60,997 nt of DNA, taken from positions 1 through 60,997 of the IMG/VR virus record IMGVR_UViG_3300048591_000195. One strand, given 5' to 3'. The notes below the pieces were generated by a model. That model worked only from the letters and a program-made list of their open reading frames with translations. It ran no database searches and was not told the origin of the DNA. Positions within the stretch are counted from its first letter, which is position 1. Each line of letters starts with the position of its first letter. Made by a program: the position numbers and the translations under genes. Positions 1 through 60,997 of the stretch are shown here, piece after piece. The stretch comes from a virus. Lineage: Duplodnaviria > Caudoviricetes.

Positions 1-458
1 TCAATTACTACACGCTCACCCTTTTTGATCTTTATCTTTTTGCCGTCTTTGGTTACAATCTGAATATCCCTTACGGCTTCTGCGATAATATCGACCGTTC
101 CTTCCCATTCACTTACTGGCATTTTCTTTACCAGCTTATCCCCTACCGAAACAATCTTGAAGCCGATAAACATAGTGTCGCCCTCGGTAAAGAACCGCTT
201 GACGTACTTGGCATCGTTGTAAGCTTTTCGGTATGGCTCCATCATGTCCTTTCCTGATTTCATGTATTCAGGAACAGGAACCTTTCCTTCTTTAGGCAGG
301 GCACCTGTAAGGCAATACTCAAAGTACTGGCCTAACTTCATGGCCTTCGATGGATGGAGTAGTTTTCCATCAACCCAACAATGCCGAATAATGTTTCCGC
401 ACTTGTTTCCCTCAATGTATTCTTTAAAGGCTTTGTAAAATGATTGTGTGATTCTCAT
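1..458 (-). CDS. PD-(D/E)XK / Cas4-like exonuclease, N-terminal part (runs off window start)
   Basis: Not in the ORF track. My translation from ATG 458 reads MRITQSFYKAFKEYIEGNKCG...AMKLGQYFE...EGTVDIIA...VVI(D) and stays open to base 1. It lies next to ERF. Confidence 0.7.
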   Translation of the reverse strand, partial: MRITQSFYKAFKEYIEGNKCGNIIRHCWVDGKLLHPSKAMKLGQYFEYCLTGALPKEGKVPVPEYMKSGKDMMEPYRKAYNDAKYVKRFFTEGDTMFIGFKIVSVGDKLVKKMPVSEWEGTVDIIAEAVRDIQIVTKDGKKIKIKKGERVVI

Positions 459-640
459 ACAACATCCTTTAAAGCGTCCTTCAATATTTTCAGCTTCGAT
501 ACATCAGCCAATATGCCAACCTTTCGGCTTCCATCTGGAAGGTCAACGACAAAACTAAATTCAGGGCACGTTCCATGAGGGATAAATTCAATCTTCATCC
601 CCGGCTCCGATAACTGTATTGTGGTTCTTTTTCGTGTCAT
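455..640 (-). CDS. hypothetical protein
   Basis: 61 aa ORF coupled by ATGA overlaps on both sides. Confidence 0.65.
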   Translation of the reverse strand: MTRKRTTIQLSEPGMKIEFIPHGTCPEFSFVVDLPDGSRKVGILADVSKLKILKDALKDVV

Positions 641-1494
641 GGCTTCTTCTTTGATTGTTCGATTATTTCAAGTGCCTTCCTGCGTTCTTCTGACAAATCA
701 AAATGCTTTTCAATCTGTTCAATTGTCAACGGTTCTTTTTTCCCGTTATCAGGATTAACTCCTGATTGCATCCACTTCATACACTTCTTGAATTGTGAAT
801 CGCTCATGTCACGATCATTTACTGGCGGCTTCTTTCCTTCTTTTTCTTTTTTTCCACCATCATTGTCAGTATCAGCCGTAACCAATCCAAGCGCACCAAT
901 CAATGTATAACGCTCCAGGTAGGTAGTAGATGATCCGCGTGACTGAATCGCGTTCTTGAATCCCGAATAATCAACAGGCCCGGTCATTGTGGTTTCTTCT
1001 GAATGGCCTTGCTTATGTGTCAGGATGCACGTAACCTCAATATCTTTGTCGGTAATAATTTCACGTAAAACCTTTTCAAGCTGGCTCAACTTCTTTTTCT
1101 CGAAGTCATGCGCCTGTGCAACCGTGATAATCTGTTCAATTGTGTATGGGGTTTCTTTCTTTAAATCCCTGAATTTGTATTTGTAAGAAAAACCGCATTC
1201 ATACAAAGGTGCCTTAATCACCTCAACAATTTTATCCAGTTCGGCATAGGAGTATGTATTATCATACCCCTTTTTGTTTTTCTTAATCGCTGGAACAATT
1301 GATTGAAATTTGGATAGGGCTTCATCAAAAGCAGCCTTGGCCTGACGGGCCAGCCATTTCTCCTGCAAGGCCATTAGCTTTTCAAGTGTCTCAATACTTG
1401 CCCCTGATTCAATGGCCTTTGCCATCAATGTGTCGGGTGTTTGAATTACCAATGCGGCCTCTGATTGATCTGTTTTTTTAAGTGCTGTTTCCAT
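637..1494 (-). CDS. erf: ERF-family single-strand annealing protein
   Basis: LEKLMALQE, YSYAELD, H..GHSE, IQSRGSSTTYLERYTL..ALGL...DTDNDG motifs. Confidence 0.9.
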   Translation of the reverse strand: METALKKTDQSEAALVIQTPDTLMAKAIESGASIETLEKLMALQEKWLARQAKAAFDEALSKFQSIVPAIKKNKKGYDNTYSYAELDKIVEVIKAPLYECGFSYKYKFRDLKKETPYTIEQIITVAQAHDFEKKKLSQLEKVLREIITDKDIEVTCILTHKQGHSEETTMTGPVDYSGFKNAIQSRGSSTTYLERYTLIGALGLVTADTDNDGGKKEKEGKKPPVNDRDMSDSQFKKCMKWMQSGVNPDNGKKEPLTIEQIEKHFDLSEERRKALEIIEQSKKKP

Positions 1495-1504
1495 GATTTA
1501 TTTG

Positions 1505-1771
1505 TTAGTTGTTTGATTCCATAAATTCGGAATTTTTCCGGTCAAGTTCAAGGTTTTCGAGTAATTTATTCAGCGTGGTTATCTGACGGTTTACCCGCAC
1601 ATTTGTAAGCAGCATTTCAGATATACGCTTACCCGTTAGCCTTGCGTGTTTAGCTGCCCACCATTCAGGGCCAATCACAACCTGATTGTTTGAGAGCAGA
1701 ACCAGGTACTTTGTTTCCTTGCGCCTTAGTTTGCTTTTTAGAGGCTTGTTTGAGCAGGTTTGTATTTTCAT
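1505..1771 (-). CDS. hypothetical protein
   Basis: 88 aa ORF in the coupled early operon. Confidence 0.6.
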   Translation of the reverse strand: MKIQTCSNKPLKSKLRRKETKYLVLLSNNQVVIGPEWWAAKHARLTGKRISEMLLTNVRVNRQITTLNKLLENLELDRKNSEFMESNN

Positions 1772-1962
1772 AGTTCCAAAAGTTTTTTGATTTCAGGGTT
1801 AAAATTGATTGCCGCCAATGTGCTGCCAGCGTCATTTAGGGCTTTATCAATTTCCATCAAACGGGATAAATCAAAACCTGATTCACCGGTTAACGATACT
1901 TTATTAACAATATGCCGAACGTCTTGAATAGCAATGATCTGCTGCTGAATGGTGGTTTTCAT
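1768..1962 (-). CDS. hypothetical protein
   Basis: 64 aa, ATGA overlaps. Confidence 0.6.
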   Translation of the reverse strand: MKTTIQQQIIAIQDVRHIVNKVSLTGESGFDLSRLMEIDKALNDAGSTLAAINFNPEIKKLLEL

Positions 1963-2327
1963 TGCTGTAAAAGTTCAGGGTTCTCGTAGATGTTTCCGAT
2001 TACTTCAATGCCATCAGACTGGTTTTTTCGCCAAGCAAAATTCGTATTGTATTGAAAAGCAATAGTTATAATCTTTTCAACTGTATAACCAAAAGCGCCA
2101 TTACAAAACTCAACAACATGATTTGAAATATCAAAACACCTAACAATATCGCCTTCGTAAATGGGCACACCGTTCTTGTCGTGAAGACCGGTGAATTGCA
2201 ATAGTATCCCACACTCAGATATATTAGTAGGAACTCTATGTGCAAATTGATTTGCGGTAAAAGGCTGAGTCATTTTTTCACCCCATCCTTTCTTATACCA
2301 AATTTTGAATTTTATTTCCCTGCTCAT
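1959..2327 (-). CDS. YopX-family protein
   Basis: REIKF...LQFTGLHDKNG.PIYEGDIV...EVIGNIYENPELL signature. Confidence 0.92.
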   Translation of the reverse strand: MSREIKFKIWYKKGWGEKMTQPFTANQFAHRVPTNISECGILLQFTGLHDKNGVPIYEGDIVRCFDISNHVVEFCNGAFGYTVEKIITIAFQYNTNFAWRKNQSDGIEVIGNIYENPELLQQ

Positions 2328-2509
2328 TTCGTTATTTCAATTTCAATTTTATCCTCCAATTCTTCCAAGTCTCTTATTACACTTTTGTAATCAAAGCCGG
2401 AGTACTTCTGTTGAATCTCCGCTATGTTTCGCGCGGAGGCTAAAAGCATTCTTAAATCCCGCAGACTTTCCTCGTCTCCGGTGATTTGTAGGTTTTCAAA
2501 GGTGGTCAT
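2324..2509 (-). CDS. hypothetical protein
   Basis: 61 aa, ATGA overlaps. Confidence 0.6.
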   Translation of the reverse strand: MTTFENLQITGDEESLRDLRMLLASARNIAEIQQKYSGFDYKSVIRDLEELEDKIEIEITK

Positions 2510-3021
2510 TTTAGTAGGGATAAAACAGAATCAGTTAAAAGCTCTCGACATATATTTGCCGTTTCAAGTTGGTTTTTAGTTCGAGCAGCAGCATAAGCAG
2601 CATAAGCAGCATCATCAGCAGCAGCATAAGCAGCATCAGCAGCAGCATAAGCAGCATAAGCAGCATCATCAGCAGCAGCATAAGCAGCATAAGCAGCAGC
2701 AGCATAAGCAGCATCAGCAGCAGCATAAGCAGCATCAGCAGCAGCATCCAGTTCATCGCGTGTGGCTAATCCGTCTGAAAACTTTAACGCTATCTCGCAA
2801 GCTTTTATGGAGCGTTCATCTTTCATTAAATGCCTAACGGTCAAGGCACACTTAGCTTTTGCTTTCGTTAGGATTTTAAAATCAACGTCCAAACGTTTGG
2901 CAAGCCAAAGCATCCAGTCACCGCGTGGACATTCATTCCATGCCTGTTCAAAAGATGAATATTTTGCCCGAAACTCTAAGGCATCACTGCATGGATCAAA
3001 TTTCTCTATTTCATATTTCAT
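2506..3021 (-). CDS. phage protein with Ala-rich (AADAAYA) repeat, Imm5-like helical family
   Basis: PC.DA...AW..CPRGDWMLWL...MKDERS..A pattern followed by A/D/Y repeats. Confidence 0.7.
   Translation of the reverse strand: MKYEIEKFDPCSDALEFRAKYSSFEQAWNECPRGDWMLWLAKRLDVDFKILTKAKAKCALTVRHLMKDERSIKACEIALKFSDGLATRDELDAAADAAYAAADAAYAAAAYAAYAAADDAAYAAYAAADAAYAAADDAAYAAYAAARTKNQLETANICRELLTDSVLSLLK
2583..2748. repeat. imperfect tandem GCA/GCATAA/GCATCA repeat inside a CDS
   Basis: visible array gcagcataagcagca... Confidence 0.9.
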
Positions 3022-3022
3022 T

Positions 3023-3217
3023 TCAGTAGGGATTTAGCTTTTTGGATAACAAGGTTCTAATCTCAATAAGCTGTTTACTTTTGAGATAGATATGCCCATT
3101 GCACGAACACGCAACATCATACAAAATTTCCAACGCCTCCTCAAGCTGGGCAATGCGTTTTTCCTGATCCTGATTTTTCTTTATAAGTTGTTCTGCCAGT
3201 TGTTCGTATACTTTCAT
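3023..3217 (-). CDS. hypothetical coiled-coil protein
   Basis: 64 aa ORF in operon. Confidence 0.6.
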   Translation of the reverse strand: MKVYEQLAEQLIKKNQDQEKRIAQLEEALEILYDVACSCNGHIYLKSKQLIEIRTLLSKKLNPY

Positions 3218-3642
3218 ATCTTCGATTGTTCATTGTACCATTTGATGAATTCGACTACAGCTTCGTAAGTTGCTTTGATAAGACTTTCATCTTCATGAAG
3301 TGTCATTCTGTTTATTCTTACCATAAACTTCCCTGAGTTATTAAGCATTGCAAATGTCCTCGGATATGCATAATCGTATTCGGTTATGTTTTTATAGCCG
3401 TTATTACTTTTAAATTCCTCATAGTAATACTTTGAAATCTTCTCAACCACAGGCATAAGCCAATCCCATGAGACATCAAAGAAAAATTTACCTTGTTGTT
3501 TTGTTGCCCATAGTGGAGGATTATCGTGATAATATAAATCACCATTAAGTATCTTTTTCCACCCCATAAATTCCGCTATTAGACAATTATTCTCCATAGT
3601 GGCAATCAATTCGTTGTCAGTTTTCATATCTGCACCCTCCAT
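3214..3642 (-). CDS. conserved Bacteroidota-phage hypothetical protein (likely start 3627)
   Basis: N.LIAEFMG...SWDWLMPVVEKI...ATYEAVVEFIKWYN motif. Confidence 0.75.
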   Translation of the reverse strand: MEGADMKTDNELIATMENNCLIAEFMGWKKILNGDLYYHDNPPLWATKQQGKFFFDVSWDWLMPVVEKISKYYYEEFKSNNGYKNITEYDYAYPRTFAMLNNSGKFMVRINRMTLHEDESLIKATYEAVVEFIKWYNEQSKI

Positions 3643-3770
3643 AGGTTAGGTAAATATTCTGTAACTATTCCACTAAATACATGAGCGAAAGTATCCGCTT
3701 CTCTTTTGTCGGTTGTGTAGTAAATCCTCCGGGACTTACCGTTCACAAAGTAGGTGTCATCGTAGTTCAT
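3624..3770 (-). CDS. small hypothetical protein (48 aa)
   Basis: Manual translation MNYDDTYFVNGKSRRIYY...; fills the gap with overlapping start and stop codons. Confidence 0.55.
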   Translation of the reverse strand: MNYDDTYFVNGKSRRIYYTTDKREADTFAHVFSGIVTEYLPNLWRVQI

Positions 3771-4369
3771 TAGTCAATTCCAATAAAAAAGTTTGTTAAT
3801 TCCCCGCTTGGGGGCGAGTCTATTTCCTGTTCCTGTTCTTGTGGTTTTGGCATATCCTGAATGGCCTCAATAAGTTTTTTCATTTCCCCTAAACATATTG
3901 AAAATCCTTTCTTATAGTACCTAAATGCTCTACTCATAGTGCTTGCTGGATACGTGATCTTGTTAACCATTAATTGCCTTTTAGCTAAATCAATAAAGGT
4001 TGTTTCACCAAAGTAGACTTTTTCATTATCCACCGCAAACATCGAAACAGTAAAATCAAAATTATCAATTGTAGCTTGAGGTGTGTCAAAGAACTTTTTA
4101 ACAAGGTCATAAGTTTTGCCTTTGTGTTTTACCTTCATCCCGTTATCACTTTCCCATTTCACCTCAGCGTTTTGTTTTTTGAAATGGTCTTTGGCTTTAT
4201 TGTATTCTACTTCATTCGGGAAAAACAAATCATAATCTGTTTTAATAGCAATTCCCATAAAGTAATCACGTAAAGCTCCACCAGCAAGCCAGCAATTTAT
4301 ACCAGCCTCTTTAAGCTCGGTAAGTATTATTTTACCGTAACGTTCGACTGCATTATCAAGTTGTATCAT
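3770..4369 (-). CDS. nucleotidyltransferase (CCA-adding/poly(A) polymerase head-like, standalone)
   Basis: LAGGALRD...DYDLFF and FDFTV motifs. Confidence 0.8.
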   Translation of the reverse strand: MIQLDNAVERYGKIILTELKEAGINCWLAGGALRDYFMGIAIKTDYDLFFPNEVEYNKAKDHFKKQNAEVKWESDNGMKVKHKGKTYDLVKKFFDTPQATIDNFDFTVSMFAVDNEKVYFGETTFIDLAKRQLMVNKITYPASTMSRAFRYYKKGFSICLGEMKKLIEAIQDMPKPQEQEQEIDSPPSGELTNFFIGID

Positions 4370-4662
4370 CAGTTCAAATGTTCAGTCGTTTCTAAAACCT
4401 CACCGGTGAATGAGTCGATAACCCTATCTATCAGTTCCTCGCGTACCTGATCACGGGCATACTTATCATCCCTAAATGATGCCCACTCGCTATGTGATTT
4501 CCTTTGCCTGTCGGCCTCAGCGTCTACTTCTTTTTCAAGATCGTAGGCCGCACCTACTAAAACGAACTCCTGAGCCTTGCCTTCTTCAATGCAAAATAAA
4601 ACGATGTTTCCGGCATCTATCGAAGCCTCGCATTCTAAGCCTTTAAATTTTACTGTTGTCAT
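4369..4662 (-). CDS. hypothetical protein
   Basis: 97 aa, A-rich leader containing the UCAACUAAC motif. Confidence 0.65.
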   Translation of the reverse strand: MTTVKFKGLECEASIDAGNIVLFCIEEGKAQEFVLVGAAYDLEKEVDAEADRQRKSHSEWASFRDDKYARDQVREELIDRVIDSFTGEVLETTEHLN

Positions 4663-4732
4663 AGTTGTTTGCGTTTTGTTAGTTGAAACCGGTTCGCGGG
4701 TTGCCGGTGCCCGTCCTGAATGAAGGAAACGA

Positions 4733-5257
4733 TCAAGGAACCTCCTTCCAGGTAATTCTATTAATTATTCGTCTAACATTGGTTCTTGATATTTTAAAAG
4801 CAGAAGCAATCGTTTTAATTGAAACACCTTTATCAAAACAAGATCGTATGCAAATAATAGCATCCTTATTGAGTTTTGTATTCCAATGTGACTCACCAAT
4901 AAATGCTTTAAAGTTTTGCGGATTGCCCCTTCTTTTCCATAACTCAGGAGAGCGCTTCAATGAGTGCTGAATATTTTCAGATGGATTAACCCATTGTAAG
5001 TTTGATAAATTATTATTCAATTTATCAGCATCAATATGATTGACTTGTGGTTTGTTTTCAGGATTAGGAATGAATGCCTCGGCCAATATCCTGTGAACTA
5101 AAAAATTAACACTTTTACGATTGGCATCTTTTAAAACAACCGATTCATACCCACTTTTACTTACGTGAGTTTTAATAGGCTTTAAGGATGGGCTTAAAAT
5201 AAGCCCGTCCTTAGTAATTGAATATTCTCTAAAAAAGACTTTCATATCAGGAAACAC
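4733..5257 (-). CDS. HNH homing endonuclease with C-terminal HTH (likely start 5245)
   Basis: VHRILAEAFIPNPENKPQVNHIDADKLNN.LSNLQWV..SENI.H; GESHWNTKL. Confidence 0.92.
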   Translation of the reverse strand: MFPDMKVFFREYSITKDGLILSPSLKPIKTHVSKSGYESVVLKDANRKSVNFLVHRILAEAFIPNPENKPQVNHIDADKLNNNLSNLQWVNPSENIQHSLKRSPELWKRRGNPQNFKAFIGESHWNTKLNKDAIICIRSCFDKGVSIKTIASAFKISRTNVRRIINRITWKEVP

Positions 5258-5423
5258 TCAGGAGATTTGAAATTTCCTCAAGATGCCTAACTGTGTTGGC
5301 AATTGTATTATAATCTACCAGCTTATTTGCTTTTTGATTTTCAAAAGAATCTTCATGGAAATTCTTTAACTTATTAGCTACTGATTGAGCCATTTTTGCG
5401 AGTTGCTTTTTACTCTTTTTCAT
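5247..5423 (-). CDS. small hypothetical protein (58 aa), first gene of the early operon
   Basis: Manual translation MKKSKKQLAKMAQSVANKL...LLSVS*. Confidence 0.6.
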   Translation of the reverse strand: MKKSKKQLAKMAQSVANKLKNFHEDSFENQKANKLVDYNTIANTVRHLEEISNLLSVS

Positions 5424-5476
5424 AATGATCGTTTTTAGTTCGGGGAATCGGCCCCGTCCGTTTGTTGTTGATGATT

Positions 5477-5515
5477 CAAAGTAAAGTATTTTTATTGACT
5501 TTTTAAAATATCCAT
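5477..5515 (-). promoter_or_regulatory. candidate early promoter
   Basis: TTACTTTG, near the TAnnTTTG -7 consensus, at 5484-5477 in an AT-rich intergenic region; the -33 box is weak. Confidence 0.45.
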
Positions 5516-5544
5516 AAAAATATTTTTCAACTTTTTTTCAGGAA

Positions 5545-5575
5545 TTTGGTTTTTAGGCTGTTTTCTGTACTTTTG
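5545..5575 (+). promoter_or_regulatory. Bacteroidota sigma70-type promoter
   Basis: TTTG(5545-48)-N19-TACTTTTG(5568-75), consensus match. Confidence 0.75.
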
Positions 5576-5579
5576 AAAC

Positions 5580-6030
5580 GATTGGGGCTGTCTGTATCTG
5601 TTATGGCATTGGCTAATACAGACACCCCAAAAGCATTAAGAGCCGATTTTTTGAGGATGCCACCGAAAAAAGTCGGCTTTTTGCTGTAATAAGTGGTTCG
5701 TTTACGGGAACGCTAAGCCTCGAACAGCAATAACAGGCAAAAAGCAAACCGGTTGAGATAAACTCAGCCATGAGCCCAGAGGACTCACGGCTGGTATAGG
5801 CAGGTGGATAAAATTCCGGGCAATGTACCAAAGGCGACAACCCGGCCGTAAAAAAATGACTCACCTCATTTCACCTGACCCCGGTACGGATTCCGGATGT
5901 TTATCGTCAGCCCGAACGATTTCGGATGCTAACAGGACAAAGATAATGCTTTTTATTCTTGTCTATCCCTAATCGTTAACCGTAACCTTTGTAATGAGGT
6001 TTTACGGATAGGCCTTAGTGTATCAAGTAA
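5580..6030 (+). ncRNA. candidate large structured non-coding RNA
   Basis: Follows a consensus promoter, contains many inverted repeats and has no credible ORF. Confidence 0.5.
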
Positions 6031-6065
6031 CTAAGATAAAGAATCAAAAAAAGAAGTTCAGATAA

Positions 6066-6101
6066 TAAAAAAAAACCCCGGGACATCTCGTGAACCGGGG
6101 C
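6066..6101 (-). terminator. rho-independent terminator closing the late/lysis operon
   Basis: CCCCGGttcacgagatgtcCCGGGG followed by T9 on the minus strand. Confidence 0.8.
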
Positions 6102-6132
6102 TAAACGCATGACAAAACAAAAAAGCTATCAG
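6066..6132 (-). ncRNA. candidate small RNA ending in an intrinsic terminator
   Basis: TTG-N20-TAGGTTTG promoter at 6168-6138, then CCCCGG..CCGGGG hairpin plus U-tract. Confidence 0.45.
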
Positions 6133-6142
6133 TACGACAAAC

Positions 6143-6658
6143 CTACAACATCAGAACCAATAAAACAACTATCACTGCACCCTCAATAAACACCACCCTG
6201 AAAAGCTGCTTTATTTTCGATTTAAACGCCTTGCGGTCTATATCGTGTATTTCCTTGGCTAACTCGTATTCGCGCTCCCAGCGGCTTATAACAAACAATA
6301 GCGCCTCGTTTTCGCCATCCTTTAACTGGATAGCCCGTGAATGCCCCGAAACAAGGTTATTCAGGTCGGCTATCTGTATAGCCTGCTCCCGCTGCAATGA
6401 ATCACATACCCGACCTTTTCTGACCTCAAAGACCATAGCATCAAAGACTTTTTCAGGCACCGGAAAGCCCTGGCCCTCGCACGTTTGAACTCCAAAAATG
6501 GAGCAAAACAATAACAGAAAAATAATTCCGACTATTACCCGGTCGGTCTTTGTCATTTCCTTTTCGTGCCTTTCTTCATGGAAGTTCATAGAATTGTGGG
6601 TAAAGTTTCCGTAAAATTGAATCCCTTTGCGAATCGGTGTGGTATTGAACCCATACAA
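6143..6658 (-). CDS. putative spanin-like lysis protein (likely start near 6556, MTKTDRV)
   Basis: Hydrophobic signal with Cys, coiled coil and C-terminal hydrophobic tail; adjacent to the TM coiled-coil gene after the endolysin. Confidence 0.55.
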   Translation of the reverse strand: MYGFNTTPIRKGIQFYGNFTHNSMNFHEERHEKEMTKTDRVIVGIIFLLLFCSIFGVQTCEGQGFPVPEKVFDAMVFEVRKGRVCDSLQREQAIQIADLNNLVSGHSRAIQLKDGENEALLFVISRWEREYELAKEIHDIDRKAFKSKIKQLFRVVFIEGAVIVVLLVLML

Positions 6659-6935
6659 CGTCTTTCAGGCTCTTATTCAGTTTGGATATGGTTTTATCCC
6701 GTCCTGAAATCTGACCCGCTAATGAGCGATTAACTTCGATCTGGATGTCGAAGCTATCACGAAACAATTTGGCTACCCTAAAAAGGCTATCTTTCTCAAA
6801 CCGAACCTGCTTTAACTCGGTTTCCAGCTTCTCCTTTTGTTCCTCGTGGAACCGGTTTACCTGCCTGTGTACGACAAATAAGGATACCAGCAGCCCAAGC
6901 GAGACGATGGATAGAATGATTACGGCTATTTTCAT
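6576..6935 (-). CDS. putative i-spanin
   Basis: N-terminal TM plus coiled coil, in the lysis cassette. Confidence 0.6.
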   Translation of the reverse strand: MKIAVIILSIVSLGLLVSLFVVHRQVNRFHEEQKEKLETELKQVRFEKDSLFRVAKLFRDSFDIQIEVNRSLAGQISGRDKTISKLNKSLKDVVWVQYHTDSQRDSILRKLYPQFYELP

Positions 6936-6937
6936 GG

Positions 6938-7087
6938 CTATTTGACTTTAAGCGTGTGTGTTTCCCCACAAGTAAGACACTTGAATGTGTAAATGTGTTC
7001 TACCGGCTGGCCAAACTCAAACCGGTCTTTGTATATCGCCTCATAGCTTACTTGGCGGGGTTTGTGGTTAGGGCATTTGGGGGTCAT
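6938..7087 (-). CDS. small Zn-finger-like protein (49 aa)
   Basis: Manual translation MTPKCPNH...FKCLTCGETHTLKVK*. Confidence 0.55.
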   Translation of the reverse strand: MTPKCPNHKPRQVSYEAIYKDRFEFGQPVEHIYTFKCLTCGETHTLKVK

Positions 7088-7392
7088 AGGTTAATGACTT
7101 CTTTGAAGTAAAGAAAATGAGTTTTACCCTGTGGGTATTCATCAACATGAAACTTAAATTCAGGGTGCATTTTTTCAACAAGCTCTTTGGCTTGCTCCCG
7201 AAAATCAGCATTAACAACTATGCATATTCTCCCGCGCCTTCTTTCAAATGATGACTTAGCAAATCCTGAATCGGTATCCAATATCTTGTCATTCAAAATA
7301 CCGTTCGCTTTCAAAGCCTCATTCATTTCTTTTTGTAATTGCTTGTCATGCTTTCCTAAACATGAGTTTGCGATACCTGAATAATTTGTCAT
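7084..7392 (-). CDS. hypothetical protein (moron-like)
   Basis: 102 aa, preceded by an AT-rich promoter-like gap. Confidence 0.65.
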   Translation of the reverse strand: MTNYSGIANSCLGKHDKQLQKEMNEALKANGILNDKILDTDSGFAKSSFERRRGRICIVVNADFREQAKELVEKMHPEFKFHVDEYPQGKTHFLYFKEVINL

Positions 7393-7467
7393 GATGTTTG
7401 TCTGTTAATTGATACCCTAAAAGTAATTATGTAGATTTTAAAAACCTAATAATATTTCAAGAAAATA

Positions 7468-7535
7468 TCCGGTACGGCTCAAAATGGGTGAAAAATCAAC
7501 AGTACAACCAAATACCATGACCGAGCCGTACCGGA
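7468..7535. repeat. 13-bp perfect inverted repeat with a loop of about 40 nt
   Basis: TCCGGTACGGCTC ... GAGCCGTACCGGA. Confidence 0.85.
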
Positions 7536-7541
7536 AATGCC

Positions 7542-17491: not shown

Positions 17492-18315
17492 AATAAAGAT
17501 AACGCAGTTAAGTAGTTTTCAATTGCTGTCTCAACATCACCAAGTTCATCAATGCAATTGGCTCCATAAAAAACAAATGCTGATTTGTCATTACCAGCCC
17601 TACAATTTCTAAATGACGTTGCAGCGAGCGCTGGCGTTCCACCATGATTAGATGATGATATTTCTTCTGTGCCCTTATACAACCTAACAGGATTAGTTAA
17701 TGCACTATCATATTGAGCTGACCATAAATGGTTTCCGTCATCTGATTGCGCAGGAACTTGCAATACTGAATTATTTACTTTTAAGTAAGCAAAATTTGTT
17801 GATCTTCTCGGCTGAAGCCTGCAATAATCAACAGTTTGATCGTCTGATATATGTCCTCCTGTAACACTAAGGCTTTGACCGCCTGTTTTATAATACCCGA
17901 ATGAGCAATCATTTACCCCGTAATTAATAGCGTCAGCTGAAGGAGTGTAGTTATCCAATATATAACTTGTACCAGCCCCGGCAGTAAATCCTAATGTTAC
18001 AGAATATGTCAGGCTTCCTACTATCTCAGCTAAAAAAGCTGATGGATCTTTCAAATTAATTAACCCAAAGTTTGTATTGCCATTTTGAGCGTATAATCTT
18101 ATAATATCCATCTTATCCCAAAACGGAGTAGCTTTAAGTGCAACTATTAAATCATTAATCAGTGTTAAATTCTCTGGAGTTGGATGTGTATATCCGAGTA
18201 ATGTGGCTTCTGTTAATACAGCTTCTAAAGAAGGATCGTAGGTAGGGCCGATTCCTCCTATACTATTCTGTAATAGTATTGCATTAGCTATATTTAAAAG
18301 CCTTCTTTTGTCCAT
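17488..18315 (-). CDS. putative virion/tail protein
   Basis: IN.LI..LK...WDKMD...INLK.P motif, common in Bacteroidota phage tail regions. Confidence 0.6.
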   Translation of the reverse strand: MDKRRLLNIANAILLQNSIGGIGPTYDPSLEAVLTEATLLGYTHPTPENLTLINDLIVALKATPFWDKMDIIRLYAQNGNTNFGLINLKDPSAFLAEIVGSLTYSVTLGFTAGAGTSYILDNYTPSADAINYGVNDCSFGYYKTGGQSLSVTGGHISDDQTVDYCRLQPRRSTNFAYLKVNNSVLQVPAQSDDGNHLWSAQYDSALTNPVRLYKGTEEISSSNHGGTPALAATSFRNCRAGNDKSAFVFYGANCIDELGDVETAIENYLTALSLL

Positions 18316-18626
18316 TACTTCAAAATTTGAATAATAGCACTTGATGATGCCCCAAACTCAACAAAACAAACAGTTGGCCTTTTGCTTGAAGTTACAAATA
18401 TCTTTGCTGAATCTTCTTCGGCAGTATGTACCGGTGAATCGTCACCGACTACACCCTCGGTATTTACCTTCAATGTTCCTGCTGTTACAAGGATATACAA
18501 ATACAATTCACCGCTTTTGAACTTGCTGAACTCTCCTTTTGCATCCACAGGAAGTTTAATTGCGTGTTGTGTGTTGTTTCCCGAAATACTCATCGGGTTA
18601 GCTGTTAATATTATGTCTTCTCCCAT
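18315..18626 (-). CDS. small beta-rich virion protein
   Basis: 103 aa in the tail operon. Confidence 0.55.
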   Translation of the reverse strand: MGEDIILTANPMSISGNNTQHAIKLPVDAKGEFSKFKSGELYLYILVTAGTLKVNTEGVVGDDSPVHTAEEDSAKIFVTSSKRPTVCFVEFGASSSAIIQILK

Positions 18627-18644
18627 TGTCTTTTTTATTTAAAG

Positions 18645-19877
18645 TTAAAATACATTCGTGTAAAAATTATCATCCATTTGTGTCAGCCATACACTACCGG
18701 AAAACAATCCGAAACTTTCGTTAATCTCATTTATCTCGTAGTTGTCCTCCTGTACCCATGATCGGTTGCCTTCGTAAACTGAATTATGTTGTAATATTAA
18801 AATTAGTTTATGATGCCAGTATGGTGGCCCCGGATCAACCACTAATTGCTTTTGCTTCTTGGATGAGCTTGAAAGCTTAATAACATTACCCTCCGCATCC
18901 GGCTCGCTCTCTGTTTCCTGTTGGTTTCTTGGAGTGTAGAATTTACTCTTTACCCGTATGTGAAACGTAGGAGGATAATCTACATCGTACTGGATGCCGG
19001 CAAAGTCGAGTTCGTTTGTGTAGGATATTAGACGGGTGTCTAAGTGGTTTTCCTGGATGTCTTGTAAATCTGAATACGCAATATCTCTAAATGATCTTAC
19101 TAAAACAGATTTTATCCAATATGTTCTGGTTCCGCCTGACCTGGTGCCTACTATTTCTATTTCTTCAGCCCCATTAATTTGAACGTAGGATAATTCTAAT
19201 TCAATAACAGATGTTGATGAATACTCAGCAGAGGTATACAAAACATTACCCAATGCATCTTTAAGCCTTACCTTTAAATTTCCAAACCCACCACTCTGCT
19301 CCTGATCAATTGTTATATAATGAGTTGAATTTTCAGTAACTGTTAGTGATTTAGAAAATATCTCAGGCTGATCTGTTCCGCTTGATACACATTTTGCTGA
19401 ACCACTTAAATCAGATGAATGTACCCAAGGATCGCTAAATGTTGAAGTTTCACTTGTCCACCCATCTAAATCACTATCAAATTCATCATCTATTATCGTT
19501 AAGTCTTGATCAATCTTAAAATAAATTAATTTATCACAAATGTTTAATTCTGACAATGTAAACTCAACAATTCCATAATCACCAGATATTTCAAAATTTA
19601 GTGTTTCAAGTAATTGTGAATCTTCATCATAAATCTTTAATGTATAACCATTACCATCTACCGGAATTTGTATCTTTATCTCATCATCACAATTCCACGG
19701 TTGATAAAAACAAATCTTATCCACCCCCGCCTCGTCCAACTCGTTGAAAGAGGGCTCACCATTTAACCAAAACTGAACCGGTATCGCGTCACTTATTAAC
19801 ATAAAACAAGTTTTTACTTTGAAATCCTCTTTTCCGCACGATAAGAGAAACATTAACCCTATGAAAATTAACCTCAT
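18645..19877 (-). CDS. tail tip/baseplate protein (alternative start 19802)
   Basis: Position after the tape measure and hub genes; acidic and beta-rich. Confidence 0.6.
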   Translation of the reverse strand: MRLIFIGLMFLLSCGKEDFKVKTCFMLISDAIPVQFWLNGEPSFNELDEAGVDKICFYQPWNCDDEIKIQIPVDGNGYTLKIYDEDSQLLETLNFEISGDYGIVEFTLSELNICDKLIYFKIDQDLTIIDDEFDSDLDGWTSETSTFSDPWVHSSDLSGSAKCVSSGTDQPEIFSKSLTVTENSTHYITIDQEQSGGFGNLKVRLKDALGNVLYTSAEYSSTSVIELELSYVQINGAEEIEIVGTRSGGTRTYWIKSVLVRSFRDIAYSDLQDIQENHLDTRLISYTNELDFAGIQYDVDYPPTFHIRVKSKFYTPRNQQETESEPDAEGNVIKLSSSSKKQKQLVVDPGPPYWHHKLILILQHNSVYEGNRSWVQEDNYEINEINESFGLFSGSVWLTQMDDNFYTNVF

Positions 19878-22216
19878 ACATCTGTATTTTCTCCTAAAAG
19901 TACCAACATTTCGGCATATCCGCCAACGAGCTTGTAATCCAACTCCATGATAAAAGCCGCTACATGGTTCTCCGTTGTTCTGCTTATGCCTATTGCTTTT
20001 TTTCTTGTGGCTACTATCGTTTTATACTTTGCCCATGACATTGGAACCTTGCACTTGTAAAGTTTAGGGATGAATATAAAATCGGTAGTTACGTCTATGT
20101 CCTGATCTTCGGCCAAACCATAATCAACATCTTCCGGTGAAACCTCACAATCGCCCGAACTCAAAAGCGACTGCATGGAGTAGTTACCCTCACCGCTTGC
20201 AAAATATATCTTTTCTCCTGTGGTGTGTTGTAAGCACCCTTGTAAGAACGGCTGCCAACGCTTTACAATCCGTGCAACTGAATCACGAATGTTATACCGG
20301 AAATCAGGATTTAACAGGTTTGTAACTGAATCAAAGTTTTCTGAAAATTCAGGGGTGTAACCTGCTTCATATTCTGTCAGGCAAATGGATATTATCTCCT
20401 CATCATTTCGATCATCTTTGCCCAACTCTACCCGATTACGCCTTGATCTTTCAATAGCAAGCGAAGCCGCTAACCACTTACACAGTATTTTCAACTCCTG
20501 ACCTATGGTCGCAAACTTTGTGCGGTAGTTTCTTTTTGTTTGTGGATCATCAATGCCTGAATCAGATTCGGAACTCCATTTCTGAAAACCGATTTCTATT
20601 GCCTTGAAAATCTTATCCTGATCGTATGTCCTGACTAAATCTGAAACATTGTCGAATGTTACTGTAAAATCAGGATCATAAAAGTCTGAAATAGGCTCTA
20701 TCTCTATTTTAGGATTTCCGCCAACCTCAGTATATCCAAGCCCCAAGAATAGCAAAGGATTTGCACCCTCAAACCATTCATCGAACTTCATAAAAAATTC
20801 CTTGTTCAAATCAGGGTTTGAATTACCCGACATATTGTAGCCCCTTACATGCTTACCTCTCATAATTGCGCGTAGGCGTTTACAGGTATTGGTAAGGACA
20901 TCAGACTTTACAACAGAATCACGGCCTACTATTTTTGATAGTATGGATTCGGCTGCGTCTTTGATTAGGTAGGCATCGGTTTCTGTTTCATCAAAAATAG
21001 TATTACCTGTTAAATCAATGTATGTAGGTATATTCTCACCACTTGGAATATTTGGAAATGTAAACTCATCAAAATGAATTATTGTCAATTGATTTGTTAC
21101 ACTCGACTCAAACCATCTTACAAATAAACTTCTGTTTCTGCCCCAAACTATTAACGTCTCAATTGTTCCTCCCACATCACCGGAAGCAGCAAATGAACTT
21201 ATAATATCTCCATAAAAAGAAACTTCATCTCCTTTATTTAAATTAATACTGGAAAGTTCAATTTCAAAAGTAGAACTATTAAACTCTGTTATTGAAACTC
21301 GCCATCTTAATGGAAATCCTCCTGATTCAGGTAATGGAAGATAAGCTGAACCGTCATTATCCGTTTTAATAAAATTACCGGATAACGGAATTGGAATTTC
21401 ACCATTAACACGATACCTAAATTCAATTTCACCTATACCTTCTCCGATAGAAAGTATTCTATATTCATCCAGCGGATAGTTTGCTATTGATTGAAGAATA
21501 GAAACTTCTAATGAAATTTTAATTGAGTGTTCCCCTGAATAATCAGCTTGATAAGTATAGATAGGTTGACCTGTATTTATACCTGTTCCAAGATTTGAAA
21601 CTGTTTTCAATTCATCAATTTCAACCGTATCAGTACCAATCTGAACCAAATATCCAGCATTCAGTGCGGGAACCACACCAAGCCCAACCATACCTGCCTC
21701 ACCAAAATCAAGAAGTCTGTAATTTCTTTGCCTTAACATCTGACTCGGCAACGGCAAAACAATCTTACTAACAGGTGTGCGCGCATTGCCGTCTAAATCT
21801 ACCGTAGCCTCTAAATCAACAGGTGTACTTTTACGATTAATAAACTTAGCCCAAAAATCATCCCTGATAATCGGAGCCTGCTGTTTATAAAAGCTTCCTG
21901 CCTTCGCTATGTCCTCCTGCTGTGAAATATCTATCAGCCCATCAAAAACGGTTTCAAAGCCTGCCCCATACGTTACTTCTATCAAACACCTTAACTCCGC
22001 TTCCGGCCCCTGATCGTCCTCAACCTCGCGGATAACCTGACGGGCCAATCCATACCACAGGAACGAACCTTTAAAATATTCAACAAGCGAATGGTATTCT
22101 TTATGCCTTTCAAGGGAAATAGATGCGTTTTGCCAACCTAATGGAGCTGGAACTATTACACCAATTGGATATAGTGTATTATAAAAAGTAAATTTAAATT
22201 GAGGTGTTCCGGTCAT
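19874..22216 (-). CDS. tail hub/tip protein
   Basis: P.GW....ISLERH..YH N-terminus; follows the tape measure gene. Confidence 0.65.
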   Translation of the reverse strand: MTGTPQFKFTFYNTLYPIGVIVPAPLGWQNASISLERHKEYHSLVEYFKGSFLWYGLARQVIREVEDDQGPEAELRCLIEVTYGAGFETVFDGLIDISQQEDIAKAGSFYKQQAPIIRDDFWAKFINRKSTPVDLEATVDLDGNARTPVSKIVLPLPSQMLRQRNYRLLDFGEAGMVGLGVVPALNAGYLVQIGTDTVEIDELKTVSNLGTGINTGQPIYTYQADYSGEHSIKISLEVSILQSIANYPLDEYRILSIGEGIGEIEFRYRVNGEIPIPLSGNFIKTDNDGSAYLPLPESGGFPLRWRVSITEFNSSTFEIELSSINLNKGDEVSFYGDIISSFAASGDVGGTIETLIVWGRNRSLFVRWFESSVTNQLTIIHFDEFTFPNIPSGENIPTYIDLTGNTIFDETETDAYLIKDAAESILSKIVGRDSVVKSDVLTNTCKRLRAIMRGKHVRGYNMSGNSNPDLNKEFFMKFDEWFEGANPLLFLGLGYTEVGGNPKIEIEPISDFYDPDFTVTFDNVSDLVRTYDQDKIFKAIEIGFQKWSSESDSGIDDPQTKRNYRTKFATIGQELKILCKWLAASLAIERSRRNRVELGKDDRNDEEIISICLTEYEAGYTPEFSENFDSVTNLLNPDFRYNIRDSVARIVKRWQPFLQGCLQHTTGEKIYFASGEGNYSMQSLLSSGDCEVSPEDVDYGLAEDQDIDVTTDFIFIPKLYKCKVPMSWAKYKTIVATRKKAIGISRTTENHVAAFIMELDYKLVGGYAEMLVLLGENTDV

Positions 22217-22253
22217 CTAACTCTTTGTATTTTTTCATATTTGGCCTTTTTCA

Positions 22254-25200
22254 TTAGTACCCCATTGATTTACGCCTGATTAATTTCTTAGAGCCGTCTA
22301 CCCTCCTTTTAGCCTCATATACGAGACTTCCCTGACTTACCAGGTCTCCGGGGGCACTTTCAATAACTGCCTTTATAAGGGCTTTATTGCCGTCTCTGAT
22401 CTCGCTCTTTAAACCGTCAATATGAGCATACAAGGCATAATCCGCCCTAACGCTATCAACCCGTCTTAGTGAACCCATAGCGAGCATTTTCAATGTCTCA
22501 TCATGTGGGAATATTTCAGTGCCAACGGGCAACTTCATTACCGTAGCCGTGTCGGGTGTGATGCCAAACTTTCCGGATGGAGTTCGGTACAACTCGGAAC
22601 CGGCTTCACCGGCTATAATTGTAGGTGTTTTGGTAACACCACCCTCCTCGAATTGTGGGATTGGCTTAGCCGCAATAGTGGCCACTTGAATGGCACCTAA
22701 AGCAGCCGCAAGAGCCATTAAAGCAAAATTAGGGAATGCCTCTACAACGTTAATAGCTGTCTGAATCCCTACAGATACAATCCCCTGAGCCTTCTCCAAT
22801 CTGGCCTGCTTCTGCTGCTCTGCTCTCCTTTTGCGCTCAAGATTAGCTTTTCTTGCCTCTGCGTTCCTCTCAATCTGTTCCTTTGCCCTGTCGTTATCTC
22901 CGGCTAATTCAATTTCCCTCCTTGTTTGTTCTTCAAGTGCTTTAATTTCCAAGTCAATGTTTTGAAGCCTTCTGGCAGAAATAGCACCAAATAAGTTTAC
23001 GATTGTAACTGAATACTCCTCAAATGCAGCCTGTAATTTTTGTAAAAACTCATGAGTTTGCTCGAGTTGCGTCTTTTCTCTATCCTGCTGCTGATTAAAT
23101 ACAGCATCGTTCAAGTCCATCTTTAACTTTGCCAAAGCCCTTTCAAGCGCTGCCCTTTCATCTGTTCCTTCTTCTGTCAAGGCTATTATTGCCTCCATCG
23201 TCTGTATTTCGATGGCAATGAAATTATCAGCAAAAGACCTTCTGATTTTCGCTATCTCATCCTCGCCCTGCTGAATGGTTAATTTCCGATTCTTAACATC
23301 GTTTTGAACCTGAACGATTTGAGCGTTCATGTTATCGACTTCTTCCTGAATTAACTTCTCGCCCCTTTCCTTCGCTTTGTCAATTTCAGTTTTTGTACGA
23401 TCGTCATTTCCTTTTGAAATAATCTCGTTGATTCTGGCCTGTGTCTGCTCAATTATAGCCAATTCCTGATCAGAACCGGATTTGATGCCTCTTAATTTTT
23501 CAGATAGCAGCAACATTTCAAGTTCTATTTCCTTGTCTACACGCTGCTCTACATCGGTTGTTCTTTTTATGTCCTGCTCTATGTTGAATTTTGCTAACTC
23601 AAATCTTGCCTTTCTCTCTGCTTCGAGAAACTTCTTTTGTTCTTCCGTGATTCTTTGAGCAGCTTTAAATCTACTTTCTTCCTCACTTTTTATTTTAGTT
23701 AAATCATTGAAATAGTCATTATTTGTTGAATTGAAAAGCCCAAGACTTTTTGTTAAATCTTCAGACAATGAAATTAACTCCTCTTGAAGATTTACTCTTT
23801 TTTGTTCTTCTGATCTTATACCGACATTCAAATCAAAAATTCTTGATTGCATCGCTTCAAATTGACGACCATCTTCACGTCCACCAAGCTGCGGGCCTTG
23901 ATCAACTTTTTCTTGGAGTTCTGCGATTTCTTTTCGCATATCCCTTTCATTGATTAATGATTCTGTTATTTGTTTTTGAACTTTAGCAAGTTCTTCTTCA
24001 GCAGAAGTTAGCGCAATCTTTCTTAGAAACTGATCGTTTACCTCCTTCATTCTTGCTGAAATTTCTTCATTTGAAACTTTCTCATCATCCAAGTTTTTAA
24101 GAAAGCTTGGATATTTAGACTGAAGTTCATCAATTAATGTCTTTCTCGCTTCTTGCGTTATGTTAACATCTGTTATCGCTCTTGTTAAAACATTCAATTC
24201 AGCCTGCTCTCTTATCAAACCATCCGATAATCTATTTATCGGTGTTATAAGACTTAAAAATCCAGTAGCTAATTGTGTTACAGACCTAAGTAACTTTGAA
24301 AACTGACTATCGCCAGCTGTAAGAGCCAAAACCAATCCCTCCCAAGCTGACTTTAATAAAAGAACATCGCCCCTCAAATTATCACCCATCGTTCTGGCCA
24401 TATCCTCGGCTGCCCCTTCCGCGTTGTTCAAAGTCTTTTCCAACTTAGTAACGCTGTCAACTCCATCAACCAATGAAAGAAAAGCACTAACAGACCTTTG
24501 GTCGGTTAAATCAAATGCCTCTGATAAATCAATGTTTTCATCTTTCAACTGACGCAACCCGCGTAACAATGAAGGAATGTCTTTTACAGGTTCCTTTAAA
24601 CTTTGTGAAAGAGCACCGCCTGAATCAGCCAATTTTAAAAATATGTTTCTTAAAGTCGTTCCGATTGTGGAAGCCTGGAATCCCCTATTCGCAAGCTCGC
24701 CCATCAATGCAGCCGTGCCCTCTAATGATATTCCAAGTGTCTTTGCGTTGGCAGCAACGTAAGGCATAGCGGTTGCAAGCTTCTGAAAATCTAAACCGGA
24801 TGATGCAGTTGCCTTAGACAACACATCATTAACACGGGTTATTTCCTTTGCTTCTAATCCAAATGCCCTTAACGTGGCACCGGACAAAGCCGCCTGTTCA
24901 CCAAGATCACTACCCAAAGCAAGTGCAGCATCTGCCGTTGATTTGGTCATTTCCTTTACATCTGAAATAGGAAAACCAAGTTTTGCAAGCTCTACCTGTA
25001 ATTGTGCGTACTGGCTGGCCGTGAATTGTGTTGTACGGCCTAACTCTTGTTGTTGTTGGGCAAGTTCTGCTGCTTCTAATTTTGTTGCGCCTAATACCGC
25101 TTTTAATCTTGAATTTTGATATTCATAATCAATGGTAAGCTGGACGGCTCCCTTCAATACGCGGGCGAAAATAGCAACTCCACCAATTAAACCAAATGCA

Positions 25201-25928
25201 CCTAAAAAGCCACGCAATGATGACGCTGCGGCTCCAAAGGTTCCGGCATAATTACCAACGTTCCTCTGGAATTGGCCTACCGCATTATCAATAGCTTGAA
25301 CCCTCGCATTCAGTTGTGTTACTACGGCCTGTTGCGCCTTCAATTGCTGCGTACTTGCCGTACCGGATGCCGCAAGGTTTTTATAGGATGTACGGGCCTT
25401 TTCAAGGGCTACGGTTAATTTTTGATATTCTCCTCCTACTGTTTTTGTAAGTAATATTTCTTGCTTTGTTTCTCTATTCAGTTGCTGAATCCTTTGACGG
25501 TATTCTGCTATCCTTACATTAGCATCATTAATACGCTTGGTATATTCCTGACGGGTTAAAGTTCCCTGTTTAAGAAGTTGTAAATCCTCCTTTTGGTCTT
25601 TTAACTGTTCCCGGATTCTCTGCTTCAATGATTCACGCTTCTGTATCAACTGATCGAGTGAAGCTGATTCCTGTGAGTACCTCTGCTTTGCGCTGGCAGC
25701 TATGTTTTTTTGAAGGCTCTCCAATTCCTTCTGAGAATCGGTCAGCTTCTTGGTTTCATTCGATACCTGATTGATTGACTTCGCTACAAGAATATTCGCC
25801 TCTGACTGCTTGCCTAACTTCAATAACTTCTCCAATGAAGCAATAGCCTCATCAATGTTCTGCTTAAGACGCCTCGGTGAATCTGCCGCGCCTTGCGAAA
25901 TTATATCGTTATCAGTTATTTCAGCCAT
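22254..25928 (-). CDS. tape measure protein (TP901-like core)
   Basis: 1224 aa, helical; FQRNVGNY, TTQFTASQ..LAKLGF, GTTLRNIF, MGDNLRGD, IAAKPIPQFEEGG. Confidence 0.95.
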   Translation of the reverse strand: MAEITDNDIISQGAADSPRRLKQNIDEAIASLEKLLKLGKQSEANILVAKSINQVSNETKKLTDSQKELESLQKNIAASAKQRYSQESASLDQLIQKRESLKQRIREQLKDQKEDLQLLKQGTLTRQEYTKRINDANVRIAEYRQRIQQLNRETKQEILLTKTVGGEYQKLTVALEKARTSYKNLAASGTASTQQLKAQQAVVTQLNARVQAIDNAVGQFQRNVGNYAGTFGAAASSLRGFLGAFGLIGGVAIFARVLKGAVQLTIDYEYQNSRLKAVLGATKLEAAELAQQQQELGRTTQFTASQYAQLQVELAKLGFPISDVKEMTKSTADAALALGSDLGEQAALSGATLRAFGLEAKEITRVNDVLSKATASSGLDFQKLATAMPYVAANAKTLGISLEGTAALMGELANRGFQASTIGTTLRNIFLKLADSGGALSQSLKEPVKDIPSLLRGLRQLKDENIDLSEAFDLTDQRSVSAFLSLVDGVDSVTKLEKTLNNAEGAAEDMARTMGDNLRGDVLLLKSAWEGLVLALTAGDSQFSKLLRSVTQLATGFLSLITPINRLSDGLIREQAELNVLTRAITDVNITQEARKTLIDELQSKYPSFLKNLDDEKVSNEEISARMKEVNDQFLRKIALTSAEEELAKVQKQITESLINERDMRKEIAELQEKVDQGPQLGGREDGRQFEAMQSRIFDLNVGIRSEEQKRVNLQEELISLSEDLTKSLGLFNSTNNDYFNDLTKIKSEEESRFKAAQRITEEQKKFLEAERKARFELAKFNIEQDIKRTTDVEQRVDKEIELEMLLLSEKLRGIKSGSDQELAIIEQTQARINEIISKGNDDRTKTEIDKAKERGEKLIQEEVDNMNAQIVQVQNDVKNRKLTIQQGEDEIAKIRRSFADNFIAIEIQTMEAIIALTEEGTDERAALERALAKLKMDLNDAVFNQQQDREKTQLEQTHEFLQKLQAAFEEYSVTIVNLFGAISARRLQNIDLEIKALEEQTRREIELAGDNDRAKEQIERNAEARKANLERKRRAEQQKQARLEKAQGIVSVGIQTAINVVEAFPNFALMALAAALGAIQVATIAAKPIPQFEEGGVTKTPTIIAGEAGSELYRTPSGKFGITPDTATVMKLPVGTEIFPHDETLKMLAMGSLRRVDSVRADYALYAHIDGLKSEIRDGNKALIKAVIESAPGDLVSQGSLVYEAKRRVDGSKKLIRRKSMGY

Positions 25929-26139
25929 TTCTTATAACCTCTACTTTCAAATTCTTTATTATCTGCTTACCAAAACAAACCCAGTAATGCGGGTCAAATA
26001 CTTTCTTCTCCCCATTAGAATACTCTACCGTTGTCGGGCCAAACTTGTCGTAGATCATATTCAACTCAGTATCACTACTGCATTTCTCAATAGAATCCTG
26101 TAAACCGTCAATCTCTTTTATCAAATCCTCGTTTGTCAT
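25921..26139 (-). CDS. hypothetical protein
   Basis: 72 aa between the chaperone and tape measure genes. Confidence 0.55.
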   Translation of the reverse strand: MTNEDLIKEIDGLQDSIEKCSSDTELNMIYDKFGPTTVEYSNGEKKVFDPHYWVCFGKQIIKNLKVEVIRNG

Positions 26140-26852
26140 TTCTTGCGCTTAACTTTCTCATTCAAAGCATCGGCTTTTTGCTTTGCCCGCTTCTTTAATC
26201 GGTTGTACTTGGCAAGGGTAATGTTATCACCCACAGTCCAACCTAATGAAAATTCAAGGTCGGCTATCAAATCCTCATACCCATCTCTCTTAGCCCCATG
26301 ATGAACAGCGGAAAACTTCTCCAATTCATTTTTTTTGCTCTTGATTTTTGTAACTAATGCCCCGGACTTACTAACTGCTTTGGCAAGTGAATCAGAATAA
26401 CTATCATCATCGGTATCGTCAATCTTGTATCCTTTCTTTCTCAACTCCTCAATGATTGCAGGGTCTTTCTTTAACGACAAAATCATAAACATGACTTTGC
26501 AATTAAACTCTTGCGCAACCAACAAACTGTAACCCTGATAAAGCGAAAAATAGGACTGATATTGAAAAGATGAATTCTCCTCGGAGTTCCTTTGAATGAT
26601 TGCCTCCCAACACTCAATAAGATACTCAAGCGTTGCCTCTCCCTCAATTACCAACTTCTCAAACTCATTTGTTTCGGCTATATCCAAAAACAACCGGAAA
26701 GGAATATCATCATAACGATATACCCTAACGGCCCCGGATGGTTTGCCTGACAAAGGCTTGGAGGTCTGGAAGGATGTAGTTCCTTGCAAGGTCTCTGAGG
26801 TTTGCTTTGTTGAGTCCGAATATTTCTGTTGGTTCTGCATTTCTTCTTTCAT
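26136..26852 (-). CDS. putative tail assembly chaperone (true start may be downstream)
   Basis: Position upstream of the tape measure gene; helical. Confidence 0.5.
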   Translation of the reverse strand: MKEEMQNQQKYSDSTKQTSETLQGTTSFQTSKPLSGKPSGAVRVYRYDDIPFRLFLDIAETNEFEKLVIEGEATLEYLIECWEAIIQRNSEENSSFQYQSYFSLYQGYSLLVAQEFNCKVMFMILSLKKDPAIIEELRKKGYKIDDTDDDSYSDSLAKAVSKSGALVTKIKSKKNELEKFSAVHHGAKRDGYEDLIADLEFSLGWTVGDNITLAKYNRLKKRAKQKADALNEKVKRKK

Positions 26853-27177
26853 CCAATCTTTGAAGTATCACGGTCGTTTTACTGTCTCGTGAATCGAATA
26901 TCGCCCTACCTCCTTCTATCCTTACAAAAAAGCCTCTGTAAAACTCCCCGGTGTCAAACAACCTCCACGGCCCCGCTGGCTTACCGAAAATATTTACAGA
27001 GGCATCACTATACTCAGGCAATAATAGCCCTTGTGAATCTCTACCGCTAAAAAGCTGGTCAGTATTCAGGTTAGTCGCTGTCTGCTCGTGAACCTTCACC
27101 AAAGAGACCGCTTTCGCCTTCATTACCTCCGGTGTGAGCCTTCCGAGCCTTTGGCTTAGTTCCTTTAACTTTCCCAT
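26725..27177 (-). CDS. tail completion/neck protein
   Basis: LN.DQL..G.DS.G..L.EYS...RLFDTGEFY..F..IFGL motif. Confidence 0.65.
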   Translation of the reverse strand: MGKLKELSQRLGRLTPEVMKAKAVSLVKVHEQTATNLNTDQLFSGRDSQGLLLPEYSDASVNIFGKPAGPWRLFDTGEFYRGFFVRIEGGRAIFDSRDSKTTVILQRLDERRNAEPTEIFGLNKANLRDLARNYILPDLQAFVRQTIRGR

Positions 27178-27328
27178 CTTCTGCTTTCTTTCCTGTGAGC
27201 CTGAAATACTCCGATCTCAGTTTCTCCATCCGCTTGGGTTCATAAGAAATAGGAAAGAAGTTCCCGTACTCTGACAGGAACTCCTCCCATGTTATACCCT
27301 TGCGGACTTTAAGTATCCGCTTTGCCAT
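27071..27328 (-). CDS. small tail-region protein
   Basis: Coupled to the stop of the major tail gene. Confidence 0.5.
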   Translation of the reverse strand: MAKRILKVRKGITWEEFLSEYGNFFPISYEPKRMEKLRSEYFRLTGKKAEDGKVKGTKPKARKAHTGGNEGESGLFGEGSRADSD

Positions 27329-28206
27329 TAGGTAGTAATTACAACAGGTGTTGCGTATGCCTGAAGGGCCAAAGTATCAACGATACTCAAATCGGCTGGA
27401 TCATCAAGATTGATTGTTCCGTTAACCCATCCTGAACCGGTAAGCGTGTAAATACCCTCATCAGTTTCGGTTGCTCCTCCAATTGATTGTGCTGCACCAT
27501 CACCATCCAACAGAACGAAGTCAGCGGCTTCAAGGCCCTCGACAGGGGTTCCATCGCACTCGATAGTAACCGAAACAACAATCTCATCATCTGCCGCGCT
27601 AATCACCGTCAACTTAACATCGGTCAACTTGTTAACCGTGTTAAAGAATGGCGCTGAAATGATACTTCCCGCTGCATCCAACTCCTTGTTATCACGCAAG
27701 GCCAGGTAAATAGGCGATTTGGTTGCAACTGTTCCGTCTGAAAGCATCAGCTTCTCAGTATGAAGCAATTGAACGCTAAAGCCCAACAAGTTACCATCTG
27801 AATCGGAGGTACCGATTAACTGATTTTCACTATCAATCAGAAACACCCGACCACTCTTTGAGCGGTGTGTGAACATCTTGGTGTGAAGGCACATGCTCTG
27901 CGCAATACCGAAACGGAAACGATAGTTACCGTCACGAACCGGAAGGATACCCAAAGGCAGTTCCTCATAAACCGGATCTTCTGAAACGTTCTCAAACGTA
28001 TCAAAGAACGGCCACGCATGAATACGGTTCAATCCTGTTGCCAGAATAGCCGCCTGCATCGCTGCCTCAACCGTTCCGTTCTCTACCTGCTCTGCTGTGA
28101 ATTTAAAGCTCGGACTCGTAGTAATCATACTACGAATGAGCTGCGGCAATTGGGTACATTCACCAACCCCCAACGCACGTTTTACTACTGAACAAACACT
28201 CGACAT
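27328..28206 (-). CDS. major tail tube protein with C-terminal Ig-like domain
   Basis: Position and size; C-terminal VSVTIECDG..VEGL..ADF..GIYTL. Confidence 0.7.
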   Translation of the reverse strand: MSSVCSVVKRALGVGECTQLPQLIRSMITTSPSFKFTAEQVENGTVEAAMQAAILATGLNRIHAWPFFDTFENVSEDPVYEELPLGILPVRDGNYRFRFGIAQSMCLHTKMFTHRSKSGRVFLIDSENQLIGTSDSDGNLLGFSVQLLHTEKLMLSDGTVATKSPIYLALRDNKELDAAGSIISAPFFNTVNKLTDVKLTVISAADDEIVVSVTIECDGTPVEGLEAADFVLLDGDGAAQSIGGATETDEGIYTLTGSGWVNGTINLDDPADLSIVDTLALQAYATPVVITT

Positions 28207-28224
28207 TTTCTTAATATTTTTTCG

Positions 28225-28809
28225 TTAACAAATTTTTACTCTCTGAGATAATTCAAGATTCTCAATCTCAATGCAATCCAACGGATCAGCAAACACGTTC
28301 CTTTGTGTGCCTTCTCCTGATTCGGTTACTCCCCAAAATGGTTTTATTGTGGCCTCATGGTCAGGAACTTCATTGCTGTCCCTGTTGGTAAACAGAAATA
28401 ACCCTGAATCCTTTATCTCCTTTAAAAACCTGTAATAAAGTGGGAACAAAACAGGATAAAATACCTGCTCCATTCTTTGCTCTGCATTCAGGTTCTTTTT
28501 AGTAGATGCTATGATTGCCACATTCAGGCGATACGTCCAAAGGTTTCCCACCCGCGTTGCCGGAATGTTCATCCGCAAGGCTATCAATGGGTACTTCTTG
28601 AACTTGTAGGTTGAATCTTTCCCCTTCTGCAATAACCGATTAGATATTTCAAGCCTGTGACCATACATGTAAAATGGCTTTTCAGACAAATTACTGTTTT
28701 CCTTTATGCCATTCAGATAATCAACCATAGGCTGACCGTAACTGACATCTAAAGGACGCATAGCTTCAACGACTTTTCTAATCTCCTCGGTTACGTATTT
28801 GGTGCTCAT
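28225..28809 (-). CDS. tail terminator-like protein
   Basis: YMYGH..EI...KKYPLIAL...F.PVL.PLY motif; position. Confidence 0.6.
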   Translation of the reverse strand: MSTKYVTEEIRKVVEAMRPLDVSYGQPMVDYLNGIKENSNLSEKPFYMYGHRLEISNRLLQKGKDSTYKFKKYPLIALRMNIPATRVGNLWTYRLNVAIIASTKKNLNAEQRMEQVFYPVLFPLYYRFLKEIKDSGLFLFTNRDSNEVPDHEATIKPFWGVTESGEGTQRNVFADPLDCIEIENLELSQRVKIC

Positions 28810-29333
28810 AGATTAAACCTGTTCATTGAACCTATGTCTGTAAAATCCCAATCAGGATAATCAGCTTCATTTGCTATCATAAAACCGTATAGGCTATTCT
28901 CCTGATTATTGCAGTTACCCTGCCTTTTCCAAAAGTCATTATGCGCCTGCACGATTCTTAAAGCCGGTGAGATCATTTCCGCGTTCTCTACCTTTGAAAC
29001 TGATATTCCGGTGCTCGCATGGTTATCGTATGTATCTCTTAGCCAATGGGCATAAATGAAAGGGATTAGAAGTTTTTCCAACCCCTCCCATTCATAAGTA
29101 ACCCCATGACATTCGTACTCCGATCCATCACGTAACAAAACCCATTTTTCAGCCGGATAATCGTCCTCCAATGCTGTCATAAACTGACTGTATAACTTTA
29201 CACCGAGTATCTTTTTCAAGATCATTTCAACCTTCATATCCATGTAGTTCTGAAACGAATCAGAATTAACCTGATCGGCAGGAACATTGTATGGTGTATT
29301 GTTGAAATTACTGGGTGTAATGAAGTCGTTCAT
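28806..29333 (-). CDS. head-tail adaptor
   Basis: LKKILG..LY...W..L.DG.EY...W.GL..L..FIY motif; follows the capsid gene. Confidence 0.65.
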   Translation of the reverse strand: MNDFITPSNFNNTPYNVPADQVNSDSFQNYMDMKVEMILKKILGVKLYSQFMTALEDDYPAEKWVLLRDGSEYECHGVTYEWEGLEKLLIPFIYAHWLRDTYDNHASTGISVSKVENAEMISPALRIVQAHNDFWKRQGNCNNQENSLYGFMIANEADYPDWDFTDIGSMNRFNL

Positions 29334-29558
29334 CTATTCAGCTTTCTTTGGACGGCCCTTCGGCTTATTGGATTTGAGTTTGGCAATCTCGGCTTTCAGG
29401 TCTGCGTTTTCCTCGACCAAATCAACTATAGTACCGGATAAAACTTCACCGGCATTTAATAGGCCTGATTCATAGGCGTGAAACTTCACACCCAACGAAC
29501 GGAAACGCGCCTGAATAATACCTAACTGCTTTTGAGAACCTTCTACTACTATCTTCAT
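29334..29558 (-). CDS. small post-capsid protein
   Basis: 74 aa ending KGRPKK. Confidence 0.6.
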   Translation of the reverse strand: MKIVVEGSQKQLGIIQARFRSLGVKFHAYESGLLNAGEVLSGTIVDLVEENADLKAEIAKLKSNKPKGRPKKAE

Positions 29559-29570
29559 AAGTCGCTATGT

Positions 29571-31154
29571 TTAAGTTTCGATAGTTTCTGCAATGGCTGC
29601 TTTTGCTGTTACAAAATCACCAACAATAAACATGTACTTATTGTAGATAGGGAACAGGATTTCCTCCTGTACGATTGCCATTACCGTATTGGTAAGCTTT
29701 TCGTTTGTGCTCTCAGAGAATTCCAGCATAAGGCCAGTAAATTCAAACAGCGCACAAGCCATTCTCCAATCACCGACAGCAAATTTACCGGAAGGCATAG
29801 CAGTTGTTTCAACAACAGGAACCCCGGCAATGGTAAGGATGCCGCTTTCCAGACGCTGAACGTCCAGATAGTGCTCATCATTACCTTTCAGCAATTCGAT
29901 CTTAGTTGCATCGTCAGGGTGCAATACGATACCGGTACAAGAATATTCCTGACGGGTAACAAGTGTTTTTGCAACCTTCAAAACATCAATTTCCTGTGCT
30001 GCAAATACCGCATTTTTGAACTTGCTGTTTACAACAAACGTCCAATCAGAAACATCACCATCAGCTACATAAGCCTCCTCAATCACAATCTGACGAGGGC
30101 CAACAACAATAGCGGTATGTGAATCATTGTAACCGGATGGAGTAGCATTGGCAAACGTAATTGTATCACCGTTGTTTATGTTCTGGTTGGCTGTAAAGTT
30201 TACAATAGTTTTTGCTCCACCGTCATAAGTGGCGATAGAAGAAACGCTGCCGGCTAAACCTGTAATGGTAGTATTGATAACAGTCGCAAAATCATCTGCC
30301 ACTTCAAAAATACCGGTCGGGTTGTTTCCAAGACCATCACCAAACAACAGGTAAAAATCCTCATTGTATCGAACCTGTGCAGGCAATCTGCTTGCCAAGT
30401 GTGATTCGATGAATGAAGAAGATTTCAGCATACGCTTTGAAATAGGCAAAGAAGTACCGATACGCTTCACCTGTGCTGTGGCTTCTCTTACTTTGAAAGA
30501 AGATTGTGCCAGTGATTCATTTTCAGAGTGAGGGCGAACAGCGCGAACCCAGTCATACACTTCAAGAAATGCCAGATAAGGCAGGTCTGTAGGTGCAACG
30601 GTAAGCAAATCACGGATGTTCAACCGTACTACCTGCGGGTGATCTACAACCCTACCGTCACGGGTGGTAATGTGAACAAGGCTGGTTCCTGTGTAATCAG
30701 ATGTTACCGAAACAGTCTTTAGTTCTTCAAGGTTGTCTTTGCTGAACGATGCCTTACGCTTTCCGTTTGAATCGACAAACTCTTTCCACTGGTCGGTCTT
30801 AAGTGCCTTTGAAACAGCCTCCATAAGAGTATGTTTCTTTTCGCCCTGACCGATGCCGGATTCTTTCAGCTTCTTCAATTCCAAATCCTGTTTTTCGGCT
30901 GCTGCTGTCAAATCAGCAAGCTTTGTTTCGTAAGCCTTGAACTTTTCAGGGTCGATCTTTGCAAGGTTTTCGGTGATCTCTTTCAGCTTTGCGTTGAAAA
31001 CTTCATCGCTGATCATTCCCGTTTTCGCTTGGGCTGCAAGGTTTTTGAATTCTTCTTTGAACTCGTCAATCTTTTTCTTAGCAGCCTCCGCAGACTCACT
31101 CTTTACTTTTTCGAGTAAAGCCGTCTGCTCTTTCAATTTTTCATTTTCTTCCAT
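29571..31154 (-). CDS. major capsid protein (HK97 fold, N-terminal delta domain, internal insertion)
   Basis: Coiled-coil N-terminus; IRDLL, LLFGDG.GNNPTGI, IVLHPDD, IAGVPVVETTAMPSGKFAVGD. Confidence 0.93.
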   Translation of the reverse strand: MEENEKLKEQTALLEKVKSESAEAAKKKIDEFKEEFKNLAAQAKTGMISDEVFNAKLKEITENLAKIDPEKFKAYETKLADLTAAAEKQDLELKKLKESGIGQGEKKHTLMEAVSKALKTDQWKEFVDSNGKRKASFSKDNLEELKTVSVTSDYTGTSLVHITTRDGRVVDHPQVVRLNIRDLLTVAPTDLPYLAFLEVYDWVRAVRPHSENESLAQSSFKVREATAQVKRIGTSLPISKRMLKSSSFIESHLASRLPAQVRYNEDFYLLFGDGLGNNPTGIFEVADDFATVINTTITGLAGSVSSIATYDGGAKTIVNFTANQNINNGDTITFANATPSGYNDSHTAIVVGPRQIVIEEAYVADGDVSDWTFVVNSKFKNAVFAAQEIDVLKVAKTLVTRQEYSCTGIVLHPDDATKIELLKGNDEHYLDVQRLESGILTIAGVPVVETTAMPSGKFAVGDWRMACALFEFTGLMLEFSESTNEKLTNTVMAIVQEEILFPIYNKYMFIVGDFVTAKAAIAETIET

Positions 31155-31159
31155 TGTTG

Positions 31160-32002
31160 TTAAAGTTTTAATTTAAAATTGTCAGCTAAATAACCGTAGT
31201 CAATCGCCTTTACAGTGTCATTTGACGGCTGTTCGGAGGAAGTGTCAAGGACGGCTCCCTTTAAATCGTACATGGTAGGGGTTACGTTGTTTGATCCCTC
31301 AATTACAGCAGAACCCTCTTTATATATTTCTGCTTCAATCACGGCAAAAAAGTAACCCTGTTTATCAGCTTTTTCCTTGTTTACTATTTGTGGGTAAAAT
31401 TTATCCCAATTCGCTTTTTCCTCCTTGAATGATTCGTCTTTGCTGTTTACTGCAAATGCTACTTTATGATAACGCATCCGGATAGAATGCTGAATCGGGT
31501 CGTTTTCTTTGTAGGCTAAAAAAGCATCTCGGTTTGATCTCTCAGTTAACTTTGACTTGAATATCAACGCCTCAGTTTCTCCACTGTAACTCGCTCCAAG
31601 TTCATCCCAAGTGATTGACTTTATCATGGGAGTAACATCTTTAGGCCAACTGATAATGTATCCTATTTCAAGCTTGTGGCTGGCAACATGGTAAACCTTT
31701 CCAGTTTGTTCTTTTACCGACTTACCCCAAAGGCCAGGAATATGAACGTCATCGTGCGAATCCAAATAATTCGTTGTATTGATAACCGGAAAAACATAAT
31801 CACCATATCCGATTGTTTTTGATGGATTAAGTGACTTAACTGTTTCACCGTTTTGAGTAACTGAAAAGTTGTAAGGAATACAATCACTTTCCTTAATGAT
31901 TGCCTTTTTTATGGATATAATTTCCTCCTTGTTGTGCTTTAAAGCATGAAATAGTTCATCCTGCTCCTTATACCACTTATTCAAAATCTTACAATAAATC
32001 AT
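31160..32002 (-). CDS. prohead protease
   Basis: VINTTNYLDSHDDVHIPGLW.KS, QHSIRMRY, EGSAV..GSN..TP. Confidence 0.85.
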   Translation of the reverse strand: MIYCKILNKWYKEQDELFHALKHNKEEIISIKKAIIKESDCIPYNFSVTQNGETVKSLNPSKTIGYGDYVFPVINTTNYLDSHDDVHIPGLWGKSVKEQTGKVYHVASHKLEIGYIISWPKDVTPMIKSITWDELGASYSGETEALIFKSKLTERSNRDAFLAYKENDPIQHSIRMRYHKVAFAVNSKDESFKEEKANWDKFYPQIVNKEKADKQGYFFAVIEAEIYKEGSAVIEGSNNVTPTMYDLKGAVLDTSSEQPSNDTVKAIDYGYLADNFKLKL

Positions 32003-32124
32003 TTCTCGATTATTTTATTGTTCTTCAAAGCATCAATTTTCTTATCAATAGCAGTTTTCATACTTTCTTCAGTTGTCTTTTTCTTTGCCTCCTCAAGGCT
32101 TTTTATCTGTTCCTGCTTCGACAT
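31999..32124 (-). CDS. small basic protein (41 aa)
   Basis: Manual translation MSKQEQIKSL...KNNKIIEK*; coupled to the protease gene. Confidence 0.5.
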   Translation of the reverse strand: MSKQEQIKSLEEAKKKTTEESMKTAIDKKIDALKNNKIIEK

Positions 32125-32125
32125 A

Positions 32126-33622
32126 TCAATTAAGAATAGTATCCTTCAAATGACCGTTTAAACTCTTTGCACCGGAACCGGAATTAGTTTCTGCCCCAGC
32201 GTTTGCCTCTCCCGTATTCAATGAACCACCTTTCAATGATTCTAAAATCAGAGTCCTTGTCGCTTCGTCCATTTCAACTATGGTCTGATCTGCATACGGC
32301 TGCTTTATTGGCTTCATGCCGATAGAATCTAACCATGTGTTAAGTGTAATGGCACCGGCTTTAAATAGCGATAGTGAATAAATAGAAATTCGCTGATTGC
32401 TCTCCGCCTTATCTTTTTCGGACTTCTGTAATGCAGGTATGTGATCCCAATACCCCTTAATCCTCCAATCAGTTTGATTCAAACCCAAGAAATCATTCAG
32501 GCCGGCCAAGTCATTTTCCGCCTCTGGAATCAATGTTCCCTGATATAATCGCCTTAAACTTGCCTCCTGATTCTCAAAGGTTGCACCTTCCAAATAAAGC
32601 TTCAAAAGTATTTCAGGAACCCCGAACACATTGGCAATTATCATCCCATCAGTGGCGATTTCTTCAAATAGACCAAGTTTGCGAACGTCTTGGTCAATTG
32701 CCTGATATTTCAAAGGAACGGATGAAAAAAGAAATTGTATTTGTTCTTCAAGTGTTCCGTATTTCTCCATCGCCTTTTCAACGAGTTCCTTTTCATCTTC
32801 AAGCAATGGGATGGTTCCATCCATGTCACCCTTTCCGGATGAAATTATGCCCCTCATGCCCCGGCCCTTTATAATCACATTACGCGACTCGTAGGCCATG
32901 TCAATATTTGTGAGTGGTTTGATGAGGGATAGGGCTTTTGCGTGTCCTATAATCAATTTATCGAACGTAGGACTCGTACTTGGTTCGGATTGATGTAATA
33001 CCTGATCGGGTGTCCATGTTTTTTTATAGTCACCCATTTTAAACACCCACTCTTTAACGATCTCGTCTATTTCGGTAGCCTCAAAGAACTTTCCTGCCAG
33101 CTTAAACTCCATGAACTGAGGCCAAGCGTTGAAAAGTGTCTTTATGTTTGTGGGGCTCTTTCCAAATGAGGTAGGGAAATTTGCATAAGTGAAACTATTT
33201 CCGGTGGCCTCTCTCAATACTTTTCTTTCAAACCAAAAATCCCAGGTTGTCTTTATTGGATTCGGTTTCTGAAATAATCGGTAAATAGCTGCCGGAATAT
33301 CCTTTCTTGTGTCAATAGGCTCAATCTCTCCGTTTTTGATGTTTTCTACAACTACCTTCATGTTCGCGGATTCCCTCGCCTTAATGTCAATAACTGCCTT
33401 TAAGACCGGATTTGACTGATAAACATCTATCAGGGTTTGAAGGCCAGACAACCGATGCCAGTTAGCCCGATCTGTAAATGCTGAATAGTTTGAGTAATAG
33501 TAGGTGGAAAGAAGCCCTCGAAGTAATTGAGCGCGCTCGTAAAGGGGTAAGCTGCCCTGACCGGTGTTCGTCATTGAACCCTTAGATGCAGTCTTTTTTA
33601 ATTCGTATCCGAATAACTTCAA
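32126..33622 (-). CDS. portal protein (HK97 family)
   Basis: LFQKPNP, TGNSF, IANVFGVP..L, ATFENQ; TTG start. Confidence 0.92.
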   Translation of the reverse strand: MKLFGYELKKTASKGSMTNTGQGSLPLYERAQLLRGLLSTYYYSNYSAFTDRANWHRLSGLQTLIDVYQSNPVLKAVIDIKARESANMKVVVENIKNGEIEPIDTRKDIPAAIYRLFQKPNPIKTTWDFWFERKVLREATGNSFTYANFPTSFGKSPTNIKTLFNAWPQFMEFKLAGKFFEATEIDEIVKEWVFKMGDYKKTWTPDQVLHQSEPSTSPTFDKLIIGHAKALSLIKPLTNIDMAYESRNVIIKGRGMRGIISSGKGDMDGTIPLLEDEKELVEKAMEKYGTLEEQIQFLFSSVPLKYQAIDQDVRKLGLFEEIATDGMIIANVFGVPEILLKLYLEGATFENQEASLRRLYQGTLIPEAENDLAGLNDFLGLNQTDWRIKGYWDHIPALQKSEKDKAESNQRISIYSLSLFKAGAITLNTWLDSIGMKPIKQPYADQTIVEMDEATRTLILESLKGGSLNTGEANAGAETNSGSGAKSLNGHLKDTILN

Positions 33623-33705
33623 AGCTGTTTTTTACACAATAACAGCCTTTTGGTGTGAAAAATAAAAATTTAGAATTTTTTACACCTTTTAAGCCTGTAA
33701 AAAGT

Positions 33706-33933
33706 TCACGGCCTACGGAATACTTTTACTTTTTTTGGTGGTGGTTTTGGTTTGCCCTTTGGCTGCTTAAGCTTGTTGGTCTTAAAAAAAAGATGGAATG
33801 AGTTATAAATCTCCTCGTTCCTGTCCTTGCTCCATCGCTTGATAGTTGATTCAGATACACCGACTATTTTTGCAGCAGCTACCTTTGAAACGTTTTCAAA
33901 TACCTGGCGGGTTTGTGTGTTAAGAACTACCAT
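33706..33933 (-). CDS. small HTH/NUMOD1-like DNA-binding protein
   Basis: AAAKIVGVSESTIKRW. Confidence 0.65.
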   Translation of the reverse strand: MVVLNTQTRQVFENVSKVAAAKIVGVSESTIKRWSKDRNEEIYNSFHLFFKTNKLKQPKGKPKPPPKKVKVFRRP

Positions 33934-34786
33934 GAAGTATATTTATTGCTTTAAATATCTGCAAAGCTACTTGCGGCACTATGGCGTTACCGTAGGCTTT
34001 GATTGATTCTGATCTCCATTTAGGAAAGGTAATTCCGTCCAGTCGGGAGGAAATCCCATCATCTCCCCTACAAATCGGGGATTGAGTTGGGAACCGCTCC
34101 CAACCGGTGCGAGCATGTTTAGATTTTCCTGATGGCTGTTGCTCGTTGTCTTGAACCCGTCCGCTGCGGATGGTGTTGGTAGTAGCCCCTCCGCCATGAA
34201 GTGTGTCAGGCTCATTGAATGAAATCCTACCTCGCTTACGGTTGCATCCTTCCTTAGATTCTTTATTCCAGTTCCGTCCTGTGCCGCTGGCGTTGGATAT
34301 AAGCCTCGATACAAACCAGATTCTATCCCTTCTGTGCGGAGCATTGACGGCACAAGCTGGAAGTAAAAACGGTGTGACTTCGTAGCCTTCAGCTTCCAAA
34401 TCAGCCTGCACTTCATCGAATACCATCCCTCCATTCCAATTAGTAAGGCCGCGAACGTTCTCGCCCACAACCCAGGTCGGTTGAATTTCTCGAATTGCTC
34501 TAAGCATTTCCGGCCAGAGGTGGCGGTCATCTTCCTTTCCAAGTCGCTTCCCTGCTGCGCTGTATGGCTGGCAAGGGAATCCGCCTGTGAAGATGTCAAT
34601 TGTTCCTCTGTGAATAGTGAAGTCTGTTTTGGTAATGTCATGGTAACTAATTGCGTTAGGCCAATAATATTTTAACACTCTTTGCCCGAAAGAATTCCAC
34701 TCGCAATGAAATACGTTTTCCCATCCCATCCATTCGGCAGCAAGATCAAAGCCTCCGATTCCTGAAAATAGAGAACCGTGCCTCAT
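33920..34786 (-). CDS. DNA (cytosine-5) methyltransferase, alpha chain
   Basis: SLFSGIGG, GGFPCQ, ENV, RRDRIW, YGNAIVP (motifs I, IV, VI, VIII, X). Confidence 0.95.
   Translation of the reverse strand: MRHGSLFSGIGGFDLAAEWMGWENVFHCEWNSFGQRVLKYYWPNAISYHDITKTDFTIHRGTIDIFTGGFPCQPYSAAGKRLGKEDDRHLWPEMLRAIREIQPTWVVGENVRGLTNWNGGMVFDEVQADLEAEGYEVTPFLLPACAVNAPHRRDRIWFVSRLISNASGTGRNWNKESKEGCNRKRGRISFNEPDTLHGGGATTNTIRSGRVQDNEQQPSGKSKHARTGWERFPTQSPICRGDDGISSRLDGITFPKWRSESIKAYGNAIVPQVALQIFKAINILHGSS
33979..34641 (-). CDS. alternative-frame beta chain of the C5 methyltransferase
   Basis: Nested 220 aa ORF in a different frame ending QLNPRFVGEMMGFPPDWT (motif IX-like). Confidence 0.75.
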   Translation of the reverse strand: MTLPKQTSLFTEEQLTSSQADSLASHTAQQGSDLERKMTATSGRKCLEQFEKFNRPGLWARTFAALLIGMEGWYSMKCRLIWKLKATKSHRFYFQLVPSMLRTEGIESGLYRGLYPTPAAQDGTGIKNLRKDATVSEVGFHSMSLTHFMAEGLLPTPSAADGFKTTSNSHQENLNMLAPVGSGSQLNPRFVGEMMGFPPDWTELPFLNGDQNQSKPTVTP

Positions 34787-35340
34787 TTCAAGTGGGATTT
34801 ATCCTTAATGTTCGATTTATTCAGCCTGTACGAATGAAACACATACGCCCCCCTGATAATCTTTACCCCGCCCTTTACGTTTCCTGCCGGTCGGGTGAAG
34901 TTGTAATCAAAGAACGCCCCGCGCTTGTCGATTATCCTTTCCTGAAACTTGTGTTTCTCCCAATACGACTTCCTGAATAAAAGAAAGAACCCCGCACAAA
35001 ATTTAACGTTCTGCTTACAATCCCCGTCTTTGTACTTCTCAGCCTGCTGCTCCGCTATCTTTATGTGATGCCGGATAGAATCGTTCTCGTCAATTACAGC
35101 CCCGGTAAGCCTTTGGTAAGATACCCCTACCCTGTTTGTCATGGCACCAAATACCAACGTTTCAGGATAGCGCCTTATTGCGGTTTCAATTACTTCATAA
35201 GTTTTTGGAGTAAGTATCATGCAGTCGTAATCGAGTAACAATATCCAATCATCCGAATTTGGTACAAGGCTGATATGTGAATTGTATTCTATACCAAACT
35301 TTGATTTATCTGTGGTGAATGGCTGAAACTTCCAAATCAT
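34783..35340 (-). CDS. GT-A-fold glycosyltransferase-like protein
   Basis: YN..I...DWILLLDYD (DxD), AGFFLLF.KS.W, FD..F, YVFH.YR. Confidence 0.7.
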   Translation of the reverse strand: MIWKFQPFTTDKSKFGIEYNSHISLVPNSDDWILLLDYDCMILTPKTYEVIETAIRRYPETLVFGAMTNRVGVSYQRLTGAVIDENDSIRHHIKIAEQQAEKYKDGDCKQNVKFCAGFFLLFRKSYWEKHKFQERIIDKRGAFFDYNFTRPAGNVKGGVKIIRGAYVFHSYRLNKSNIKDKSHLK

Positions 35341-35969
35341 ACCTTATCCCAATTCTTTAACCATCCGCGAGGCCCGTTGCCCCTGTTTAAGCCCCTCGTT
35401 CCCTTCCAGTCGTGGTGAATGTAGTCCTTTACCGGAAACTCATGCAAAAGAATATCGCTCATTTCAGCCTCATGGATTTCTTTCATTGCTTTAATCATAG
35501 GGCTGCCGTGATTGATTGCTTTATGCCAACTGAAATACATGGTTCTGTCAATCAAACAAAAGTATGGGTGAAGATACTTTATATGTTGCTCTCCGTTGGT
35601 GATGGTAAACCCGTTGTCGTTGGTGTTAACCATTTCACCGATTCCGTAAAACATACCCGCGCCTACCTGCTTTAGCATTTCCTCAATAACCCCTCCACAC
35701 ATTACCTCAATGTCTGAGTCCATGAAGATTGCATATTTAGTATCTATCCTTTTCATCGCGAAATGTAAGGCCGGCCCGTGCCCGATGTTTTGCCTTAAAT
35801 CGTATAGGGTTGTATTTGGGTATAATCCCTCATACTTACTTCCATCTGTGGAACCATTATTAACAATACAAATATGAATTTCTGGATAGTACTTATGGAA
35901 AGATGTAACCGTCCGATGAAGCAACTGCGGGGTGTTGTGTACTACGGTGATGGCTGTTATTGATTTCAA
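35337..35969 (-). CDS. GT2 glycosyltransferase
   Basis: VVHNT, IVNNGSTDGS, NIGHG.A, FMDSD; TTG start. Confidence 0.88.
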   Translation of the reverse strand: MKSITAITVVHNTPQLLHRTVTSFHKYYPEIHICIVNNGSTDGSKYEGLYPNTTLYDLRQNIGHGPALHFAMKRIDTKYAIFMDSDIEVMCGGVIEEMLKQVGAGMFYGIGEMVNTNDNGFTITNGEQHIKYLHPYFCLIDRTMYFSWHKAINHGSPMIKAMKEIHEAEMSDILLHEFPVKDYIHHDWKGTRGLNRGNGPRGWLKNWDKV

Positions 35970-36103
35970 AGTTGGCCTCTTAAAACCTTCAATTCGTTTA
36001 TCTTAATCCTCAATACCCGCTTCTTGTCCTTGTCTGCCTCTGCCTTCAATTTATTCCTCAGGATGGGTAAGTATTCAGTTATCTTTTGCTTTAGATCGCT
36101 CAT
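35966..36103 (-). CDS. small hypothetical protein (45 aa)
   Basis: Manual translation MSDLKQKITEYLP... Confidence 0.5.
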   Translation of the reverse strand: MSDLKQKITEYLPILRNKLKAEADKDKKRVLRIKINELKVLRGQL

Positions 36104-36236
36104 GGCTGATTGTCTTGGCTAAATTAATCATTTTCCTGATCGCAAAAAGTGTTTCGTTGTCCATCTTGGATAAATCCCCGTTGATGTGAACCTTTACACC
36201 GTCTATTACTCCGTAGGTACATTTGGATTTACACAT
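36075..36236 (-). CDS. small hypothetical protein (53 aa)
   Basis: Manual translation MCKSKCTYGVIDGVKVHING... Confidence 0.5.
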   Translation of the reverse strand: MCKSKCTYGVIDGVKVHINGDLSKMDNETLFAIRKMINLAKTISHERSKAKDN

Positions 36237-36241
36237 AAGCG

Positions 36242-36406
36242 TTAGTTTAAATTTTCACCAAACGGAATTAAACAATGAATACACGAATCATTATATCTAC
36301 AATTTTCTGAATGACATTTGATACAGTAAATAGATGTGTGCTCAATACGTTTAAAAATTGAATCACAAAATTCATCAGCTTCCTTTCTTATTTCTTCCTC
36401 ACTCAT
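36242..36406 (-). CDS. small Zn-ribbon protein (54 aa)
   Basis: Manual translation containing CIKC...CIHC. Confidence 0.55.
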   Translation of the reverse strand: MSEEEIRKEADEFCDSIFKRIEHTSIYCIKCHSENCRYNDSCIHCLIPFGENLN

Positions 36407-37169
36407 ACGGAATAAATTTGGCCCTGTCTGGTAAAAGGAACTTCATAAAATCAACTTCATCCGGGGAGCCTGTTTTCTTGTACTTCCGGTCATTGATGCA
36501 AAAGTAGGAAATATCGTTCTCAAAGTTGATCTCGGACTTATCCATTACAACCAATACGTTTTTGGCGTTTGATTCCGAAAGGTATCCGATCATCTTCTCA
36601 AATTTCTGTTCCTGTGTAGGGTTCCCGAATTGCTTCCATTCTGTGGCCTCTGCGGGGCATCCCTTGTAGACTGTGTTTTCCTCCATGTCACGGGTGATAA
36701 CGCTTCCAAGTAATGCCATTGACCTCCTATGGGCTGTTATTGGCGATACGCACACATGGCCGACAAACCAGCAATCGTCCTCAATTATTAGTGGCTTTTC
36801 ACTTTTGTAGATACACCCCTCCAATGTATCACCGTACTTGATATGGCTCCATAGCTGCGAGTGTGCCCCCACCCCTACGTTATCACCAATCGTAAGCCCT
36901 CCAATGCTGTCGAGTATAGAATACTGACCGCACCAAAAGTTATACCCTATCTTGCATGGATTGTACCCATGTACGGTAGTGCCGTTCATTATCTTACCGT
37001 AATCCATCATTCGGAAGTCATCACAAATAATTTGAACGTCTTTCCCGATCAGGCAATTATCACCTATTACAATGGATTTGGCGTTACCGTTTATTCCCCT
37101 GATCTCTGCCGATGGGTGAATGTATGTGCCCTTGCCTATATGAATGAAATCTGCTTTTATGTTTTGCAT
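36399..37169 (-). CDS. hexapeptide-repeat (left-handed beta-helix) acyltransferase
   Basis: IGKGTYI, IGDNCLIG, IGDNVGVG, IEDDCW, GSVITRD..ENTVYKGCPA. Confidence 0.9.
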   Translation of the reverse strand: MQNIKADFIHIGKGTYIHPSAEIRGINGNAKSIVIGDNCLIGKDVQIICDDFRMMDYGKIMNGTTVHGYNPCKIGYNFWCGQYSILDSIGGLTIGDNVGVGAHSQLWSHIKYGDTLEGCIYKSEKPLIIEDDCWFVGHVCVSPITAHRRSMALLGSVITRDMEENTVYKGCPAEATEWKQFGNPTQEQKFEKMIGYLSESNAKNVLVVMDKSEINFENDISYFCINDRKYKKTGSPDEVDFMKFLLPDRAKFIPYE

Positions 37170-37175
37170 AGGATT

Positions 37176-37802
37176 TTATTTGGTCGCAATCAAAAAACCG
37201 GCCTTGTACGCTGGCTCCTTAAACATTACCACTTTCTTAAATACCCCCGACCGCTTGTAAATATCCTGAATGTATGGATACAAAAAACAATCGTGGGCAA
37301 AAACCATCTTCAATGAATCCATCTTCCCGAATAGCTTAACCTCTGCCTCTACCGCGTTGCGTGAGTGGTTGCCGTCCTGAAATATGAAATCGTAGTTGCC
37401 CTTCTTTAACAAAGCAAATGAACCCTTTAACGAAACCTTAAACTTTGGAAACTGCTCAAAGTGAGATACGGTAAATCCAGGTTCGTGATCCTCTACGTCA
37501 ACGGTGGTAAATTCAGGCTCATGGCCTTTTTGTTTGAGTACTTTTGAGGCCAGTAAAATATGCCTTGTACTGTTTCCTCGGTAGGTTCCTATTTCAAGTA
37601 TGTTCTTTGGCTGCTGTAACACAATAGCAGCGTAAAGCATCTTCAACTCCCTGCGACCTCCTGCATGGTTGTGTCCGGCTTCTTCCCATCCTCCTATATA
37701 ATCCTGATTTACTATTTCAGCTAAATCTAATGCGGTTACGTGAGGGAATATCTCGTTGAATGGCTTTGCGTAGTGTTGGATTATTAACTGATTGTCGCTC
37801 AT
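37176..37802 (-). CDS. class I SAM-dependent methyltransferase (Methyltransf_24-like)
   Basis: ILEIGTYRGNST, YDFIFQDGNHS, AHD. Confidence 0.85.
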   Translation of the reverse strand: MSDNQLIIQHYAKPFNEIFPHVTALDLAEIVNQDYIGGWEEAGHNHAGGRRELKMLYAAIVLQQPKNILEIGTYRGNSTRHILLASKVLKQKGHEPEFTTVDVEDHEPGFTVSHFEQFPKFKVSLKGSFALLKKGNYDFIFQDGNHSRNAVEAEVKLFGKMDSLKMVFAHDCFLYPYIQDIYKRSGVFKKVVMFKEPAYKAGFLIATK

Positions 37803-37984
37803 GGTATCAAAACAGTATCCACAGGGTAACGCTTAACCATAAAACTCCCATCCGTGTTGATCGTATGAAATTTTCCGGTGTCCATGTTCTCCGCTATCCA
37901 GTAGTTATCATGGGTCTTGGATTTGGATATTACCATGTTCCCGCTGATGTACTTTGTTGGGTAGTTTGATCTGCTTGCTATCAT
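37799..37984 (-). CDS. small hypothetical protein (start re-called at ATG 37984)
   Basis: MIASRSNYP...; follows the stop of the 37996-38154 ORF. Confidence 0.5.
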   Translation of the reverse strand: MIASRSNYPTKYISGNMVISKSKTHDNYWIAENMDTGKFHTINTDGSFMVKRYPVDTVLIP

Positions 37985-37995
37985 ATTCGTTTTGA

Positions 37996-38154
37996 TTAGT
38001 TGATAAGATTGTTTCCGAAATATATTAAAGAAATGCCAATTAGAATACCTGCCGCCAGACAAAATGCAAACCGCAGAATGTGAATGTCGATAGTGTTTTC
38101 GTCATTCTCCATTTGTTTTTTTATGTCCGATAGTTTAATGCTTTGCTTTTTCAT
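37996..38154 (-). CDS. small single-TM protein (52 aa)
   Basis: Manual translation MKKQSIKLS...FAFCLAAGILIGISLIYFGNNLIN*. Confidence 0.55.
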   Translation of the reverse strand: MKKQSIKLSDIKKQMENDENTIDIHILRFAFCLAAGILIGISLIYFGNNLIN

Positions 38155-38804
38155 TACCCAATGGTTTTATAGTCCTTAAAAACTGTGTACTCTGTCAGGT
38201 CTTTGTAATCGCCAGGCTCTCCAATGTCGGGTAAATTTTTTGGTAATTGTTGGAGGAGTACTAAACCCCTTGCGGCCTGTTCGGGAGTCATGTAATGATT
38301 GAAACCGATCATGGTAATATCATCTTCCTTGTAAAACACTTCCCCGCGCCCCTCATACCTCATGCGCTTGAACCATTCGACTGCATCCTTGTTGTCGGTT
38401 AGAATCATTCCACCCTTCCCAATGTTCAATCTTTTCTTTACGTGGAATGAAAGGCATTGATATTGTTTAGGACGATACATCCCGGATGTTAAACGCTTGG
38501 CACTATCCCAAACCCATAAAGGCCAAAGCTGATATTCGCCTTTCCAATTGTTCGTTTTTTTTGTCTTATCGAATACAGGTGTAAATCCAGCCTGAATAAT
38601 CGACATAGGAACGGATAGGTACGTTTTGGATGGAATAACTATTTCAGGTTCTTCATCTTCATCAATGTTATTTTCTGTGCGTTTCCAAAGAAGGCATAGT
38701 TTTATGGCATTAGTACACGAATCCACAGCTACCGCATACGGTGCCCCCGTGTAATCGGCCATCGCCTGCTCAAAGTCGCTGATTATGGTGTATGGGTTTT
38801 TCAT
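38154..38804 (-). CDS. DegT/DnrJ/EryC1/StrS-family PLP-dependent sugar aminotransferase (short form)
   Basis: FE..MA.Y.GAPYAVAVDSCT.A, DSA, SFHVKK..IGKGGMILT. Confidence 0.88.
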   Translation of the reverse strand: MKNPYTIISDFEQAMADYTGAPYAVAVDSCTNAIKLCLLWKRTENNIDEDEEPEIVIPSKTYLSVPMSIIQAGFTPVFDKTKKTNNWKGEYQLWPLWVWDSAKRLTSGMYRPKQYQCLSFHVKKRLNIGKGGMILTDNKDAVEWFKRMRYEGRGEVFYKEDDITMIGFNHYMTPEQAARGLVLLQQLPKNLPDIGEPGDYKDLTEYTVFKDYKTIG

Positions 38805-39571
38805 TTCCAGTAATCAATTTTTAACCATTCATTAGTGCTTACTACAAAATCCTTCGCTTGTTGGTGAACCTCTTTCGGGTCGGGTGGCTGATTTTTTACC
38901 TTACGAATATAGGCAATAGCGTCAACAATGCTACTAAATCCCCTGCAAAATGGAGCCTGATAGTTTGATATGCTAACCCTGCCCATGTGAGCCATTTCGA
39001 GTGATGTAGTAAACCCTGCCATAGGATTCAACTGAACATTTACAAAGGCATTGGAATAGTACTGTTCCTTCACGTATTCCATAGGTTTACCGTGATAGCC
39101 GATTATTACCATGCTCGGCCCGAAGTACTCTGTAATGCGCTGTAATTCCTTGTAGAAGTACTTAGCCTTGTTTCCCTCTGTCATTTGGTTTTGATAGCAG
39201 TATATTTTATCCCCAAGCGGAGCAGGATCAAATCCAGAATAGTCCTTCCATGCCACCCTTATAAATTTGTCGATCTTACCGGAATAGTATTTCTTTAGCC
39301 TGTGGGTGTAGCTGAATTGATCGACTACTATCTTAAAGTTTCCTTTCAGCCTTCCCACGTTAGGCATATCAGCACCTCCGAATAAAGCCAGCTTGAATCC
39401 TTTGTGATTGTTGAATAAGGATATGTCGGTGTGATTGTAGAAACCAACAAATAAAGCCGGTGCCTCTGGATTGGTGTATGCTGATAAATTCCACTTCGAC
39501 CGGAATACGTCATGGAAGTAAATAAGGCTGCTTGATATGTGGGATTGGGTTATCATTTTATTGGTTAGCAT
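38801..39571 (-). CDS. putative GT-B-like glycosyltransferase fragment
   Basis: FGGAD; Y....V.VQL..MAGFTTSLEMAHMGR.SISN resembles the GT-B C-terminal E-motif region. Confidence 0.55.
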   Translation of the reverse strand: MLTNKMITQSHISSSLIYFHDVFRSKWNLSAYTNPEAPALFVGFYNHTDISLFNNHKGFKLALFGGADMPNVGRLKGNFKIVVDQFSYTHRLKKYYSGKIDKFIRVAWKDYSGFDPAPLGDKIYCYQNQMTEGNKAKYFYKELQRITEYFGPSMVIIGYHGKPMEYVKEQYYSNAFVNVQLNPMAGFTTSLEMAHMGRVSISNYQAPFCRGFSSIVDAIAYIRKVKNQPPDPKEVHQQAKDFVVSTNEWLKIDYWK

Positions 39572-39990
39572 CCGTTACGGTACTTCTTTTCAAGTTCTGA
39601 AAATGATTCTTTTATTGTTAGTTCTTGTCCGGTTAATGCAAAGTAAAGGTTTTGCAGATGGTGAACGCTATTGAATGCAATTCCAAATTGCACACCTTCA
39701 AGTCCTGTGTAATGGTATCCGTCATGAAACAGGCTAATTGCAAAATCGCCTTGCTTAACCCACTCGCTACCAATTTTCTGGAATCCAAACTCAAACAGCC
39801 ATTCCTCGGTGAGGGGGATAAAGTCATGTTTTGTGATGTGTCCCTTTGGATTTTCAATGTAAGATAGTATTTGTAAATCAACCTTAATAATTTCATCTCC
39901 ATCTGGATCAGCAACAATATCACCGTTACTGTTCTCATCCCACCCGAGTGAATTAATAAGATTACCTATACGTAATTCGCTTGCTTTCAT
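39565..39990 (-). CDS. conserved Bacteroidota-phage hypothetical protein
   Basis: MKASELRIGN...IPLTEEWL..FGF...VH.LQNLYFALTG.EL. Confidence 0.8.
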   Translation of the reverse strand: MKASELRIGNLINSLGWDENSNGDIVADPDGDEIIKVDLQILSYIENPKGHITKHDFIPLTEEWLFEFGFQKIGSEWVKQGDFAISLFHDGYHYTGLEGVQFGIAFNSVHHLQNLYFALTGQELTIKESFSELEKKYRNGC

Positions 39991-39994
39991 ATTT

Positions 39995-40225
39995 CTACCA
40001 CTTTGACCCGTCAGGGTGTTCGCATTTGATGTTCTTGTCCGTTAGTGTCGTTTTAGCCGGCATCCAGCATGAACAGGCTAAACACCAACCATTTTTTAAC
40101 TTATCGCAACCATTACAGATAGCCATACGCTCATCGCTTAGTTTCTTGTTCCGGTTCAATAGCTTATTGGCATAGGCTTTGGCTATCTGAATTACTTTTA
40201 ACTGTCCGCAGCAAAGACCGGCCAT
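39995..40225 (-). CDS. Cys-rich metal-binding protein
   Basis: R..IC..C....C..C.C...K......C.....KW. Confidence 0.7.
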   Translation of the reverse strand: MAGLCCGQLKVIQIAKAYANKLLNRNKKLSDERMAICNGCDKLKNGWCLACSCWMPAKTTLTDKNIKCEHPDGSKW

Positions 40226-40636
40226 TTACTTTACTCTTAAACTTGTAGGCTCAAAGCTATCAAGTATTCCTGCCAACGTGCTGTCCGGCTCGGTATTCAA
40301 TAACTCTTTTGCCCTGTCAATGTATTTTTTATTGATAGCATTGTTGTCTAACAACTCCTGCAAGAATGGTTTTAGGTGCTTTACTTGACCCAATTGTAAT
40401 TCCATTTTCAGGATGGCTTTTTGTAACTCAAATATCTTACGTTTTTTTAAATCCTGATCTTGAATTTGCTCCCTCAGCTTAGACTCCAAAGTACGAAGTT
40501 GGGTATAGTATGAGTTTTTAAATTCCTCCCGAAAAGAATCAATTTCTTCTTCTACAAAAGCTTTAATCTTCTTTATGGCTTGCTGATTGGATAACGACCT
40601 GCGGTTTATCCTTTCGATTTTGTCTGATTGTTTCAT
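40226..40636 (-). CDS. hypothetical coiled-coil protein
   Basis: 136 aa; leader contains UCAACUAAC. Confidence 0.6.
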   Translation of the reverse strand: MKQSDKIERINRRSLSNQQAIKKIKAFVEEEIDSFREEFKNSYYTQLRTLESKLREQIQDQDLKKRKIFELQKAILKMELQLGQVKHLKPFLQELLDNNAINKKYIDRAKELLNTEPDSTLAGILDSFEPTSLRVK

Positions 40637-40659
40637 ATTGATTTTAGTTAGTTGATTTT

Positions 40660-41037
40660 TTACTTACACTCGTGTTTTAGTGGGCCTATCTCTTTTCCGC
40701 AGTTGATGCAGATATGTTCAACAGTATAAATCATTACACTTTTATCGGGTGGTAAAACGGGTGGATTTTTAAGCACTTCTTTACAATTAAATTCAAATGT
40801 GAATGTGCGTGGTTTTCTTGTTAGCCACTCCCAGAATGTTGGGCGTTCACGGTAAACTGTTAATGTCTTTTTCTCATTCAATCGAGCCATTACAAAAGCG
40901 TTTAACCGAACTGTAAGCGTATTCTTAATAAAATCATCTTCTGTTTTCGTAGCCTGAATGCTAATATTATTCATCAGTAATTCTGAAAACCTTGCATCTA
41001 TTGCAATTTGTTCTTTATAAAATTTGATTTCTTTCAT
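40660..41037 (-). CDS. hypothetical protein
   Basis: 125 aa; leader contains UCAACUAAC. Confidence 0.6.
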   Translation of the reverse strand: MKEIKFYKEQIAIDARFSELLMNNISIQATKTEDDFIKNTLTVRLNAFVMARLNEKKTLTVYRERPTFWEWLTRKPRTFTFEFNCKEVLKNPPVLPPDKSVMIYTVEHICINCGKEIGPLKHECK

Positions 41038-41049
41038 GTGATATTTTAG

Positions 41050-42309
41050 TTAGTTGATCTCCGTCTTTCCGTGGCTCGGTTTGCCCCCCGTACTACTCAC
41101 CACCTTATCCAACCAATACACTTTTGGGTTATGTTTGAATATTTCGTTGATGAACTGAAAATCTCCGCATACCCGATGCCCGAAATGATGGATAAATTTA
41201 GCAAATATTTCTTTCCGTACAATAAAACAACCCGTTCCTATTTGAGCTATCAATGGCTTTTTTCCCCAAACGTTAGGACTCGGATACAAATTGCCATAGT
41301 TCCCGTTCTGAATTATCATCCGGCACATAATCACATCAGGCCCGTGCTCCGCCTCAATACGTTCGATTTCCGGCACTATCTCGGATAGGGTCATAGCATC
41401 GTCATCATCAAGGCAGTAAACCCACCTGCCCGAAATAGCAGGCACTGAAAGCATAAAGGCGTGGTTGGCCATGCCTACCCCTAAACCTTTTTTATCCTTG
41501 ATAAATATCTGCTCAAACCTACCCACTAACCCCGATACGCTTTCCTGATTTCTCGCAAAGCCTTTCGGCCTCCTATCCCCATGCTGGCGGGTTATGATCG
41601 AAAGGACAGGACTACTATCTCCAACGTAGTAAATCTTGCTTATGCTGTAATTTTCACTCACTGTCATTATCCGGTAAAAGGCCGCATCCTGACCTATCCA
41701 CTTTTCAAGCTGCTTCAATCCGGTATCTGAATGCTGATATTTAATCCAGTCCTTTCCATGCCCTGCTCCCGCTACCTGTGTCAAGCCGTGCTTTATTCCA
41801 ATAACCAATAACCCATTTGGGGTAAATGTCTTTCGGGTGAACTTTGGATTTGTCCATATCCTGTAATCCAAATAAGGATCTGAATAGTCAAACTTGTGCT
41901 CGAGTACCTTTCGGGTTACCAGCGTAGAGTTCATGCTCGATCTGCCTGGATGCTTGAATAATGAAAACTTTCCGCTTATGTGATAGTAAAGGCTCCTGTC
42001 GATTCCGAATACATCGGGCTTTCCGGCTTTCTCCCATTCGGTTAGCATGGTTTGGAGGTATTTTGGAGAATACCAATCGTCATTCTCCATCACTATAACC
42101 ACATCACATTTTTGGTTTTCAAACAGGTCTTTGAAGCCAATGTGATAACGATATGTAATGTCTACCTTATCCCTGAATGATTCCGGCATTGTGTCGTTTA
42201 CCAGCCTGACGGTGTAGGATTGAAACGTCTGCCTTTCCAAATACTGAAAACACTTTGAAAGGAATAAAGGCCTGTCGCCTTTGTCGCAAATTATAATACC
42301 TACTTTCAT
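41050..42309 (-). CDS. tandem two-domain GT2/GT-A glycosyltransferase
   Basis: Domain 1 ENDDWYSPKYL; domain 2 SIITR...YCLDDDD...GDFQFI. Confidence 0.82.
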   Translation of the reverse strand: MKVGIIICDKGDRPLFLSKCFQYLERQTFQSYTVRLVNDTMPESFRDKVDITYRYHIGFKDLFENQKCDVVIVMENDDWYSPKYLQTMLTEWEKAGKPDVFGIDRSLYYHISGKFSLFKHPGRSSMNSTLVTRKVLEHKFDYSDPYLDYRIWTNPKFTRKTFTPNGLLVIGIKHGLTQVAGAGHGKDWIKYQHSDTGLKQLEKWIGQDAAFYRIMTVSENYSISKIYYVGDSSPVLSIITRQHGDRRPKGFARNQESVSGLVGRFEQIFIKDKKGLGVGMANHAFMLSVPAISGRWVYCLDDDDAMTLSEIVPEIERIEAEHGPDVIMCRMIIQNGNYGNLYPSPNVWGKKPLIAQIGTGCFIVRKEIFAKFIHHFGHRVCGDFQFINEIFKHNPKVYWLDKVVSSTGGKPSHGKTEIN

Positions 42310-42376
42310 TTTGGGTTAATTATCGTCCTTTTGTTGATTTAGCTGTTTGTAATCGGAATAGTGGCATGTATTCAAT

Positions 42377-42880
42377 TGTTATAAACAAGCCGCCCCGCCA
42401 ATTGCGGCTCAAACCCCATCTGGAACCCACCCGCATGTTGGCCAGACGGTGGACTCACAAACCTCAATGTTTGTGCAAGCCAACGTTGCCACCGCACATG
42501 TTTGGCCGCGCCACGCTTCGGGTCGGCCAGTTTATAACATGCAAGTTTATCCAATTAAAAAGCGTCATAGTGTGTGCGTATCTATTTATCTACTGCTTCT
42601 TGACGGTAAATTGAAAATCCGTTTTCAGCAAAATTTATTCTGCCTTTGTTTATGCATTCCTGACAATAATGATGGTAAACGGTTTTGTGTGGCACCCACT
42701 TGGACACCGTAGTAAAATTTTGCTTTACTTCACCATCATAACTGACAACGTTCCCACATGAATCACAATCTATTTCTTCAATGGTTGGGAACTTCTTTTC
42801 AATTTCTCGTATCATAATCTTTACTTATTTAGTTTGTGTTCGCTTTTTAACTGTATAAACTTGCCGCTACATTAGCGGTA
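42377..42880. repeat. attC-like nested inverted-repeat element
   Basis: TGTTATAAAC...GTTTATAACA pair, then a 24-bp inverted repeat (42541-64 / 42841-64) enclosing an ORF. Confidence 0.6.
42582..42815 (-). CDS. small Zn-binding hypothetical protein
   Basis: CDSC...CQEC; sits inside the inverted repeat. Confidence 0.65.
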   Translation of the reverse strand: MIREIEKKFPTIEEIDCDSCGNVVSYDGEVKQNFTTVSKWVPHKTVYHHYCQECINKGRINFAENGFSIYRQEAVDK

Positions 42881-42922
42881 ATGCCAGTGAGCCAAGAGCA
42901 AAACCTGCTGCTGATGCTACGC

Positions 42923-43136
42923 TCAAATCAAATCAAAAAGACCACCGTTATTTAATGCATCTTTAACGTCTTTGTCAAGGTCTTTCATTTTAGCCAAATC
43001 CACGCTCATGGTTTTGTCCACCGCGCCACTGGCACGCGCAACTAACCTTCCACAACTATCACATATTTGATTTTCAAAATCTGCTGTTACTTCTCCATTT
43101 CGGTTTCATACCATTGTTTTCTTTTTCGTTTGTCAT
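42923..43136 (-). pseudogene. apparently frameshifted small ORF
   Basis: The ATG 43136 frame stops after 20 codons; a second frame (GEVTADFENQICDSCGR...FDLI*) lacks an early start. Confidence 0.4.
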
Positions 43137-43139
43137 TTC

Positions 43140-43706
43140 TCAACCTTTTAATGTCCACTCATAACACCTGCGAACGGCTTTTATATCATCCAATGCCCTG
43201 TGAGAATTAAACCACTCGCCAAATAGTTTCTTATGTAACTCAAATAAAGTTAACCATTTCCCGCCTGAAATTTCCTTTTTCTTCTGAAATATTCTAATCA
43301 AATCTACTCGCTTTTCCTTGTGCAAGGCCTGAATCATTGCGGTAATTTCCTTTGAGCCTTCACCGAAAACATTCAACGTCTCTGCCTTTATTACCGAGGT
43401 GTCAAAATATGTATTGTGCCCGATTATCTTGGATGCCTCCAATGCGTCCATAATGAACCAGGTTAAAACATCTTTTGCCGAATGGGTTCTTGTGGGGTCG
43501 TTCGCTGCCTGCGTTGTAATGCCGTGTATTGACGTGGATTCAGGTGGAACTTCTCGTCCCTCCTGATGAATGAAATATTCCTTTGGTGGATTGTCTCCCA
43601 ACTGCCATGCAATTGATACCATGCGGGGGAATTGTTTGTAGTCCTTTTCCCAAGAGTAGCCCCTTTGGATTAGGCCGGTGGTTTCGGTGTCGATATAAAG
43701 ATTCAT
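43140..43706 (-). CDS. DEDDh 3'-5' exonuclease (DnaQ-like)
   Basis: IDTETTGL, IHGIT, GHNTYFD, SHRALDD. Confidence 0.92.
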   Translation of the reverse strand: MNLYIDTETTGLIQRGYSWEKDYKQFPRMVSIAWQLGDNPPKEYFIHQEGREVPPESTSIHGITTQAANDPTRTHSAKDVLTWFIMDALEASKIIGHNTYFDTSVIKAETLNVFGEGSKEITAMIQALHKEKRVDLIRIFQKKKEISGGKWLTLFELHKKLFGEWFNSHRALDDIKAVRRCYEWTLKG

Positions 43707-43817
43707 TTTTGATGTTTTGTTATTGTTAGTTGAAGCGCACGACCCCGATCCGCCTGACCGAGGCCGTTGTTATCACCTTTTAAATTACCGTTATGCTACA
43801 AGTAAATAATTCGCGCT

Positions 43818-44282
43818 TCATGTTAATTCTATTTCACCATCGTAAAAACCAACTCCCTGCTTGCCTCTGAATTCAAATGGTTTGATGCGGCATACATTCT
43901 CGAACCTCAAACCCCATAGAACATGATCGTCAACCGTGATCGGTGCATTTGACTCCCACAAAGTAAGATCAGTATCGATGTATGCTGAAGGCTCCAATAC
44001 CGGTGTCATTAGAATCAATTCAACCAAATCACCAACAGCAATAGCATATCCACACAAGTCTGCGGTTGGCTCATCCTTCAGGATAGTCTTCGCTTCAAAT
44101 GCCATTCTACCAGCAACGTAATTAAATTCAGCATCAGAATATCTTTTCTTGGTGGAGTAAATCAAATACTTACCAAGAGGGAATGGTGGCTTTTTCCCCT
44201 TTTGAACCCACCTGCTTTCCAGCTTTCCGTGAAGCATTAGGGATGCGTATGGTTGATATAAGCCGATTGTTCTGATTTTCAT
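43818..44282 (-). CDS. ASCH-domain protein
   Basis: L.QPYASL...GKLESR...LIYS...GKQG. Confidence 0.8.
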   Translation of the reverse strand: MKIRTIGLYQPYASLMLHGKLESRWVQKGKKPPFPLGKYLIYSTKKRYSDAEFNYVAGRMAFEAKTILKDEPTADLCGYAIAVGDLVELILMTPVLEPSAYIDTDLTLWESNAPITVDDHVLWGLRFENVCRIKPFEFRGKQGVGFYDGEIELT

Positions 44283-44304
44283 TTTTATTTGTTAGTTGAC
44301 ACAA

Positions 44305-44335
44305 CAATAGTAAGGACTAAAATTTAAAAATCAAA
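44305..44335 (-). promoter_or_regulatory. Bacteroidota-type promoter
   Basis: TTTG-N19-TACTATTG; the transcript would start at the UCAACUAAC motif. Confidence 0.55.
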
Positions 44336-44347
44336 TAAATTTTACAC

Positions 44348-45553
44348 TTATTTCACCTCCCAGCGGGTGCCTCGGCTCATTAGGATGTATCTGGTTAAAT
44401 CAATAATGTGATCTGGCTGACCATCTTCGGGTATGCCCAAAATCTCATTGGTTTTCTTATCCCGCTTGTAACGGTAGTTATCCAACTCATTGTAGGCATC
44501 ATTTGAGCCCTCTACAACATAAATATCGTAATCGTGGAATAACCGGATACTCGTTTCTACGCTCTTTTTCTTTACCCGCTCAACGTAGAACCCCGCTGCC
44601 CTCATGTCGTTTACCGCCCTCGGATCGGCTGACTCGGCTATTATCCGGTGTTTGGGATTGACTCCTTTTGACTTCAAAATATCGCACAGGTTCACAACCC
44701 CATTACCCTGCGCGTTAATGCTCAACTTTGTATCGTAGACTATCTGCTGAATATACAGGCTATCCTTAACCCCTCCCCGTTTTATCCACAACCGGCAAAA
44801 GGCAGTAGGATCAGGGAAAAAACCGAAATCTAACCCAGAAGGTATCTCAACGGCATCATCCGGCACTTTCGACACCCACTTGATAAACGGCATTATGCGC
44901 TCCTCCAATAGTACCCCGTCCTGACCCAAGCCGTATACCTTCCACCAGTAATCCCACCAAGGATCGGTTCTCGACAATTCCTTTGCTCTTAAAATGTACT
45001 CAAGGCGCTTTTTAGGTAGGAACTCCAAATTGTCTACAAAAGTGGAATGAATGACTTTTGTCTTTGGGTCGTTCACTACGTTTTGCGTCTGCAGCCAAAA
45101 TTTGTGGGAAGGATTGTAGTCGATAAAGATTACCTCATCCGTCCGCTGGCTAAGTTGAACGTAGGACTCCCAGCTTATTCCCCTGTTTGGTTCATTCACC
45201 CAAAGTATATCCCGGGAAGGCCCGACCGCCCGGCTGGCATCATCACCCAAAGAGAAATATTCAATTATCGAATTATTGATAAGATACTCCCGCCTGCTTG
45301 GCACATGGGTACGCTGGAAGCCCTCCCGCCTCATGTACTTGGAATATTCGGTTATTACCCCGCGCCTTAAGTGATCGTTTGTCTGGCTGACTATTGAGGT
45401 TTTACGCGACTTCTTGGAGTGGGCTGAAATCCAGTCCTGCAACTGAATCAGGCTATGAGTTTTTGAGGAACCGGTGCCCCCCTTGTTTATGATGGTGGTG
45501 TAACCGTCCCGATAAGCTTTTAGATTCTTGAAAAAGACTTCAGTGACTTTCAA
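44348..45553 (-). CDS. terL: terminase large subunit (PBSX/Terminase_3-like)
   Basis: GGTGSSKT Walker A, LWVNE Walker B, DYNP, HSTFVDN, GLDFGF..DP, DH.ID..RY; TTG start. Confidence 0.95.
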   Translation of the reverse strand: MKVTEVFFKNLKAYRDGYTTIINKGGTGSSKTHSLIQLQDWISAHSKKSRKTSIVSQTNDHLRRGVITEYSKYMRREGFQRTHVPSRREYLINNSIIEYFSLGDDASRAVGPSRDILWVNEPNRGISWESYVQLSQRTDEVIFIDYNPSHKFWLQTQNVVNDPKTKVIHSTFVDNLEFLPKKRLEYILRAKELSRTDPWWDYWWKVYGLGQDGVLLEERIMPFIKWVSKVPDDAVEIPSGLDFGFFPDPTAFCRLWIKRGGVKDSLYIQQIVYDTKLSINAQGNGVVNLCDILKSKGVNPKHRIIAESADPRAVNDMRAAGFYVERVKKKSVETSIRLFHDYDIYVVEGSNDAYNELDNYRYKRDKKTNEILGIPEDGQPDHIIDLTRYILMSRGTRWEVK

Positions 45554-45583
45554 TTTGCAATCTGTTTCTTAAGTTTGTTACCT

Positions 45584-45859
45584 TCATCCAAGTTTTATCT
45601 CAAAAACATCTACAGGATTACAGCCGAAAAACTTATGCTCAATTGTAACAATTTCAATGCTAACTATTTTTTTTCTTATTCGAGGTGCGTTTTTGGCATA
45701 TCCCAATTGAAAAGTTACATGCTTCCATTGTTTTGACGTTAGCCTGTTAAGCCAATATTCTGTTAGCAGTCTATACTCAGATGTTTTTCTTCCAGACTTT
45801 ATATAGTCAAAATATTCACTTTTTAGAATCAGAAACAAATCTTTCATTGAATTTATCAT
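45584..45859 (-). CDS. ASCH/PUA-like protein
   Basis: L.LKSEYFD.IKSG.KTSEYR...YW..RL...F.LGY. Confidence 0.8.
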   Translation of the reverse strand: MINSMKDLFLILKSEYFDYIKSGRKTSEYRLLTEYWLNRLTSKQWKHVTFQLGYAKNAPRIRKKIVSIEIVTIEHKFFGCNPVDVFEIKLG

Positions 45860-45893
45860 TTACATGATTATTAATTATTTGCTGGATATAACA

Positions 45894-46004
45894 TCAGACA
45901 CTTGCAGGGGTTTCGTTGTTGTGTAATCCAGCTTCAATGAAATTACAAACTTGACCATTAACTGAAACTGATTGTTTTTCGATGTTGATTGTGATTGTTT
46001 TCAT
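45894..46004 (-). CDS. small hypothetical protein (36 aa)
   Basis: Manual translation MKTITINIEKQSVSVNG...; ATGA-coupled. Confidence 0.4.
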   Translation of the reverse strand: MKTITINIEKQSVSVNGQVCNFIEAGLHNNETPASV

Positions 46005-46207
46005 ATCTTTTTTGTTTTGTTTAATTTTTTTCGGATGACGGGTACACGATAAAGAGTAACCTCAGCATCTAAGTACGGGCGTTCGTTGCGTGACAAATGA
46101 TATTGAATAGTCTCGTAATTTCGCCCTGGATAATATTCAAGGAAAACAGTTAAGGTCGAGTAGCATTCTACCCGACCGTCTGACCATTGCGCGATGATTA
46201 CTCTCAT
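46001..46207 (-). CDS. hypothetical protein
   Basis: 68 aa, coupled. Confidence 0.6.
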   Translation of the reverse strand: MRVIIAQWSDGRVECYSTLTVFLEYYPGRNYETIQYHLSRNERPYLDAEVTLYRVPVIRKKLNKTKKI

Positions 46208-46365
46208 CCTATCTGATTTTTTGAAAGGCGAAGCGTACCTTTTTCTATCTCTCTTCCGCCTTCTTTCAAGCGTTCACGAGCTTCGCGAATATTGTTTGCC
46301 CGAATTTCAGTTGTAACCCACTGATCTTTTTCGTTTGAGCGTGTCCATGCTGTGTACTTTTTCAT
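46204..46365 (-). CDS. small hypothetical protein (53 aa)
   Basis: Manual translation MKKYTAWTRSNEKDQW...; downstream of a promoter. Confidence 0.55.
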   Translation of the reverse strand: MKKYTAWTRSNEKDQWVTTEIRANNIREARERLKEGGREIEKGTLRLSKNQIG

Positions 46366-46390
46366 AACTGTGTTTGTTTAAATTGTTACG

Positions 46391-46421
46391 TAAATATACA
46401 CATAAAAACGTAAAAGTCAAT
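46391..46421 (-). promoter_or_regulatory. candidate promoter
   Basis: TTG-N19-TATATTTA. Confidence 0.5.
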
Positions 46422-46518
46422 AGGTGGTTACCGAAATAGTATAATATTTTAGTAAATATTTTCAAAACCTTTTAAATTAGGGTAAAAACGAAGATTGTAA
46501 GAATCTCTTAATTTAGTA

Positions 46519-46956
46519 TCAAATTGAGGCTTTGTACTCAAATGAGGCTGTTATTCGATTTGAGGATATAGTGGATTTAAATGAATTTGAGATACTATTA
46601 CTATTACTTTTTCTGCTAACCGTTTTACACAGCCAATTTTGATGCCTTTTTAAACCAAACACAAGCGCTGGAGATGATGTTGTAATACCTATTCTAAACC
46701 CTTGTTGTACCAGAATTTTAGCAATTTCAGTTAAAAATAGTATGCCGATTGATGCTCCTTGATAGTCGGGCAATATGACAAGACGATGTATTTTCCTCAT
46801 GTTTTGTACCCTTGGATGAGGGAAATGAATAACACTGCAATACCCACAAACTTGATTGTTTATTATAGCTATATATACTTTTGCGGAATTAGCGTGATCT
46901 GAACTCAGATAATGATGTCGAGCAAACCTGAAATTTAACGCTAAATTTAACTTTCT
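46519..46956 (-). pseudogene. 5'-truncated GNAT acetyltransferase domain
   Basis: The frame is open upstream of ATG 46800 (FARHHYLS...VCGYCSV.HFPHP...HRLVILPDYQG.SIG) but has no standard start codon before the stop at about 46957. Confidence 0.6.
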
Positions 46957-47016
46957 TCATTAATTTCAAAATATTATTTCGTTTTAGCGGTAACCATACG
47001 GTGGTGAACAGTCATT

Positions 47017-47586
47017 TTATTCTGCCTTATCTATGTTCGACTGCTCTATTATCGCCTTATCCGAGGGGTCTAACTGGGCCATCACCTCCTTCAACAGCTC
47101 CGCCCGCGTCTTATCCGATACCTCCGGCTCCGGCTTCTGAACTACCGTAGCGTCTATAACCTGGCGCATCATTACCTTTCCGAATGACCTGTCCATGATT
47201 CTGTCCAACATCTCCATACCCCTCGGTGAACCCATGTACTTTGCAACCAACCTTAGAAAATATGGCTTTTTTTTGTCTTTTAGGATGTCTTTTACCCCGT
47301 TTTCATCCAATTGGAGTAGCATTTGGTAGGCATCAACAATCTGGCTTTCCGTTACCGGTTGGTATCCCTGCTCGCGTAATTCTTGTACGATGTGGTGGAT
47401 TAGTTTGGGAGGACGGCCCTTTTTGTTGATTCTTTCGGGGTGTGTGTGGAAGCCCTGACCCTCAATGTTTTCTGTTCCTGGTTTCTTTCCGTTGTTCGTC
47501 CGTTGTTTAATTTGGCCTTTATTTGCGTTCTGCGGGGCTTTCTCTTTTGGGGTGGCTTTATGTGTCTTACTCGAAGATGGTGCCAT
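47017..47586 (-). CDS. putative terminase small subunit
   Basis: GF..HPERINKKGRPPK and ..DRSFGK motifs; upstream of terL. Confidence 0.65.
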   Translation of the reverse strand: MAPSSSKTHKATPKEKAPQNANKGQIKQRTNNGKKPGTENIEGQGFHTHPERINKKGRPPKLIHHIVQELREQGYQPVTESQIVDAYQMLLQLDENGVKDILKDKKKPYFLRLVAKYMGSPRGMEMLDRIMDRSFGKVMMRQVIDATVVQKPEPEVSDKTRAELLKEVMAQLDPSDKAIIEQSNIDKAE

Positions 47587-47605
47587 AGGGGGCTTATTTT
47601 AAGTT

Positions 47606-47782
47606 TTACAGGATGTAGTTTCCTACTTGCGTGTTCTCGGTTGCTTTCTTGAAATCCTGAATGTTTTCTTCAATGGTGAATATTTTTATCAGTAGGCATT
47701 TTAGGTAGCTTTCTGATCTTGGAGAATTTACATAACGGTTTATTAGGGTGTCCTGCATTATCTGTAATTCTTTGAGGGTCAT
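47606..47782 (-). CDS. small hypothetical protein (start re-called at ATG 47782)
   Basis: MTLKELQIMQD... Confidence 0.5.
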   Translation of the reverse strand: MTLKELQIMQDTLINRYVNSPRSESYLKCLLIKIFTIEENIQDFKKATENTQVGNYIL

Positions 47783-47783
47783 T

Positions 47784-47960
47784 TTAGTTCTGGCCAAGCT
47801 GGTAAAAAATTAAAGGGTCGGTTTTTGATTGGTAGAACTCAAAGGCCATGCAGGAACGGTGATACTCTTTCAGGACTTGTTTGGCCTGCCGCCTTTCTGT
47901 TTCCTTTGAGAAGCCTCCGAGTTTTTTGAACTCGTTCCATAGGTCTACTGGATTGTTCAT
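47784..47960 (-). CDS. small hypothetical protein (58 aa), probably leaderless
   Basis: Manual translation MNNPVDLWNEFKKLGGF...; TTTG-N20-TAAATTGG ends a few nt before the ATG. Confidence 0.55.
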   Translation of the reverse strand: MNNPVDLWNEFKKLGGFSKETERRQAKQVLKEYHRSCMAFEFYQSKTDPLIFYQLGQN

Positions 47961-47993
47961 AGTGCCAATTTATAGGATTTGGGGCTATTTACC

Positions 47994-48030
47994 AAAAAAA
48001 AGAAACCGGAGGGACATCACCCCCTCCGGT
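47994..48030 (-). terminator. rho-independent terminator
   Basis: ACCGGAGGG-ggtgatgt-CCCTCCGGT then TTCTTTTTTTT. Confidence 0.85.
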
Positions 48031-48074
48031 ACTATCAACTAACAAACGGTTGAGCATGGGATGCTCTTGGCGTG
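47994..48074 (-). ncRNA. candidate trans-acting sRNA (about 80 nt)
   Basis: Consensus promoter, 5' hairpin GAGCAT-ccc-ATGCTC, unpaired seed GTTTGTTAGTTGAT and terminator; no ORF. Confidence 0.65.
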
Positions 48075-48079
48075 CGATT

Positions 48080-48111
48080 CAAAACTAAAAAACATACAGT
48101 TAAAAAACAAA
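48080..48111 (-). promoter_or_regulatory. Bacteroidota sigma70-type promoter
   Basis: TTTG(48111-08)-N20-TAGTTTTG(48087-80), consensus match. Confidence 0.78.
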
Positions 48112-48134
48112 GCGGGGTTTTTAGGCCCCGCCTT
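48102..48134 (-). terminator. rho-independent terminator ending the replication operon
   Basis: AAGGCGGGG-cctaaaaa-CCCCGCTTT-GTTTTTT. Confidence 0.8.
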
Positions 48135-48317
48135 AATTGCTACTCTGTTCTTATTTTGCCTGATTGCTGACATACCCCTATGGCCAAGTCTAATTTGTAT
48201 GCTTGGAATTTATTTGCCGAAATGTTGCTATCGCATAGGTCACTAAGTTCAGGGAAGAAGTAGAAAGACAGAGAGCAAATTTTTTATCCATTCGTAGCGG
48301 TTGTTGGTGGTTTTTAA

Positions 48318-48854
48318 TTACGCGACTTTCATTAACTGAAATCCAGGGAACAAAGGCATCTGGCCCTGTTCGTCCATCTTGCCGGATAGGTAGCTGTATG
48401 CCTCTTCAACCAAATCCTCAAATACGGCCTGTAACTTGTCAGCGTTAGCGTACTTTACACTATCGTCTGATTGTGGGTACAAAGTGCATTGAGGTGTTTT
48501 TATCTGGATGATCTTTCCGGTTGACTTTACCAGCTTGAATAGCGTCATGGTTATCCGGCACTGCTGCAATAGGTAATCGCCATCTACTTTTACCTCGCTT
48601 ATGCCCCATTGGTTTATGTCCTTTGAATCGACTGCGATTTCACATAGTTCTAAGGCGTGTTTCCTTAGTTTCTTCATGCAATCTACAAAATCCTTGTGTG
48701 GCCGGTTCGGGGATTTGACCTTGTAAGAATGAGGTTTGGCTGGGGCATCTTCCGATTCCTCGCTGTCGTTCGATGTTACTACATCAAAGTGAATTTCAAC
48801 TGAATCCAATTCAGGTGAAATCTTGATTTTACGGGGTTGTTTTTCCTGTGTCAT
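48318..48854 (-). CDS. conserved hypothetical protein
   Basis: PH.DF....KLR.H and E...YL.GK..Q..LF pattern. Confidence 0.65.
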   Translation of the reverse strand: MTQEKQPRKIKISPELDSVEIHFDVVTSNDSEESEDAPAKPHSYKVKSPNRPHKDFVDCMKKLRKHALELCEIAVDSKDINQWGISEVKVDGDYLLQQCRITMTLFKLVKSTGKIIQIKTPQCTLYPQSDDSVKYANADKLQAVFEDLVEEAYSYLSGKMDEQGQMPLFPGFQLMKVA

Positions 48855-49090
48855 ATTGGCTCTTTTACGTGATCTTGCAAGTACTCAATTAGCTGGCGGG
48901 GTGTAACAAGTTCGACCGCCTTGTCATCTGGAATCATAATATCAAACTCTTTTTCACAGGTCATTATCAGTTCCACCTGATCGAGTGAGTCTATACCCAA
49001 ATTGTTGAAAGGCTGATCGAGGTCGTAATCTTCAATCTTATTGAATCCCATTTGCTCAAGTTGTTCGTTGATTTTTGATTTATAGTCCAT
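48851..49090 (-). CDS. acpP: acyl carrier protein
   Basis: LGIDSLDQVELIMTCEKEFDIMIPDD.A, phosphopantetheine Ser motif, 79 aa acidic. Confidence 0.92.
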   Translation of the reverse strand: MDYKSKINEQLEQMGFNKIEDYDLDQPFNNLGIDSLDQVELIMTCEKEFDIMIPDDKAVELVTPRQLIEYLQDHVKEPI

Positions 49091-49092
49091 TG

Positions 49093-49608
49093 TTATAAGT
49101 TTAAATCTTGGATTGCATAGTGATACAAATGTAAGGCATCCGCTTCATCATCAGATTCAATATTTGCCTTGTACTTTCTTGCTGCCTCAATCATTTTTGC
49201 CTTATTAGCGTTCCCGTTTCCGGTTGCAAATTTCTTTATTTCCTTTGCTGAATATGCCTTGTACTCAATCTGGTTTTCTTCACAGAATAGTTTGAGTACC
49301 CCTATCAATTCAGCCGCTACAATTATAGCGTTTTTATGGAAACCAGATACACGCTCAAAGACAATCATTCTTATTCCTTCAATAGCGCATATCTCTTTTA
49401 GTTTTCCCTTAAACCTGATTACCCGCATACCCGCACTTTCATCACGCTTTGGGGTAAAATTCCATACCCCGCTGGCAGTATCACAACAGAATCCGGTATG
49501 AGTGGCAACGTCAAGGGCAAGTAATCGGGTTGATCTTTTGCCTTCAAATGGATTTGCTATTGTATCAGCGTTTTGAAACAATTCTCCTAAAGTTATTTTT
49601 TTAGACAT
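49093..49608 (-). CDS. RuvC-like Holliday junction resolvase
   Basis: LALD...TG, VFE, IKKFATGNGNA.K..M, DDEADA. Confidence 0.88.
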   Translation of the reverse strand: MSKKITLGELFQNADTIANPFEGKRSTRLLALDVATHTGFCCDTASGVWNFTPKRDESAGMRVIRFKGKLKEICAIEGIRMIVFERVSGFHKNAIIVAAELIGVLKLFCEENQIEYKAYSAKEIKKFATGNGNANKAKMIEAARKYKANIESDDEADALHLYHYAIQDLNL

Positions 49609-50368
49609 AAATCACCTGTTCTTCCTTTATCAAATCGTATCCCCGTAATTTCGCGTAAACGTTAGCCAAAGTTATAACATCAGCAGCGCAATAACTACCG
49701 ATTTTCTTTAGAACAGATTCCTCTTTGTCGAAAGGTAAATCCTCATTTGGAAGGTCAAACATCGAGTAATACAACTCACCTACCTTTGAGCCGCCAAGTA
49801 CTTCTTTCGGATTCGGTAAGCCTAAAAGATTAGACAATAATTCAAGCGAAATGTTATGCTTCCATTGCATGTGGCTCCAAATCTTCATAGTATCCAATAG
49901 CTGATCCTGAACGTCCCAAACTTTCTTGCCAACTATAGACAACATAGGAGGAACCGGAAGTCCGTTTAAAATGTACCTCCTGTAAAGAAACGGATAGTCA
50001 AATTCTATTCCATTGTGAGCTGCCAGCATGGAGGATTTTGAAAGGGAATCAGATAAGGTTTTCAGCAACTCCATTTCATCCTTTCCGCAAATTGTTTTCA
50101 GATAAAATTTATCTCCTTGTAACCTACCCAAACACACACAAACAACCTTACCAAATTCAGCGTAAAGACCGGCTTTTTCTTTGTAAATCTTTCCAGCCTC
50201 TAAAATATATTCCAGGTTATTTGCATCGAAATCAGTTTGTTCTTTGCACCTGCTTTCTATTTCGTGGTTAAACTTCTTGCAGAATAATTCATTCAATCCG
50301 GATGAAACCTGATCTAATGACCTTTTACCGGAGACTGTTTCAATATCAATAAATGTGATGTTTTGCAT
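49601..50368 (-). CDS. PolB-like 3'-5' exonuclease
   Basis: FIDIETV, AEFGKVVC, AHNG.EFD.PFL.RR, DTM..W, YC..DV. Confidence 0.88.
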   Translation of the reverse strand: MQNITFIDIETVSGKRSLDQVSSGLNELFCKKFNHEIESRCKEQTDFDANNLEYILEAGKIYKEKAGLYAEFGKVVCVCLGRLQGDKFYLKTICGKDEMELLKTLSDSLSKSSMLAAHNGIEFDYPFLYRRYILNGLPVPPMLSIVGKKVWDVQDQLLDTMKIWSHMQWKHNISLELLSNLLGLPNPKEVLGGSKVGELYYSMFDLPNEDLPFDKEESVLKKIGSYCAADVITLANVYAKLRGYDLIKEEQVIYV

Positions 50369-50371
50369 GGG

Positions 50372-50647
50372 CTACGGGTTTTCGATTGGACTTACTTCAA
50401 AAACATGAAATACCAAACCATTACTAAGTTGAAAAGTATCAATATAAAGGTAATCAATAGGCCAAAATGGATTACCTGTACCAATAATAGCTAAAGTTAT
50501 TTTATCTTTTGCATTATCGGTGTCAACAAGAGCCCACAACACAGGTGTACCGTTTTGAACCTGAACGCTAAGTATTTCAGCAAACTTATAGCTCTCAATC
50601 TGAATTTTATCAGATATTTCTAAGGTGTATTTATGTATTGTCCTCAT
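50372..50647 (-). CDS. conserved phage hypothetical protein
   Basis: TIHKY.L...ILSVQ.Q...LWALVD...GTG...Y..TFQ...LVFHVFE. Confidence 0.75.
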   Translation of the reverse strand: MRTIHKYTLEISDKIQIESYKFAEILSVQVQNGTPVLWALVDTDNAKDKITLAIIGTGNPFWPIDYLYIDTFQLSNGLVFHVFEVSPIENP

Positions 50648-51762
50648 AATTTTTCAGCGTTATCCCTAATATACTTTTCTGTTTTCTCAAGCAACACAAT
50701 AGCATTGAGAAGGATTTTTGCTGCATCTTCATCTTTCAGACTACACATTGAAAAAATGTTTTTCTTATCATTGATTTCATCTGCAATCAGAATTAGCTTA
50801 TCCTTGTCAGGTGCACGTTTCGATTTTCTTTCAGCAGCTTGCTTTGCCTTGCGTTCACGTTCTAAAATTTCATCGCGTTCGCGGGCTTCTTTCTCCAATC
50901 GAATACGTTCATCACGCTCTTTCTGTAATTTGGATTCCAGTGCTTCTTTCTTTTTTTGTTCAGCCTGATTAAACTTGTTTACCATCTTAGATAAATCCGC
51001 AAACAATGATTCAAACTCTTCCGAATCCATCTTCTGAATTTTCGACTTTAGTAAACCATATTGAATACCTTCATGGTTGTAAGAGGTCGAAGTTTCATTG
51101 TATTTAAAATCAATTGAAGTAAGTCGATTCACACGAGTTTGCAGCACCTTTAATTTTTCGTTCTCTCTCCTGATTCGTTCCTGCTCTTTTCGTTCTTTTT
51201 CCTCGCGCTCAATTCGTTCCTGTTCAATCCGCTTTGCCTCCGCTATCTTTTGCTCATGCGCTAATTTCTGGCCGGATAACAGAAAATTAAAAGCATCCTC
51301 ATTCATGTCTGCCAACGGCATAGAATGAACATTGTCACCCATAAAAGGAAATAGTAATTCTAACCTTTCAGATTGAAGTTTTAACTTCCTTTCCTGTTCC
51401 CTTAGTTTTACAAAATCCTCCTGCTCCTGCAAATGCTTCTCAATAGGTTCGATCATTCCGGTTAATGTCCTTTTGATTGAATCCAAAAGCTGACCTTTCT
51501 TTAATACATCGGCTTTCAATTCCTTGTGCTTTTTGTCAACCGATACCCTAATATTTTTCAGGGCTAATCGTGCCTCCCGCGCTGACCTCATTAAGTCAAC
51601 TTGGCTTTCGTCTGTAACCACTAATTCACCGGCCTTTTCTTTCCATTCGTTTGCCTGTTCTTCAAAAGGCAGAAAATGGTTCTTTAAGGAAATGGCGGTT
51701 TCCGCTTCTGCATGGGCTTCGTCAATCTGAATGACGATAGCCGATTGTTTTGTGTCTGTCAT
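50644..51762 (-). CDS. long coiled-coil protein
   Basis: AREARL.LK.IR..V.K..KELK; E/K/R-rich. Confidence 0.7.
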   Translation of the reverse strand: MTDTKQSAIVIQIDEAHAEAETAISLKNHFLPFEEQANEWKEKAGELVVTDESQVDLMRSAREARLALKNIRVSVDKKHKELKADVLKKGQLLDSIKRTLTGMIEPIEKHLQEQEDFVKLREQERKLKLQSERLELLFPFMGDNVHSMPLADMNEDAFNFLLSGQKLAHEQKIAEAKRIEQERIEREEKERKEQERIRRENEKLKVLQTRVNRLTSIDFKYNETSTSYNHEGIQYGLLKSKIQKMDSEEFESLFADLSKMVNKFNQAEQKKKEALESKLQKERDERIRLEKEARERDEILERERKAKQAAERKSKRAPDKDKLILIADEINDKKNIFSMCSLKDEDAAKILLNAIVLLEKTEKYIRDNAEKL

Positions 51763-51773
51763 TGGTGTGATGG

Positions 51774-52772
51774 TTAGTTGATAAGTGATAATTGATTATT
51801 GGTTTTAAATCGAGATTTAACTGACTCAAGATTTAATTTCGCTTGCTTAAAATAACTTTCTTTTAGTTCAACTCCTATAGCTTTCCGTCCCAATGAAACG
51901 GGGCTATAAACCTCACTTCCAACTCCCATAAATGGAGTTAATACAACTTCATCAGGATTGGTGTATAAATACACTAATCTATCAATAACATCTAACTGCA
52001 ATGGATGAACATGCTTTTCATCGTCATCCTCCTTGCTTTCCTTAAAAGGCAAAACATTATTTCCCCTTATATCATCCCACACACTTGAAGCATAACGCTG
52101 CCATGTAATATGAGATAACTTATTTACCGATGGATCACCTTCAAAATTTATCCACTTCTTTTTAAATAGTTCGTATTTACCATATTGTTCTTCATGCATA
52201 GGCAAAAATGGTGATGAGCCAAAATAATCAAAATCAGTCAATCCATTTTTATGAGTAACAGGCACTTTATTTTCACCGCCTTTTCTGAATATTAAAACAT
52301 AATCAGGAATAGCCGTAAAACATCTTGTTGAATCTTCAACAATGTTTTTATGTGTTAATGACTGCACCATTGTTCTCATTCTAACCTCCAAAGGTTCCTT
52401 CCATATTGTTATTCTATTGTTATAAGTAAATCCATATTTTAAATGCAACTTAATAACCTCATGAGGAAAATCCCAAAGATTATGCTTAGTTGTTTGGACA
52501 ATAATATCCTGACAATGTACTGCACATATACGACCAGGTTTTAAAACCCTTGAAACTTCATTTACTAAAAACTCATATTGAATTAAAAAATCTTCAAAAC
52601 TTTCATTATTACTCATATCTCTTTTATCCGAAGAGTAAATATAAAGCCCAGCAAAAGGAGGCGAGTAAACACATAAATCAATTGAATCATCAGGCAATTG
52701 AGGTATTACATCCATGCAATCACCGTTATAAATACTGTATTTATCCGTGTTGATCTGTTCTTTTACTTTCAT
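51774..52772 (-). CDS. DNA amino-methyltransferase (N4-C/N6-A, beta class)
   Basis: YSPPF catalytic motif, HVHPLQLDVI, VLTPFMGVGS. Confidence 0.92.
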   Translation of the reverse strand: MKVKEQINTDKYSIYNGDCMDVIPQLPDDSIDLCVYSPPFAGLYIYSSDKRDMSNNESFEDFLIQYEFLVNEVSRVLKPGRICAVHCQDIIVQTTKHNLWDFPHEVIKLHLKYGFTYNNRITIWKEPLEVRMRTMVQSLTHKNIVEDSTRCFTAIPDYVLIFRKGGENKVPVTHKNGLTDFDYFGSSPFLPMHEEQYGKYELFKKKWINFEGDPSVNKLSHITWQRYASSVWDDIRGNNVLPFKESKEDDDEKHVHPLQLDVIDRLVYLYTNPDEVVLTPFMGVGSEVYSPVSLGRKAIGVELKESYFKQAKLNLESVKSRFKTNNQLSLIN

Positions 52773-54127
52773 AAAAATGATGGTTTTATTATTTGTTTAT
52801 CAAATGGCTTTACGCTTAGATCAATTTGCTTATTAACCGCCTTATTTATTGTTTCTGAAAAATCTTTAGCTTTATTTTTTTTATATAAAAGAGTTTCAAT
52901 AACTCGCTTTTGTCCATCAGAAATAACTAAATCTACCGTAACTGGTTTAGTCTGACCAAATCTCCAAAATCTTCTAATAGCCTGATAGTATTGTTCATAA
53001 CTCCATGTTGGAAAATAAATGGTGTGATTACAATGCTGCCAGTTTAATCCGAATGAAGTTATTTTGGGCTTTGTTATCAATTTTTTAATTTGACCATTAA
53101 CAAACCCTAAAAGTATTTCTTCCTTCTTTTCTAATTGCATCGAGCCTTTTATTTGGCAGGCATCTTTATCAATTTCATCTAATAAATCTCCTTCATCATT
53201 AAAATTACACCAATAAACACAAACATCAGAGGATAATTCAAAAGCCTTTTCACATCTTTCTTTTACTGTTCCCTGTTGTTCCTGCCTAACCTCTGACATT
53301 GTTTTTGCCACAGTATTAAACATCATGACCTGACCGTCAATAATCCAGTTATTCACATTGTAAACGCGGTGTATATTCTCAATTAATTCAGGTAACAAAT
53401 GCCTTTCATCACTAAAACCTAAATCAGATGGTTTCTTCATGTGTATGCTCCATGTAGTAAGCCAAGAAAAAAAATACTCTTTAGCGTGTGGCTTTAAATA
53501 CCATTTACTTCCAATATCTTGAGGTCGTATGTTATTTTCATTGTTTCTAAAAAATTTTTGAAGCATGTCCATATAAGGTAAACTCCCTAATGCTTCAGAA
53601 CTTGTGCCAAATTCTATATAATCATTCGGAGCTGGTGTAGCTGTAAATAAATACCGATACTTTACTTTTTTAAGAAATGCCGTAACCTTGTTTTTAATTG
53701 CGCCTTCAAAGTTCTTGAGTATTGAGCTTTCATCAAGAATAACACACTCAAAATCCTGCCAGTTAAATTTATCTAAACGCTCATAATTACAAACCACTAT
53801 TTTAGTTTTGTAGCTTCCATCCTTTGAGTATTCAATATCATCTATCTGAAACTTTTCAGCCTCTTTAATAAATTGGAAGGCAACCGCAAGAGGGGTAATA
53901 ATTAAAACAGGCTTATTTGTTTCCTGAATGTAGTTTTTGGCTATTGTCAATTCAATAATTGTCTTGCCTAAACCAGTATCAAGAAACACAGCGCAACGAC
54001 CTTTTTTTATTGCGTATTCAGTTACATACTTTTGGTAATCAAACATTGAATCAGGCAACCAGTTAGGTTTTATGCCATAATCATTTGATGTATGCCTTTT
54101 ACTTTCAATAAACTGATCGTATGTCAT
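52769..54127 (-). CDS. SF2 (SNF2-like) helicase
   Basis: DTGLGKT, LDESS, TATPAPND, GLNWQ, QAIRRFWRFGQ. Confidence 0.92.
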   Translation of the reverse strand: MTYDQFIESKRHTSNDYGIKPNWLPDSMFDYQKYVTEYAIKKGRCAVFLDTGLGKTIIELTIAKNYIQETNKPVLIITPLAVAFQFIKEAEKFQIDDIEYSKDGSYKTKIVVCNYERLDKFNWQDFECVILDESSILKNFEGAIKNKVTAFLKKVKYRYLFTATPAPNDYIEFGTSSEALGSLPYMDMLQKFFRNNENNIRPQDIGSKWYLKPHAKEYFFSWLTTWSIHMKKPSDLGFSDERHLLPELIENIHRVYNVNNWIIDGQVMMFNTVAKTMSEVRQEQQGTVKERCEKAFELSSDVCVYWCNFNDEGDLLDEIDKDACQIKGSMQLEKKEEILLGFVNGQIKKLITKPKITSFGLNWQHCNHTIYFPTWSYEQYYQAIRRFWRFGQTKPVTVDLVISDGQKRVIETLLYKKNKAKDFSETINKAVNKQIDLSVKPFDKQIIKPSFL

Positions 54128-54157
54128 TGATTGTTGATGTTAGTTGATGAAACAAAT

Positions 54158-54697
54158 CTAAATATTATTCTGAAATTTTTGGTATAACTCAAAATCATTT
54201 TTTTCGATAAAATCCAAACATTCTTCAATATTAGCCAGTTCCTTCCATTTCTGGCCTTTCGGGTTCTCAATCGCTGAATTGCAACCGTAACATGAAGGGA
54301 AAAAGTTACCTAATGCCCATATAAGCTCCGTATGGCCTATCTGCTTGCACCTGGCCTGCGGTATGATGTGAGCAAAGCAAACGGCAAGATCACCGCACCC
54401 AGCGCATTTAAGGCTATCACAGACTTGCCTTTTTTGATCGTATGCCTTTTGGCGATAGGCGTTTATTTGGGTTTGGTTTACGCGCTCCCCGTCCGAACAA
54501 ATCCACGTATTTGAATCCCCTACTTTCTTGATTTTAACAGGCTGATTTTTATCTTTTACCTGTCTGGCTTTTGCTATGGCCTTTTGAGAATCTTTCATTG
54601 CTTGTTGTTCTGCCTTTCTCATAGCCCTCCCACAGGATGCACAATATCCGGTGCGTTCGGGGATATTATCGCAATCAGGAGTGAGGCATGTATTCAT
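54158..54697 (-). CDS. HNH-like Zn-finger nuclease
   Basis: CAGC...AHII...N...C..CN, plus an N-terminal Cys cluster. Confidence 0.6.
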   Translation of the reverse strand: MNTCLTPDCDNIPERTGYCASCGRAMRKAEQQAMKDSQKAIAKARQVKDKNQPVKIKKVGDSNTWICSDGERVNQTQINAYRQKAYDQKRQVCDSLKCAGCGDLAVCFAHIIPQARCKQIGHTELIWALGNFFPSCYGCNSAIENPKGQKWKELANIEECLDFIEKNDFELYQKFQNNI

Positions 54698-55143
54698 ACT
54701 GATTGAAACATTTTATCGTACATTTCTTTTACTTCTTGAGACCATGCGTTATAGGCTCTATCTTCCGGCTCTGGAATGTAATGCACTTCGAGAATTGTTT
54801 TTGCAAACTCCTTCACTTTCTTGAGGTAAATTGCAAATTCATTAGTATCTAAATTCTTTGTGCTTTGTCCGATTATTTCTCCTTGAACCTCTTTTGAAAG
54901 ATATTTTTTCTTGAAAAACTCGTGCAAATCATCTGCTGTATCGCCTGTATGATTTGCAATCGCCTGTAAGACTATCCACATATAAGAATTGGCAGAAACG
55001 CTTCTTACCGGCCTATTCTTCTTAATCGTTACCAAGTATTCAATCTGCTTTCCTTTGTCCTTGTCCTTCAGATAGGCAAAGTATGAGCGCATGATGTTGT
55101 TGCTCTTTGGGTCGTTCGTTCTGTATAGAATTGTTTTGCTCAT
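54694..55143 (-). CDS. NinB/Orf-family recombination protein
   Basis: RS..AN.YMW...IA..TG...DLHE.FK..YL...ST..L...EF..Y. Confidence 0.8.
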   Translation of the reverse strand: MSKTILYRTNDPKSNNIMRSYFAYLKDKDKGKQIEYLVTIKKNRPVRSVSANSYMWIVLQAIANHTGDTADDLHEFFKKKYLSKEVQGEIIGQSTKNLDTNEFAIYLKKVKEFAKTILEVHYIPEPEDRAYNAWSQEVKEMYDKMFQSV

Positions 55144-55373
55144 TGCAAGAATGTTTTAAACGGTTTATTCCTACGTCTGAAAAGTATGCCCTTGTCGATT
55201 GCCAGTTTGATCTTCTCTGACTCCCAAAATTGATCGTGTTCAATAACCATCAAATGCCAATCGCCTATCTTGTTGTAATACAAATACGCCTTTTCATTGC
55301 GTTCAATGAAAGTACAAAGGTCTTCCCATTGAACCGGAACTAAATCTTTTATTTGATCTTCTGTGAACTTCAT
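55140..55373 (-). CDS. hypothetical protein
   Basis: 77 aa, coupled. Confidence 0.6.
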   Translation of the reverse strand: MKFTEDQIKDLVPVQWEDLCTFIERNEKAYLYYNKIGDWHLMVIEHDQFWESEKIKLAIDKGILFRRRNKPFKTFLQ

Positions 55374-55376
55374 ATC

Positions 55377-57503
55377 TTAAAATGGTGGGTCTTCCGGTAA
55401 CGGTGCGTTCATGTTTGGCTTTGCCTGTTTCATCTTTGCGTAATGGTTCTCGTACTTCATTTCAGATTGATGCCCCTTCAATAATGAGCCGTCAATCGGA
55501 CAAACACCATTAAAAAAAAACCTGTTTGTTAATTCATCAAAATGAATCTGATCGAAGTATCCTAACTTTGTCGTTAATTCCTGACTGCGTTGCTTCAATG
55601 TGTAAAAACTGCCTTTCGGGCTATTTGGGTTTATATGCTTCTCATGCCTGTGGTACGAAAATATTCCATCCATTGAATTATCCCAAGCAGAGCCACCCAA
55701 CAAATCATGCTGTGTTACTACCTTATATTCTCCATTAAGTTTTCCGTTCTTTCTCATTCGCCTTTCGTCCATGCTTTTCGGGTGAGCAATTAAGTTTCCG
55801 ACCATATCCGTATCAAGAACCAAATCCTCAAATTCACCAAACACCCTTTCAAGAACCACGTCCTTTGTTGTCTTTCCTTCATCTATCGTTAAGTTCTTCC
55901 ACGGGTCAAGTAAGAATCCATCCGTTCCAAAAGTTTCATATAGGTTTTTAAATCCTTCAATTACTGTTTTTGGTGCCCGGTCTTTGTGAGTATCCAATAC
56001 AAAAAAATGCTGCTCTATCCATAACATCGCAGCCTGATATTCTGCCAAAGTCATTTGATTGCCTTTGTGTTTGTATGGGTTCTTTCCCGTGTACGCATGA
56101 ATCAGAATATTATAAATCTTGTGCGCTGATCTTACCATTCTGCCGTCCGAATTTTTTACCGAATCAATCATTTCAGGACTCCATATCGCCCACTTCCAAT
56201 CGTCAATAACAGACTTCACCAACATCAAGAAAAGCACGAGGCCAGTATTATGTGTTGGAACAAACGATCGGCCTGATAGATACAGATGACTTGGGGAATC
56301 AACCTGAATACATTTTACAGGAACACTATTTATAGGATCACATGAAACAATACTTCTGTACCGACAATTCAATCTTATTTCTTTTGAAAGTCTTTTTTTC
56401 TTTCTTGGTAAAGAGAAAACATCTTTGTTAGTTTTAAAAGTTATTCTATATCGATCCGATGTTTTTCTGCCATATAATTTAGCATCATATTTTTTAGAAT
56501 AACATTTGATGCCTAATGAATTTATCAGTGTATAAACATGGTTAGATAAATTAAAATTTGTACTGGTAAACTCCATATTTCCTGTTTTTGAAGCTGTGCC
56601 GTCAGAATCCATTAACCCCCTTAATAACTCCATTCTATCACTTTCATCACTAAATAAATAAATATCTGGAATATGTTTATTGTGCAGTAATTTCAATTCA
56701 ACCATTTGTTTTCTTACTCCATGAATCGTGAATTCTCCACAGTTTCTATTCCTCTTATCTGGCCTAAAAGTACCAACCTCATAACCTAATGATGTTAATT
56801 TTTGTAAATAAAAATTGTAATCATCAAAAGAGCTTGTTATTGAATTTGTTCTTGAATTTCCATCACCAAGCCATAAACCAATTATATAAGGATGAACAGG
56901 TAAATTATTTTTACTACATTTTATTGGTTTCGCAACAGGAACATAATGTTTATATCTTTTATTACCATTAACATCAATTCTATCGATCAATGTTCGACTA
57001 ATTTCATAAGTAGTGACAATTGATGGTTGTACCATCTTATATGATTGATCGGTTCCTCTTAATTTAAGAGGCCCTCTCCTTTCGTTTCTATATAGGCTAT
57101 TAACAGCATGAGAACTATATGTTTTCCATAAATGATCCTCACAACAAATTTCCTCAGTTCCATCACTAAATGTAATTTTATAGCATCTTTTATTAAACTG
57201 AACTTCGGTTACGAACGTAACATTACATTGATTACCATTTTCATCAAAGACGATATCACCTGCTTTTAAATCCAACATCTTTTTAAACCCGTTTGGAGTT
57301 GGTATTTCTGTATGTATCCACTGAGCTTTCCCGAAACCCGCAAATCCAGTAAACGCATTTAAAAAACCACGCATCCAACTGAATATATTTTCCAAGTCAG
57401 AAATACGGCACTTATCCGCAATCTTTCCTCCCTCCTTAAAATCAACTATTAATCGTGATATGTTTGGAGGTAAGTACCCGCCTATGTTTCCGTTATCTGA
57501 CAT
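55377..57503 (-). CDS. SF4 (DnaB/gp4/Twinkle-like) replicative helicase domain with intein
   Basis: TGFAGFGK|T Walker A split by the intein; WSPE, LLDPW, IAHP, GGSAW.NSMD. Confidence 0.88.
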   Translation of the reverse strand: MSDNGNIGGYLPPNISRLIVDFKEGGKIADKCRISDLENIFSWMRGFLNAFTGFAGFGKAQWIHTEIPTPNGFKKMLDLKAGDIVFDENGNQCNVTFVTEVQFNKRCYKITFSDGTEEICCEDHLWKTYSSHAVNSLYRNERRGPLKLRGTDQSYKMVQPSIVTTYEISRTLIDRIDVNGNKRYKHYVPVAKPIKCSKNNLPVHPYIIGLWLGDGNSRTNSITSSFDDYNFYLQKLTSLGYEVGTFRPDKRNRNCGEFTIHGVRKQMVELKLLHNKHIPDIYLFSDESDRMELLRGLMDSDGTASKTGNMEFTSTNFNLSNHVYTLINSLGIKCYSKKYDAKLYGRKTSDRYRITFKTNKDVFSLPRKKKRLSKEIRLNCRYRSIVSCDPINSVPVKCIQVDSPSHLYLSGRSFVPTHNTGLVLFLMLVKSVIDDWKWAIWSPEMIDSVKNSDGRMVRSAHKIYNILIHAYTGKNPYKHKGNQMTLAEYQAAMLWIEQHFFVLDTHKDRAPKTVIEGFKNLYETFGTDGFLLDPWKNLTIDEGKTTKDVVLERVFGEFEDLVLDTDMVGNLIAHPKSMDERRMRKNGKLNGEYKVVTQHDLLGGSAWDNSMDGIFSYHRHEKHINPNSPKGSFYTLKQRSQELTTKLGYFDQIHFDELTNRFFFNGVCPIDGSLLKGHQSEMKYENHYAKMKQAKPNMNAPLPEDPPF
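56247..57326 (-). mobile_element. class-3-type intein (360 aa) with LAGLIDADG homing endonuclease
   Basis: Starts with Ala (AQWIHTEIPTPNG), ends VPTHN before Thr; DHLW, VKCIQV; GLWLGDG and LRGLMDSDG. Confidence 0.92.
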
Positions 57504-58182
57504 TCAATTCCTCTATTTCTTTTAGTTCCTTTTTGCATTTATCCAGTTGAACAAATACGTCCACAGTATCGTCATAGCAATCCTGATGTATCTTGCTACC
57601 GTATTCAATCAGTTTTCTTTTGATAGCCATTTCAATAACACAACGCGCATGGTATTCTAAGTTTGCAGCACTCGATACCTTTGAGGTTAATTCAGCGATG
57701 TAATGCGCTCCGCCAATCATTTCCAGTTTACCCGACTTTCTTAAGGCCATTACCACAGTACGCATATCAATTGCCATGTTTTCAGCCTTCATTTTTTGTA
57801 GGGTTGAAAATATCTCCTGATGGGCCGGATTGTAAAAGCTATCAGGATTCATAATTAAAAGCACCTTTTCGGTTTGGTCGTTGTTCTCCAACATCAATGC
57901 CCCAAGTATTGCCTCCTCCAAGTCAATCGCCTGCGGGGGTATCTTTCCTAAATCATCACGCTTTTTTATTTCATCTTCATAGGCTCGGAGTAGCTTTTCA
58001 ACTACGTTAATGAATAGGTTATTTTCCTGGATTTTGATTTTAATCTTTTGCGATGGTTCCTTGTATCGTTCCAGTAATTCAACGGAGTTCTTGAATTTCT
58101 TTAAATAGAAACTAACTTCGTCCTTTAAGTCTTGCAGGCGAGGCTTTTGCTTGTACGTTGATGTTTTGTTAGTTGATTGCAT
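57493..58182 (-). CDS. DnaB-like helicase N-terminal-domain protein
   Basis: PPQAIDLEEAILGALM...FY..AHQ.IF...ID..TV...GGAHYIAELT..V.SAAN.EYHA. Confidence 0.9.
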   Translation of the reverse strand: MQSTNKTSTYKQKPRLQDLKDEVSFYLKKFKNSVELLERYKEPSQKIKIKIQENNLFINVVEKLLRAYEDEIKKRDDLGKIPPQAIDLEEAILGALMLENNDQTEKVLLIMNPDSFYNPAHQEIFSTLQKMKAENMAIDMRTVVMALRKSGKLEMIGGAHYIAELTSKVSSAANLEYHARCVIEMAIKRKLIEYGSKIHQDCYDDTVDVFVQLDKCKKELKEIEELNVR

Positions 58183-58190
58183 TTGTTATT

Positions 58191-58547
58191 TCACCACGTC
58201 ATAGTATTCAACTTATAACCGTTTCCTGTTTTCTCCAACCGCCTCAATCCTTCAATGATGTTCTGGATGCCCCTGTCTTTGTCGTATTCCAAGTTACCTA
58301 AAATTAACTGATCTATTACAAATTCAATCGCCTTTGTTTCAACCTCCGGCATGAGGCGCAAGATAGTGTCTTTCCATTTGATGCAATCCCAAAAGTCTAA
58401 CTTGAAACTTCTAAGCTGGTTGAATTGGTCTAAGGAATTAAGAACGGCTAACTCTCTTTTGGTTAGCTTGCTGATTACCAATTCACGCTTTTCAACTTCG
58501 GTTAAACTCGCTTGGGTTTTCTTTACCAAACCACTCATATCAATCAA
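58191..58547 (-). CDS. hypothetical protein (replication region)
   Basis: 118 aa, coupled. Confidence 0.6.
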   Translation of the reverse strand: MIDMSGLVKKTQASLTEVEKRELVISKLTKRELAVLNSLDQFNQLRSFKLDFWDCIKWKDTILRLMPEVETKAIEFVIDQLILGNLEYDKDRGIQNIIEGLRRLEKTGNGYKLNTMTW

Positions 58548-58909
58548 ACAAGATGCCCGTACTTCTGACTAAATACATGGCTGCTGTTGTAATCGTTCAA
58601 ACTCTTTTTCGTTCCGGTTTGGATTTGGTACACGATCTCGTTGTACTTACTGTCAATTACCTGCAAGTCCTTATCCTTGAACCAATCCGGTAAACGCTGG
58701 CAAAGCATCCTGAATGAATTAATTACCAATTCATCCGTTGGCTGTAATTGCTTCGGAGAGGTTTTGATCGAATGCTCTATCTTTTTTATGATAGATTTCA
58801 TTTTCTTACCATGTACCGCGCTGAATGTCCAATCGGGGTGTATCTCTTTCAGCCAAATACGAACACATTCAGTATAAACTACGTCCTTTTGTTTGTCAGT
58901 CTTTTTCAT
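58544..58909 (-). CDS. hypothetical protein, possibly like a replication-initiator C-terminus
   Basis: WF...L..I.SKYNEI..QI motif; upstream of the helicase genes. Confidence 0.5.
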   Translation of the reverse strand: MKKTDKQKDVVYTECVRIWLKEIHPDWTFSAVHGKKMKSIIKKIEHSIKTSPKQLQPTDELVINSFRMLCQRLPDWFKDKDLQVIDSKYNEIVYQIQTGTKKSLNDYNSSHVFSQKYGHLV

Positions 58910-58912
58910 GGC

Positions 58913-59194
58913 TCAAAGATTTACCTTTTGAACTTTGGAAGCAGTTATCCTTTTTCTTTTGGTAGGCTCTTTAAATTCAATGTTCCATCCCGGGTGCCTC
59001 TTTCTTATCCGCTTTCTGAAAATCTTCATGGAGTCGATTAAATATTTGTGATCGTAATTACAAACATTGAAACCGTCCTCCAAGATTTTATCCGGTGGCT
59101 TGTTGTTGATTGCTTTATACCTTGTGGCGAACCGTAAGCCGATTTTGAATCGCTGTCTTTCAGTTAAGTTGGGGAAAAACTCTTTGATTGTCAT
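58913..59194 (-). CDS. hypothetical basic protein
   Basis: 93 aa. Confidence 0.6.
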   Translation of the reverse strand: MTIKEFFPNLTERQRFKIGLRFATRYKAINNKPPDKILEDGFNVCNYDHKYLIDSMKIFRKRIRKRHPGWNIEFKEPTKRKRITASKVQKVNL

Positions 59195-59520
59195 AGTCCA
59201 AGTCTGTTTATTTCGTTAACCATTTTAACAACTTTCTTTGTTGCGACTCTCATGTTAAGAGCCTGCAAGTAAACCAATTCAGGTCTTTGATTTACCTTGT
59301 GATGTATTGTGTCTGTTATTTGTCCTTTAACCTTTACCTCAAATTCAATTTTTGTTTCGATTAATTCAATTGATCCGGTTACAGGATTCCAACCGAATAA
59401 ACTAAGTCAGGGTATTTTTCTCATTCTCGCATTTAGTTTGTATTCATGCGGGACAGGTACCTCAAGAATTGTATTTAACTTTTCCTGATTTAAGTTTGTT
59501 GGGTTTAGTTGATTGTCCAT
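59191..59520 (-). pseudogene. 109-codon gene interrupted by one in-frame TGA (59407-59409)
   Basis: MDNQLNP...MRKIP*LSLFGWNPVTG...YLQALN...GL*; its end is ATGA-coupled to the next gene. Confidence 0.7.
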
Positions 59521-59529
59521 GTCATTAAG

Positions 59530-59712
59530 TTAATATCCTATAAACTCGCTCGTTTGCTTATCTAAATTCATCCGGCTGTTTCTGCTGGCCTTGTTGATGC
59601 ACGACTGGCAACGCCTCTCCTTGTGAACGTAACGCGAAATGCTGCCGTCTTTCTTTGTGTAGTAAGTTACAATGTCAGTTCCTTTTGATGGATTTCCGCA
59701 GATGCACGTCAT
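59530..59712 (-). CDS. small Zn-finger protein
   Basis: CIC...CQSC. Confidence 0.6.
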   Translation of the reverse strand: MTCICGNPSKGTDIVTYYTKKDGSISRYVHKERRCQSCINKASRNSRMNLDKQTSEFIGY

Positions 59713-59721
59713 AACCCAAAT

Positions 59722-60093
59722 TTAAGATTTTACATTCAAAACCTCCATCATTTTCCGAACTATTCCAGTAATGTTCTTTCGCTTGCCGTCTAAAATCTGG
59801 TAAACGGTCGCTGACTTGAATTGTGGGTACGCCTCACAAAACGCCAACACACTACCGAATTTCTCATTTATAGCCTCTGTAAGCCCGTTTCTCAATCCCT
59901 CCGTAATCTCATTACCCCCAAAGGTATCTTTCGTCTTAAGGGCTTTATCGTAGATTTTAGCCAACTCCATTCCTGAGTTCTTAAGACTCAATACCTTTTG
60001 AAGCTCATACCGGTCATAACCCGCCAACCGGCAAAACCGTGACATGGTGCCGAATTTCTTTTTTATGAATTGTTTTACCTTTTCTGGTTTCAT
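59722..60093 (-). CDS. tandem HTH-like DNA-binding protein
   Basis: Two similar units, IKKKFGTMSRFC / INEKFGSVLAFC...TVYQILDG. Confidence 0.6.
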   Translation of the reverse strand: MKPEKVKQFIKKKFGTMSRFCRLAGYDRYELQKVLSLKNSGMELAKIYDKALKTKDTFGGNEITEGLRNGLTEAINEKFGSVLAFCEAYPQFKSATVYQILDGKRKNITGIVRKMMEVLNVKS

Positions 60094-60110
60094 TTTGCTT
60101 TAATTTATCG

Positions 60111-60437
60111 TTACAATATAGGCAACCTTATACCCCTGAAATCAAAGCCGCCTGAAATAGCCCTCAAATCAATCTTATCAACACTTTCAAAACACTCATC
60201 CCAAAATCCAGCATCGAACGCGTCAAATAGTTCTGAGTACTCCTTTAGGCTTATGTGGTTTTTCTCTTTCAATAAATACCGATCAACGGTTACAATCTCG
60301 TTCACCGATGGGCCTTGCCCGAAGAATGAACAGTAATTGAACATATCCGACCGATTCCATGGGTCGTATCTGCAAACCACAGTTTCACCGGATTTGAATT
60401 TACGCAGGCCAAGAACTGATTTTATTACCTGAATCAT
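60111..60437 (-). CDS. hypothetical protein
   Basis: FK.GE.VVC...P..NEI.TV...L.EY. Confidence 0.6.
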   Translation of the reverse strand: MIQVIKSVLGLRKFKSGETVVCRYDPWNRSDMFNYCSFFGQGPSVNEIVTVDRYLLKEKNHISLKEYSELFDAFDAGFWDECFESVDKIDLRAISGGFDFRGIRLPIL

Positions 60438-60652
60438 TTCCTTCTCAGCTTAACATCATCAATCAGTATAACCACTTCTATGTATGGCGCTCCATCTTTG
60501 AATGAGTAAGTATAATCGTCCTGCAACCACCTTGCGCCTCTAAAATCAACATCCTGAGAATCCAATTCTTTCTCAATGTGTTTTCTTAAAATTTCCTCAA
60601 TTTCCCTTTTGGAAAAAGTCTTTTCGATTGATACATATTTTTTAAAGATCAT
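60434..60652 (-). CDS. hypothetical protein
   Basis: 72 aa. Confidence 0.6.
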   Translation of the reverse strand: MIFKKYVSIEKTFSKREIEEILRKHIEKELDSQDVDFRGARWLQDDYTYSFKDGAPYIEVVILIDDVKLRRK

Positions 60653-60654
60653 TT

Positions 60655-60997
60655 TTAATCGGTGTTTACGTTTACAACCTCAATATTTGGTGTGAATGTC
60701 CGGTCTTTGCATTCATCTTTTAACGGGCACTTGTTACAGGATGACAAAGAAGGACGCGCTGCAAATCCGATTGACTTTTCAAAGTTGAATTTTTTAAGCA
60801 GGTAATCCCCTTCATTCAGGTGCATTTCAACCATATCAGCATCAACCGGAATATACATGAACTTTATATCTGGATTGATCGGGTTTCCTTCTTCATCTTT
60901 TTCTTTATGGCTTGAATCAACAACCAAATAAAAAAACTTCAAATCTGATATAAGGTGATACTGAATAGCCTGAATCTTGTGATGTTCTTTCTGGATG
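60655..60997 (-). CDS. PD-(D/E)XK / Cas4-like exonuclease, C-terminal part (runs off window end)
   Basis: Frame open to the window edge: IQKEHHKIQAIQY...FFYLVVD...CNKCPLKDEC (QxxxY and CxxC-x5-C). Confidence 0.7.
   Translation of the reverse strand, partial: IQKEHHKIQAIQYHLISDLKFFYLVVDSSHKEKDEEGNPINPDIKFMYIPVDADMVEMHLNEGDYLLKKFNFEKSIGFAARPSLSSCNKCPLKDECKDRTFTPNIEVVNVNTD

What the first reader, a model, noticed from the sequence alone, without database searches (positions are those of the whole stretch)
1501..58176. Recurrent UCAACUAAC motif at translation starts of early/middle genes
Seen: plus-strand GTTAGTTG(A), which reads (U)CAACUAAC in mRNA, occurs at 1504, 4678, 40647, 41049, 43725, 44291, 51773, 54139 and 58168, with variants at about 36241, 37995 and 59504. 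Each lies within about 30 nt of a start codon (ERF, DEDDh exonuclease, ASCH, coiled-coil, SF2 helicase, DnaB-N and others). In several cases it also supplies the upstream stop (...N-UAA). I saw none in the head/tail module in a by-eye scan. A rough chance expectation for the 9-mer is below 1 per strand. Inference: this is a shared regulatory address at the RNA level.
Basis: partly seen in the sequence, partly recalled or inferred. Interest (0 to 1): 0.72.

Follow-up and report, generated by a model that had tools for sequence, protein, structure and literature searches.

The report
Phage leader tag mirrors small RNA
A short tag placed just before the start of about a dozen replication and accessory genes of an uncultured Bacteroidota-type phage is the exact mirror of the exposed stretch of a small RNA gene in the same phage, so the phage probably controls these genes together by RNA pairing.

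Summary
GTTAGTTG occurs 11 times against 1.95 expected. All 9 sense-strand copies lie at translation starts. Leader composition does not explain this: 0.075 leaders are expected to carry it and 8 do. The tag is missing from the head/tail block.

It sits at 48035-48043 in a gene-free gap on the transcribed strand, between a Bacteroidota-type promoter and a strong terminator. In the fold of this ~80-nt RNA the anti-tag is single-stranded. It pairs over 10-15 contiguous bases with 11 start regions (12 with a corrected start). The conserved flanks of the tag fit it too, and two variants keep pairing through G-U.

An otherwise unrelated phage contig (L065) has a different tag, 9 copies at 7 starts. 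Its single reversed copy lies in the same hairpin-seed-terminator layout.

Best reading (0.55): a phage trans-acting sRNA with a regulon of its own mRNAs, probably repressing translation. No RNA data exist.

This scan's earlier AI notes describe similar cases on other phage DNA. In passing: the unexplained SAS tags of Cluster K mycobacteriophages have a conserved anti-SAS hairpin loop.

The parts
48080..48111 (-). Promoter-like site of the small RNA: TTTG-N20-TAGTTTTG (Bacteroidota -33/-7 type)
   Evidence: one of only 3 full matches in the window, although 3.95 are expected by chance, so the match alone is weak. Sequence. It overlaps the tail of the preceding terminator at 48108-48135.
47996..48074 (-). 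Predicted small RNA of about 80 nt. Ends are inferred from the -7 box and the U-run; they were not observed.
   Evidence: Fold of 47994-48076: -27.3 kcal/mol, z = -2.77, 0 of 200 shuffles fold as well. No Rfam match.
48052..48066 (-). 5' hairpin GAGCAU-CCC-AUGCUC of the small RNA
48031..48051 (-). Single-stranded seed ...CCGUUUGUUAGUUGAUAGU containing the anti-tag GUUAGUUGA (48035-48043)
   Evidence: Unpaired in the centroid; in the MFE the 5' part pairs weakly and GUUAGUUGAUAGU stays open. It is the only full 9-mer copy of the tag in reverse orientation.
48005..48030 (-). Intrinsic terminator of the small RNA (10-bp stem, 7 G-C pairs, then a U-run)
58165..58177 (-). Tag ATCAACTAACAAA, 13 contiguous pairs with the seed. 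It starts 3 nt after the ATG of the DnaB-N gene 57493-58182.
   Evidence: Pfam DnaB.
54138..54148 (-). Tag, 11 pairs, 10 nt before the ATG of the SF2 helicase 52769-54127
51773..51784 (-). Tag, 12 pairs (1 G-U), 10 nt before the ATG of the 372-aa gene 50644-51762. Its TAA is the stop of the methyltransferase gene.
44287..44301 (-). Tag, 15 pairs (2 G-U), 4 nt before the ATG of the 154-aa gene 43818-44282
43723..43733 (-). Tag, 11 pairs, 16 nt before the ATG of the DEDDh/RNase_T exonuclease 43140-43706
41049..41058 (-). Tag, 10 pairs, 11 nt before the ATG of the 125-aa gene 40660-41037. Its TAA is the stop of the 419-aa gene.
40647..40656 (-). Tag, 10 pairs, 10 nt before the ATG of the 136-aa gene 40226-40636
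37995..38006 (-). Variant TTATCAACTAAT, 12 pairs including G-U, about 10-11 nt before an in-frame ATG near 37984. Its TAA is the stop of ORF 37996-38154.
7400..7414 (-). Variant TATCAATTAACAGAC, 15 pairs with 2 G-U, 7 nt before the ATG of the 102-aa gene 7084-7392
4675..4686 (-). Tag, 12 pairs, 12 nt before the ATG of the 97-aa gene 4369-4662
1500..1511 (-). Tag, 12 pairs (1 G-U), 5 nt before the ATG of the ERF gene 637-1494. Its TAA is the stop of ORF 1505-1771.
59505..59513 (-). Weak variant ATCAACTAA (9 pairs) just after the ATG of a 37-codon ORF; membership doubtful
36241..36248 (-). Weak variant AAACTAAC, 4 nt before the ATG of the 53-aa ORF 36075-36236; membership doubtful
43039..43046 (-). 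Second reversed 8-mer GUUAGUUG in the gap 42816-43139. No fold signal. Probably chance.
   Evidence: z = +0.38.

Best explanation
The tag (A)UCAACUAAC(AAA) is the target site of a phage-encoded trans-acting small RNA. That RNA is made from its own host-type promoter at about 48.07 kb on the gene strand and ends at the terminator at 48005-48030. Its single-stranded stretch UUUGUUAGUUGAUAGU pairs with the tag in the translation-initiation regions of about 11-13 phage mRNAs: ERF, two exonuclease-type genes' neighbours, SF2 helicase, DnaB-N and several unknowns.

The duplex covers roughly -4..-30 (in one case +4..+16) relative to AUG. In Bacteroidota an unstructured A/C-rich leader replaces a Shine-Dalgarno site, so the duplex most likely blocks 30S loading. 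It would turn these independently initiated cistrons down together.

Shown: the motif statistics, the anti-tag, the fold, the complementarity and a second phage with the same design. Inferred: transcription of the RNA, pairing in vivo, the sign of the effect (repression rather than activation or stabilisation) and its timing.
For: (1) The tag is real and start-bound.

(2) The reversed full copy lies in a 357-bp gene-free gap, 4 nt before a 10-bp terminator stem. It is about 30 nt after a 5' hairpin and about 45 nt after a TTTG-N20-TAGTTTTG site. The 22-nt stretches before the 10 terminator-like sites of the gene strand make up 0.36% of the window.

(3) The fold leaves the anti-tag unpaired.

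(4) Contiguous Watson-Crick complementarity to the seed reaches 10-13 nt at 11 places on the gene strand. On the other strand only the RNA gene's own antisense reaches that length.

(5) The tag's conserved flanks match the seed flanks: A at -2 in 7 of 10, T at -1 in 9 of 10, A at +1/+2/+3 in 7, 9 and 7 of 10 (the tenth row is the reversed copy itself).

(6) With G-U allowed, 13 runs of 10 or more pairs fall in start windows (3 of them untagged extras). Shuffled seeds give a mean of 1.6 and a maximum of 11 in 300 trials. Two start-bound variants (7400, 37995) differ by C-to-U, which keeps pairing.

(7) Independent parallel in L065. It shares only the helicase-methyltransferase pair and one weak hit with the window. 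Its own tag TTAAACAAC has 12 copies against 1.36 expected; 9 lie 7-22 nt before ATGs at 7 leaders. Its single reversed copy lies in the same hairpin / open seed / terminator layout, and no ATG follows it.

(8) The 61-aa plus-strand ORF that could claim the reversed copy as its leader has no homologue and is not itself in the protein collection.

(9) Precedent in the phylum: GibS and FopS of B. thetaiotaomicron have a canonical promoter, a single-stranded seed and a terminator, pair with translation-initiation regions of many mRNAs and repress translation (PMC11697453, passages read).
Against: No transcript, transcription start or binding has been seen, and no RNA run is listed.

The promoter pattern is not enriched in the window: 3 found against 3.95 expected.

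No relative of this RNA was found, so there is no covariation within a lineage.

Of the long helicase-related loci examined, only one further locus (L065) shows the design. Flavobacterium phage hattifnatt9-1 does not.

A plain duplex-energy scan did not single out the tagged leaders.

The reversed copy is followed by ATGs 12-16 nt downstream on the + strand, as a tag of a plus-strand gene would be.

Some duplexes end 16-18 nt before AUG, which is far for simple steric block. Two sites lie after an AUG.

The L065 promoter and U-tail are weaker (z = -2.09, 6 of 200 shuffles fold as well).
Confidence: 0.55

Rival explanations
1. The tag is a cis-acting translation signal read directly by the ribosome, by a host factor or by a phage protein. 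It would be a start-associated sequence or an epsilon-like enhancer, or the operator of a RegA-like translational repressor. The reversed copy would then be incidental, or a tag for a plus-strand small ORF.
For: The position is that of a ribosome-binding region: 8-18 nt before ATG in 8 of 9 copies. The reversed copy has an ATG 12 nt downstream. Other helicase-related phages carry their own start tags with no anti-tag in the stretch fetched: L040 AAACACCTCTCACA at 4-5 starts and L048 ACATTATGA at 8 starts. The Cluster K paper left 'RNA or protein' open.
Against: It does not explain why the single reversed copy, in two unrelated phages, sits open between a hairpin and a terminator. The 61-aa ORF has no homologue. 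No RNA-binding protein family was recognised among 20 proteins scanned with Pfam and 30 with PHROGs. There was no 9-nt complement in the one partial Bacteroidales 16S rRNA I could obtain, but the host is unknown, so this is inconclusive.
Confidence: 0.2
2. The tag is a DNA site for a phage transcription regulator: a stoperator-like, orientation-biased operator in short intergenic gaps. The copy at 48 kb would then regulate that small transcription unit.
For: The tag is an asymmetric short site in gene junctions, oriented with transcription and sometimes overlapping stop codons. In these respects it resembles the 13-bp stoperators of L5 as contrasted with SAS in PMC3203893 and as I recall them.
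Against: A 9-10-bp asymmetric site is short for a protein. DNA binding does not predict sense-strand exclusivity at starts, the tight spacing to ATG, or tolerance of just the C-to-T changes that keep G-U pairs. No repressor was recognised, but the record is only 74% complete.
Confidence: 0.1
3. The tag is a compact promoter or transcription-start/processing signal that gives each tagged gene its own short-leader mRNA.
For: Three tags follow G+C-rich hairpins (4678, 43725, and the reversed copy). Two follow sequences that resemble a -7 box (44291, 54139).
Against: There is no shared upstream element. Three tags overlap the stop codon of a tightly packed upstream gene. The 58168 copy lies after the only in-frame ATG of its gene, so a transcript starting there would lack the start codon.
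Confidence: 0.05
4. The tags are read by a host small RNA with the same seed, and the phage RNA is a copy or decoy of it.
For: Bacteroidota hosts have multicopy seed sRNAs that bind A/C-rich start regions (FopS). An earlier AI note of this scan (e1-1965139) reads another phage's leaders this way.
Against: There is no Rfam match, FopS included according to that paper's statement that the family was deposited. The tags differ between phages that share a helicase, which fits a phage-borne reader better. The host is unknown, so this could not be tested.
Confidence: 0.05

Closest known systems
GibS and the FopS family of Bacteroides thetaiotaomicron (PMC11697453; passages read)
   Same: Same phylum-type design: own promoter, single-stranded seed, Rho-independent terminator, pairing to the translation-initiation regions of many mRNAs. 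For FopS-10, repression of translation was shown.
   Different: Those are host-encoded, the seed is at the 5' end, and the targets are PUL genes. Here the RNA is phage-encoded, the seed lies between a 5' hairpin and the terminator, and the targets are the phage's own replication and accessory genes. There is no sequence or Rfam relation.
Start-associated sequences (SAS) of Cluster K mycobacteriophages (PMC3203893, passages read; PMC11373665 and PMC12699233, passages)
   Same: A short asymmetric tag in one orientation, just before the starts of 11-19 non-structural genes, sometimes holding the upstream stop codon. A single reversed copy lies away from any gene start. The function is unknown.
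   Different: SAS is 13 bp, G+C-rich, contains the Shine-Dalgarno core and lies 3-7 bp from the start. The tag here is A/C-rich, has no SD core and lies 8-18 nt away. There is no sequence relation.
Phage-encoded sRNAs such as VpdS of vibriophage VP882 and PreS of lambda (review PMC12197685, one passage read; bioRxiv 10.1101/2024.10.31.621285, listing only)
   Same: A phage carries a trans-acting sRNA that changes mRNA fate during infection. VpdS is described there as acting on phage and host mRNAs.
   Different: Those are Hfq-dependent, act in Proteobacteria, and are described mainly through host targets. No conserved tag shared by a dozen phage leaders is described in the passages I read.
T4 RegA translational repressor and its operators (recalled; review PMC3014915 seen only in the listing)
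   Same: The logic is the same: one phage product shuts translation of many early mRNAs by binding their initiation regions.
   Different: RegA is a protein with loosely defined AU-rich sites.
Stoperators of mycobacteriophage L5 / Cluster A (mentioned in PMC3203893; details recalled)
   Same: Many copies of an asymmetric short site in gene junctions, oriented with transcription.
   Different: Stoperators are DNA sites for the repressor and occur across the whole genome. The tags here are tied to start codons and fit an RNA partner.

Membership tests
Trans-encoded seed-type sRNA with intrinsic terminator (GibS/FopS kind) | Own promoter of the host type | tested here: met
   TTTG-N20-TAGTTTTG at 48080-48111. 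This is a pattern match only; the pattern is not enriched in the window.
Trans-encoded seed-type sRNA with intrinsic terminator (GibS/FopS kind) | Rho-independent terminator at the 3' end | tested here: met
   10-bp stem with 7 G-C pairs, then a U-run.
Trans-encoded seed-type sRNA with intrinsic terminator (GibS/FopS kind) | Seed in a single-stranded stretch | tested here: met
   The anti-tag is unpaired in the MFE and the centroid. The same holds in L065.
Trans-encoded seed-type sRNA with intrinsic terminator (GibS/FopS kind) | Several targets with seed complementarity at translation-initiation regions | tested here: met
   10-15 contiguous pairs at 11-13 starts. Shuffled seeds reach a mean of 1.6 in start windows.
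Trans-encoded seed-type sRNA with intrinsic terminator (GibS/FopS kind) | The RNA is made, and pairing changes target expression | not testable with these tools
   No RNA run is listed. The phage is uncultured and its host is unknown.
Trans-encoded seed-type sRNA with intrinsic terminator (GibS/FopS kind) | Non-coding | tested here: inconclusive
   Read from the sequence, the RNA holds only a 22-codon AUG frame that runs through the terminator. The opposite-strand 61-aa ORF has no homologue.
FopS/GibS family proper (homology) | Match to the Rfam model or the R1 seed | tested here: not met
   No Rfam match at gathering score over the whole window, nor at E <= 1 in 42.7-48.4 kb apart from an unrelated weak hit.
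Cluster K start-associated sequences | Consensus GGGATAGGAGCCC with the Shine-Dalgarno core AGGAG | tested here: not met
   The tag is (A)TCAACTAAC(AAA).
Cluster K start-associated sequences | 3-7 bp before the start codon | tested here: not met
   The distance is 8-18 nt for 8 of 9 copies, and one copy lies after the ATG.
Cluster K start-associated sequences | One orientation, non-structural genes only, rare reversed copy away from a start | tested here: met
   9 sense copies and 2 reversed. No exact copy lies in 4.7-40.6 kb.
Stoperator-type repressor sites | A cognate repressor, and sites also within the structural operons | tested here: not met
   No exact site lies in the head/tail block. 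No repressor was recognised in the proteins scanned, but the record is incomplete.

The most novel reading that the evidence does not exclude
A start-codon tag on early or accessory mRNAs, paired with one phage RNA that displays the anti-tag, may be a general device that arose repeatedly. Phages would use it to switch a block of genes at the level of translation.

It appears in this phage and in the unrelated contig L065. It may also appear in Cluster K mycobacteriophages, where it would explain the 13-bp SAS tags, unexplained since 2011. In those phages a hairpin whose loop CCUCCUAUCCC mirrors SAS is invariant in 8 of 8 phages aligned and present in 122 records. By the published description of Adephagia transcription, it lies in the late transcript.
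Probability: 0.3. Interest if true: 0.85.

Novelty: new variant of a known kind. Interest (0 to 1): 0.72.

Why it matters
Phage gene timing is usually explained by promoters, sigma factors and repressors. In this reading, one small RNA could gate about a dozen cistrons scattered over 57 kb, each marked by a 10-13-nt tag in its leader.

This would be a compact post-transcriptional regulon within a phage. It would sit in a phylum whose ribosomes do not use Shine-Dalgarno pairing and whose sRNA biology has only recently been opened.

The design is simple enough to search for in any phage genome: a tag at starts plus one reversed copy before a terminator or in a loop.

It also gives a concrete, testable idea for the SAS tags of Cluster K mycobacteriophages. 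Those phages are cultured, can be engineered, have RNA-seq data and are used in therapy.

In my searches of the held library and in the 2025 review (0 mentions of Bacteroid- or Flavobacter-) I found no phage-encoded sRNA described for a Bacteroidota phage. Papers outside that library were not seen.

Tried and rejected
Conservation of the exact tag in relatives: in 80 helicase-related IMG/VR loci (926 kb), CAACTAAC occurs 22 times on the gene strand and 17 times on the other. That is background, and the tag is not kept before the helicase start. The tag is therefore not a property of the helicase lineage.

Relatives of other proteins:
- The 372-aa protein gave none.
- ERF gave one locus at 34% identity.
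- The 178-aa protein next to the RNA gave 9 proteins at 40-61%.
- Its relatives in viral and metagenome contigs show no such RNA or tag.

A 16-nt seed word scanned over IMG/VR gave 73 stretches. None has a terminator behind it or a tag regulon, so they are chance or coding hits.

blastn of both RNA units against 50,697 phage records gave no match.

Flavobacterium phage hattifnatt9-1 shows no tag/anti-tag pair.

A k-mer screen without structure only flooded the output. A first terminator screen timed out. The lighter screens found only the window and L065 as strong cases. L027 was a chance case.

The RNAduplex energy scan did not separate tagged leaders from G+C-richer chance sites. I therefore used contiguous-pair counts instead.

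The second reversed 8-mer at 43039 has no fold signal, and I treat it as chance.

16S complementarity could not be tested properly. Only a partial 16S (positions 9-873) of one Bacteroidales MAG could be obtained and it holds no 9-nt complement; the host is unknown.

A covariance model of the two RNAs was dropped because the two-sequence alignment is poor.

RNA evidence: no RNA holder is listed.

Contigs of four DNA runs were laid on 40.4-58.4 kb. Relatives at roughly 90-99% identity cover the RNA gene and most tags. However, only 40 of 1,538 differences were printed, none at a tag or the seed, so variation there could not be read.

Supplementary files of PMC3203893 (Figs S3, S4: reversed SAS sites in other K1 phages) were not seen.

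Full report
What the window is. The window is a whole IMG/VR virus record: linear, with a CheckV estimate of 74% complete. Of about 101 greedily called ORFs, 91 lie on the minus strand, so the plus-strand word GTTAGTTGA reads UCAACUAAC in the mRNAs.

PHROGs and Pfam name these genes:
- portal (32126-33622), major head protein (29571-31154), tape measure (22254-25928) and a virion protein (19874-22216);
- a terminase-large-subunit-like gene (44348-45553), NinB, RuvC, a 3'-5' exonuclease and a DNA methyltransferase;
- ERF, an RNase_T-type exonuclease, an SF2 helicase and a DnaB N-terminal domain protein.

The closest cultured relatives of the helicase are Flavobacterium phages at 60% identity. 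Bacterial contigs that carry a similar helicase are Bacteroidota MAGs. The host is therefore probably a member of Bacteroidota, but it is not known.

The observation. It stands as written. All 9 lie within -35..+15 of a called start, although such windows make up only 7.5% of the sequence. In 8 of them the tag ends 8-18 nt before the ATG. The copy at 58168 begins 3 nt after the only plausible ATG of the DnaB-N gene.

Leaders simulated from the leaders' own first-order composition carry the 8-mer 0.075 times on average (maximum 2 of 2000), against 8 real leaders. There is no exact sense copy between 4.7 and 40.6 kb, which holds the head, tail and lysis genes.

The tag marks genes that start on their own. 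It or a close variant is found at 9 of 20 genes with an upstream gap of at least 8 nt outside the 5.3-36 kb block. The figures are 1 of 15 such genes inside the block and 1 of 55 genes with a gap under 8 nt. In 3 exact copies and 2 variants the tag's TAA is the stop of the upstream gene.

Two copies are reversed.

The one at 43039 lies in a gap with no fold signal and is compatible with the roughly one chance copy expected per strand.

The other, at 48035-48043, is the only full 9-mer in reverse. It lies in the 357-bp gap between the 178-aa gene and the next small gene. On the gene strand this gap reads as follows:
- a terminator (48135-48108);
- TTTG-N20-TAGTTTTG (48111-48080);
- a 6-bp hairpin (48066-48052);
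- the stretch AACCGUUUGUUAGUUGAUAGU;
- a 10-bp G+C-rich terminator stem (48030-48005) followed by a U-run.

Folded alone, the 83-nt stretch gives exactly hairpin / open stretch / terminator, with z = -2.77. This is the textbook layout of a trans-acting bacterial sRNA, and the open stretch is the mirror of the tag. That wording led me to read the reversed copy this way. The finding I was given does not make the link.

Fit between seed and tags. Contiguous Watson-Crick complementarity to the open stretch reaches 10-13 nt at 11 places on the gene strand. On the other strand only the gene's own antisense does. Ten of the 11 are at starts. The eleventh (56424-56433) lies inside an in-frame 1080-bp LAGLIDADG intein that relatives lack.

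The conserved flanks of the tag are just those that extend the duplex. Allowing up to two G-U pairs, 13 runs of at least 10 pairs fall in start windows, or 14 with the corrected start near 37984. The mean for 300 shuffled seeds is 1.6 and the maximum is 11.

Two start-bound variants are informative:
- UAUCAAUUAACAGAC before the 102-aa gene at 7392 pairs over 15 positions with two G-U pairs.
- UUAUCAACUAAU before the ATG near 37984 pairs over 12.

Both differ from the consensus by C-to-U, the change that RNA pairing tolerates.

A second phage. L065 is a 21-kb IMG/VR contig. With the window it shares only the helicase-methyltransferase pair (67% and 63% identity) and one weak hit. It has its own tag, UUUAAACAACUU. 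The 9-mer TTAAACAAC occurs 12 times against 1.36 expected. Nine copies lie 7-22 nt before the ATGs of seven ORFs, the helicase among them, and two lie inside ORFs.

The single reversed copy lies in a gene-free gap. It follows a -7-like box and a 6-bp hairpin, sits in a 15-nt open stretch and directly precedes a 9-bp terminator stem. No ATG follows it on the other strand.

Taking the 22 nt before each terminator-like site as the target area, the chance of such a placement is about 0.7% in the window (2 reversed copies, 10 sites) and about 0.3% in L065 (1 copy, 3 sites). Two phages with different tags and matching anti-tags in the same layout is the nearest thing to covariation that I could obtain.

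Limits. Nothing shows that the RNA is made. No RNA run is listed, and the DNA contigs I laid could not be read at the places that matter. The promoter pattern is no commoner than chance. No homologue of either RNA turned up. Most related loci and one cultured Flavobacterium phage show no such pair.

Other phages of the helicase set do have start tags for which I found no anti-tag in the stretch held: L040 and L048. The reversed copy in the window is followed by ATGs 12-16 nt downstream on the plus strand. The 61-aa ORF opened there runs antisense through two terminators, has no homologue and was not called in the protein collection. The sign and timing of regulation are inferred only.

Mechanism proposed. 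Host RNA polymerase makes the ~80-nt RNA. Its open stretch pairs with the tag in the A/C-rich, G-poor leaders, covering about -4 to -30 or, at DnaB-N, the first codons. In Bacteroidota the leader itself is the ribosome landing site, and FopS and GibS repress by pairing there. Repression is therefore the likeliest outcome. It would give a joint turn-down of replication, recombination and accessory cistrons that start independently, while the genes coupled to them follow. Activation or protection from decay cannot be excluded.

Comparison with known systems. In working it is closest to FopS and GibS, and to phage sRNAs such as VpdS. It is a member of neither by sequence. In appearance it is closest to the start-associated sequences of Cluster K mycobacteriophages. 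[quoted passage not shown] They left open a reader that is 'either RNA or protein'. Later papers still call the role unknown.

A side result on SAS. I looked at that reversed site.
- In Anaya I find 16 forward SAS (up to 2 mismatches) in 20.0-60.8 kb and one reversed copy at 59870-59882, in the 385-bp gap between gp96 and gp97.
- Folding puts its core CCUCCUAUCC in the apical loop of a hairpin, z = -4.0.
- The hairpin is present in 122 Mycobacterium phage records.
- In an alignment of 8 phages, picked from the 40 listed hits to span 79-100% identity, the loop CCTCCTATCCC is invariant. The 16 stem pairs vary in keeping with the fold: 1 pair shows a compensatory change and several show one-sided G-U changes.
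[quoted passage not shown] By coordinates, that transcript would include the hairpin.

This is a lead, not a result. K2 and K3 phages were reported to have no reversed SAS, and I did not check them.

Verdict. The motif is real and specific. The RNA-level reading is supported, and the likely reader is a phage sRNA. I give this 0.55, with the cis-signal or protein-reader alternative at 0.2.

Earlier AI notes of this scan report the same kind of pairing in several other uncultured phages (e1-6085585, e1-6052550, e1-6225309, e1-5846331, e1-6091446). They are not independent evidence, but they suggest the design is common.

Noticed in passing
L176 (Mycobacterium phage Anaya JF704106) 39871-39883 = record 59870-59882; also L180-L186: The single reversed SAS copy of Cluster K phages is the apical loop (CCUCCUAUCC) of a hairpin in a gene-free gap near the right end. 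The hairpin occurs in 122 phage records. The loop is invariant in 8 of 8 aligned phages, while the stem varies in keeping with the fold. It may be the unknown reader of the SAS tags.
   Followed up: partly
window 56247-57326 (inside gene 55377-57503, minus strand): An in-frame 1080-bp insertion with a LAGLIDADG homing-endonuclease domain (an intein) lies in the DnaB-like/P-loop helicase gene. Contigs of three runs join 56246 to 57327 without it.
   Followed up: partly
Its seed is low in complexity. I found no clear regulon, only one 14-nt match at 46007-46020.
   Followed up: partly
window 50371-50645 and 45509-46962: Related phages in public runs lack the 91-aa gene (joint 50370/50646 in all four runs laid). 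One run replaces 45509-46962 by 65 letters. These are gene-sized indels between close relatives.
   Followed up: no
window 2589-2721: A 9-bp unit (CAGCATAAG on the + strand) recurs 9 times at spacings that are multiples of 3, inside the 171-aa ORF 2506-3021. It is a three-residue coding repeat.
   Followed up: no
window 14488-14510, 18627-18650, 29559-29575 (minus strand leaders): Several late-gene leaders share UAACUUUAA(A)-type strings directly after the upstream stop, and two share AUAUUUUAAAUAAU (starts at 15338 and 16718). This may be a separate late-gene leader signature.
   Followed up: no
L040 1524-3345 and 9359; L048 4200-19177: Other helicase-related phage contigs carry their own start tags: AAACACCTCTCACA directly before 4 ATGs (plus 1 partial copy) in L040, and ACATTATGA spanning the start at 8 places in L048. 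No anti-tag was seen in the stretch held.
   Followed up: partly
L060 14075-14185; L014 8140-8185: Tandem iteron-like repeats: five 22-bp units with CCATTTGCCCAAACGGGCAA in L060, and four 11-bp units of TTCTAACAAAA in L014. These are likely origin or operator arrays.
   Followed up: no
window 48136-48317: About 180 nt between the stop of the 178-aa gene and the first terminator have no called minus-strand gene. Their role is unknown.
   Followed up: no

What the first reader, a model, noticed from the sequence alone, without database searches (positions are those of the whole stretch)
5545..6030. Only plus-strand transcription unit found: an ORF-less, highly structured RNA of about 450 nt
Seen: a consensus promoter TTTG-N19-TACTTTTG points against all protein genes. 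It is followed by consecutive stems: TTGGGG(C)TGTCTGTAT/ATACAGACACCCCAA (5582-5630), AGCCGATTTTTT/AAAAAAGTCGGCT (5641-5678), AGCCATGAG/CTCACGGCT, CCGG..CCGG, CCGAA/TTCGG, GACAA..ATAA/TTAT..TTGTC and CCGTAA-CCT/AGG-TTTACGG, with an alternative CTATCC/GGATAG pairing. Only a 28-codon ORF is present near the 5' end. The element sits at the late/early junction. Inference: a large ncRNA of a class I do not recognise. Because no primase was found, one testable idea is a ColE1-RNAII-like primer/origin RNA; alternatives are a ribozyme or protein sponge.
Basis: partly seen in the sequence, partly recalled or inferred. Interest (0 to 1): 0.75.

Follow-up and report, generated by a model that had tools for sequence, protein, structure and literature searches.

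The report
Conserved structured noncoding module in phage
A gene-free stretch of about 600 bases between the late and early genes of an uncultured Bacteroidota phage carries a host-type promoter and a tightly folded non-coding RNA, and it recurs almost unchanged in other phage contigs from compost and soil, but the RNA's true length, its strand beyond the first ~105 bases and its function are unproven.

Summary
The described sequence features are real. A full Bacteroidota promoter motif (TTTG-N19-TACTTTTG, 5545-5575) is the only one on the + strand. The listed stems exist. No Rfam family matches.

New evidence: contigs from 4 of 4 laid metagenome runs carry 5428-6031 at about 93-99% identity, with unlike flanks. 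This is therefore a conserved ~600-nt module. Frame-breaking indels in the relatives break every small ORF. In the most divergent relative, 10 changes surround the promoter and none hits its boxes (p about 0.02).

The "one 450-nt RNA" reading is not secured. A 15-bp hairpin plus U-run (5638-5682) looks like an intrinsic terminator and would give a ~105-nt RNA. That 5' domain clearly prefers the + strand. Its two apical loops (UGGCAU and AUGCCA) are perfect complements (47 of 20000 shuffles).

The remaining 345 nt are structured on both strands (z -4.4 and -4.1), so their strand is unresolved. There is no + terminator near 6030.

No distant homologues were found, so covariation could not be tested. 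No RNA data exist. Nothing supports a ColE1-like primer.

The parts
5428..6031 (.). Conserved non-coding module found in other phage contigs with unlike flanks
   Evidence: X8 record 8 covers 5428-6031 with 31 substitutions and 14 gap letters, and both flanks run on unlike. X9 pieces end at 5426 and 6026. The X1 piece starts at 5460 and is interrupted at 6056/6070 by 336 other letters.
5477..5489 (-). Candidate -7-like box (TTTACTTTG on the - strand) of the early operon, whose first ORF starts at 5423. Together with the + promoter it forms a back-to-back divergent pair.
   Evidence: Read from the sequence. It is one base short of TAnnTTTG, so this is inference only.
5545..5575 (+). Bacteroidota sigma-ABfr-type promoter: -33 TTTG, 19-nt spacer, -7 TACTTTTG
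   Evidence: the only full match on +; in X8, 10 changes lie in 5540-5582 and none lies in the boxes (p 0.023, or 0.048 if the two n positions are left out). The consensus is as quoted in PMC7366714 (passages read).
5583..5629 (+). H1, a long 5' hairpin of 18 pairs with apical loop UGGCAU (5604-5609). The RNA would begin at its foot.
   Evidence: -25.5 kcal/mol on + against -21.2 on -, with two U.G pairs in the apical stem. In X8 the change G5611A turns U.G into U-A.
5638..5682 (+). H2, a 15-pair hairpin whose 3' side runs into U5 (5678-5682). It is an intrinsic-terminator-like 3' end for a ~105-nt RNA. Its apical loop is AUGCCA (5657-5662).
   Evidence: -20.6 on + against -12.9 on -, with two G.U pairs; 5582-5686 on + gives -51.6, z -8.3, against -36.9, z -5.6 on -.
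5604..5662 (+). Candidate kissing-loop pair: the H1 loop (5604-5609) is the exact reverse complement of the H2 loop (5657-5662)
   Evidence: 6 of 6 Watson-Crick. Shuffled loops reach 6 in 47 of 20000 trials for this pair, and in 37 of 5000 trials for any pair among the 9 hairpin loops. Both loops are unchanged in X8, X1 and X6 where covered, so there is no covariation.
5687..6031 (.). Conserved structured 'body' whose strand is unresolved
   Evidence: + -108.4 (z -4.41), - -112.3 (z -4.12); 5747-5881 folds better on -, while 5690-5722 and 5913-6010 fold better on +; none of 22 control tiles from other intergenic gaps reaches z -4 (range +1.99 to -3.47). A-rich on + (AT skew +0.12 against -0.10 genome-wide).
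5765..5793 (-). H3, a 13-pair hairpin that is perfect only on the - strand (two G.U there, two A.C on +)
5980..6007 (+). H7, the last hairpin before the conservation boundary. Most differences among relatives lie in its loop and bulge.
6067..6100 (-). Intrinsic terminator (hairpin plus U9) of the late/lysis operon. It lies outside the module and is not followed by U on the + strand.

Best explanation
The finding is a conserved ~600-nt control module (5428-6031) at the point where this one-directional Bacteroidota phage genome ends its late (lysis) genes and begins its early genes.

The module carries two back-to-back promoters. The leftward one serves the early operon. The rightward one (5545-5575) is a full host sigma-ABfr-type promoter. 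It drives a non-coding RNA that starts at about 5581-5583, directly with a long hairpin (H1), and then runs into a second long hairpin plus U-run (H2, 5638-5682).

The most likely main product is therefore a compact RNA of about 105 nt. Its two side-by-side hairpins are of similar height and are clamped by a 6-bp loop-loop contact. The RNA has almost no conserved single-stranded sequence. It probably works by being bound, by a protein or by another copy of itself, rather than through a base-pairing seed.

The next 345 nt (5687-6031) are equally conserved and structured.

Shown: the promoter motif and its conservation pattern, the non-coding nature, conservation with unlike flanks, the + strand preference of the first 105 nt, and the complementary loops. 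Inferred: that it is transcribed at all, where it ends, and what it does.
For: - Promoter: the only full motif on +. Its boxes are untouched amid 10 nearby changes in relative X8. The consensus is documented for the phylum (PMC7366714, passages).
- The only other full-consensus promoter in the genome (48111-48080, - strand) also precedes a hairpin-plus-terminator non-coding unit. In this phage, full-consensus promoters therefore mark small RNAs.
- Non-coding: indels of +5, -1, -1, +2 and others in relatives cut every ORF.
- Conservation: 4 of 4 laid runs from 4 studies hold the module, with flanks that run on unlike.
- In X8, 18 substitutions fall in the 155 nt left of 5583, against 12 in the 449 nt to its right.
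- Strand of the 5' domain: 15 kcal/mol in favour of +, z -8.3. G.U pairs occur in H1 and H2, and there is one G.U to A-U change.
- Loop complementarity is rare in shuffles.
- Variable sites sit at positions with lower predicted pairing: body on +, 0.40 against 0.60 for all sites, p 0.023.
- The host phylum is supported by capsid relatives in Bacteroidota prophages and Polaribacter phages.
Against: - No transcript evidence of any kind.
- No diverged homologues, so no covariation test. The few variants are too close to the reference.
- The motif alone is expected about once per strand by chance.
- The uneven divergence may reflect a recombination breakpoint rather than selection. The X1 relative is identical over 5460-5531 but differs in the body.
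- The generic terminator scan did not list H2.
- If H2 terminates efficiently, the equally strong conservation of the 345-nt body is unexplained by this model.
- The central helices H3 and H4 prefer the - strand.
- The reference lacks 5 nt (after 5716) that both relatives covering that place have, and some substitutions break predicted pairs (5629, 5942, 5935).
Confidence: 0.5

Rival explanations
1. This is one long (~450 nt) + strand structured RNA. H2 is an internal structural hairpin that RNA polymerase reads through. The RNA ends by processing near 6030 and acts as a large ornate RNA, for example a protein scaffold or sponge, or as a replication primer.
For: - The whole of 5576-6031 is ~10 kcal/mol more stable on + in the reference and in two rebuilt natural variants.
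- The body is A-rich on +, the reverse of the genome-wide bias.
- Conservation stops at 6026-6031 in two relatives.
- Body variants avoid + strand paired positions (p 0.023).
- C5738T and T5988C keep G.U or G-C pairs on +.
- The H1-H2 unit has no conserved single-stranded seed, which is more like a domain of a larger fold than a typical sRNA.
Against: - A hairpin plus U5 lies 105 nt from the start.
- There is no + terminator near 6030, so an unprocessed transcript would run on as antisense to the lysis gene.
- The body alone is slightly more stable on -.
- H3 has two A.C mismatches on +.
- The long-range closing helix of the + fold (5711-5719 with 6011-6020) is split by the 5-nt insertion in both relatives.
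- For the primer idea there is no skew change and no DnaA-box enrichment, and replication would run head-on to all genes.
Confidence: 0.25
2. There are two convergent units. One is the ~105-nt + RNA. The other is a - strand RNA, or a long structured leader or insulator, that covers roughly 6031 down to 5640. The two share H2 as a bidirectional terminator.
For: - H3, H4 and the whole 5798-5881 domain fold 4-7 kcal/mol better on -.
- H3's two mismatches on + are exactly the kind that are G.U on -.
- In X8 the changes left of H2 (T5636A and an inserted AA) create a better U-run after H2 on the - strand (read from the sequence).
- A TAnnTTTG match lies on - at 5945-5938 (read).
Against: - There is no full promoter motif on - in or just right of the module.
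- A lone -7 match is expected about 0.2 times in 450 nt by chance.
- H2 is 7.7 kcal/mol weaker on -, and the reference has a poor U-run there.
- 5913-6010 folds better on +.
- The - RNA would be U-rich in its loops.
Confidence: 0.15
3. The element acts as DNA rather than RNA. It could be a replication origin, a recombination or boundary sequence, or a binding region for phage regulators at the genome's control point. On this view the promoter serves only to block read-through or to activate the site.
For: - It is the junction where all transcription starts and ends.
- It is conserved, with gene cassettes swapped on both sides exactly at its edges. The relatives' first early genes start within a few bases of 5426-5428 (loose ends).
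- The mixed strand preference of the hairpins fits a site where neither RNA strand is selected.
- An AT-rich 22-nt imperfect palindrome (5483-5526) lies between the promoters.
Against: - No iterons or direct-repeat families beyond chance.
- DnaA-box-like words are not enriched.
- No skew change.
- G+C content is 0.46 in the body against 0.40 genome-wide, and the hairpins are long, which is atypical of an unwinding region.
- The G.U-containing helices of H1 and H2 point to RNA.
Confidence: 0.1

Closest known systems
Canonical intergenic sRNAs of Bacteroides, e.g. GibS (PMC7366714; passages read)
   Same: It has its own sigma-ABfr-type promoter (TAnnTTTG at -7, TTTG near -33), an intergenic position and a Rho-independent-type 3' hairpin. 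The size, about 100 nt, is similar.
   Different: GibS has a long conserved single-stranded 5' region used for pairing. This RNA starts with a hairpin, and its only linker (5630-5637) varies in relative X8. It is phage-borne. It is followed by 345 nt of further conserved structure.
Phage lambda OOP RNA
   Same: A short phage RNA made from its own promoter against the direction of the neighbouring genes, ending at an intrinsic terminator. It was once suspected of priming replication.
   Different: OOP overlaps and acts as antisense to the end of a coding gene. This RNA overlaps no ORF. No sequence or Rfam relation was found.
ColE1 RNA II primer with RNA I (recalled)
   Same: A structured RNA of several hundred nt from a dedicated promoter in a gene-free region. 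Loop-loop ('kissing') contacts are central in that system.
   Different: There the kissing is between two antisense RNAs, whereas here the complementary loops lie in one RNA. No origin signature is present, transcription would run head-on to all genes, and no Rfam match was found.
Large ornate phage-associated RNAs GOLLD and ROOL (PMC12286853; search listing and abstract only)
   Same: Large, highly structured, ORF-free RNAs of unknown function, often carried by phages.
   Different: No covariance-model match. At most ~450 nt. There are no tRNA genes nearby (0 in the window). The known distribution is narrow.
phi29 packaging RNA (pRNA; recalled)
   Different: No Rfam match, a different phage type (HK97-fold capsid, large terminase of the usual kind), and no evidence of any packaging role.

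Membership tests
Canonical promoter-to-terminator intergenic sRNA (Bacteroidota) | Cognate host promoter directly upstream | tested here: met
   Full TTTG-N19-TAnnTTTG at 5545-5575. Its boxes are unchanged in a relative with 10 nearby changes.
Canonical promoter-to-terminator intergenic sRNA (Bacteroidota) | Rho-independent terminator at the 3' end | tested here: inconclusive
   A 15-pair hairpin (-20.6 kcal/mol) running into U5 at 5678-5682. The simple scan did not list it, and part of the U-run pairs with an upstream A-rich stretch.
Canonical promoter-to-terminator intergenic sRNA (Bacteroidota) | Detected transcript with defined 5' and 3' ends | not testable with these tools
   No RNA run holds the stretch. 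This says nothing either way.
Canonical promoter-to-terminator intergenic sRNA (Bacteroidota) | Conserved single-stranded seed with targets | tested here: not met
   The only linker (5630-5637) carries 1 substitution and a 2-nt insertion in X8, and the closing A5629 also changes. Exact 11-mer or longer matches to the rest of the genome number 15, against about 13 expected.
ColE1 RNA II-type replication primer | Transcription towards an origin, with RNA-DNA hybrid formation and an antisense RNA I | not testable with these tools
   Indirect checks only. No skew change, no DnaA-box enrichment, no Rfam match to any plasmid copy-control RNA.
Any described RNA family in Rfam 15 (by my recollection these include GOLLD, ROOL, HEARO/omega RNA, pRNA, group I/II introns, small ribozymes, 6S and tmRNA) | Covariance-model score at or above the gathering threshold | tested here: not met
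   0 of 4227 families in the whole window. At E up to 10 there were 7 matches on 851 nt, the best 20.4 bits against a threshold of 70, and 1 match on 349 nt, 17.4 bits against 100. ARAGORN found 0 tRNA or tmRNA genes.
HEARO / omega-RNA of IscB-TnpB nucleases | Adjacent IscB or TnpB gene on the same strand | tested here: not met
   The neighbouring nuclease (4733-5257) is a 174-aa HNH_3 plus HTH homing-type protein. The relatives have other first genes at that edge.
Structured RNA supported by covariation | Compensatory changes in diverged homologues | tested here: inconclusive
   Only variants at 93-99% identity are known. Three changes keep pairs through G.U (5611, 5738, 5988) and several break predicted pairs. 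No diverged homologue was found in 6 pattern scans, 17 cousin records by blastn, or 364422 bases by covariance model.

The most novel reading that the evidence does not exclude
The whole of 5582-6031 is one ~450-nt phage RNA of a class not yet described. The RNA is made by host polymerase against the flow of every phage gene, at the genome's single control point. It acts as a scaffold or decoy for a host or phage protein, or as the primer for replication in a phage with no recognisable primase.
Probability: 0.15. Interest if true: 0.75.

Novelty: new member of a known kind. Interest (0 to 1): 0.45.

Why it matters
Very little is known about non-coding RNAs of phages that infect Bacteroidota. 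This module is a clean candidate for three reasons:
- It is the only unit on its strand in a genome where everything else points the other way.
- It has a textbook host promoter.
- Nature has kept it nearly unchanged while swapping the genes on both sides.

If the RNA is made, it is probably part of the early/late control of a widespread group of soil and compost phages, whose capsid relatives occur as prophages in several Bacteroidota genera.

The fully complementary apical loops give a simple, testable structural hypothesis. If the long form exists, it would add a new large structured RNA to a very short list.

As it stands, the case rests on sequence anatomy and on a handful of close variants. 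It is a good lead, not a discovery.

Tried and rejected
1. Homologue hunts.
- blastn against 50,697 phage records gave no match.
- The exact 20-mer from the most conserved hairpin gave 0 hits in viral contigs and 0 in metagenome contigs. A 25-mer gave 0 in genome contigs.
- An 18-mer gave 55 metagenome stretches and another 18-mer gave 11 genome stretches. 0 of these 66 extends beyond 26 nt by blastn.
- A 17-mer gave 32 viral stretches, and 0 of 32 extends beyond 25 nt.

2. Synteny route.
- The 171-aa right neighbour has no relative other than itself among 5.8 billion proteins. It has none in viral contigs or in phage records.
- The endolysin has none in viral contigs.
- The large terminase has only 3 relatives, at 33-34% identity. 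The element is absent from those 3 records.

3. Cousin phages.
- The capsid alignment A1 brought 27 loci.
- blastn of the element against 17 records gave only 11-29-nt matches, best E 0.0076, in the AT-rich promoter part.
- Five cousin records were fetched whole. Their long gaps hold nothing alike. One G+C-rich gap in G006 reads like coding sequence.
- Covariance model R1 of the 105-nt domain matched only itself, plus two weak - strand matches inside the same element, in 364,422 bases from 42 sources.

4. Expression. No RNA holder was listed among 21 runs. This is no evidence either way.

6. Targets. Exact repeats of 11 nt or more between the element and the rest of the genome number 15, against about 13 expected.

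7. Motif mimic. UCAAGUAAC at 6023-6031 resembles the recurrent UCAACUAAC start-site motif. However, one-mismatch matches are common (24 found against 16 expected), so this was dropped.

8. Long-range pairings 5577-5587/5967-5977 and 5629-5638/5944-5953 are broken by changes in the relatives and were rejected.

9. Origin signs. There is no GC-skew turn and no DnaA-box enrichment.

10. The genome-wide fold scan covered only the first 17.3 kb of the + strand: 172 windows of 200 nt with 20 shuffles each. Element windows ranked 1st and 3rd. The 2nd (5101-5300) lies in the neighbouring genes.

11. Supplements of papers were not opened.

Full report
**Context.** The window is a whole IMG/VR virus record: 60997 nt, linear, with CheckV completeness 74%.
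- Every non-nested ORF of 90 aa or more lies on the - strand.
- To the right of the finding lie lysis genes: an endolysin at 7798-8433, a spanin-like ORF, and a 171-aa ORF that ends at 6143. A - strand terminator follows at 6100-6067.
- To the left the - strand genes begin at 5423. They are a 58-aa ORF, an HNH_3 plus HTH homing-type endonuclease, a PolyA_pol-head nucleotidyltransferase, YopX and an ERF recombinase.
- The 'late/early junction' is therefore a fair description.
- The capsid protein has 55-72% identical relatives in Bacteroidota prophages. Names given by the sources include Flagellimonas, Sunxiuqinia, Winogradskyella and Polaribacter. Its relatives in cultured Polaribacter phages are 40% identical. 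This fits the Bacteroidota promoter type.

**Observation.**
- The promoter motif TTTG-N19-TACTTTTG is at 5545-5575. It is the only full match on the + strand, where a shuffled genome gives about one. The motif counts only together with its place, inside the single ~700-nt gene-free gap.
- The consensus itself (TAnnTTTG at -7, TTTG near -33, for sigma-ABfr) is quoted in PMC7366714 (passages read).
- The region folds far better than shuffles. For 5576-6095, + gives -167.5 kcal/mol, z -6.3, with 0 of 100 shuffles as good, and - gives z -4.66.
- Rfam gives nothing: 0 of 4227 families at gathering and only far-sub-threshold noise at E up to 10. There are no tRNA or tmRNA genes.

**Conservation (new).**
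- A k-mer search found 19 DNA runs from 9 studies (compost, soil, invertebrate gut and others) that hold parts of the stretch. None is on record as RNA.
- I laid four runs from four studies. In X8 one 1551-nt contig matches 5428-6031 with 31 substitutions and 14 gap letters, and it runs on unlike on both sides. In X9, pieces end at 5426 and 6026. In X1 a piece starts at 5460, and 336 other letters replace 6057-6069. X6 holds two short identical or near-identical pieces.
- The loose ends show that in three relatives a different first gene starts within a few bases of the left edge.
- The unit that is kept is therefore 5428-6031.
- Indels in the relatives cut every ORF listed above, so the region is non-coding. 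The indels are +5 after 5716, -1 at 5850, -1 at 5891, +2 after 5637, and others.
- In X8, 18 substitutions fall in the 155 nt left of 5583 and only 12 in the 449 nt to its right.
- Of 10 changes in 5540-5582, none touches the -33 or -7 boxes (p 0.023, or 0.048 without the two n positions).
- This looks like a live promoter in front of a constrained product. X1, however, is identical on the left and different in the body, so recombination also shapes the pattern.

**The first 105 nt.**
- Directly after the promoter come H1 (5583-5629) and H2 (5638-5682).
- H2 is a 15-pair hairpin whose 3' side runs into U5. That is the shape of an intrinsic terminator.
- This domain clearly prefers the + strand: -51.6 against -36.9 kcal/mol, z -8.3 against -5.6.
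- Both hairpins contain G.U pairs, and one of them becomes A-U in X8.
- In the minimum-energy fold, the apical loop of H1 is UGGCAU and that of H2 is AUGCCA. These are exact complements. Shuffled loops reach this in 47 of 20000 trials for the pair, and in 37 of 5000 trials for any pair among the nine loops.
- The two hairpins are of similar height and are joined by 8 nt, so a contact within one molecule is geometrically plausible, and a contact between molecules is also possible (inference).
- The linker varies in X8, so there is no conserved seed. No target repeats beyond chance occur in the phage.
- The only other full-consensus promoter of the genome (48111-48080, - strand) also precedes a hairpin, a seed-like stretch and a terminator. 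This supports reading such units as small RNAs.

**The remaining 345 nt.**
- 5687-6031 is as conserved as the first part and is structured: z -4.41 on + and -4.12 on -. None of 22 control tiles from other intergenic gaps goes below -3.47.
- The strand is not resolved. For +: the whole element is ~10 kcal/mol better on + in the reference and in two rebuilt variants; the body is A-rich on +; 5690-5722 and 5913-6010 fold better on +; variant sites avoid + paired positions (0.40 against 0.60, p 0.023).
- For -: 5747-5881 folds 4-7 kcal/mol better on -, and the 13-pair hairpin 5765-5793 has two A.C mismatches on + that are G.U on -. On the whole element, variant sites avoid - paired positions slightly more.
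- There is no + terminator near 6030.
- The long-range closing helix of the + fold is split by the 5 nt that both relatives have and the reference lacks.

**Homologues.**
- Six exact-pattern scans of three collections gave nothing that extends beyond the probe.
- The flanking proteins have no useful relatives.
- 17 cousin phage records, with capsid identity 48-66%, hold no similar DNA.
- A covariance model of the 105-nt domain found only itself in 364,422 bases.
- The family is so far confined to close relatives seen in Logan contigs, which I could read only as difference tables. Covariation could not be tested.

**Mechanism.**
- I commit to the following, at about 0.5: a conserved control module whose rightward host-type promoter makes a compact ~105-nt, kissing-loop-clamped RNA. 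The downstream 345 nt is a read-through extension or a separate element.
- Its likely mode is to be bound, by a protein or by itself, rather than seed pairing.
- A role in separating late from early transcription at the one junction of a one-directional genome is plausible but is inference only.
- Rivals: the single 450-nt RNA (0.25), of which the ColE1-like primer is a small part; convergent + and - RNAs that share H2 (0.15); a DNA-level site (0.10).
- For the primer idea I found no skew change, no DnaA-box enrichment and an unfavourable head-on direction. No primase domain was seen in the 10 replication-region proteins scanned, but a quarter of the genome may be missing.

**Novelty and score.**
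- Phage small RNAs with their own promoter and terminator are a known kind, and so are large phage-borne structured RNAs. This one matches no described family, so I rate it a new member of a known kind.
- Two literature searches turned up no description of such an element in Bacteroidota phages. They were keyword searches of open-access text and cannot show absence.
- Interest is 0.45. It is a well-formed and testable lead with real conservation, but it has no expression data, no covariation and a narrow known range.

Noticed in passing
window 47990-48111 (- strand): The only full-consensus promoter on the - strand (48111-48080) precedes an ~80-nt unit made of a hairpin, GUUAGUUGA and a terminator. 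That 9-mer is the exact complement of UCAACUAAC. UCAACUAAC lies 10-25 nt before the start codons of many early and middle genes: there are 9 exact copies in the window, 8 of them in mRNA sense, where about 0.2 per strand would be expected. This is a strong candidate for a multi-target phage sRNA.
   Followed up: partly
window 55377-58182 (- strand): The replicative helicase appears to be in two ORFs. A 229-aa ORF carries the DnaB N-terminal domain (57493-58182). A 708-aa ORF is a DnaB-like ATPase that also contains a LAGLIDADG homing-endonuclease domain at residues ~282-359, which is intein-like.
   Followed up: partly
window 3770-4369 and 4733-5257 (- strand): A 199-aa PolyA_pol-head nucleotidyltransferase and a 174-aa HNH_3 plus HTH homing-type endonuclease lie just downstream of the module in the early operon. 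No link to the RNA was found. The relatives have other genes at that edge.
   Followed up: partly
window 6056-6070: In one relative (run X1), 336 other letters replace 13 nt between the module and the late-operon terminator (table 5). Their content could not be read.
   Followed up: no
window 5716/5717: The reference lacks 5 nt (GCCAC) that both relatives covering the place have. In those relatives, CCAC can pair with GUGG at 5693-5696 to close a local hairpin. The reference may therefore be the derived, slightly damaged copy.
   Followed up: partly
window 5101-5300 (+ strand): In the partial fold scan this 200-nt window scored second best of 172 (z -4.40, 20 shuffles). It spans the end of the 58-aa ORF and the start of the HNH gene.
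   Followed up: no
window 5483-5526: An AT-rich imperfect palindrome (22-nt arms, 82% complementary, no spacer) lies between the two divergent promoters. It might be an operator, but the changes in X8 do not keep the symmetry.
   Followed up: partly
I confirmed the TAGGTTTG box and the terminator in the sequence. The stretch 6070-6253 is kept in relative X1 with 3 differences.
   Followed up: partly

Follow-up and report, generated by a model that had tools for sequence, protein, structure and literature searches.

A candidate small RNA that mirrors a start tag of non-structural genes in a phage of a probable Bacteroidota host

Among described systems, the start-associated sequences (SAS) of Cluster K mycobacteriophages come nearest to the tagged genes reported here. 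In the sections of the reports cited, SAS and the SAS-like motifs of Microbacterium cluster EF phages are short and asymmetric, occur in many copies of a single orientation just ahead of the start codons of non-structural genes only, and occasionally contain the stop codon of the upstream gene; the same sections assign them no function and leave open whether the partner is "RNA or protein" (PMC3203893, PMC11373665, PMC12699233, PMC7302621). K1 phages carry a single reverse SAS copy, which in Anaya lies in a predicted hairpin loop within a 385-nt non-coding gap (59682-60066) after a terminator.

Several small RNAs share other parts of the design. GcvB is described, in the portion cited, as silencing C/A-rich (ACA) enhancers upstream of start sites with a single-stranded G/U-rich seed, at flexible positions in the start regions of many mRNAs (PMC3879156). 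GcvB is host-encoded, Hfq-dependent and longer than the phage RNA described below, has no sequence or Rfam relation to it, and acts on targets with Shine-Dalgarno sites, whereas the phage RNA faces a near-identical 9-mer shared by the phage's own genes. StxS, in the parts of the report drawn on, is a stable, short product of the strong promoter pR', terminated at tR' directly upstream of late genes, that pairs in trans, including with a phage transcript (PMC7547250). StxS differs in its need for Q antitermination, Hfq and RNase E processing, and in its few targets without a shared start tag. In Bacteroides thetaiotaomicron, GibS and FopS are reported to pair, without Hfq and through single-stranded seeds, at start regions of mRNAs that lack Shine-Dalgarno sites, and FopS to block translation initiation, according to the passages cited (PMC7366714, PMC11697453). 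Although the probable host phylum, which lacks Hfq, is the same, GibS and FopS are chromosomal, metabolic and non-phage, have other seeds and targets, and serve no dedicated tag.

The P4 CI RNA is a phage-made small RNA that represses phage functions through short complementary boxes. The c4 antisense RNA of P1 and P7 is described in similar terms in the sections cited (PMC12197685). Both differ from the present RNA: each is a processing product of a single operon transcript, in which it addresses two sites, and each acts in lysogeny. In phage T4, RegA, a single phage product, binds the start regions of many early genes and lowers their translation; it is a protein, and its sites are loosely conserved and AU-rich. 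A literature search of limited reach, which covered sections of a 2025 review, brought up no account of a phage RNA directed at a start tag common to several genes (PMC12197685). A first-pass annotation of the locus had likewise known of no such system, a claim that needs narrowing, as GcvB, StxS, P1 c4 and the SAS motifs each share part of the design.

The window, meaning the whole stretch of 60,997 nucleotides analysed here, is a 61-kb viral record that is 74% complete, with 26% of the genome missing. All 94 genes in the manual list lie on the minus strand, as do 90 of the 98 ORFs of an automatic caller. Words resembling Shine-Dalgarno sites occur at 8 of the 94 starts, against 15% of random positions, and leaders are 45% A. 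The best 15 cultured matches to the large terminase (TerL) are all Bacteroides or Parabacteroides phages (32-34% identity); the host is probably a member of the Bacteroidota.

The RNA unit occupies the largest of the 52 intergenic segments of the record (357 nt). On the minus strand it consists of a terminator, a promoter, a 6-bp hairpin, a stretch predicted to be unpaired and a second strong terminator (Table 1). Every part of the insulated promoter-terminator unit with an open seed that the first-pass annotation described is present, and the unit is non-coding with a promoter and an intrinsic terminator of its own; the upstream terminator exists as well, at the position given in Table 1 rather than at 48102-34. 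This terminator, third of 20 on the minus strand (-15.6 kcal/mol), closes the replication-module operon, and its U-run is the source of the -33 TTTG of the RNA's promoter. Under the Bacteroidota consensus quoted in part of PMC7366714, the minus strand of the 61 kb holds two full matches to TTTG-N18-22-TAnnTTTG; the other is intragenic, leaving the promoter of the RNA unit, recognised as consensus in the earlier annotation too, as the sole intergenic one. The 80-nt RNA (48075-47996) has a predicted fold of -26.8 kcal/mol in which the seed is unpaired, and its own terminator ranks second of 20 on the strand (-19.5 kcal/mol). Upstream, the unit adjoins a 178-aa gene whose product matches no family with a function, no named Atlas cluster and no fold convincingly (best Z 5.2; best Foldseek E 5e-3; model pLDDT 77.7).

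Table 1. Coordinates of the candidate RNA unit and of the start-tag sites that face its seed
Feature	Position	Strand	Details
Intrinsic terminator, upstream	48135-48108	minus	10 pairs, 6 G-C, then TTTTTT
Bacteroidota sigma-ABfr-type promoter	48111-48080	minus	TTTG 48111-48108, N20, TAGTTTTG 48087-48080
Predicted small RNA, ~80 nt	48075-47994	minus	start inferred from promoter, end from terminator
5' hairpin GAGCAU-CCC-AUGCUC	48066-48052	minus	predicted fold
Unpaired G/U-rich seed AACCGUUUGUUAGUUGAUAGU	48051-48031	minus	high unpaired probability in fold
Intrinsic terminator of RNA	48030-47994	minus	10-bp stem 48030-48005, 7 G-C pairs, then UUUCUUUUUUUU
Possible second, weaker promoter	47996-47965	minus	TTTG 47996-47993, N20, TAAATTGG 47972-47965
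Site, 13 nt perfect pairing	58177-58165	minus	codons 3-7 of DnaB-N-like gene, start 58182
Site, 11 nt	54148-54138	minus	leader of SF2 helicase gene, start 54127
Site, 11 nt	51783-51773	minus	before 372-aa gene, start 51762; tag TAA is stop of upstream methyltransferase gene
Site, 12 nt	44299-44288	minus	before 154-aa gene, start 44282
Site, 11 nt	43733-43723	minus	before DnaQ/RNase_T-like exonuclease gene, start 43706
Site, 10 nt	41058-41049	minus	before 125-aa gene, start 41037; tag TAA is stop of upstream gene
Site, 10 nt	40656-40647	minus	before 136-aa gene, start 40636
Site, 10 nt	38005-37996	minus	before 61-aa gene, start 37984; tag TAA is stop of upstream 52-aa gene
Variant TCAATTAAC, one mismatch	7412-7404	minus	before 102-aa gene, start 7392
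Site, 12 nt	4686-4675	minus	before 97-aa gene, start 4662
Site, 11 nt	1511-1501	minus	before Erf-like gene, start 1494; tag TAA is stop of upstream gene

Rfam 15, GcvB included, returned no family at gathering score anywhere in the window, and the best match inside the gap reached 21.8 bits against a cut-off of 56. A riboswitch or attenuator was set aside on this result and on the lack of any visible competing helix. GC skew does not switch at the RNA locus and thus gives no sign of an origin there. On reading the sequence, a 22-codon minus-strand frame extends through the RNA's terminator.

The tag itself is TCAACTAAC, the commonest 9-mer in start windows (-30 to +15), where it occurs at 8 of the 94 starts. 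All eight exact minus-strand copies fall within start windows; about 0.3 would be expected on the strand, and none of 100 shuffles reached the observed count, so the motif is clearly non-random. Its form is C/A-rich, (A)UCAACUAAC(AAA). The tag lies at variable offsets, from -8 to -21 relative to the start codon, with two cases inside the gene, +6 or +9 past the ATG, and at four sites its TAA doubles as the stop codon of the upstream gene. Variable position and stop-codon overlap speak for a site that is read on the mRNA rather than for a promoter; a promoter reading was rejected on the two copies past the ATG and on the four overlapping stops, which lie 9-12 nt before the next ATG. An exact TAGATTTG box stands 5 nt upstream of the site in the SF2 helicase leader. 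As a candidate idea, the tag might pair with host 16S rRNA, in which case the RNA would mimic that rRNA stretch.

Tags adjoin the starts of DnaB-N, the SF2 helicase, the 372-aa and 154-aa proteins, the DnaQ-like exonuclease, two small proteins after a glycosyltransferase, the 61-aa, 102-aa and 97-aa proteins, and Erf. The structural block, from ~8 to 33 kb, holds none. The tag is thus an asymmetric, single-orientation motif that adjoins the starts of non-structural genes only, as start-associated sequences do as a kind. It differs from SAS in sequence: SAS is a 13-mer, GGGATAGGAGCCC, that contains a Shine-Dalgarno core, whereas TCAACTAAC is C/A-rich, sits in a setting without Shine-Dalgarno sites and falls outside the Cluster K sequence family defined by that consensus. 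The first-pass annotation had cast the targets as a replication/recombination programme, which is too narrow for tagged genes that are non-structural in general. Its pairing lengths agree with Table 1, and its "at least 9" genes gain two further tagged starts, 37984 and, with one mismatch, 7392. The 13-nt pairing at DnaB-N is likewise real, although the site lies within codons and not in a leader, and the "ASCH" label attached to one target finds no Pfam or PHROG family.

Within the seed, 48043-48035 complements TCAACTAAC exactly, and the seed copy agrees with the tag consensus across 13 nt, ATCAACTAACAAA. In the predicted fold the seed is accessible, and on the minus strand it pairs contiguously over 10-13 nt with 10 gene starts. 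Only one other site on that strand, 56433 inside the primase gene, matches the seed by contiguous Watson-Crick pairing over 10 nt or more, making 11 in all. A genome-wide ranking by duplex energy, named in the first-pass annotation as a check, gave a divided answer. Of 91 gene starts, 10 form a duplex with the seed of -14 kcal/mol or stronger; shuffled seeds average 1.6, with one of them getting to 9 starts. Gene starts, which cover 10% of the genome, nevertheless account for no more than 5 of the 15 best sites genome-wide and 7 of the 30 best. The ranking is weakly specific, and the seed is promiscuous on duplex energy alone. The best duplex among all gene starts, at -18.4 kcal/mol with G-U pairs included, belongs to the variant TCAATTAAC at the 7392 start.

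We give about an even chance to the explanation that the locus encodes a trans-acting, G/U-rich base-pairing sRNA that occludes the C/A-rich start tags in the manner of GcvB. One RNA would then probably control the translation of the tagged genes together. Host RNA polymerase would make the ~80-nt RNA from the consensus Bacteroidota promoter, and the strong intrinsic terminator would end it. In infected cells, the unpaired G/U-rich middle would pair over 10-13 nt, or longer with G-U pairs, with the tag of some 11 non-structural genes. In a host that initiates translation without Shine-Dalgarno pairing, the 30S subunit would land on the A/C-rich stretch ahead of the AUG, so an RNA-tag duplex would block initiation, and the whole tagged set would be turned down jointly; repression is the direction of control that we infer from this landing place. 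The timing would be harder to accommodate, as a promoter that matches the host consensus would be active from the onset of infection, an awkward fit to a late shut-off. An immunity or carrier-state role, also put forward in the first-pass annotation, is purely conjectural. From this 74% complete record, 44 different proteins were compared with Pfam (20), PHROGs (40) or both, and neither an integrase nor a repressor turned up.

The RNA unit lies directly upstream of the genes for 58-aa, 63-aa and 189-aa proteins and TerL, that is, the packaging operon, and it may also be read as a terminated leader of late transcription. In its strong form, which we consider unlikely, the unit would serve chiefly as a terminated leader for the late operon (packaging, structural), of the lambda pR'-tR' 6S RNA type, in which transcription from a constantly active strong promoter ends at the terminator except when a phage factor permits read-through; the mirrored tag would then be incidental or secondary, as StxS shows such a leader product can be trans-acting. 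The position argues for it, since promoter and terminator stand directly upstream of the late operon as in pR'-tR', and the sole intergenic full consensus promoter is followed by the strong terminator of the RNA. Four DNA sequencing runs from as many studies (compost and soil) yielded contigs that span the locus, apart from one gap, at ~93-94% identity; these relatives lack 45509-46962, which brings their 189-aa gene next to TerL, the place expected of a small terminase. Past the terminator there is only the weaker promoter-like element, which departs from the consensus at 1 of the 6 fixed -7 positions. That element overlaps the terminator's U-run and could itself serve the downstream genes, possibly giving a nearly leaderless mRNA of the 58-aa gene (ATG 47960), which counts against the leader reading. 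No antiterminator (Q-like) gene was recognised in the window, the 178-aa upstream protein offering no functional family or fold match, and no stretch competing with the terminator stem was seen on a non-exhaustive reading. A leader function also leaves unexplained why the unpaired stretch mirrors the tag. A leader role is compatible with trans-acting repression of the tagged genes and does not exclude it; given the unit's place directly upstream of the packaging operon, the same RNA may do both.

That the seed's complementarity is functionless, with a real tag (a translation enhancer or protein operator) and a real unit meeting by coincidence, is in our view quite improbable. By count alone a reverse copy is unremarkable: 0.415 exact plus-strand copies are expected per 61 kb, with a probability of at least one of 0.34. 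A 19-nt weight matrix gives the seed copy a score that 177 of 1000 shuffles reached and that is no higher than that of a coding-region site at 10486, and the poor specificity of the energy ranking points the same way. By place, the chance falls to ~9e-5 for the 21-nt unpaired stretch and to ~0.026 for the 3871 intergenic bases taken together (our own arithmetic from composition); the reverse copy is significant through its place, not its existence. The 13-nt agreement with the consensus also speaks against coincidence, as does an unbiased k-mer pipeline, which arrived at the RNA locus again: no other complex k-mer from start windows had an antisense copy in intergenic DNA.

It is very doubtful that the copy at 48035-48043 is instead a plus-strand sense tag, either the start tag of a 61-aa ORF (48061-48246) or of a 10-aa ORF at 48056, or a double-stranded DNA site for a tag-binding protein. 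Plus-strand ATGs do lie 12 and 17 nt past the tag, inside the 8-21 nt range of other genes, and the 61-aa product has a hydrophobic stretch. The tag is also a sharply bounded 9-mer, identical at 8 sites with weak flanks, and looks more like a fixed-width protein site than typical sRNA targets, a point against the base-pairing RNA. The 61-aa ORF, however, has a codon score of -0.10, ranking 88th of 112 plus-strand ORFs and below 36 of 37 small real genes, the remaining one being mis-framed; it matches no Pfam or PHROG family, crosses the minus-strand promoter and terminator, and would have to be read against the strand of all manually listed genes, and the plus strand of the gap has no TAnnTTTG box. 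The first-pass statement that the unit holds "no ORF" is accordingly wrong to the letter and sound in substance, as this ORF exists and is not coding-like. A DNA site, in turn, leaves unexplained the single orientation of the other copies at gene starts and the two copies in coding sequence.

The more distant relatives count against the trans-acting RNA. Two distant relatives, one complete and one 59% complete, have A-rich start words only, with neither a complex start tag nor a mirror RNA, and the syntenic place after the homologue of the 178-aa gene has no unit. The closest relative by the 178-aa gene (59% identity) carries TCCACTAACAAAC before that gene, and its sequence ends 42 nt past the gene. 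Against GenBank phages, neither blastn with 47000-49600 nor tblastn with the 178-aa protein gave a match. A related-locus search found no locus with the 178-aa protein alone and three with TerL (33-34% identity). Used as query, an alignment of nine homologues of the 178-aa protein recovered 2 viral and 12 metagenome loci, and none in genome contigs; the 189-aa protein found one distant locus, and the 419-aa protein none in genome contigs. Of the seed patterns searched in IMG/VR, one had no matches, while a 16-mer had at least 119, mostly from one unrelated abundant prophage family; among those listed, none had the window's context or several tags.

The Cluster K phages provide a side test by analogy. 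Their gap is conserved and structured and has a loop that mirrors SAS, but loop and tag do not covary: the loop varies in Hammy, Krueger and Bryler and is missing in Yuna and Scarlett, while SAS is constant as GGGATAGGAGCCC. A loop that varies or disappears beside a constant SAS counts, by this analogue, against the mirror-RNA reading. A promoter-terminator cassette like that of the window is not shown for Cluster K.

The case in the window is anatomical, and its value is that of one clean, independently checkable instance. Somewhat short of an even chance, in our estimate, is the wider proposal that some phages mark a class of non-structural genes with one start tag and switch that class off or on with one mirroring RNA, without a protein repressor, as an RNA counterpart of T4 RegA; the single reverse copy in SAS-bearing phages could then be a relic or variant of such an arrangement. 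If true, the tag and RNA would be a compact means by which a virus controls a temporal or immunity programme through RNA alone, set in the Bacteroidota, a phylum whose translation start signals and sRNA biology are poorly known. The RNA would also offer a concrete and testable counterpart to "start-associated" motifs, which have lacked an assigned role since 2011, and tag and RNA together would serve, just as they are, as an orthogonal translational switch in hosts without Shine-Dalgarno sites.

The largest of the 52 intergenic segments (47961-48317) holds a predicted small-RNA unit on the minus strand. Its promoter fits the sigma-ABfr consensus as quoted in PMC7366714; full matches to the promoter occur twice on the minus strand, the second being intragenic. 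Of 20 terminators on that strand, the two of the unit come 2nd and 3rd. No Rfam family match to the unit was found. The predicted fold of the 80-nt RNA leaves a 21-nt stretch, the seed, open, and this stretch is exactly complementary to ACTATCAACTAACAAACGGTT, a form of the C/A-rich tag found at the starts of non-structural genes. Contiguous Watson-Crick pairing at ten gene starts spans 13, 12, 12, 11, 11, 11, 11, 10, 10 and 10 nt. The first-pass annotation had proposed a promoter-terminator RNA unit with a seed mirroring a start tag, and both this anatomy and the complementarity to the tag are confirmed.

Features of the predicted RNA unit, gene order along the minus strand and examples of the (T)TTAAA leader word
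Feature	Position	Strand	Remark
Terminator	48135-48108	minus	upstream end of unit
Promoter TTTG-N20-TAGTTTTG	48111-48080	minus	
Hairpin, 6 bp	48066-48052	minus	
21-nt stretch	48051-48031	minus	open in predicted fold
Terminator	48030-47994	minus	10-bp G-C-rich stem and U run
Gene order, descending, 1st group			small early genes, DnaB-N-like gene, primase/helicase
2nd group			NinB, HNH endonuclease, SF2 helicase, methyltransferase
3rd group			exonuclease, RuvC, acyl carrier protein, 178-aa protein
4th group	past gap 47961-48317		58-aa, 63-aa and 189-aa genes, large terminase
5th group			further non-structural genes, structural block, Erf-like gene last
(T)TTAAA leaders	gene starts 18626, 16718, 15338, 14910, 14487, 31154, 29558		

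The tag is not a product of chance. TCAACTAAC is the commonest 9-mer in start-codon windows (-30 to +15), and all 8 of its exact minus-strand copies fall within them. Near-copies occur at three further starts (1494, 37984 and 7392), and the structural block is free of the tag. Tags stand 8-21 nt ahead of the ATG, except that those at 58182 and in a 37-aa ORF (start 59520) come just past it; in four places the TAA of the tag also ends the gene before it. The nearest relative found, with 59% identity in the adjacent protein, carries TCCACTAACAAAC ahead of the gene for that protein.

Starts pairing with the seed at -14 kcal/mol or better number 10 of 91, versus a mean of 1.6 with shuffled seeds; one shuffled seed reaches 9. 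The genome-wide duplex ranking is only mildly enriched: starts account for 5 of the 15 best sites and 7 of the best 30, and start regions make up 10% of the genome. Many A/C-rich stretches can form wobble pairs with the G/U-rich seed. Silencing of the tagged genes, the function first proposed for the RNA, is supported in part: the open seed and the pairing at starts argue for it, and the mild enrichment of the duplex ranking argues against it. The sole 10-nt seed match away from annotated starts, AACTAACAAA (56424-56433), lies within the primase gene; an ATG follows one base downstream, out of frame with primase and in the probable intein region.

The existence of a reverse copy as such is unsurprising. 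The plus strand is expected to carry 0.415 reverse copies of the tag (P = 0.34), and under a 19-nt matrix built from eleven sites the reverse copy scores level with a coding-region site, a score reached by 177 of 1000 shuffles. Its place, the open 21 nt of the one clear promoter-terminator cassette, is unexpected and unlikely: by our own arithmetic the chance is ~9e-5 for the 21-nt open stretch and ~0.026 for any intergenic base. A second sense-strand GTTAGTTG, matching 8 of 9 anti-tag positions with GATAGTTG ahead, lies at 43039-43046 in a 324-nt non-coding gap (42816-43139); no U-run terminator follows it, and it may be a chance occurrence.

The unit might also be a terminated late-operon leader of the pR'-tR' type, a reading compatible with that of a tag-pairing RNA rather than opposed to it. 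The unit's place, strong promoter and strong terminator all fit, and StxS, as described in PMC7547250, is a by-product of such an arrangement that acts as a regulator. However, no antiterminator was recognised, and the 178-aa neighbour is without an informative match. The gene for this protein (48318-48854) adjoins the unit; the protein belongs to a phage family of 9 members with invariant PHKD and KKLRK motifs, and its confident model (pLDDT 77.7) has two beta-beta-beta-alpha halves with no clear match among solved structures. The 189-aa gene (47017-47586) directly adjoins the large terminase gene in relatives, so it may encode the small terminase; its product matched no family.

As a rival to the RNA, the reverse copy could be the start tag of a plus-strand gene, since ATGs lie 12 and 17 nt past the plus-strand copy and a 61-aa ORF comes next. 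However, the codon score of this ORF falls below nearly all small genes and is typical of spurious ORFs, no family was found for it, and no -7 box was found on the plus strand of the gap. That the tag itself is a promoter or DNA operator is disfavoured, as some copies lie within coding sequence and others overlap stop codons a few bases ahead of the next start. A TAnnTTTG-like -7 box ends 5 nt before the tag at 54147, 44299 and 7412 (exact at 54160-54153), so the mRNAs of these three genes may start at the tag.

The start-associated sequences (SAS) of Cluster K mycobacteriophages share nearly every formal property with the tag, and K1 phages carry a single reverse SAS copy, according to excerpts of PMC3203893. 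In Mycobacterium phage Anaya, the reverse copy lies past a terminator in a 385-nt non-coding gap (L019 34683-35067, record 59682-60066), where it forms the SAS-mirroring 10-nt loop CCUCCUAUCC of a long predicted hairpin (z = -4.0). Conservation of this gap extends to 182 Cluster K phage records. In an alignment of 11 phages, three have an altered loop and two lack it. Krueger and Hammy, two of the three with an altered loop, retain the canonical SAS; loop and SAS therefore do not covary in Cluster K. The loop may be no more than a mimic of the anti-Shine-Dalgarno sequence, and the parallel is suggestive, not supportive.

The window is linear, 60,997 bases long and 74% complete according to its IMG/VR record. 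The minus strand carries all 94 genes of the manual list and 90 of 98 ORFs from the automatic caller. The host is likely, but not proven, to be a member of the Bacteroidota. Every one of the best 15 TerL matches among cultured phages comes from a Bacteroides or Parabacteroides phage (32-34% identity), an SD-like word occurs at 8 of 94 starts versus 15% at random positions, and leaders contain 45% A. A (T)TTAAA word 10-17 nt ahead of many structural-gene starts, found also in the distant relatives L005 and L006, may be the signal for SD-less ribosome landing or an element of late promoters.

Contigs ~93-94% identical to the window, from four compost and soil studies, cover the locus with one gap; judged from this span, the unit is present in these relatives. 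Relatives whose neighbouring protein is 43-47% identical differ in sequence at the syntenic place, and two of them, searched over all of their available sequence, show no complex start tag and no mirror RNA. On this comparison, the system of tag and predicted mirror RNA is young or lineage-specific. Within the primase/helicase gene (55377-57503), 56247-57326 (1080 nt, 360 in-frame codons) is missing from relatives in all four sequencing runs and is very probably an intein, given the LAGLIDADG homing-endonuclease domain inside it (residues 282-359). Four other blocks that relatives lack behave like small cassettes that are mobile or dispensable. All four runs lack 50371-50645 (91-aa gene, phrog_3848), in all four 11 nt stand in place of 59195-59529 (335 nt), and run X1 lacks 45509-46962 and 43774-44284 (154-aa gene). 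Run X9 lacks 45553-47015.

Translational occlusion is the most likely mechanism, with about an even chance of being right: the predicted G/U-rich phage sRNA would cover the C/A-rich start tags and so block their translation. The same RNA possibly doubles as a terminated late leader. The predicted sRNA belongs with multi-target base-pairing sRNAs and phage antisense regulators, in a new form.
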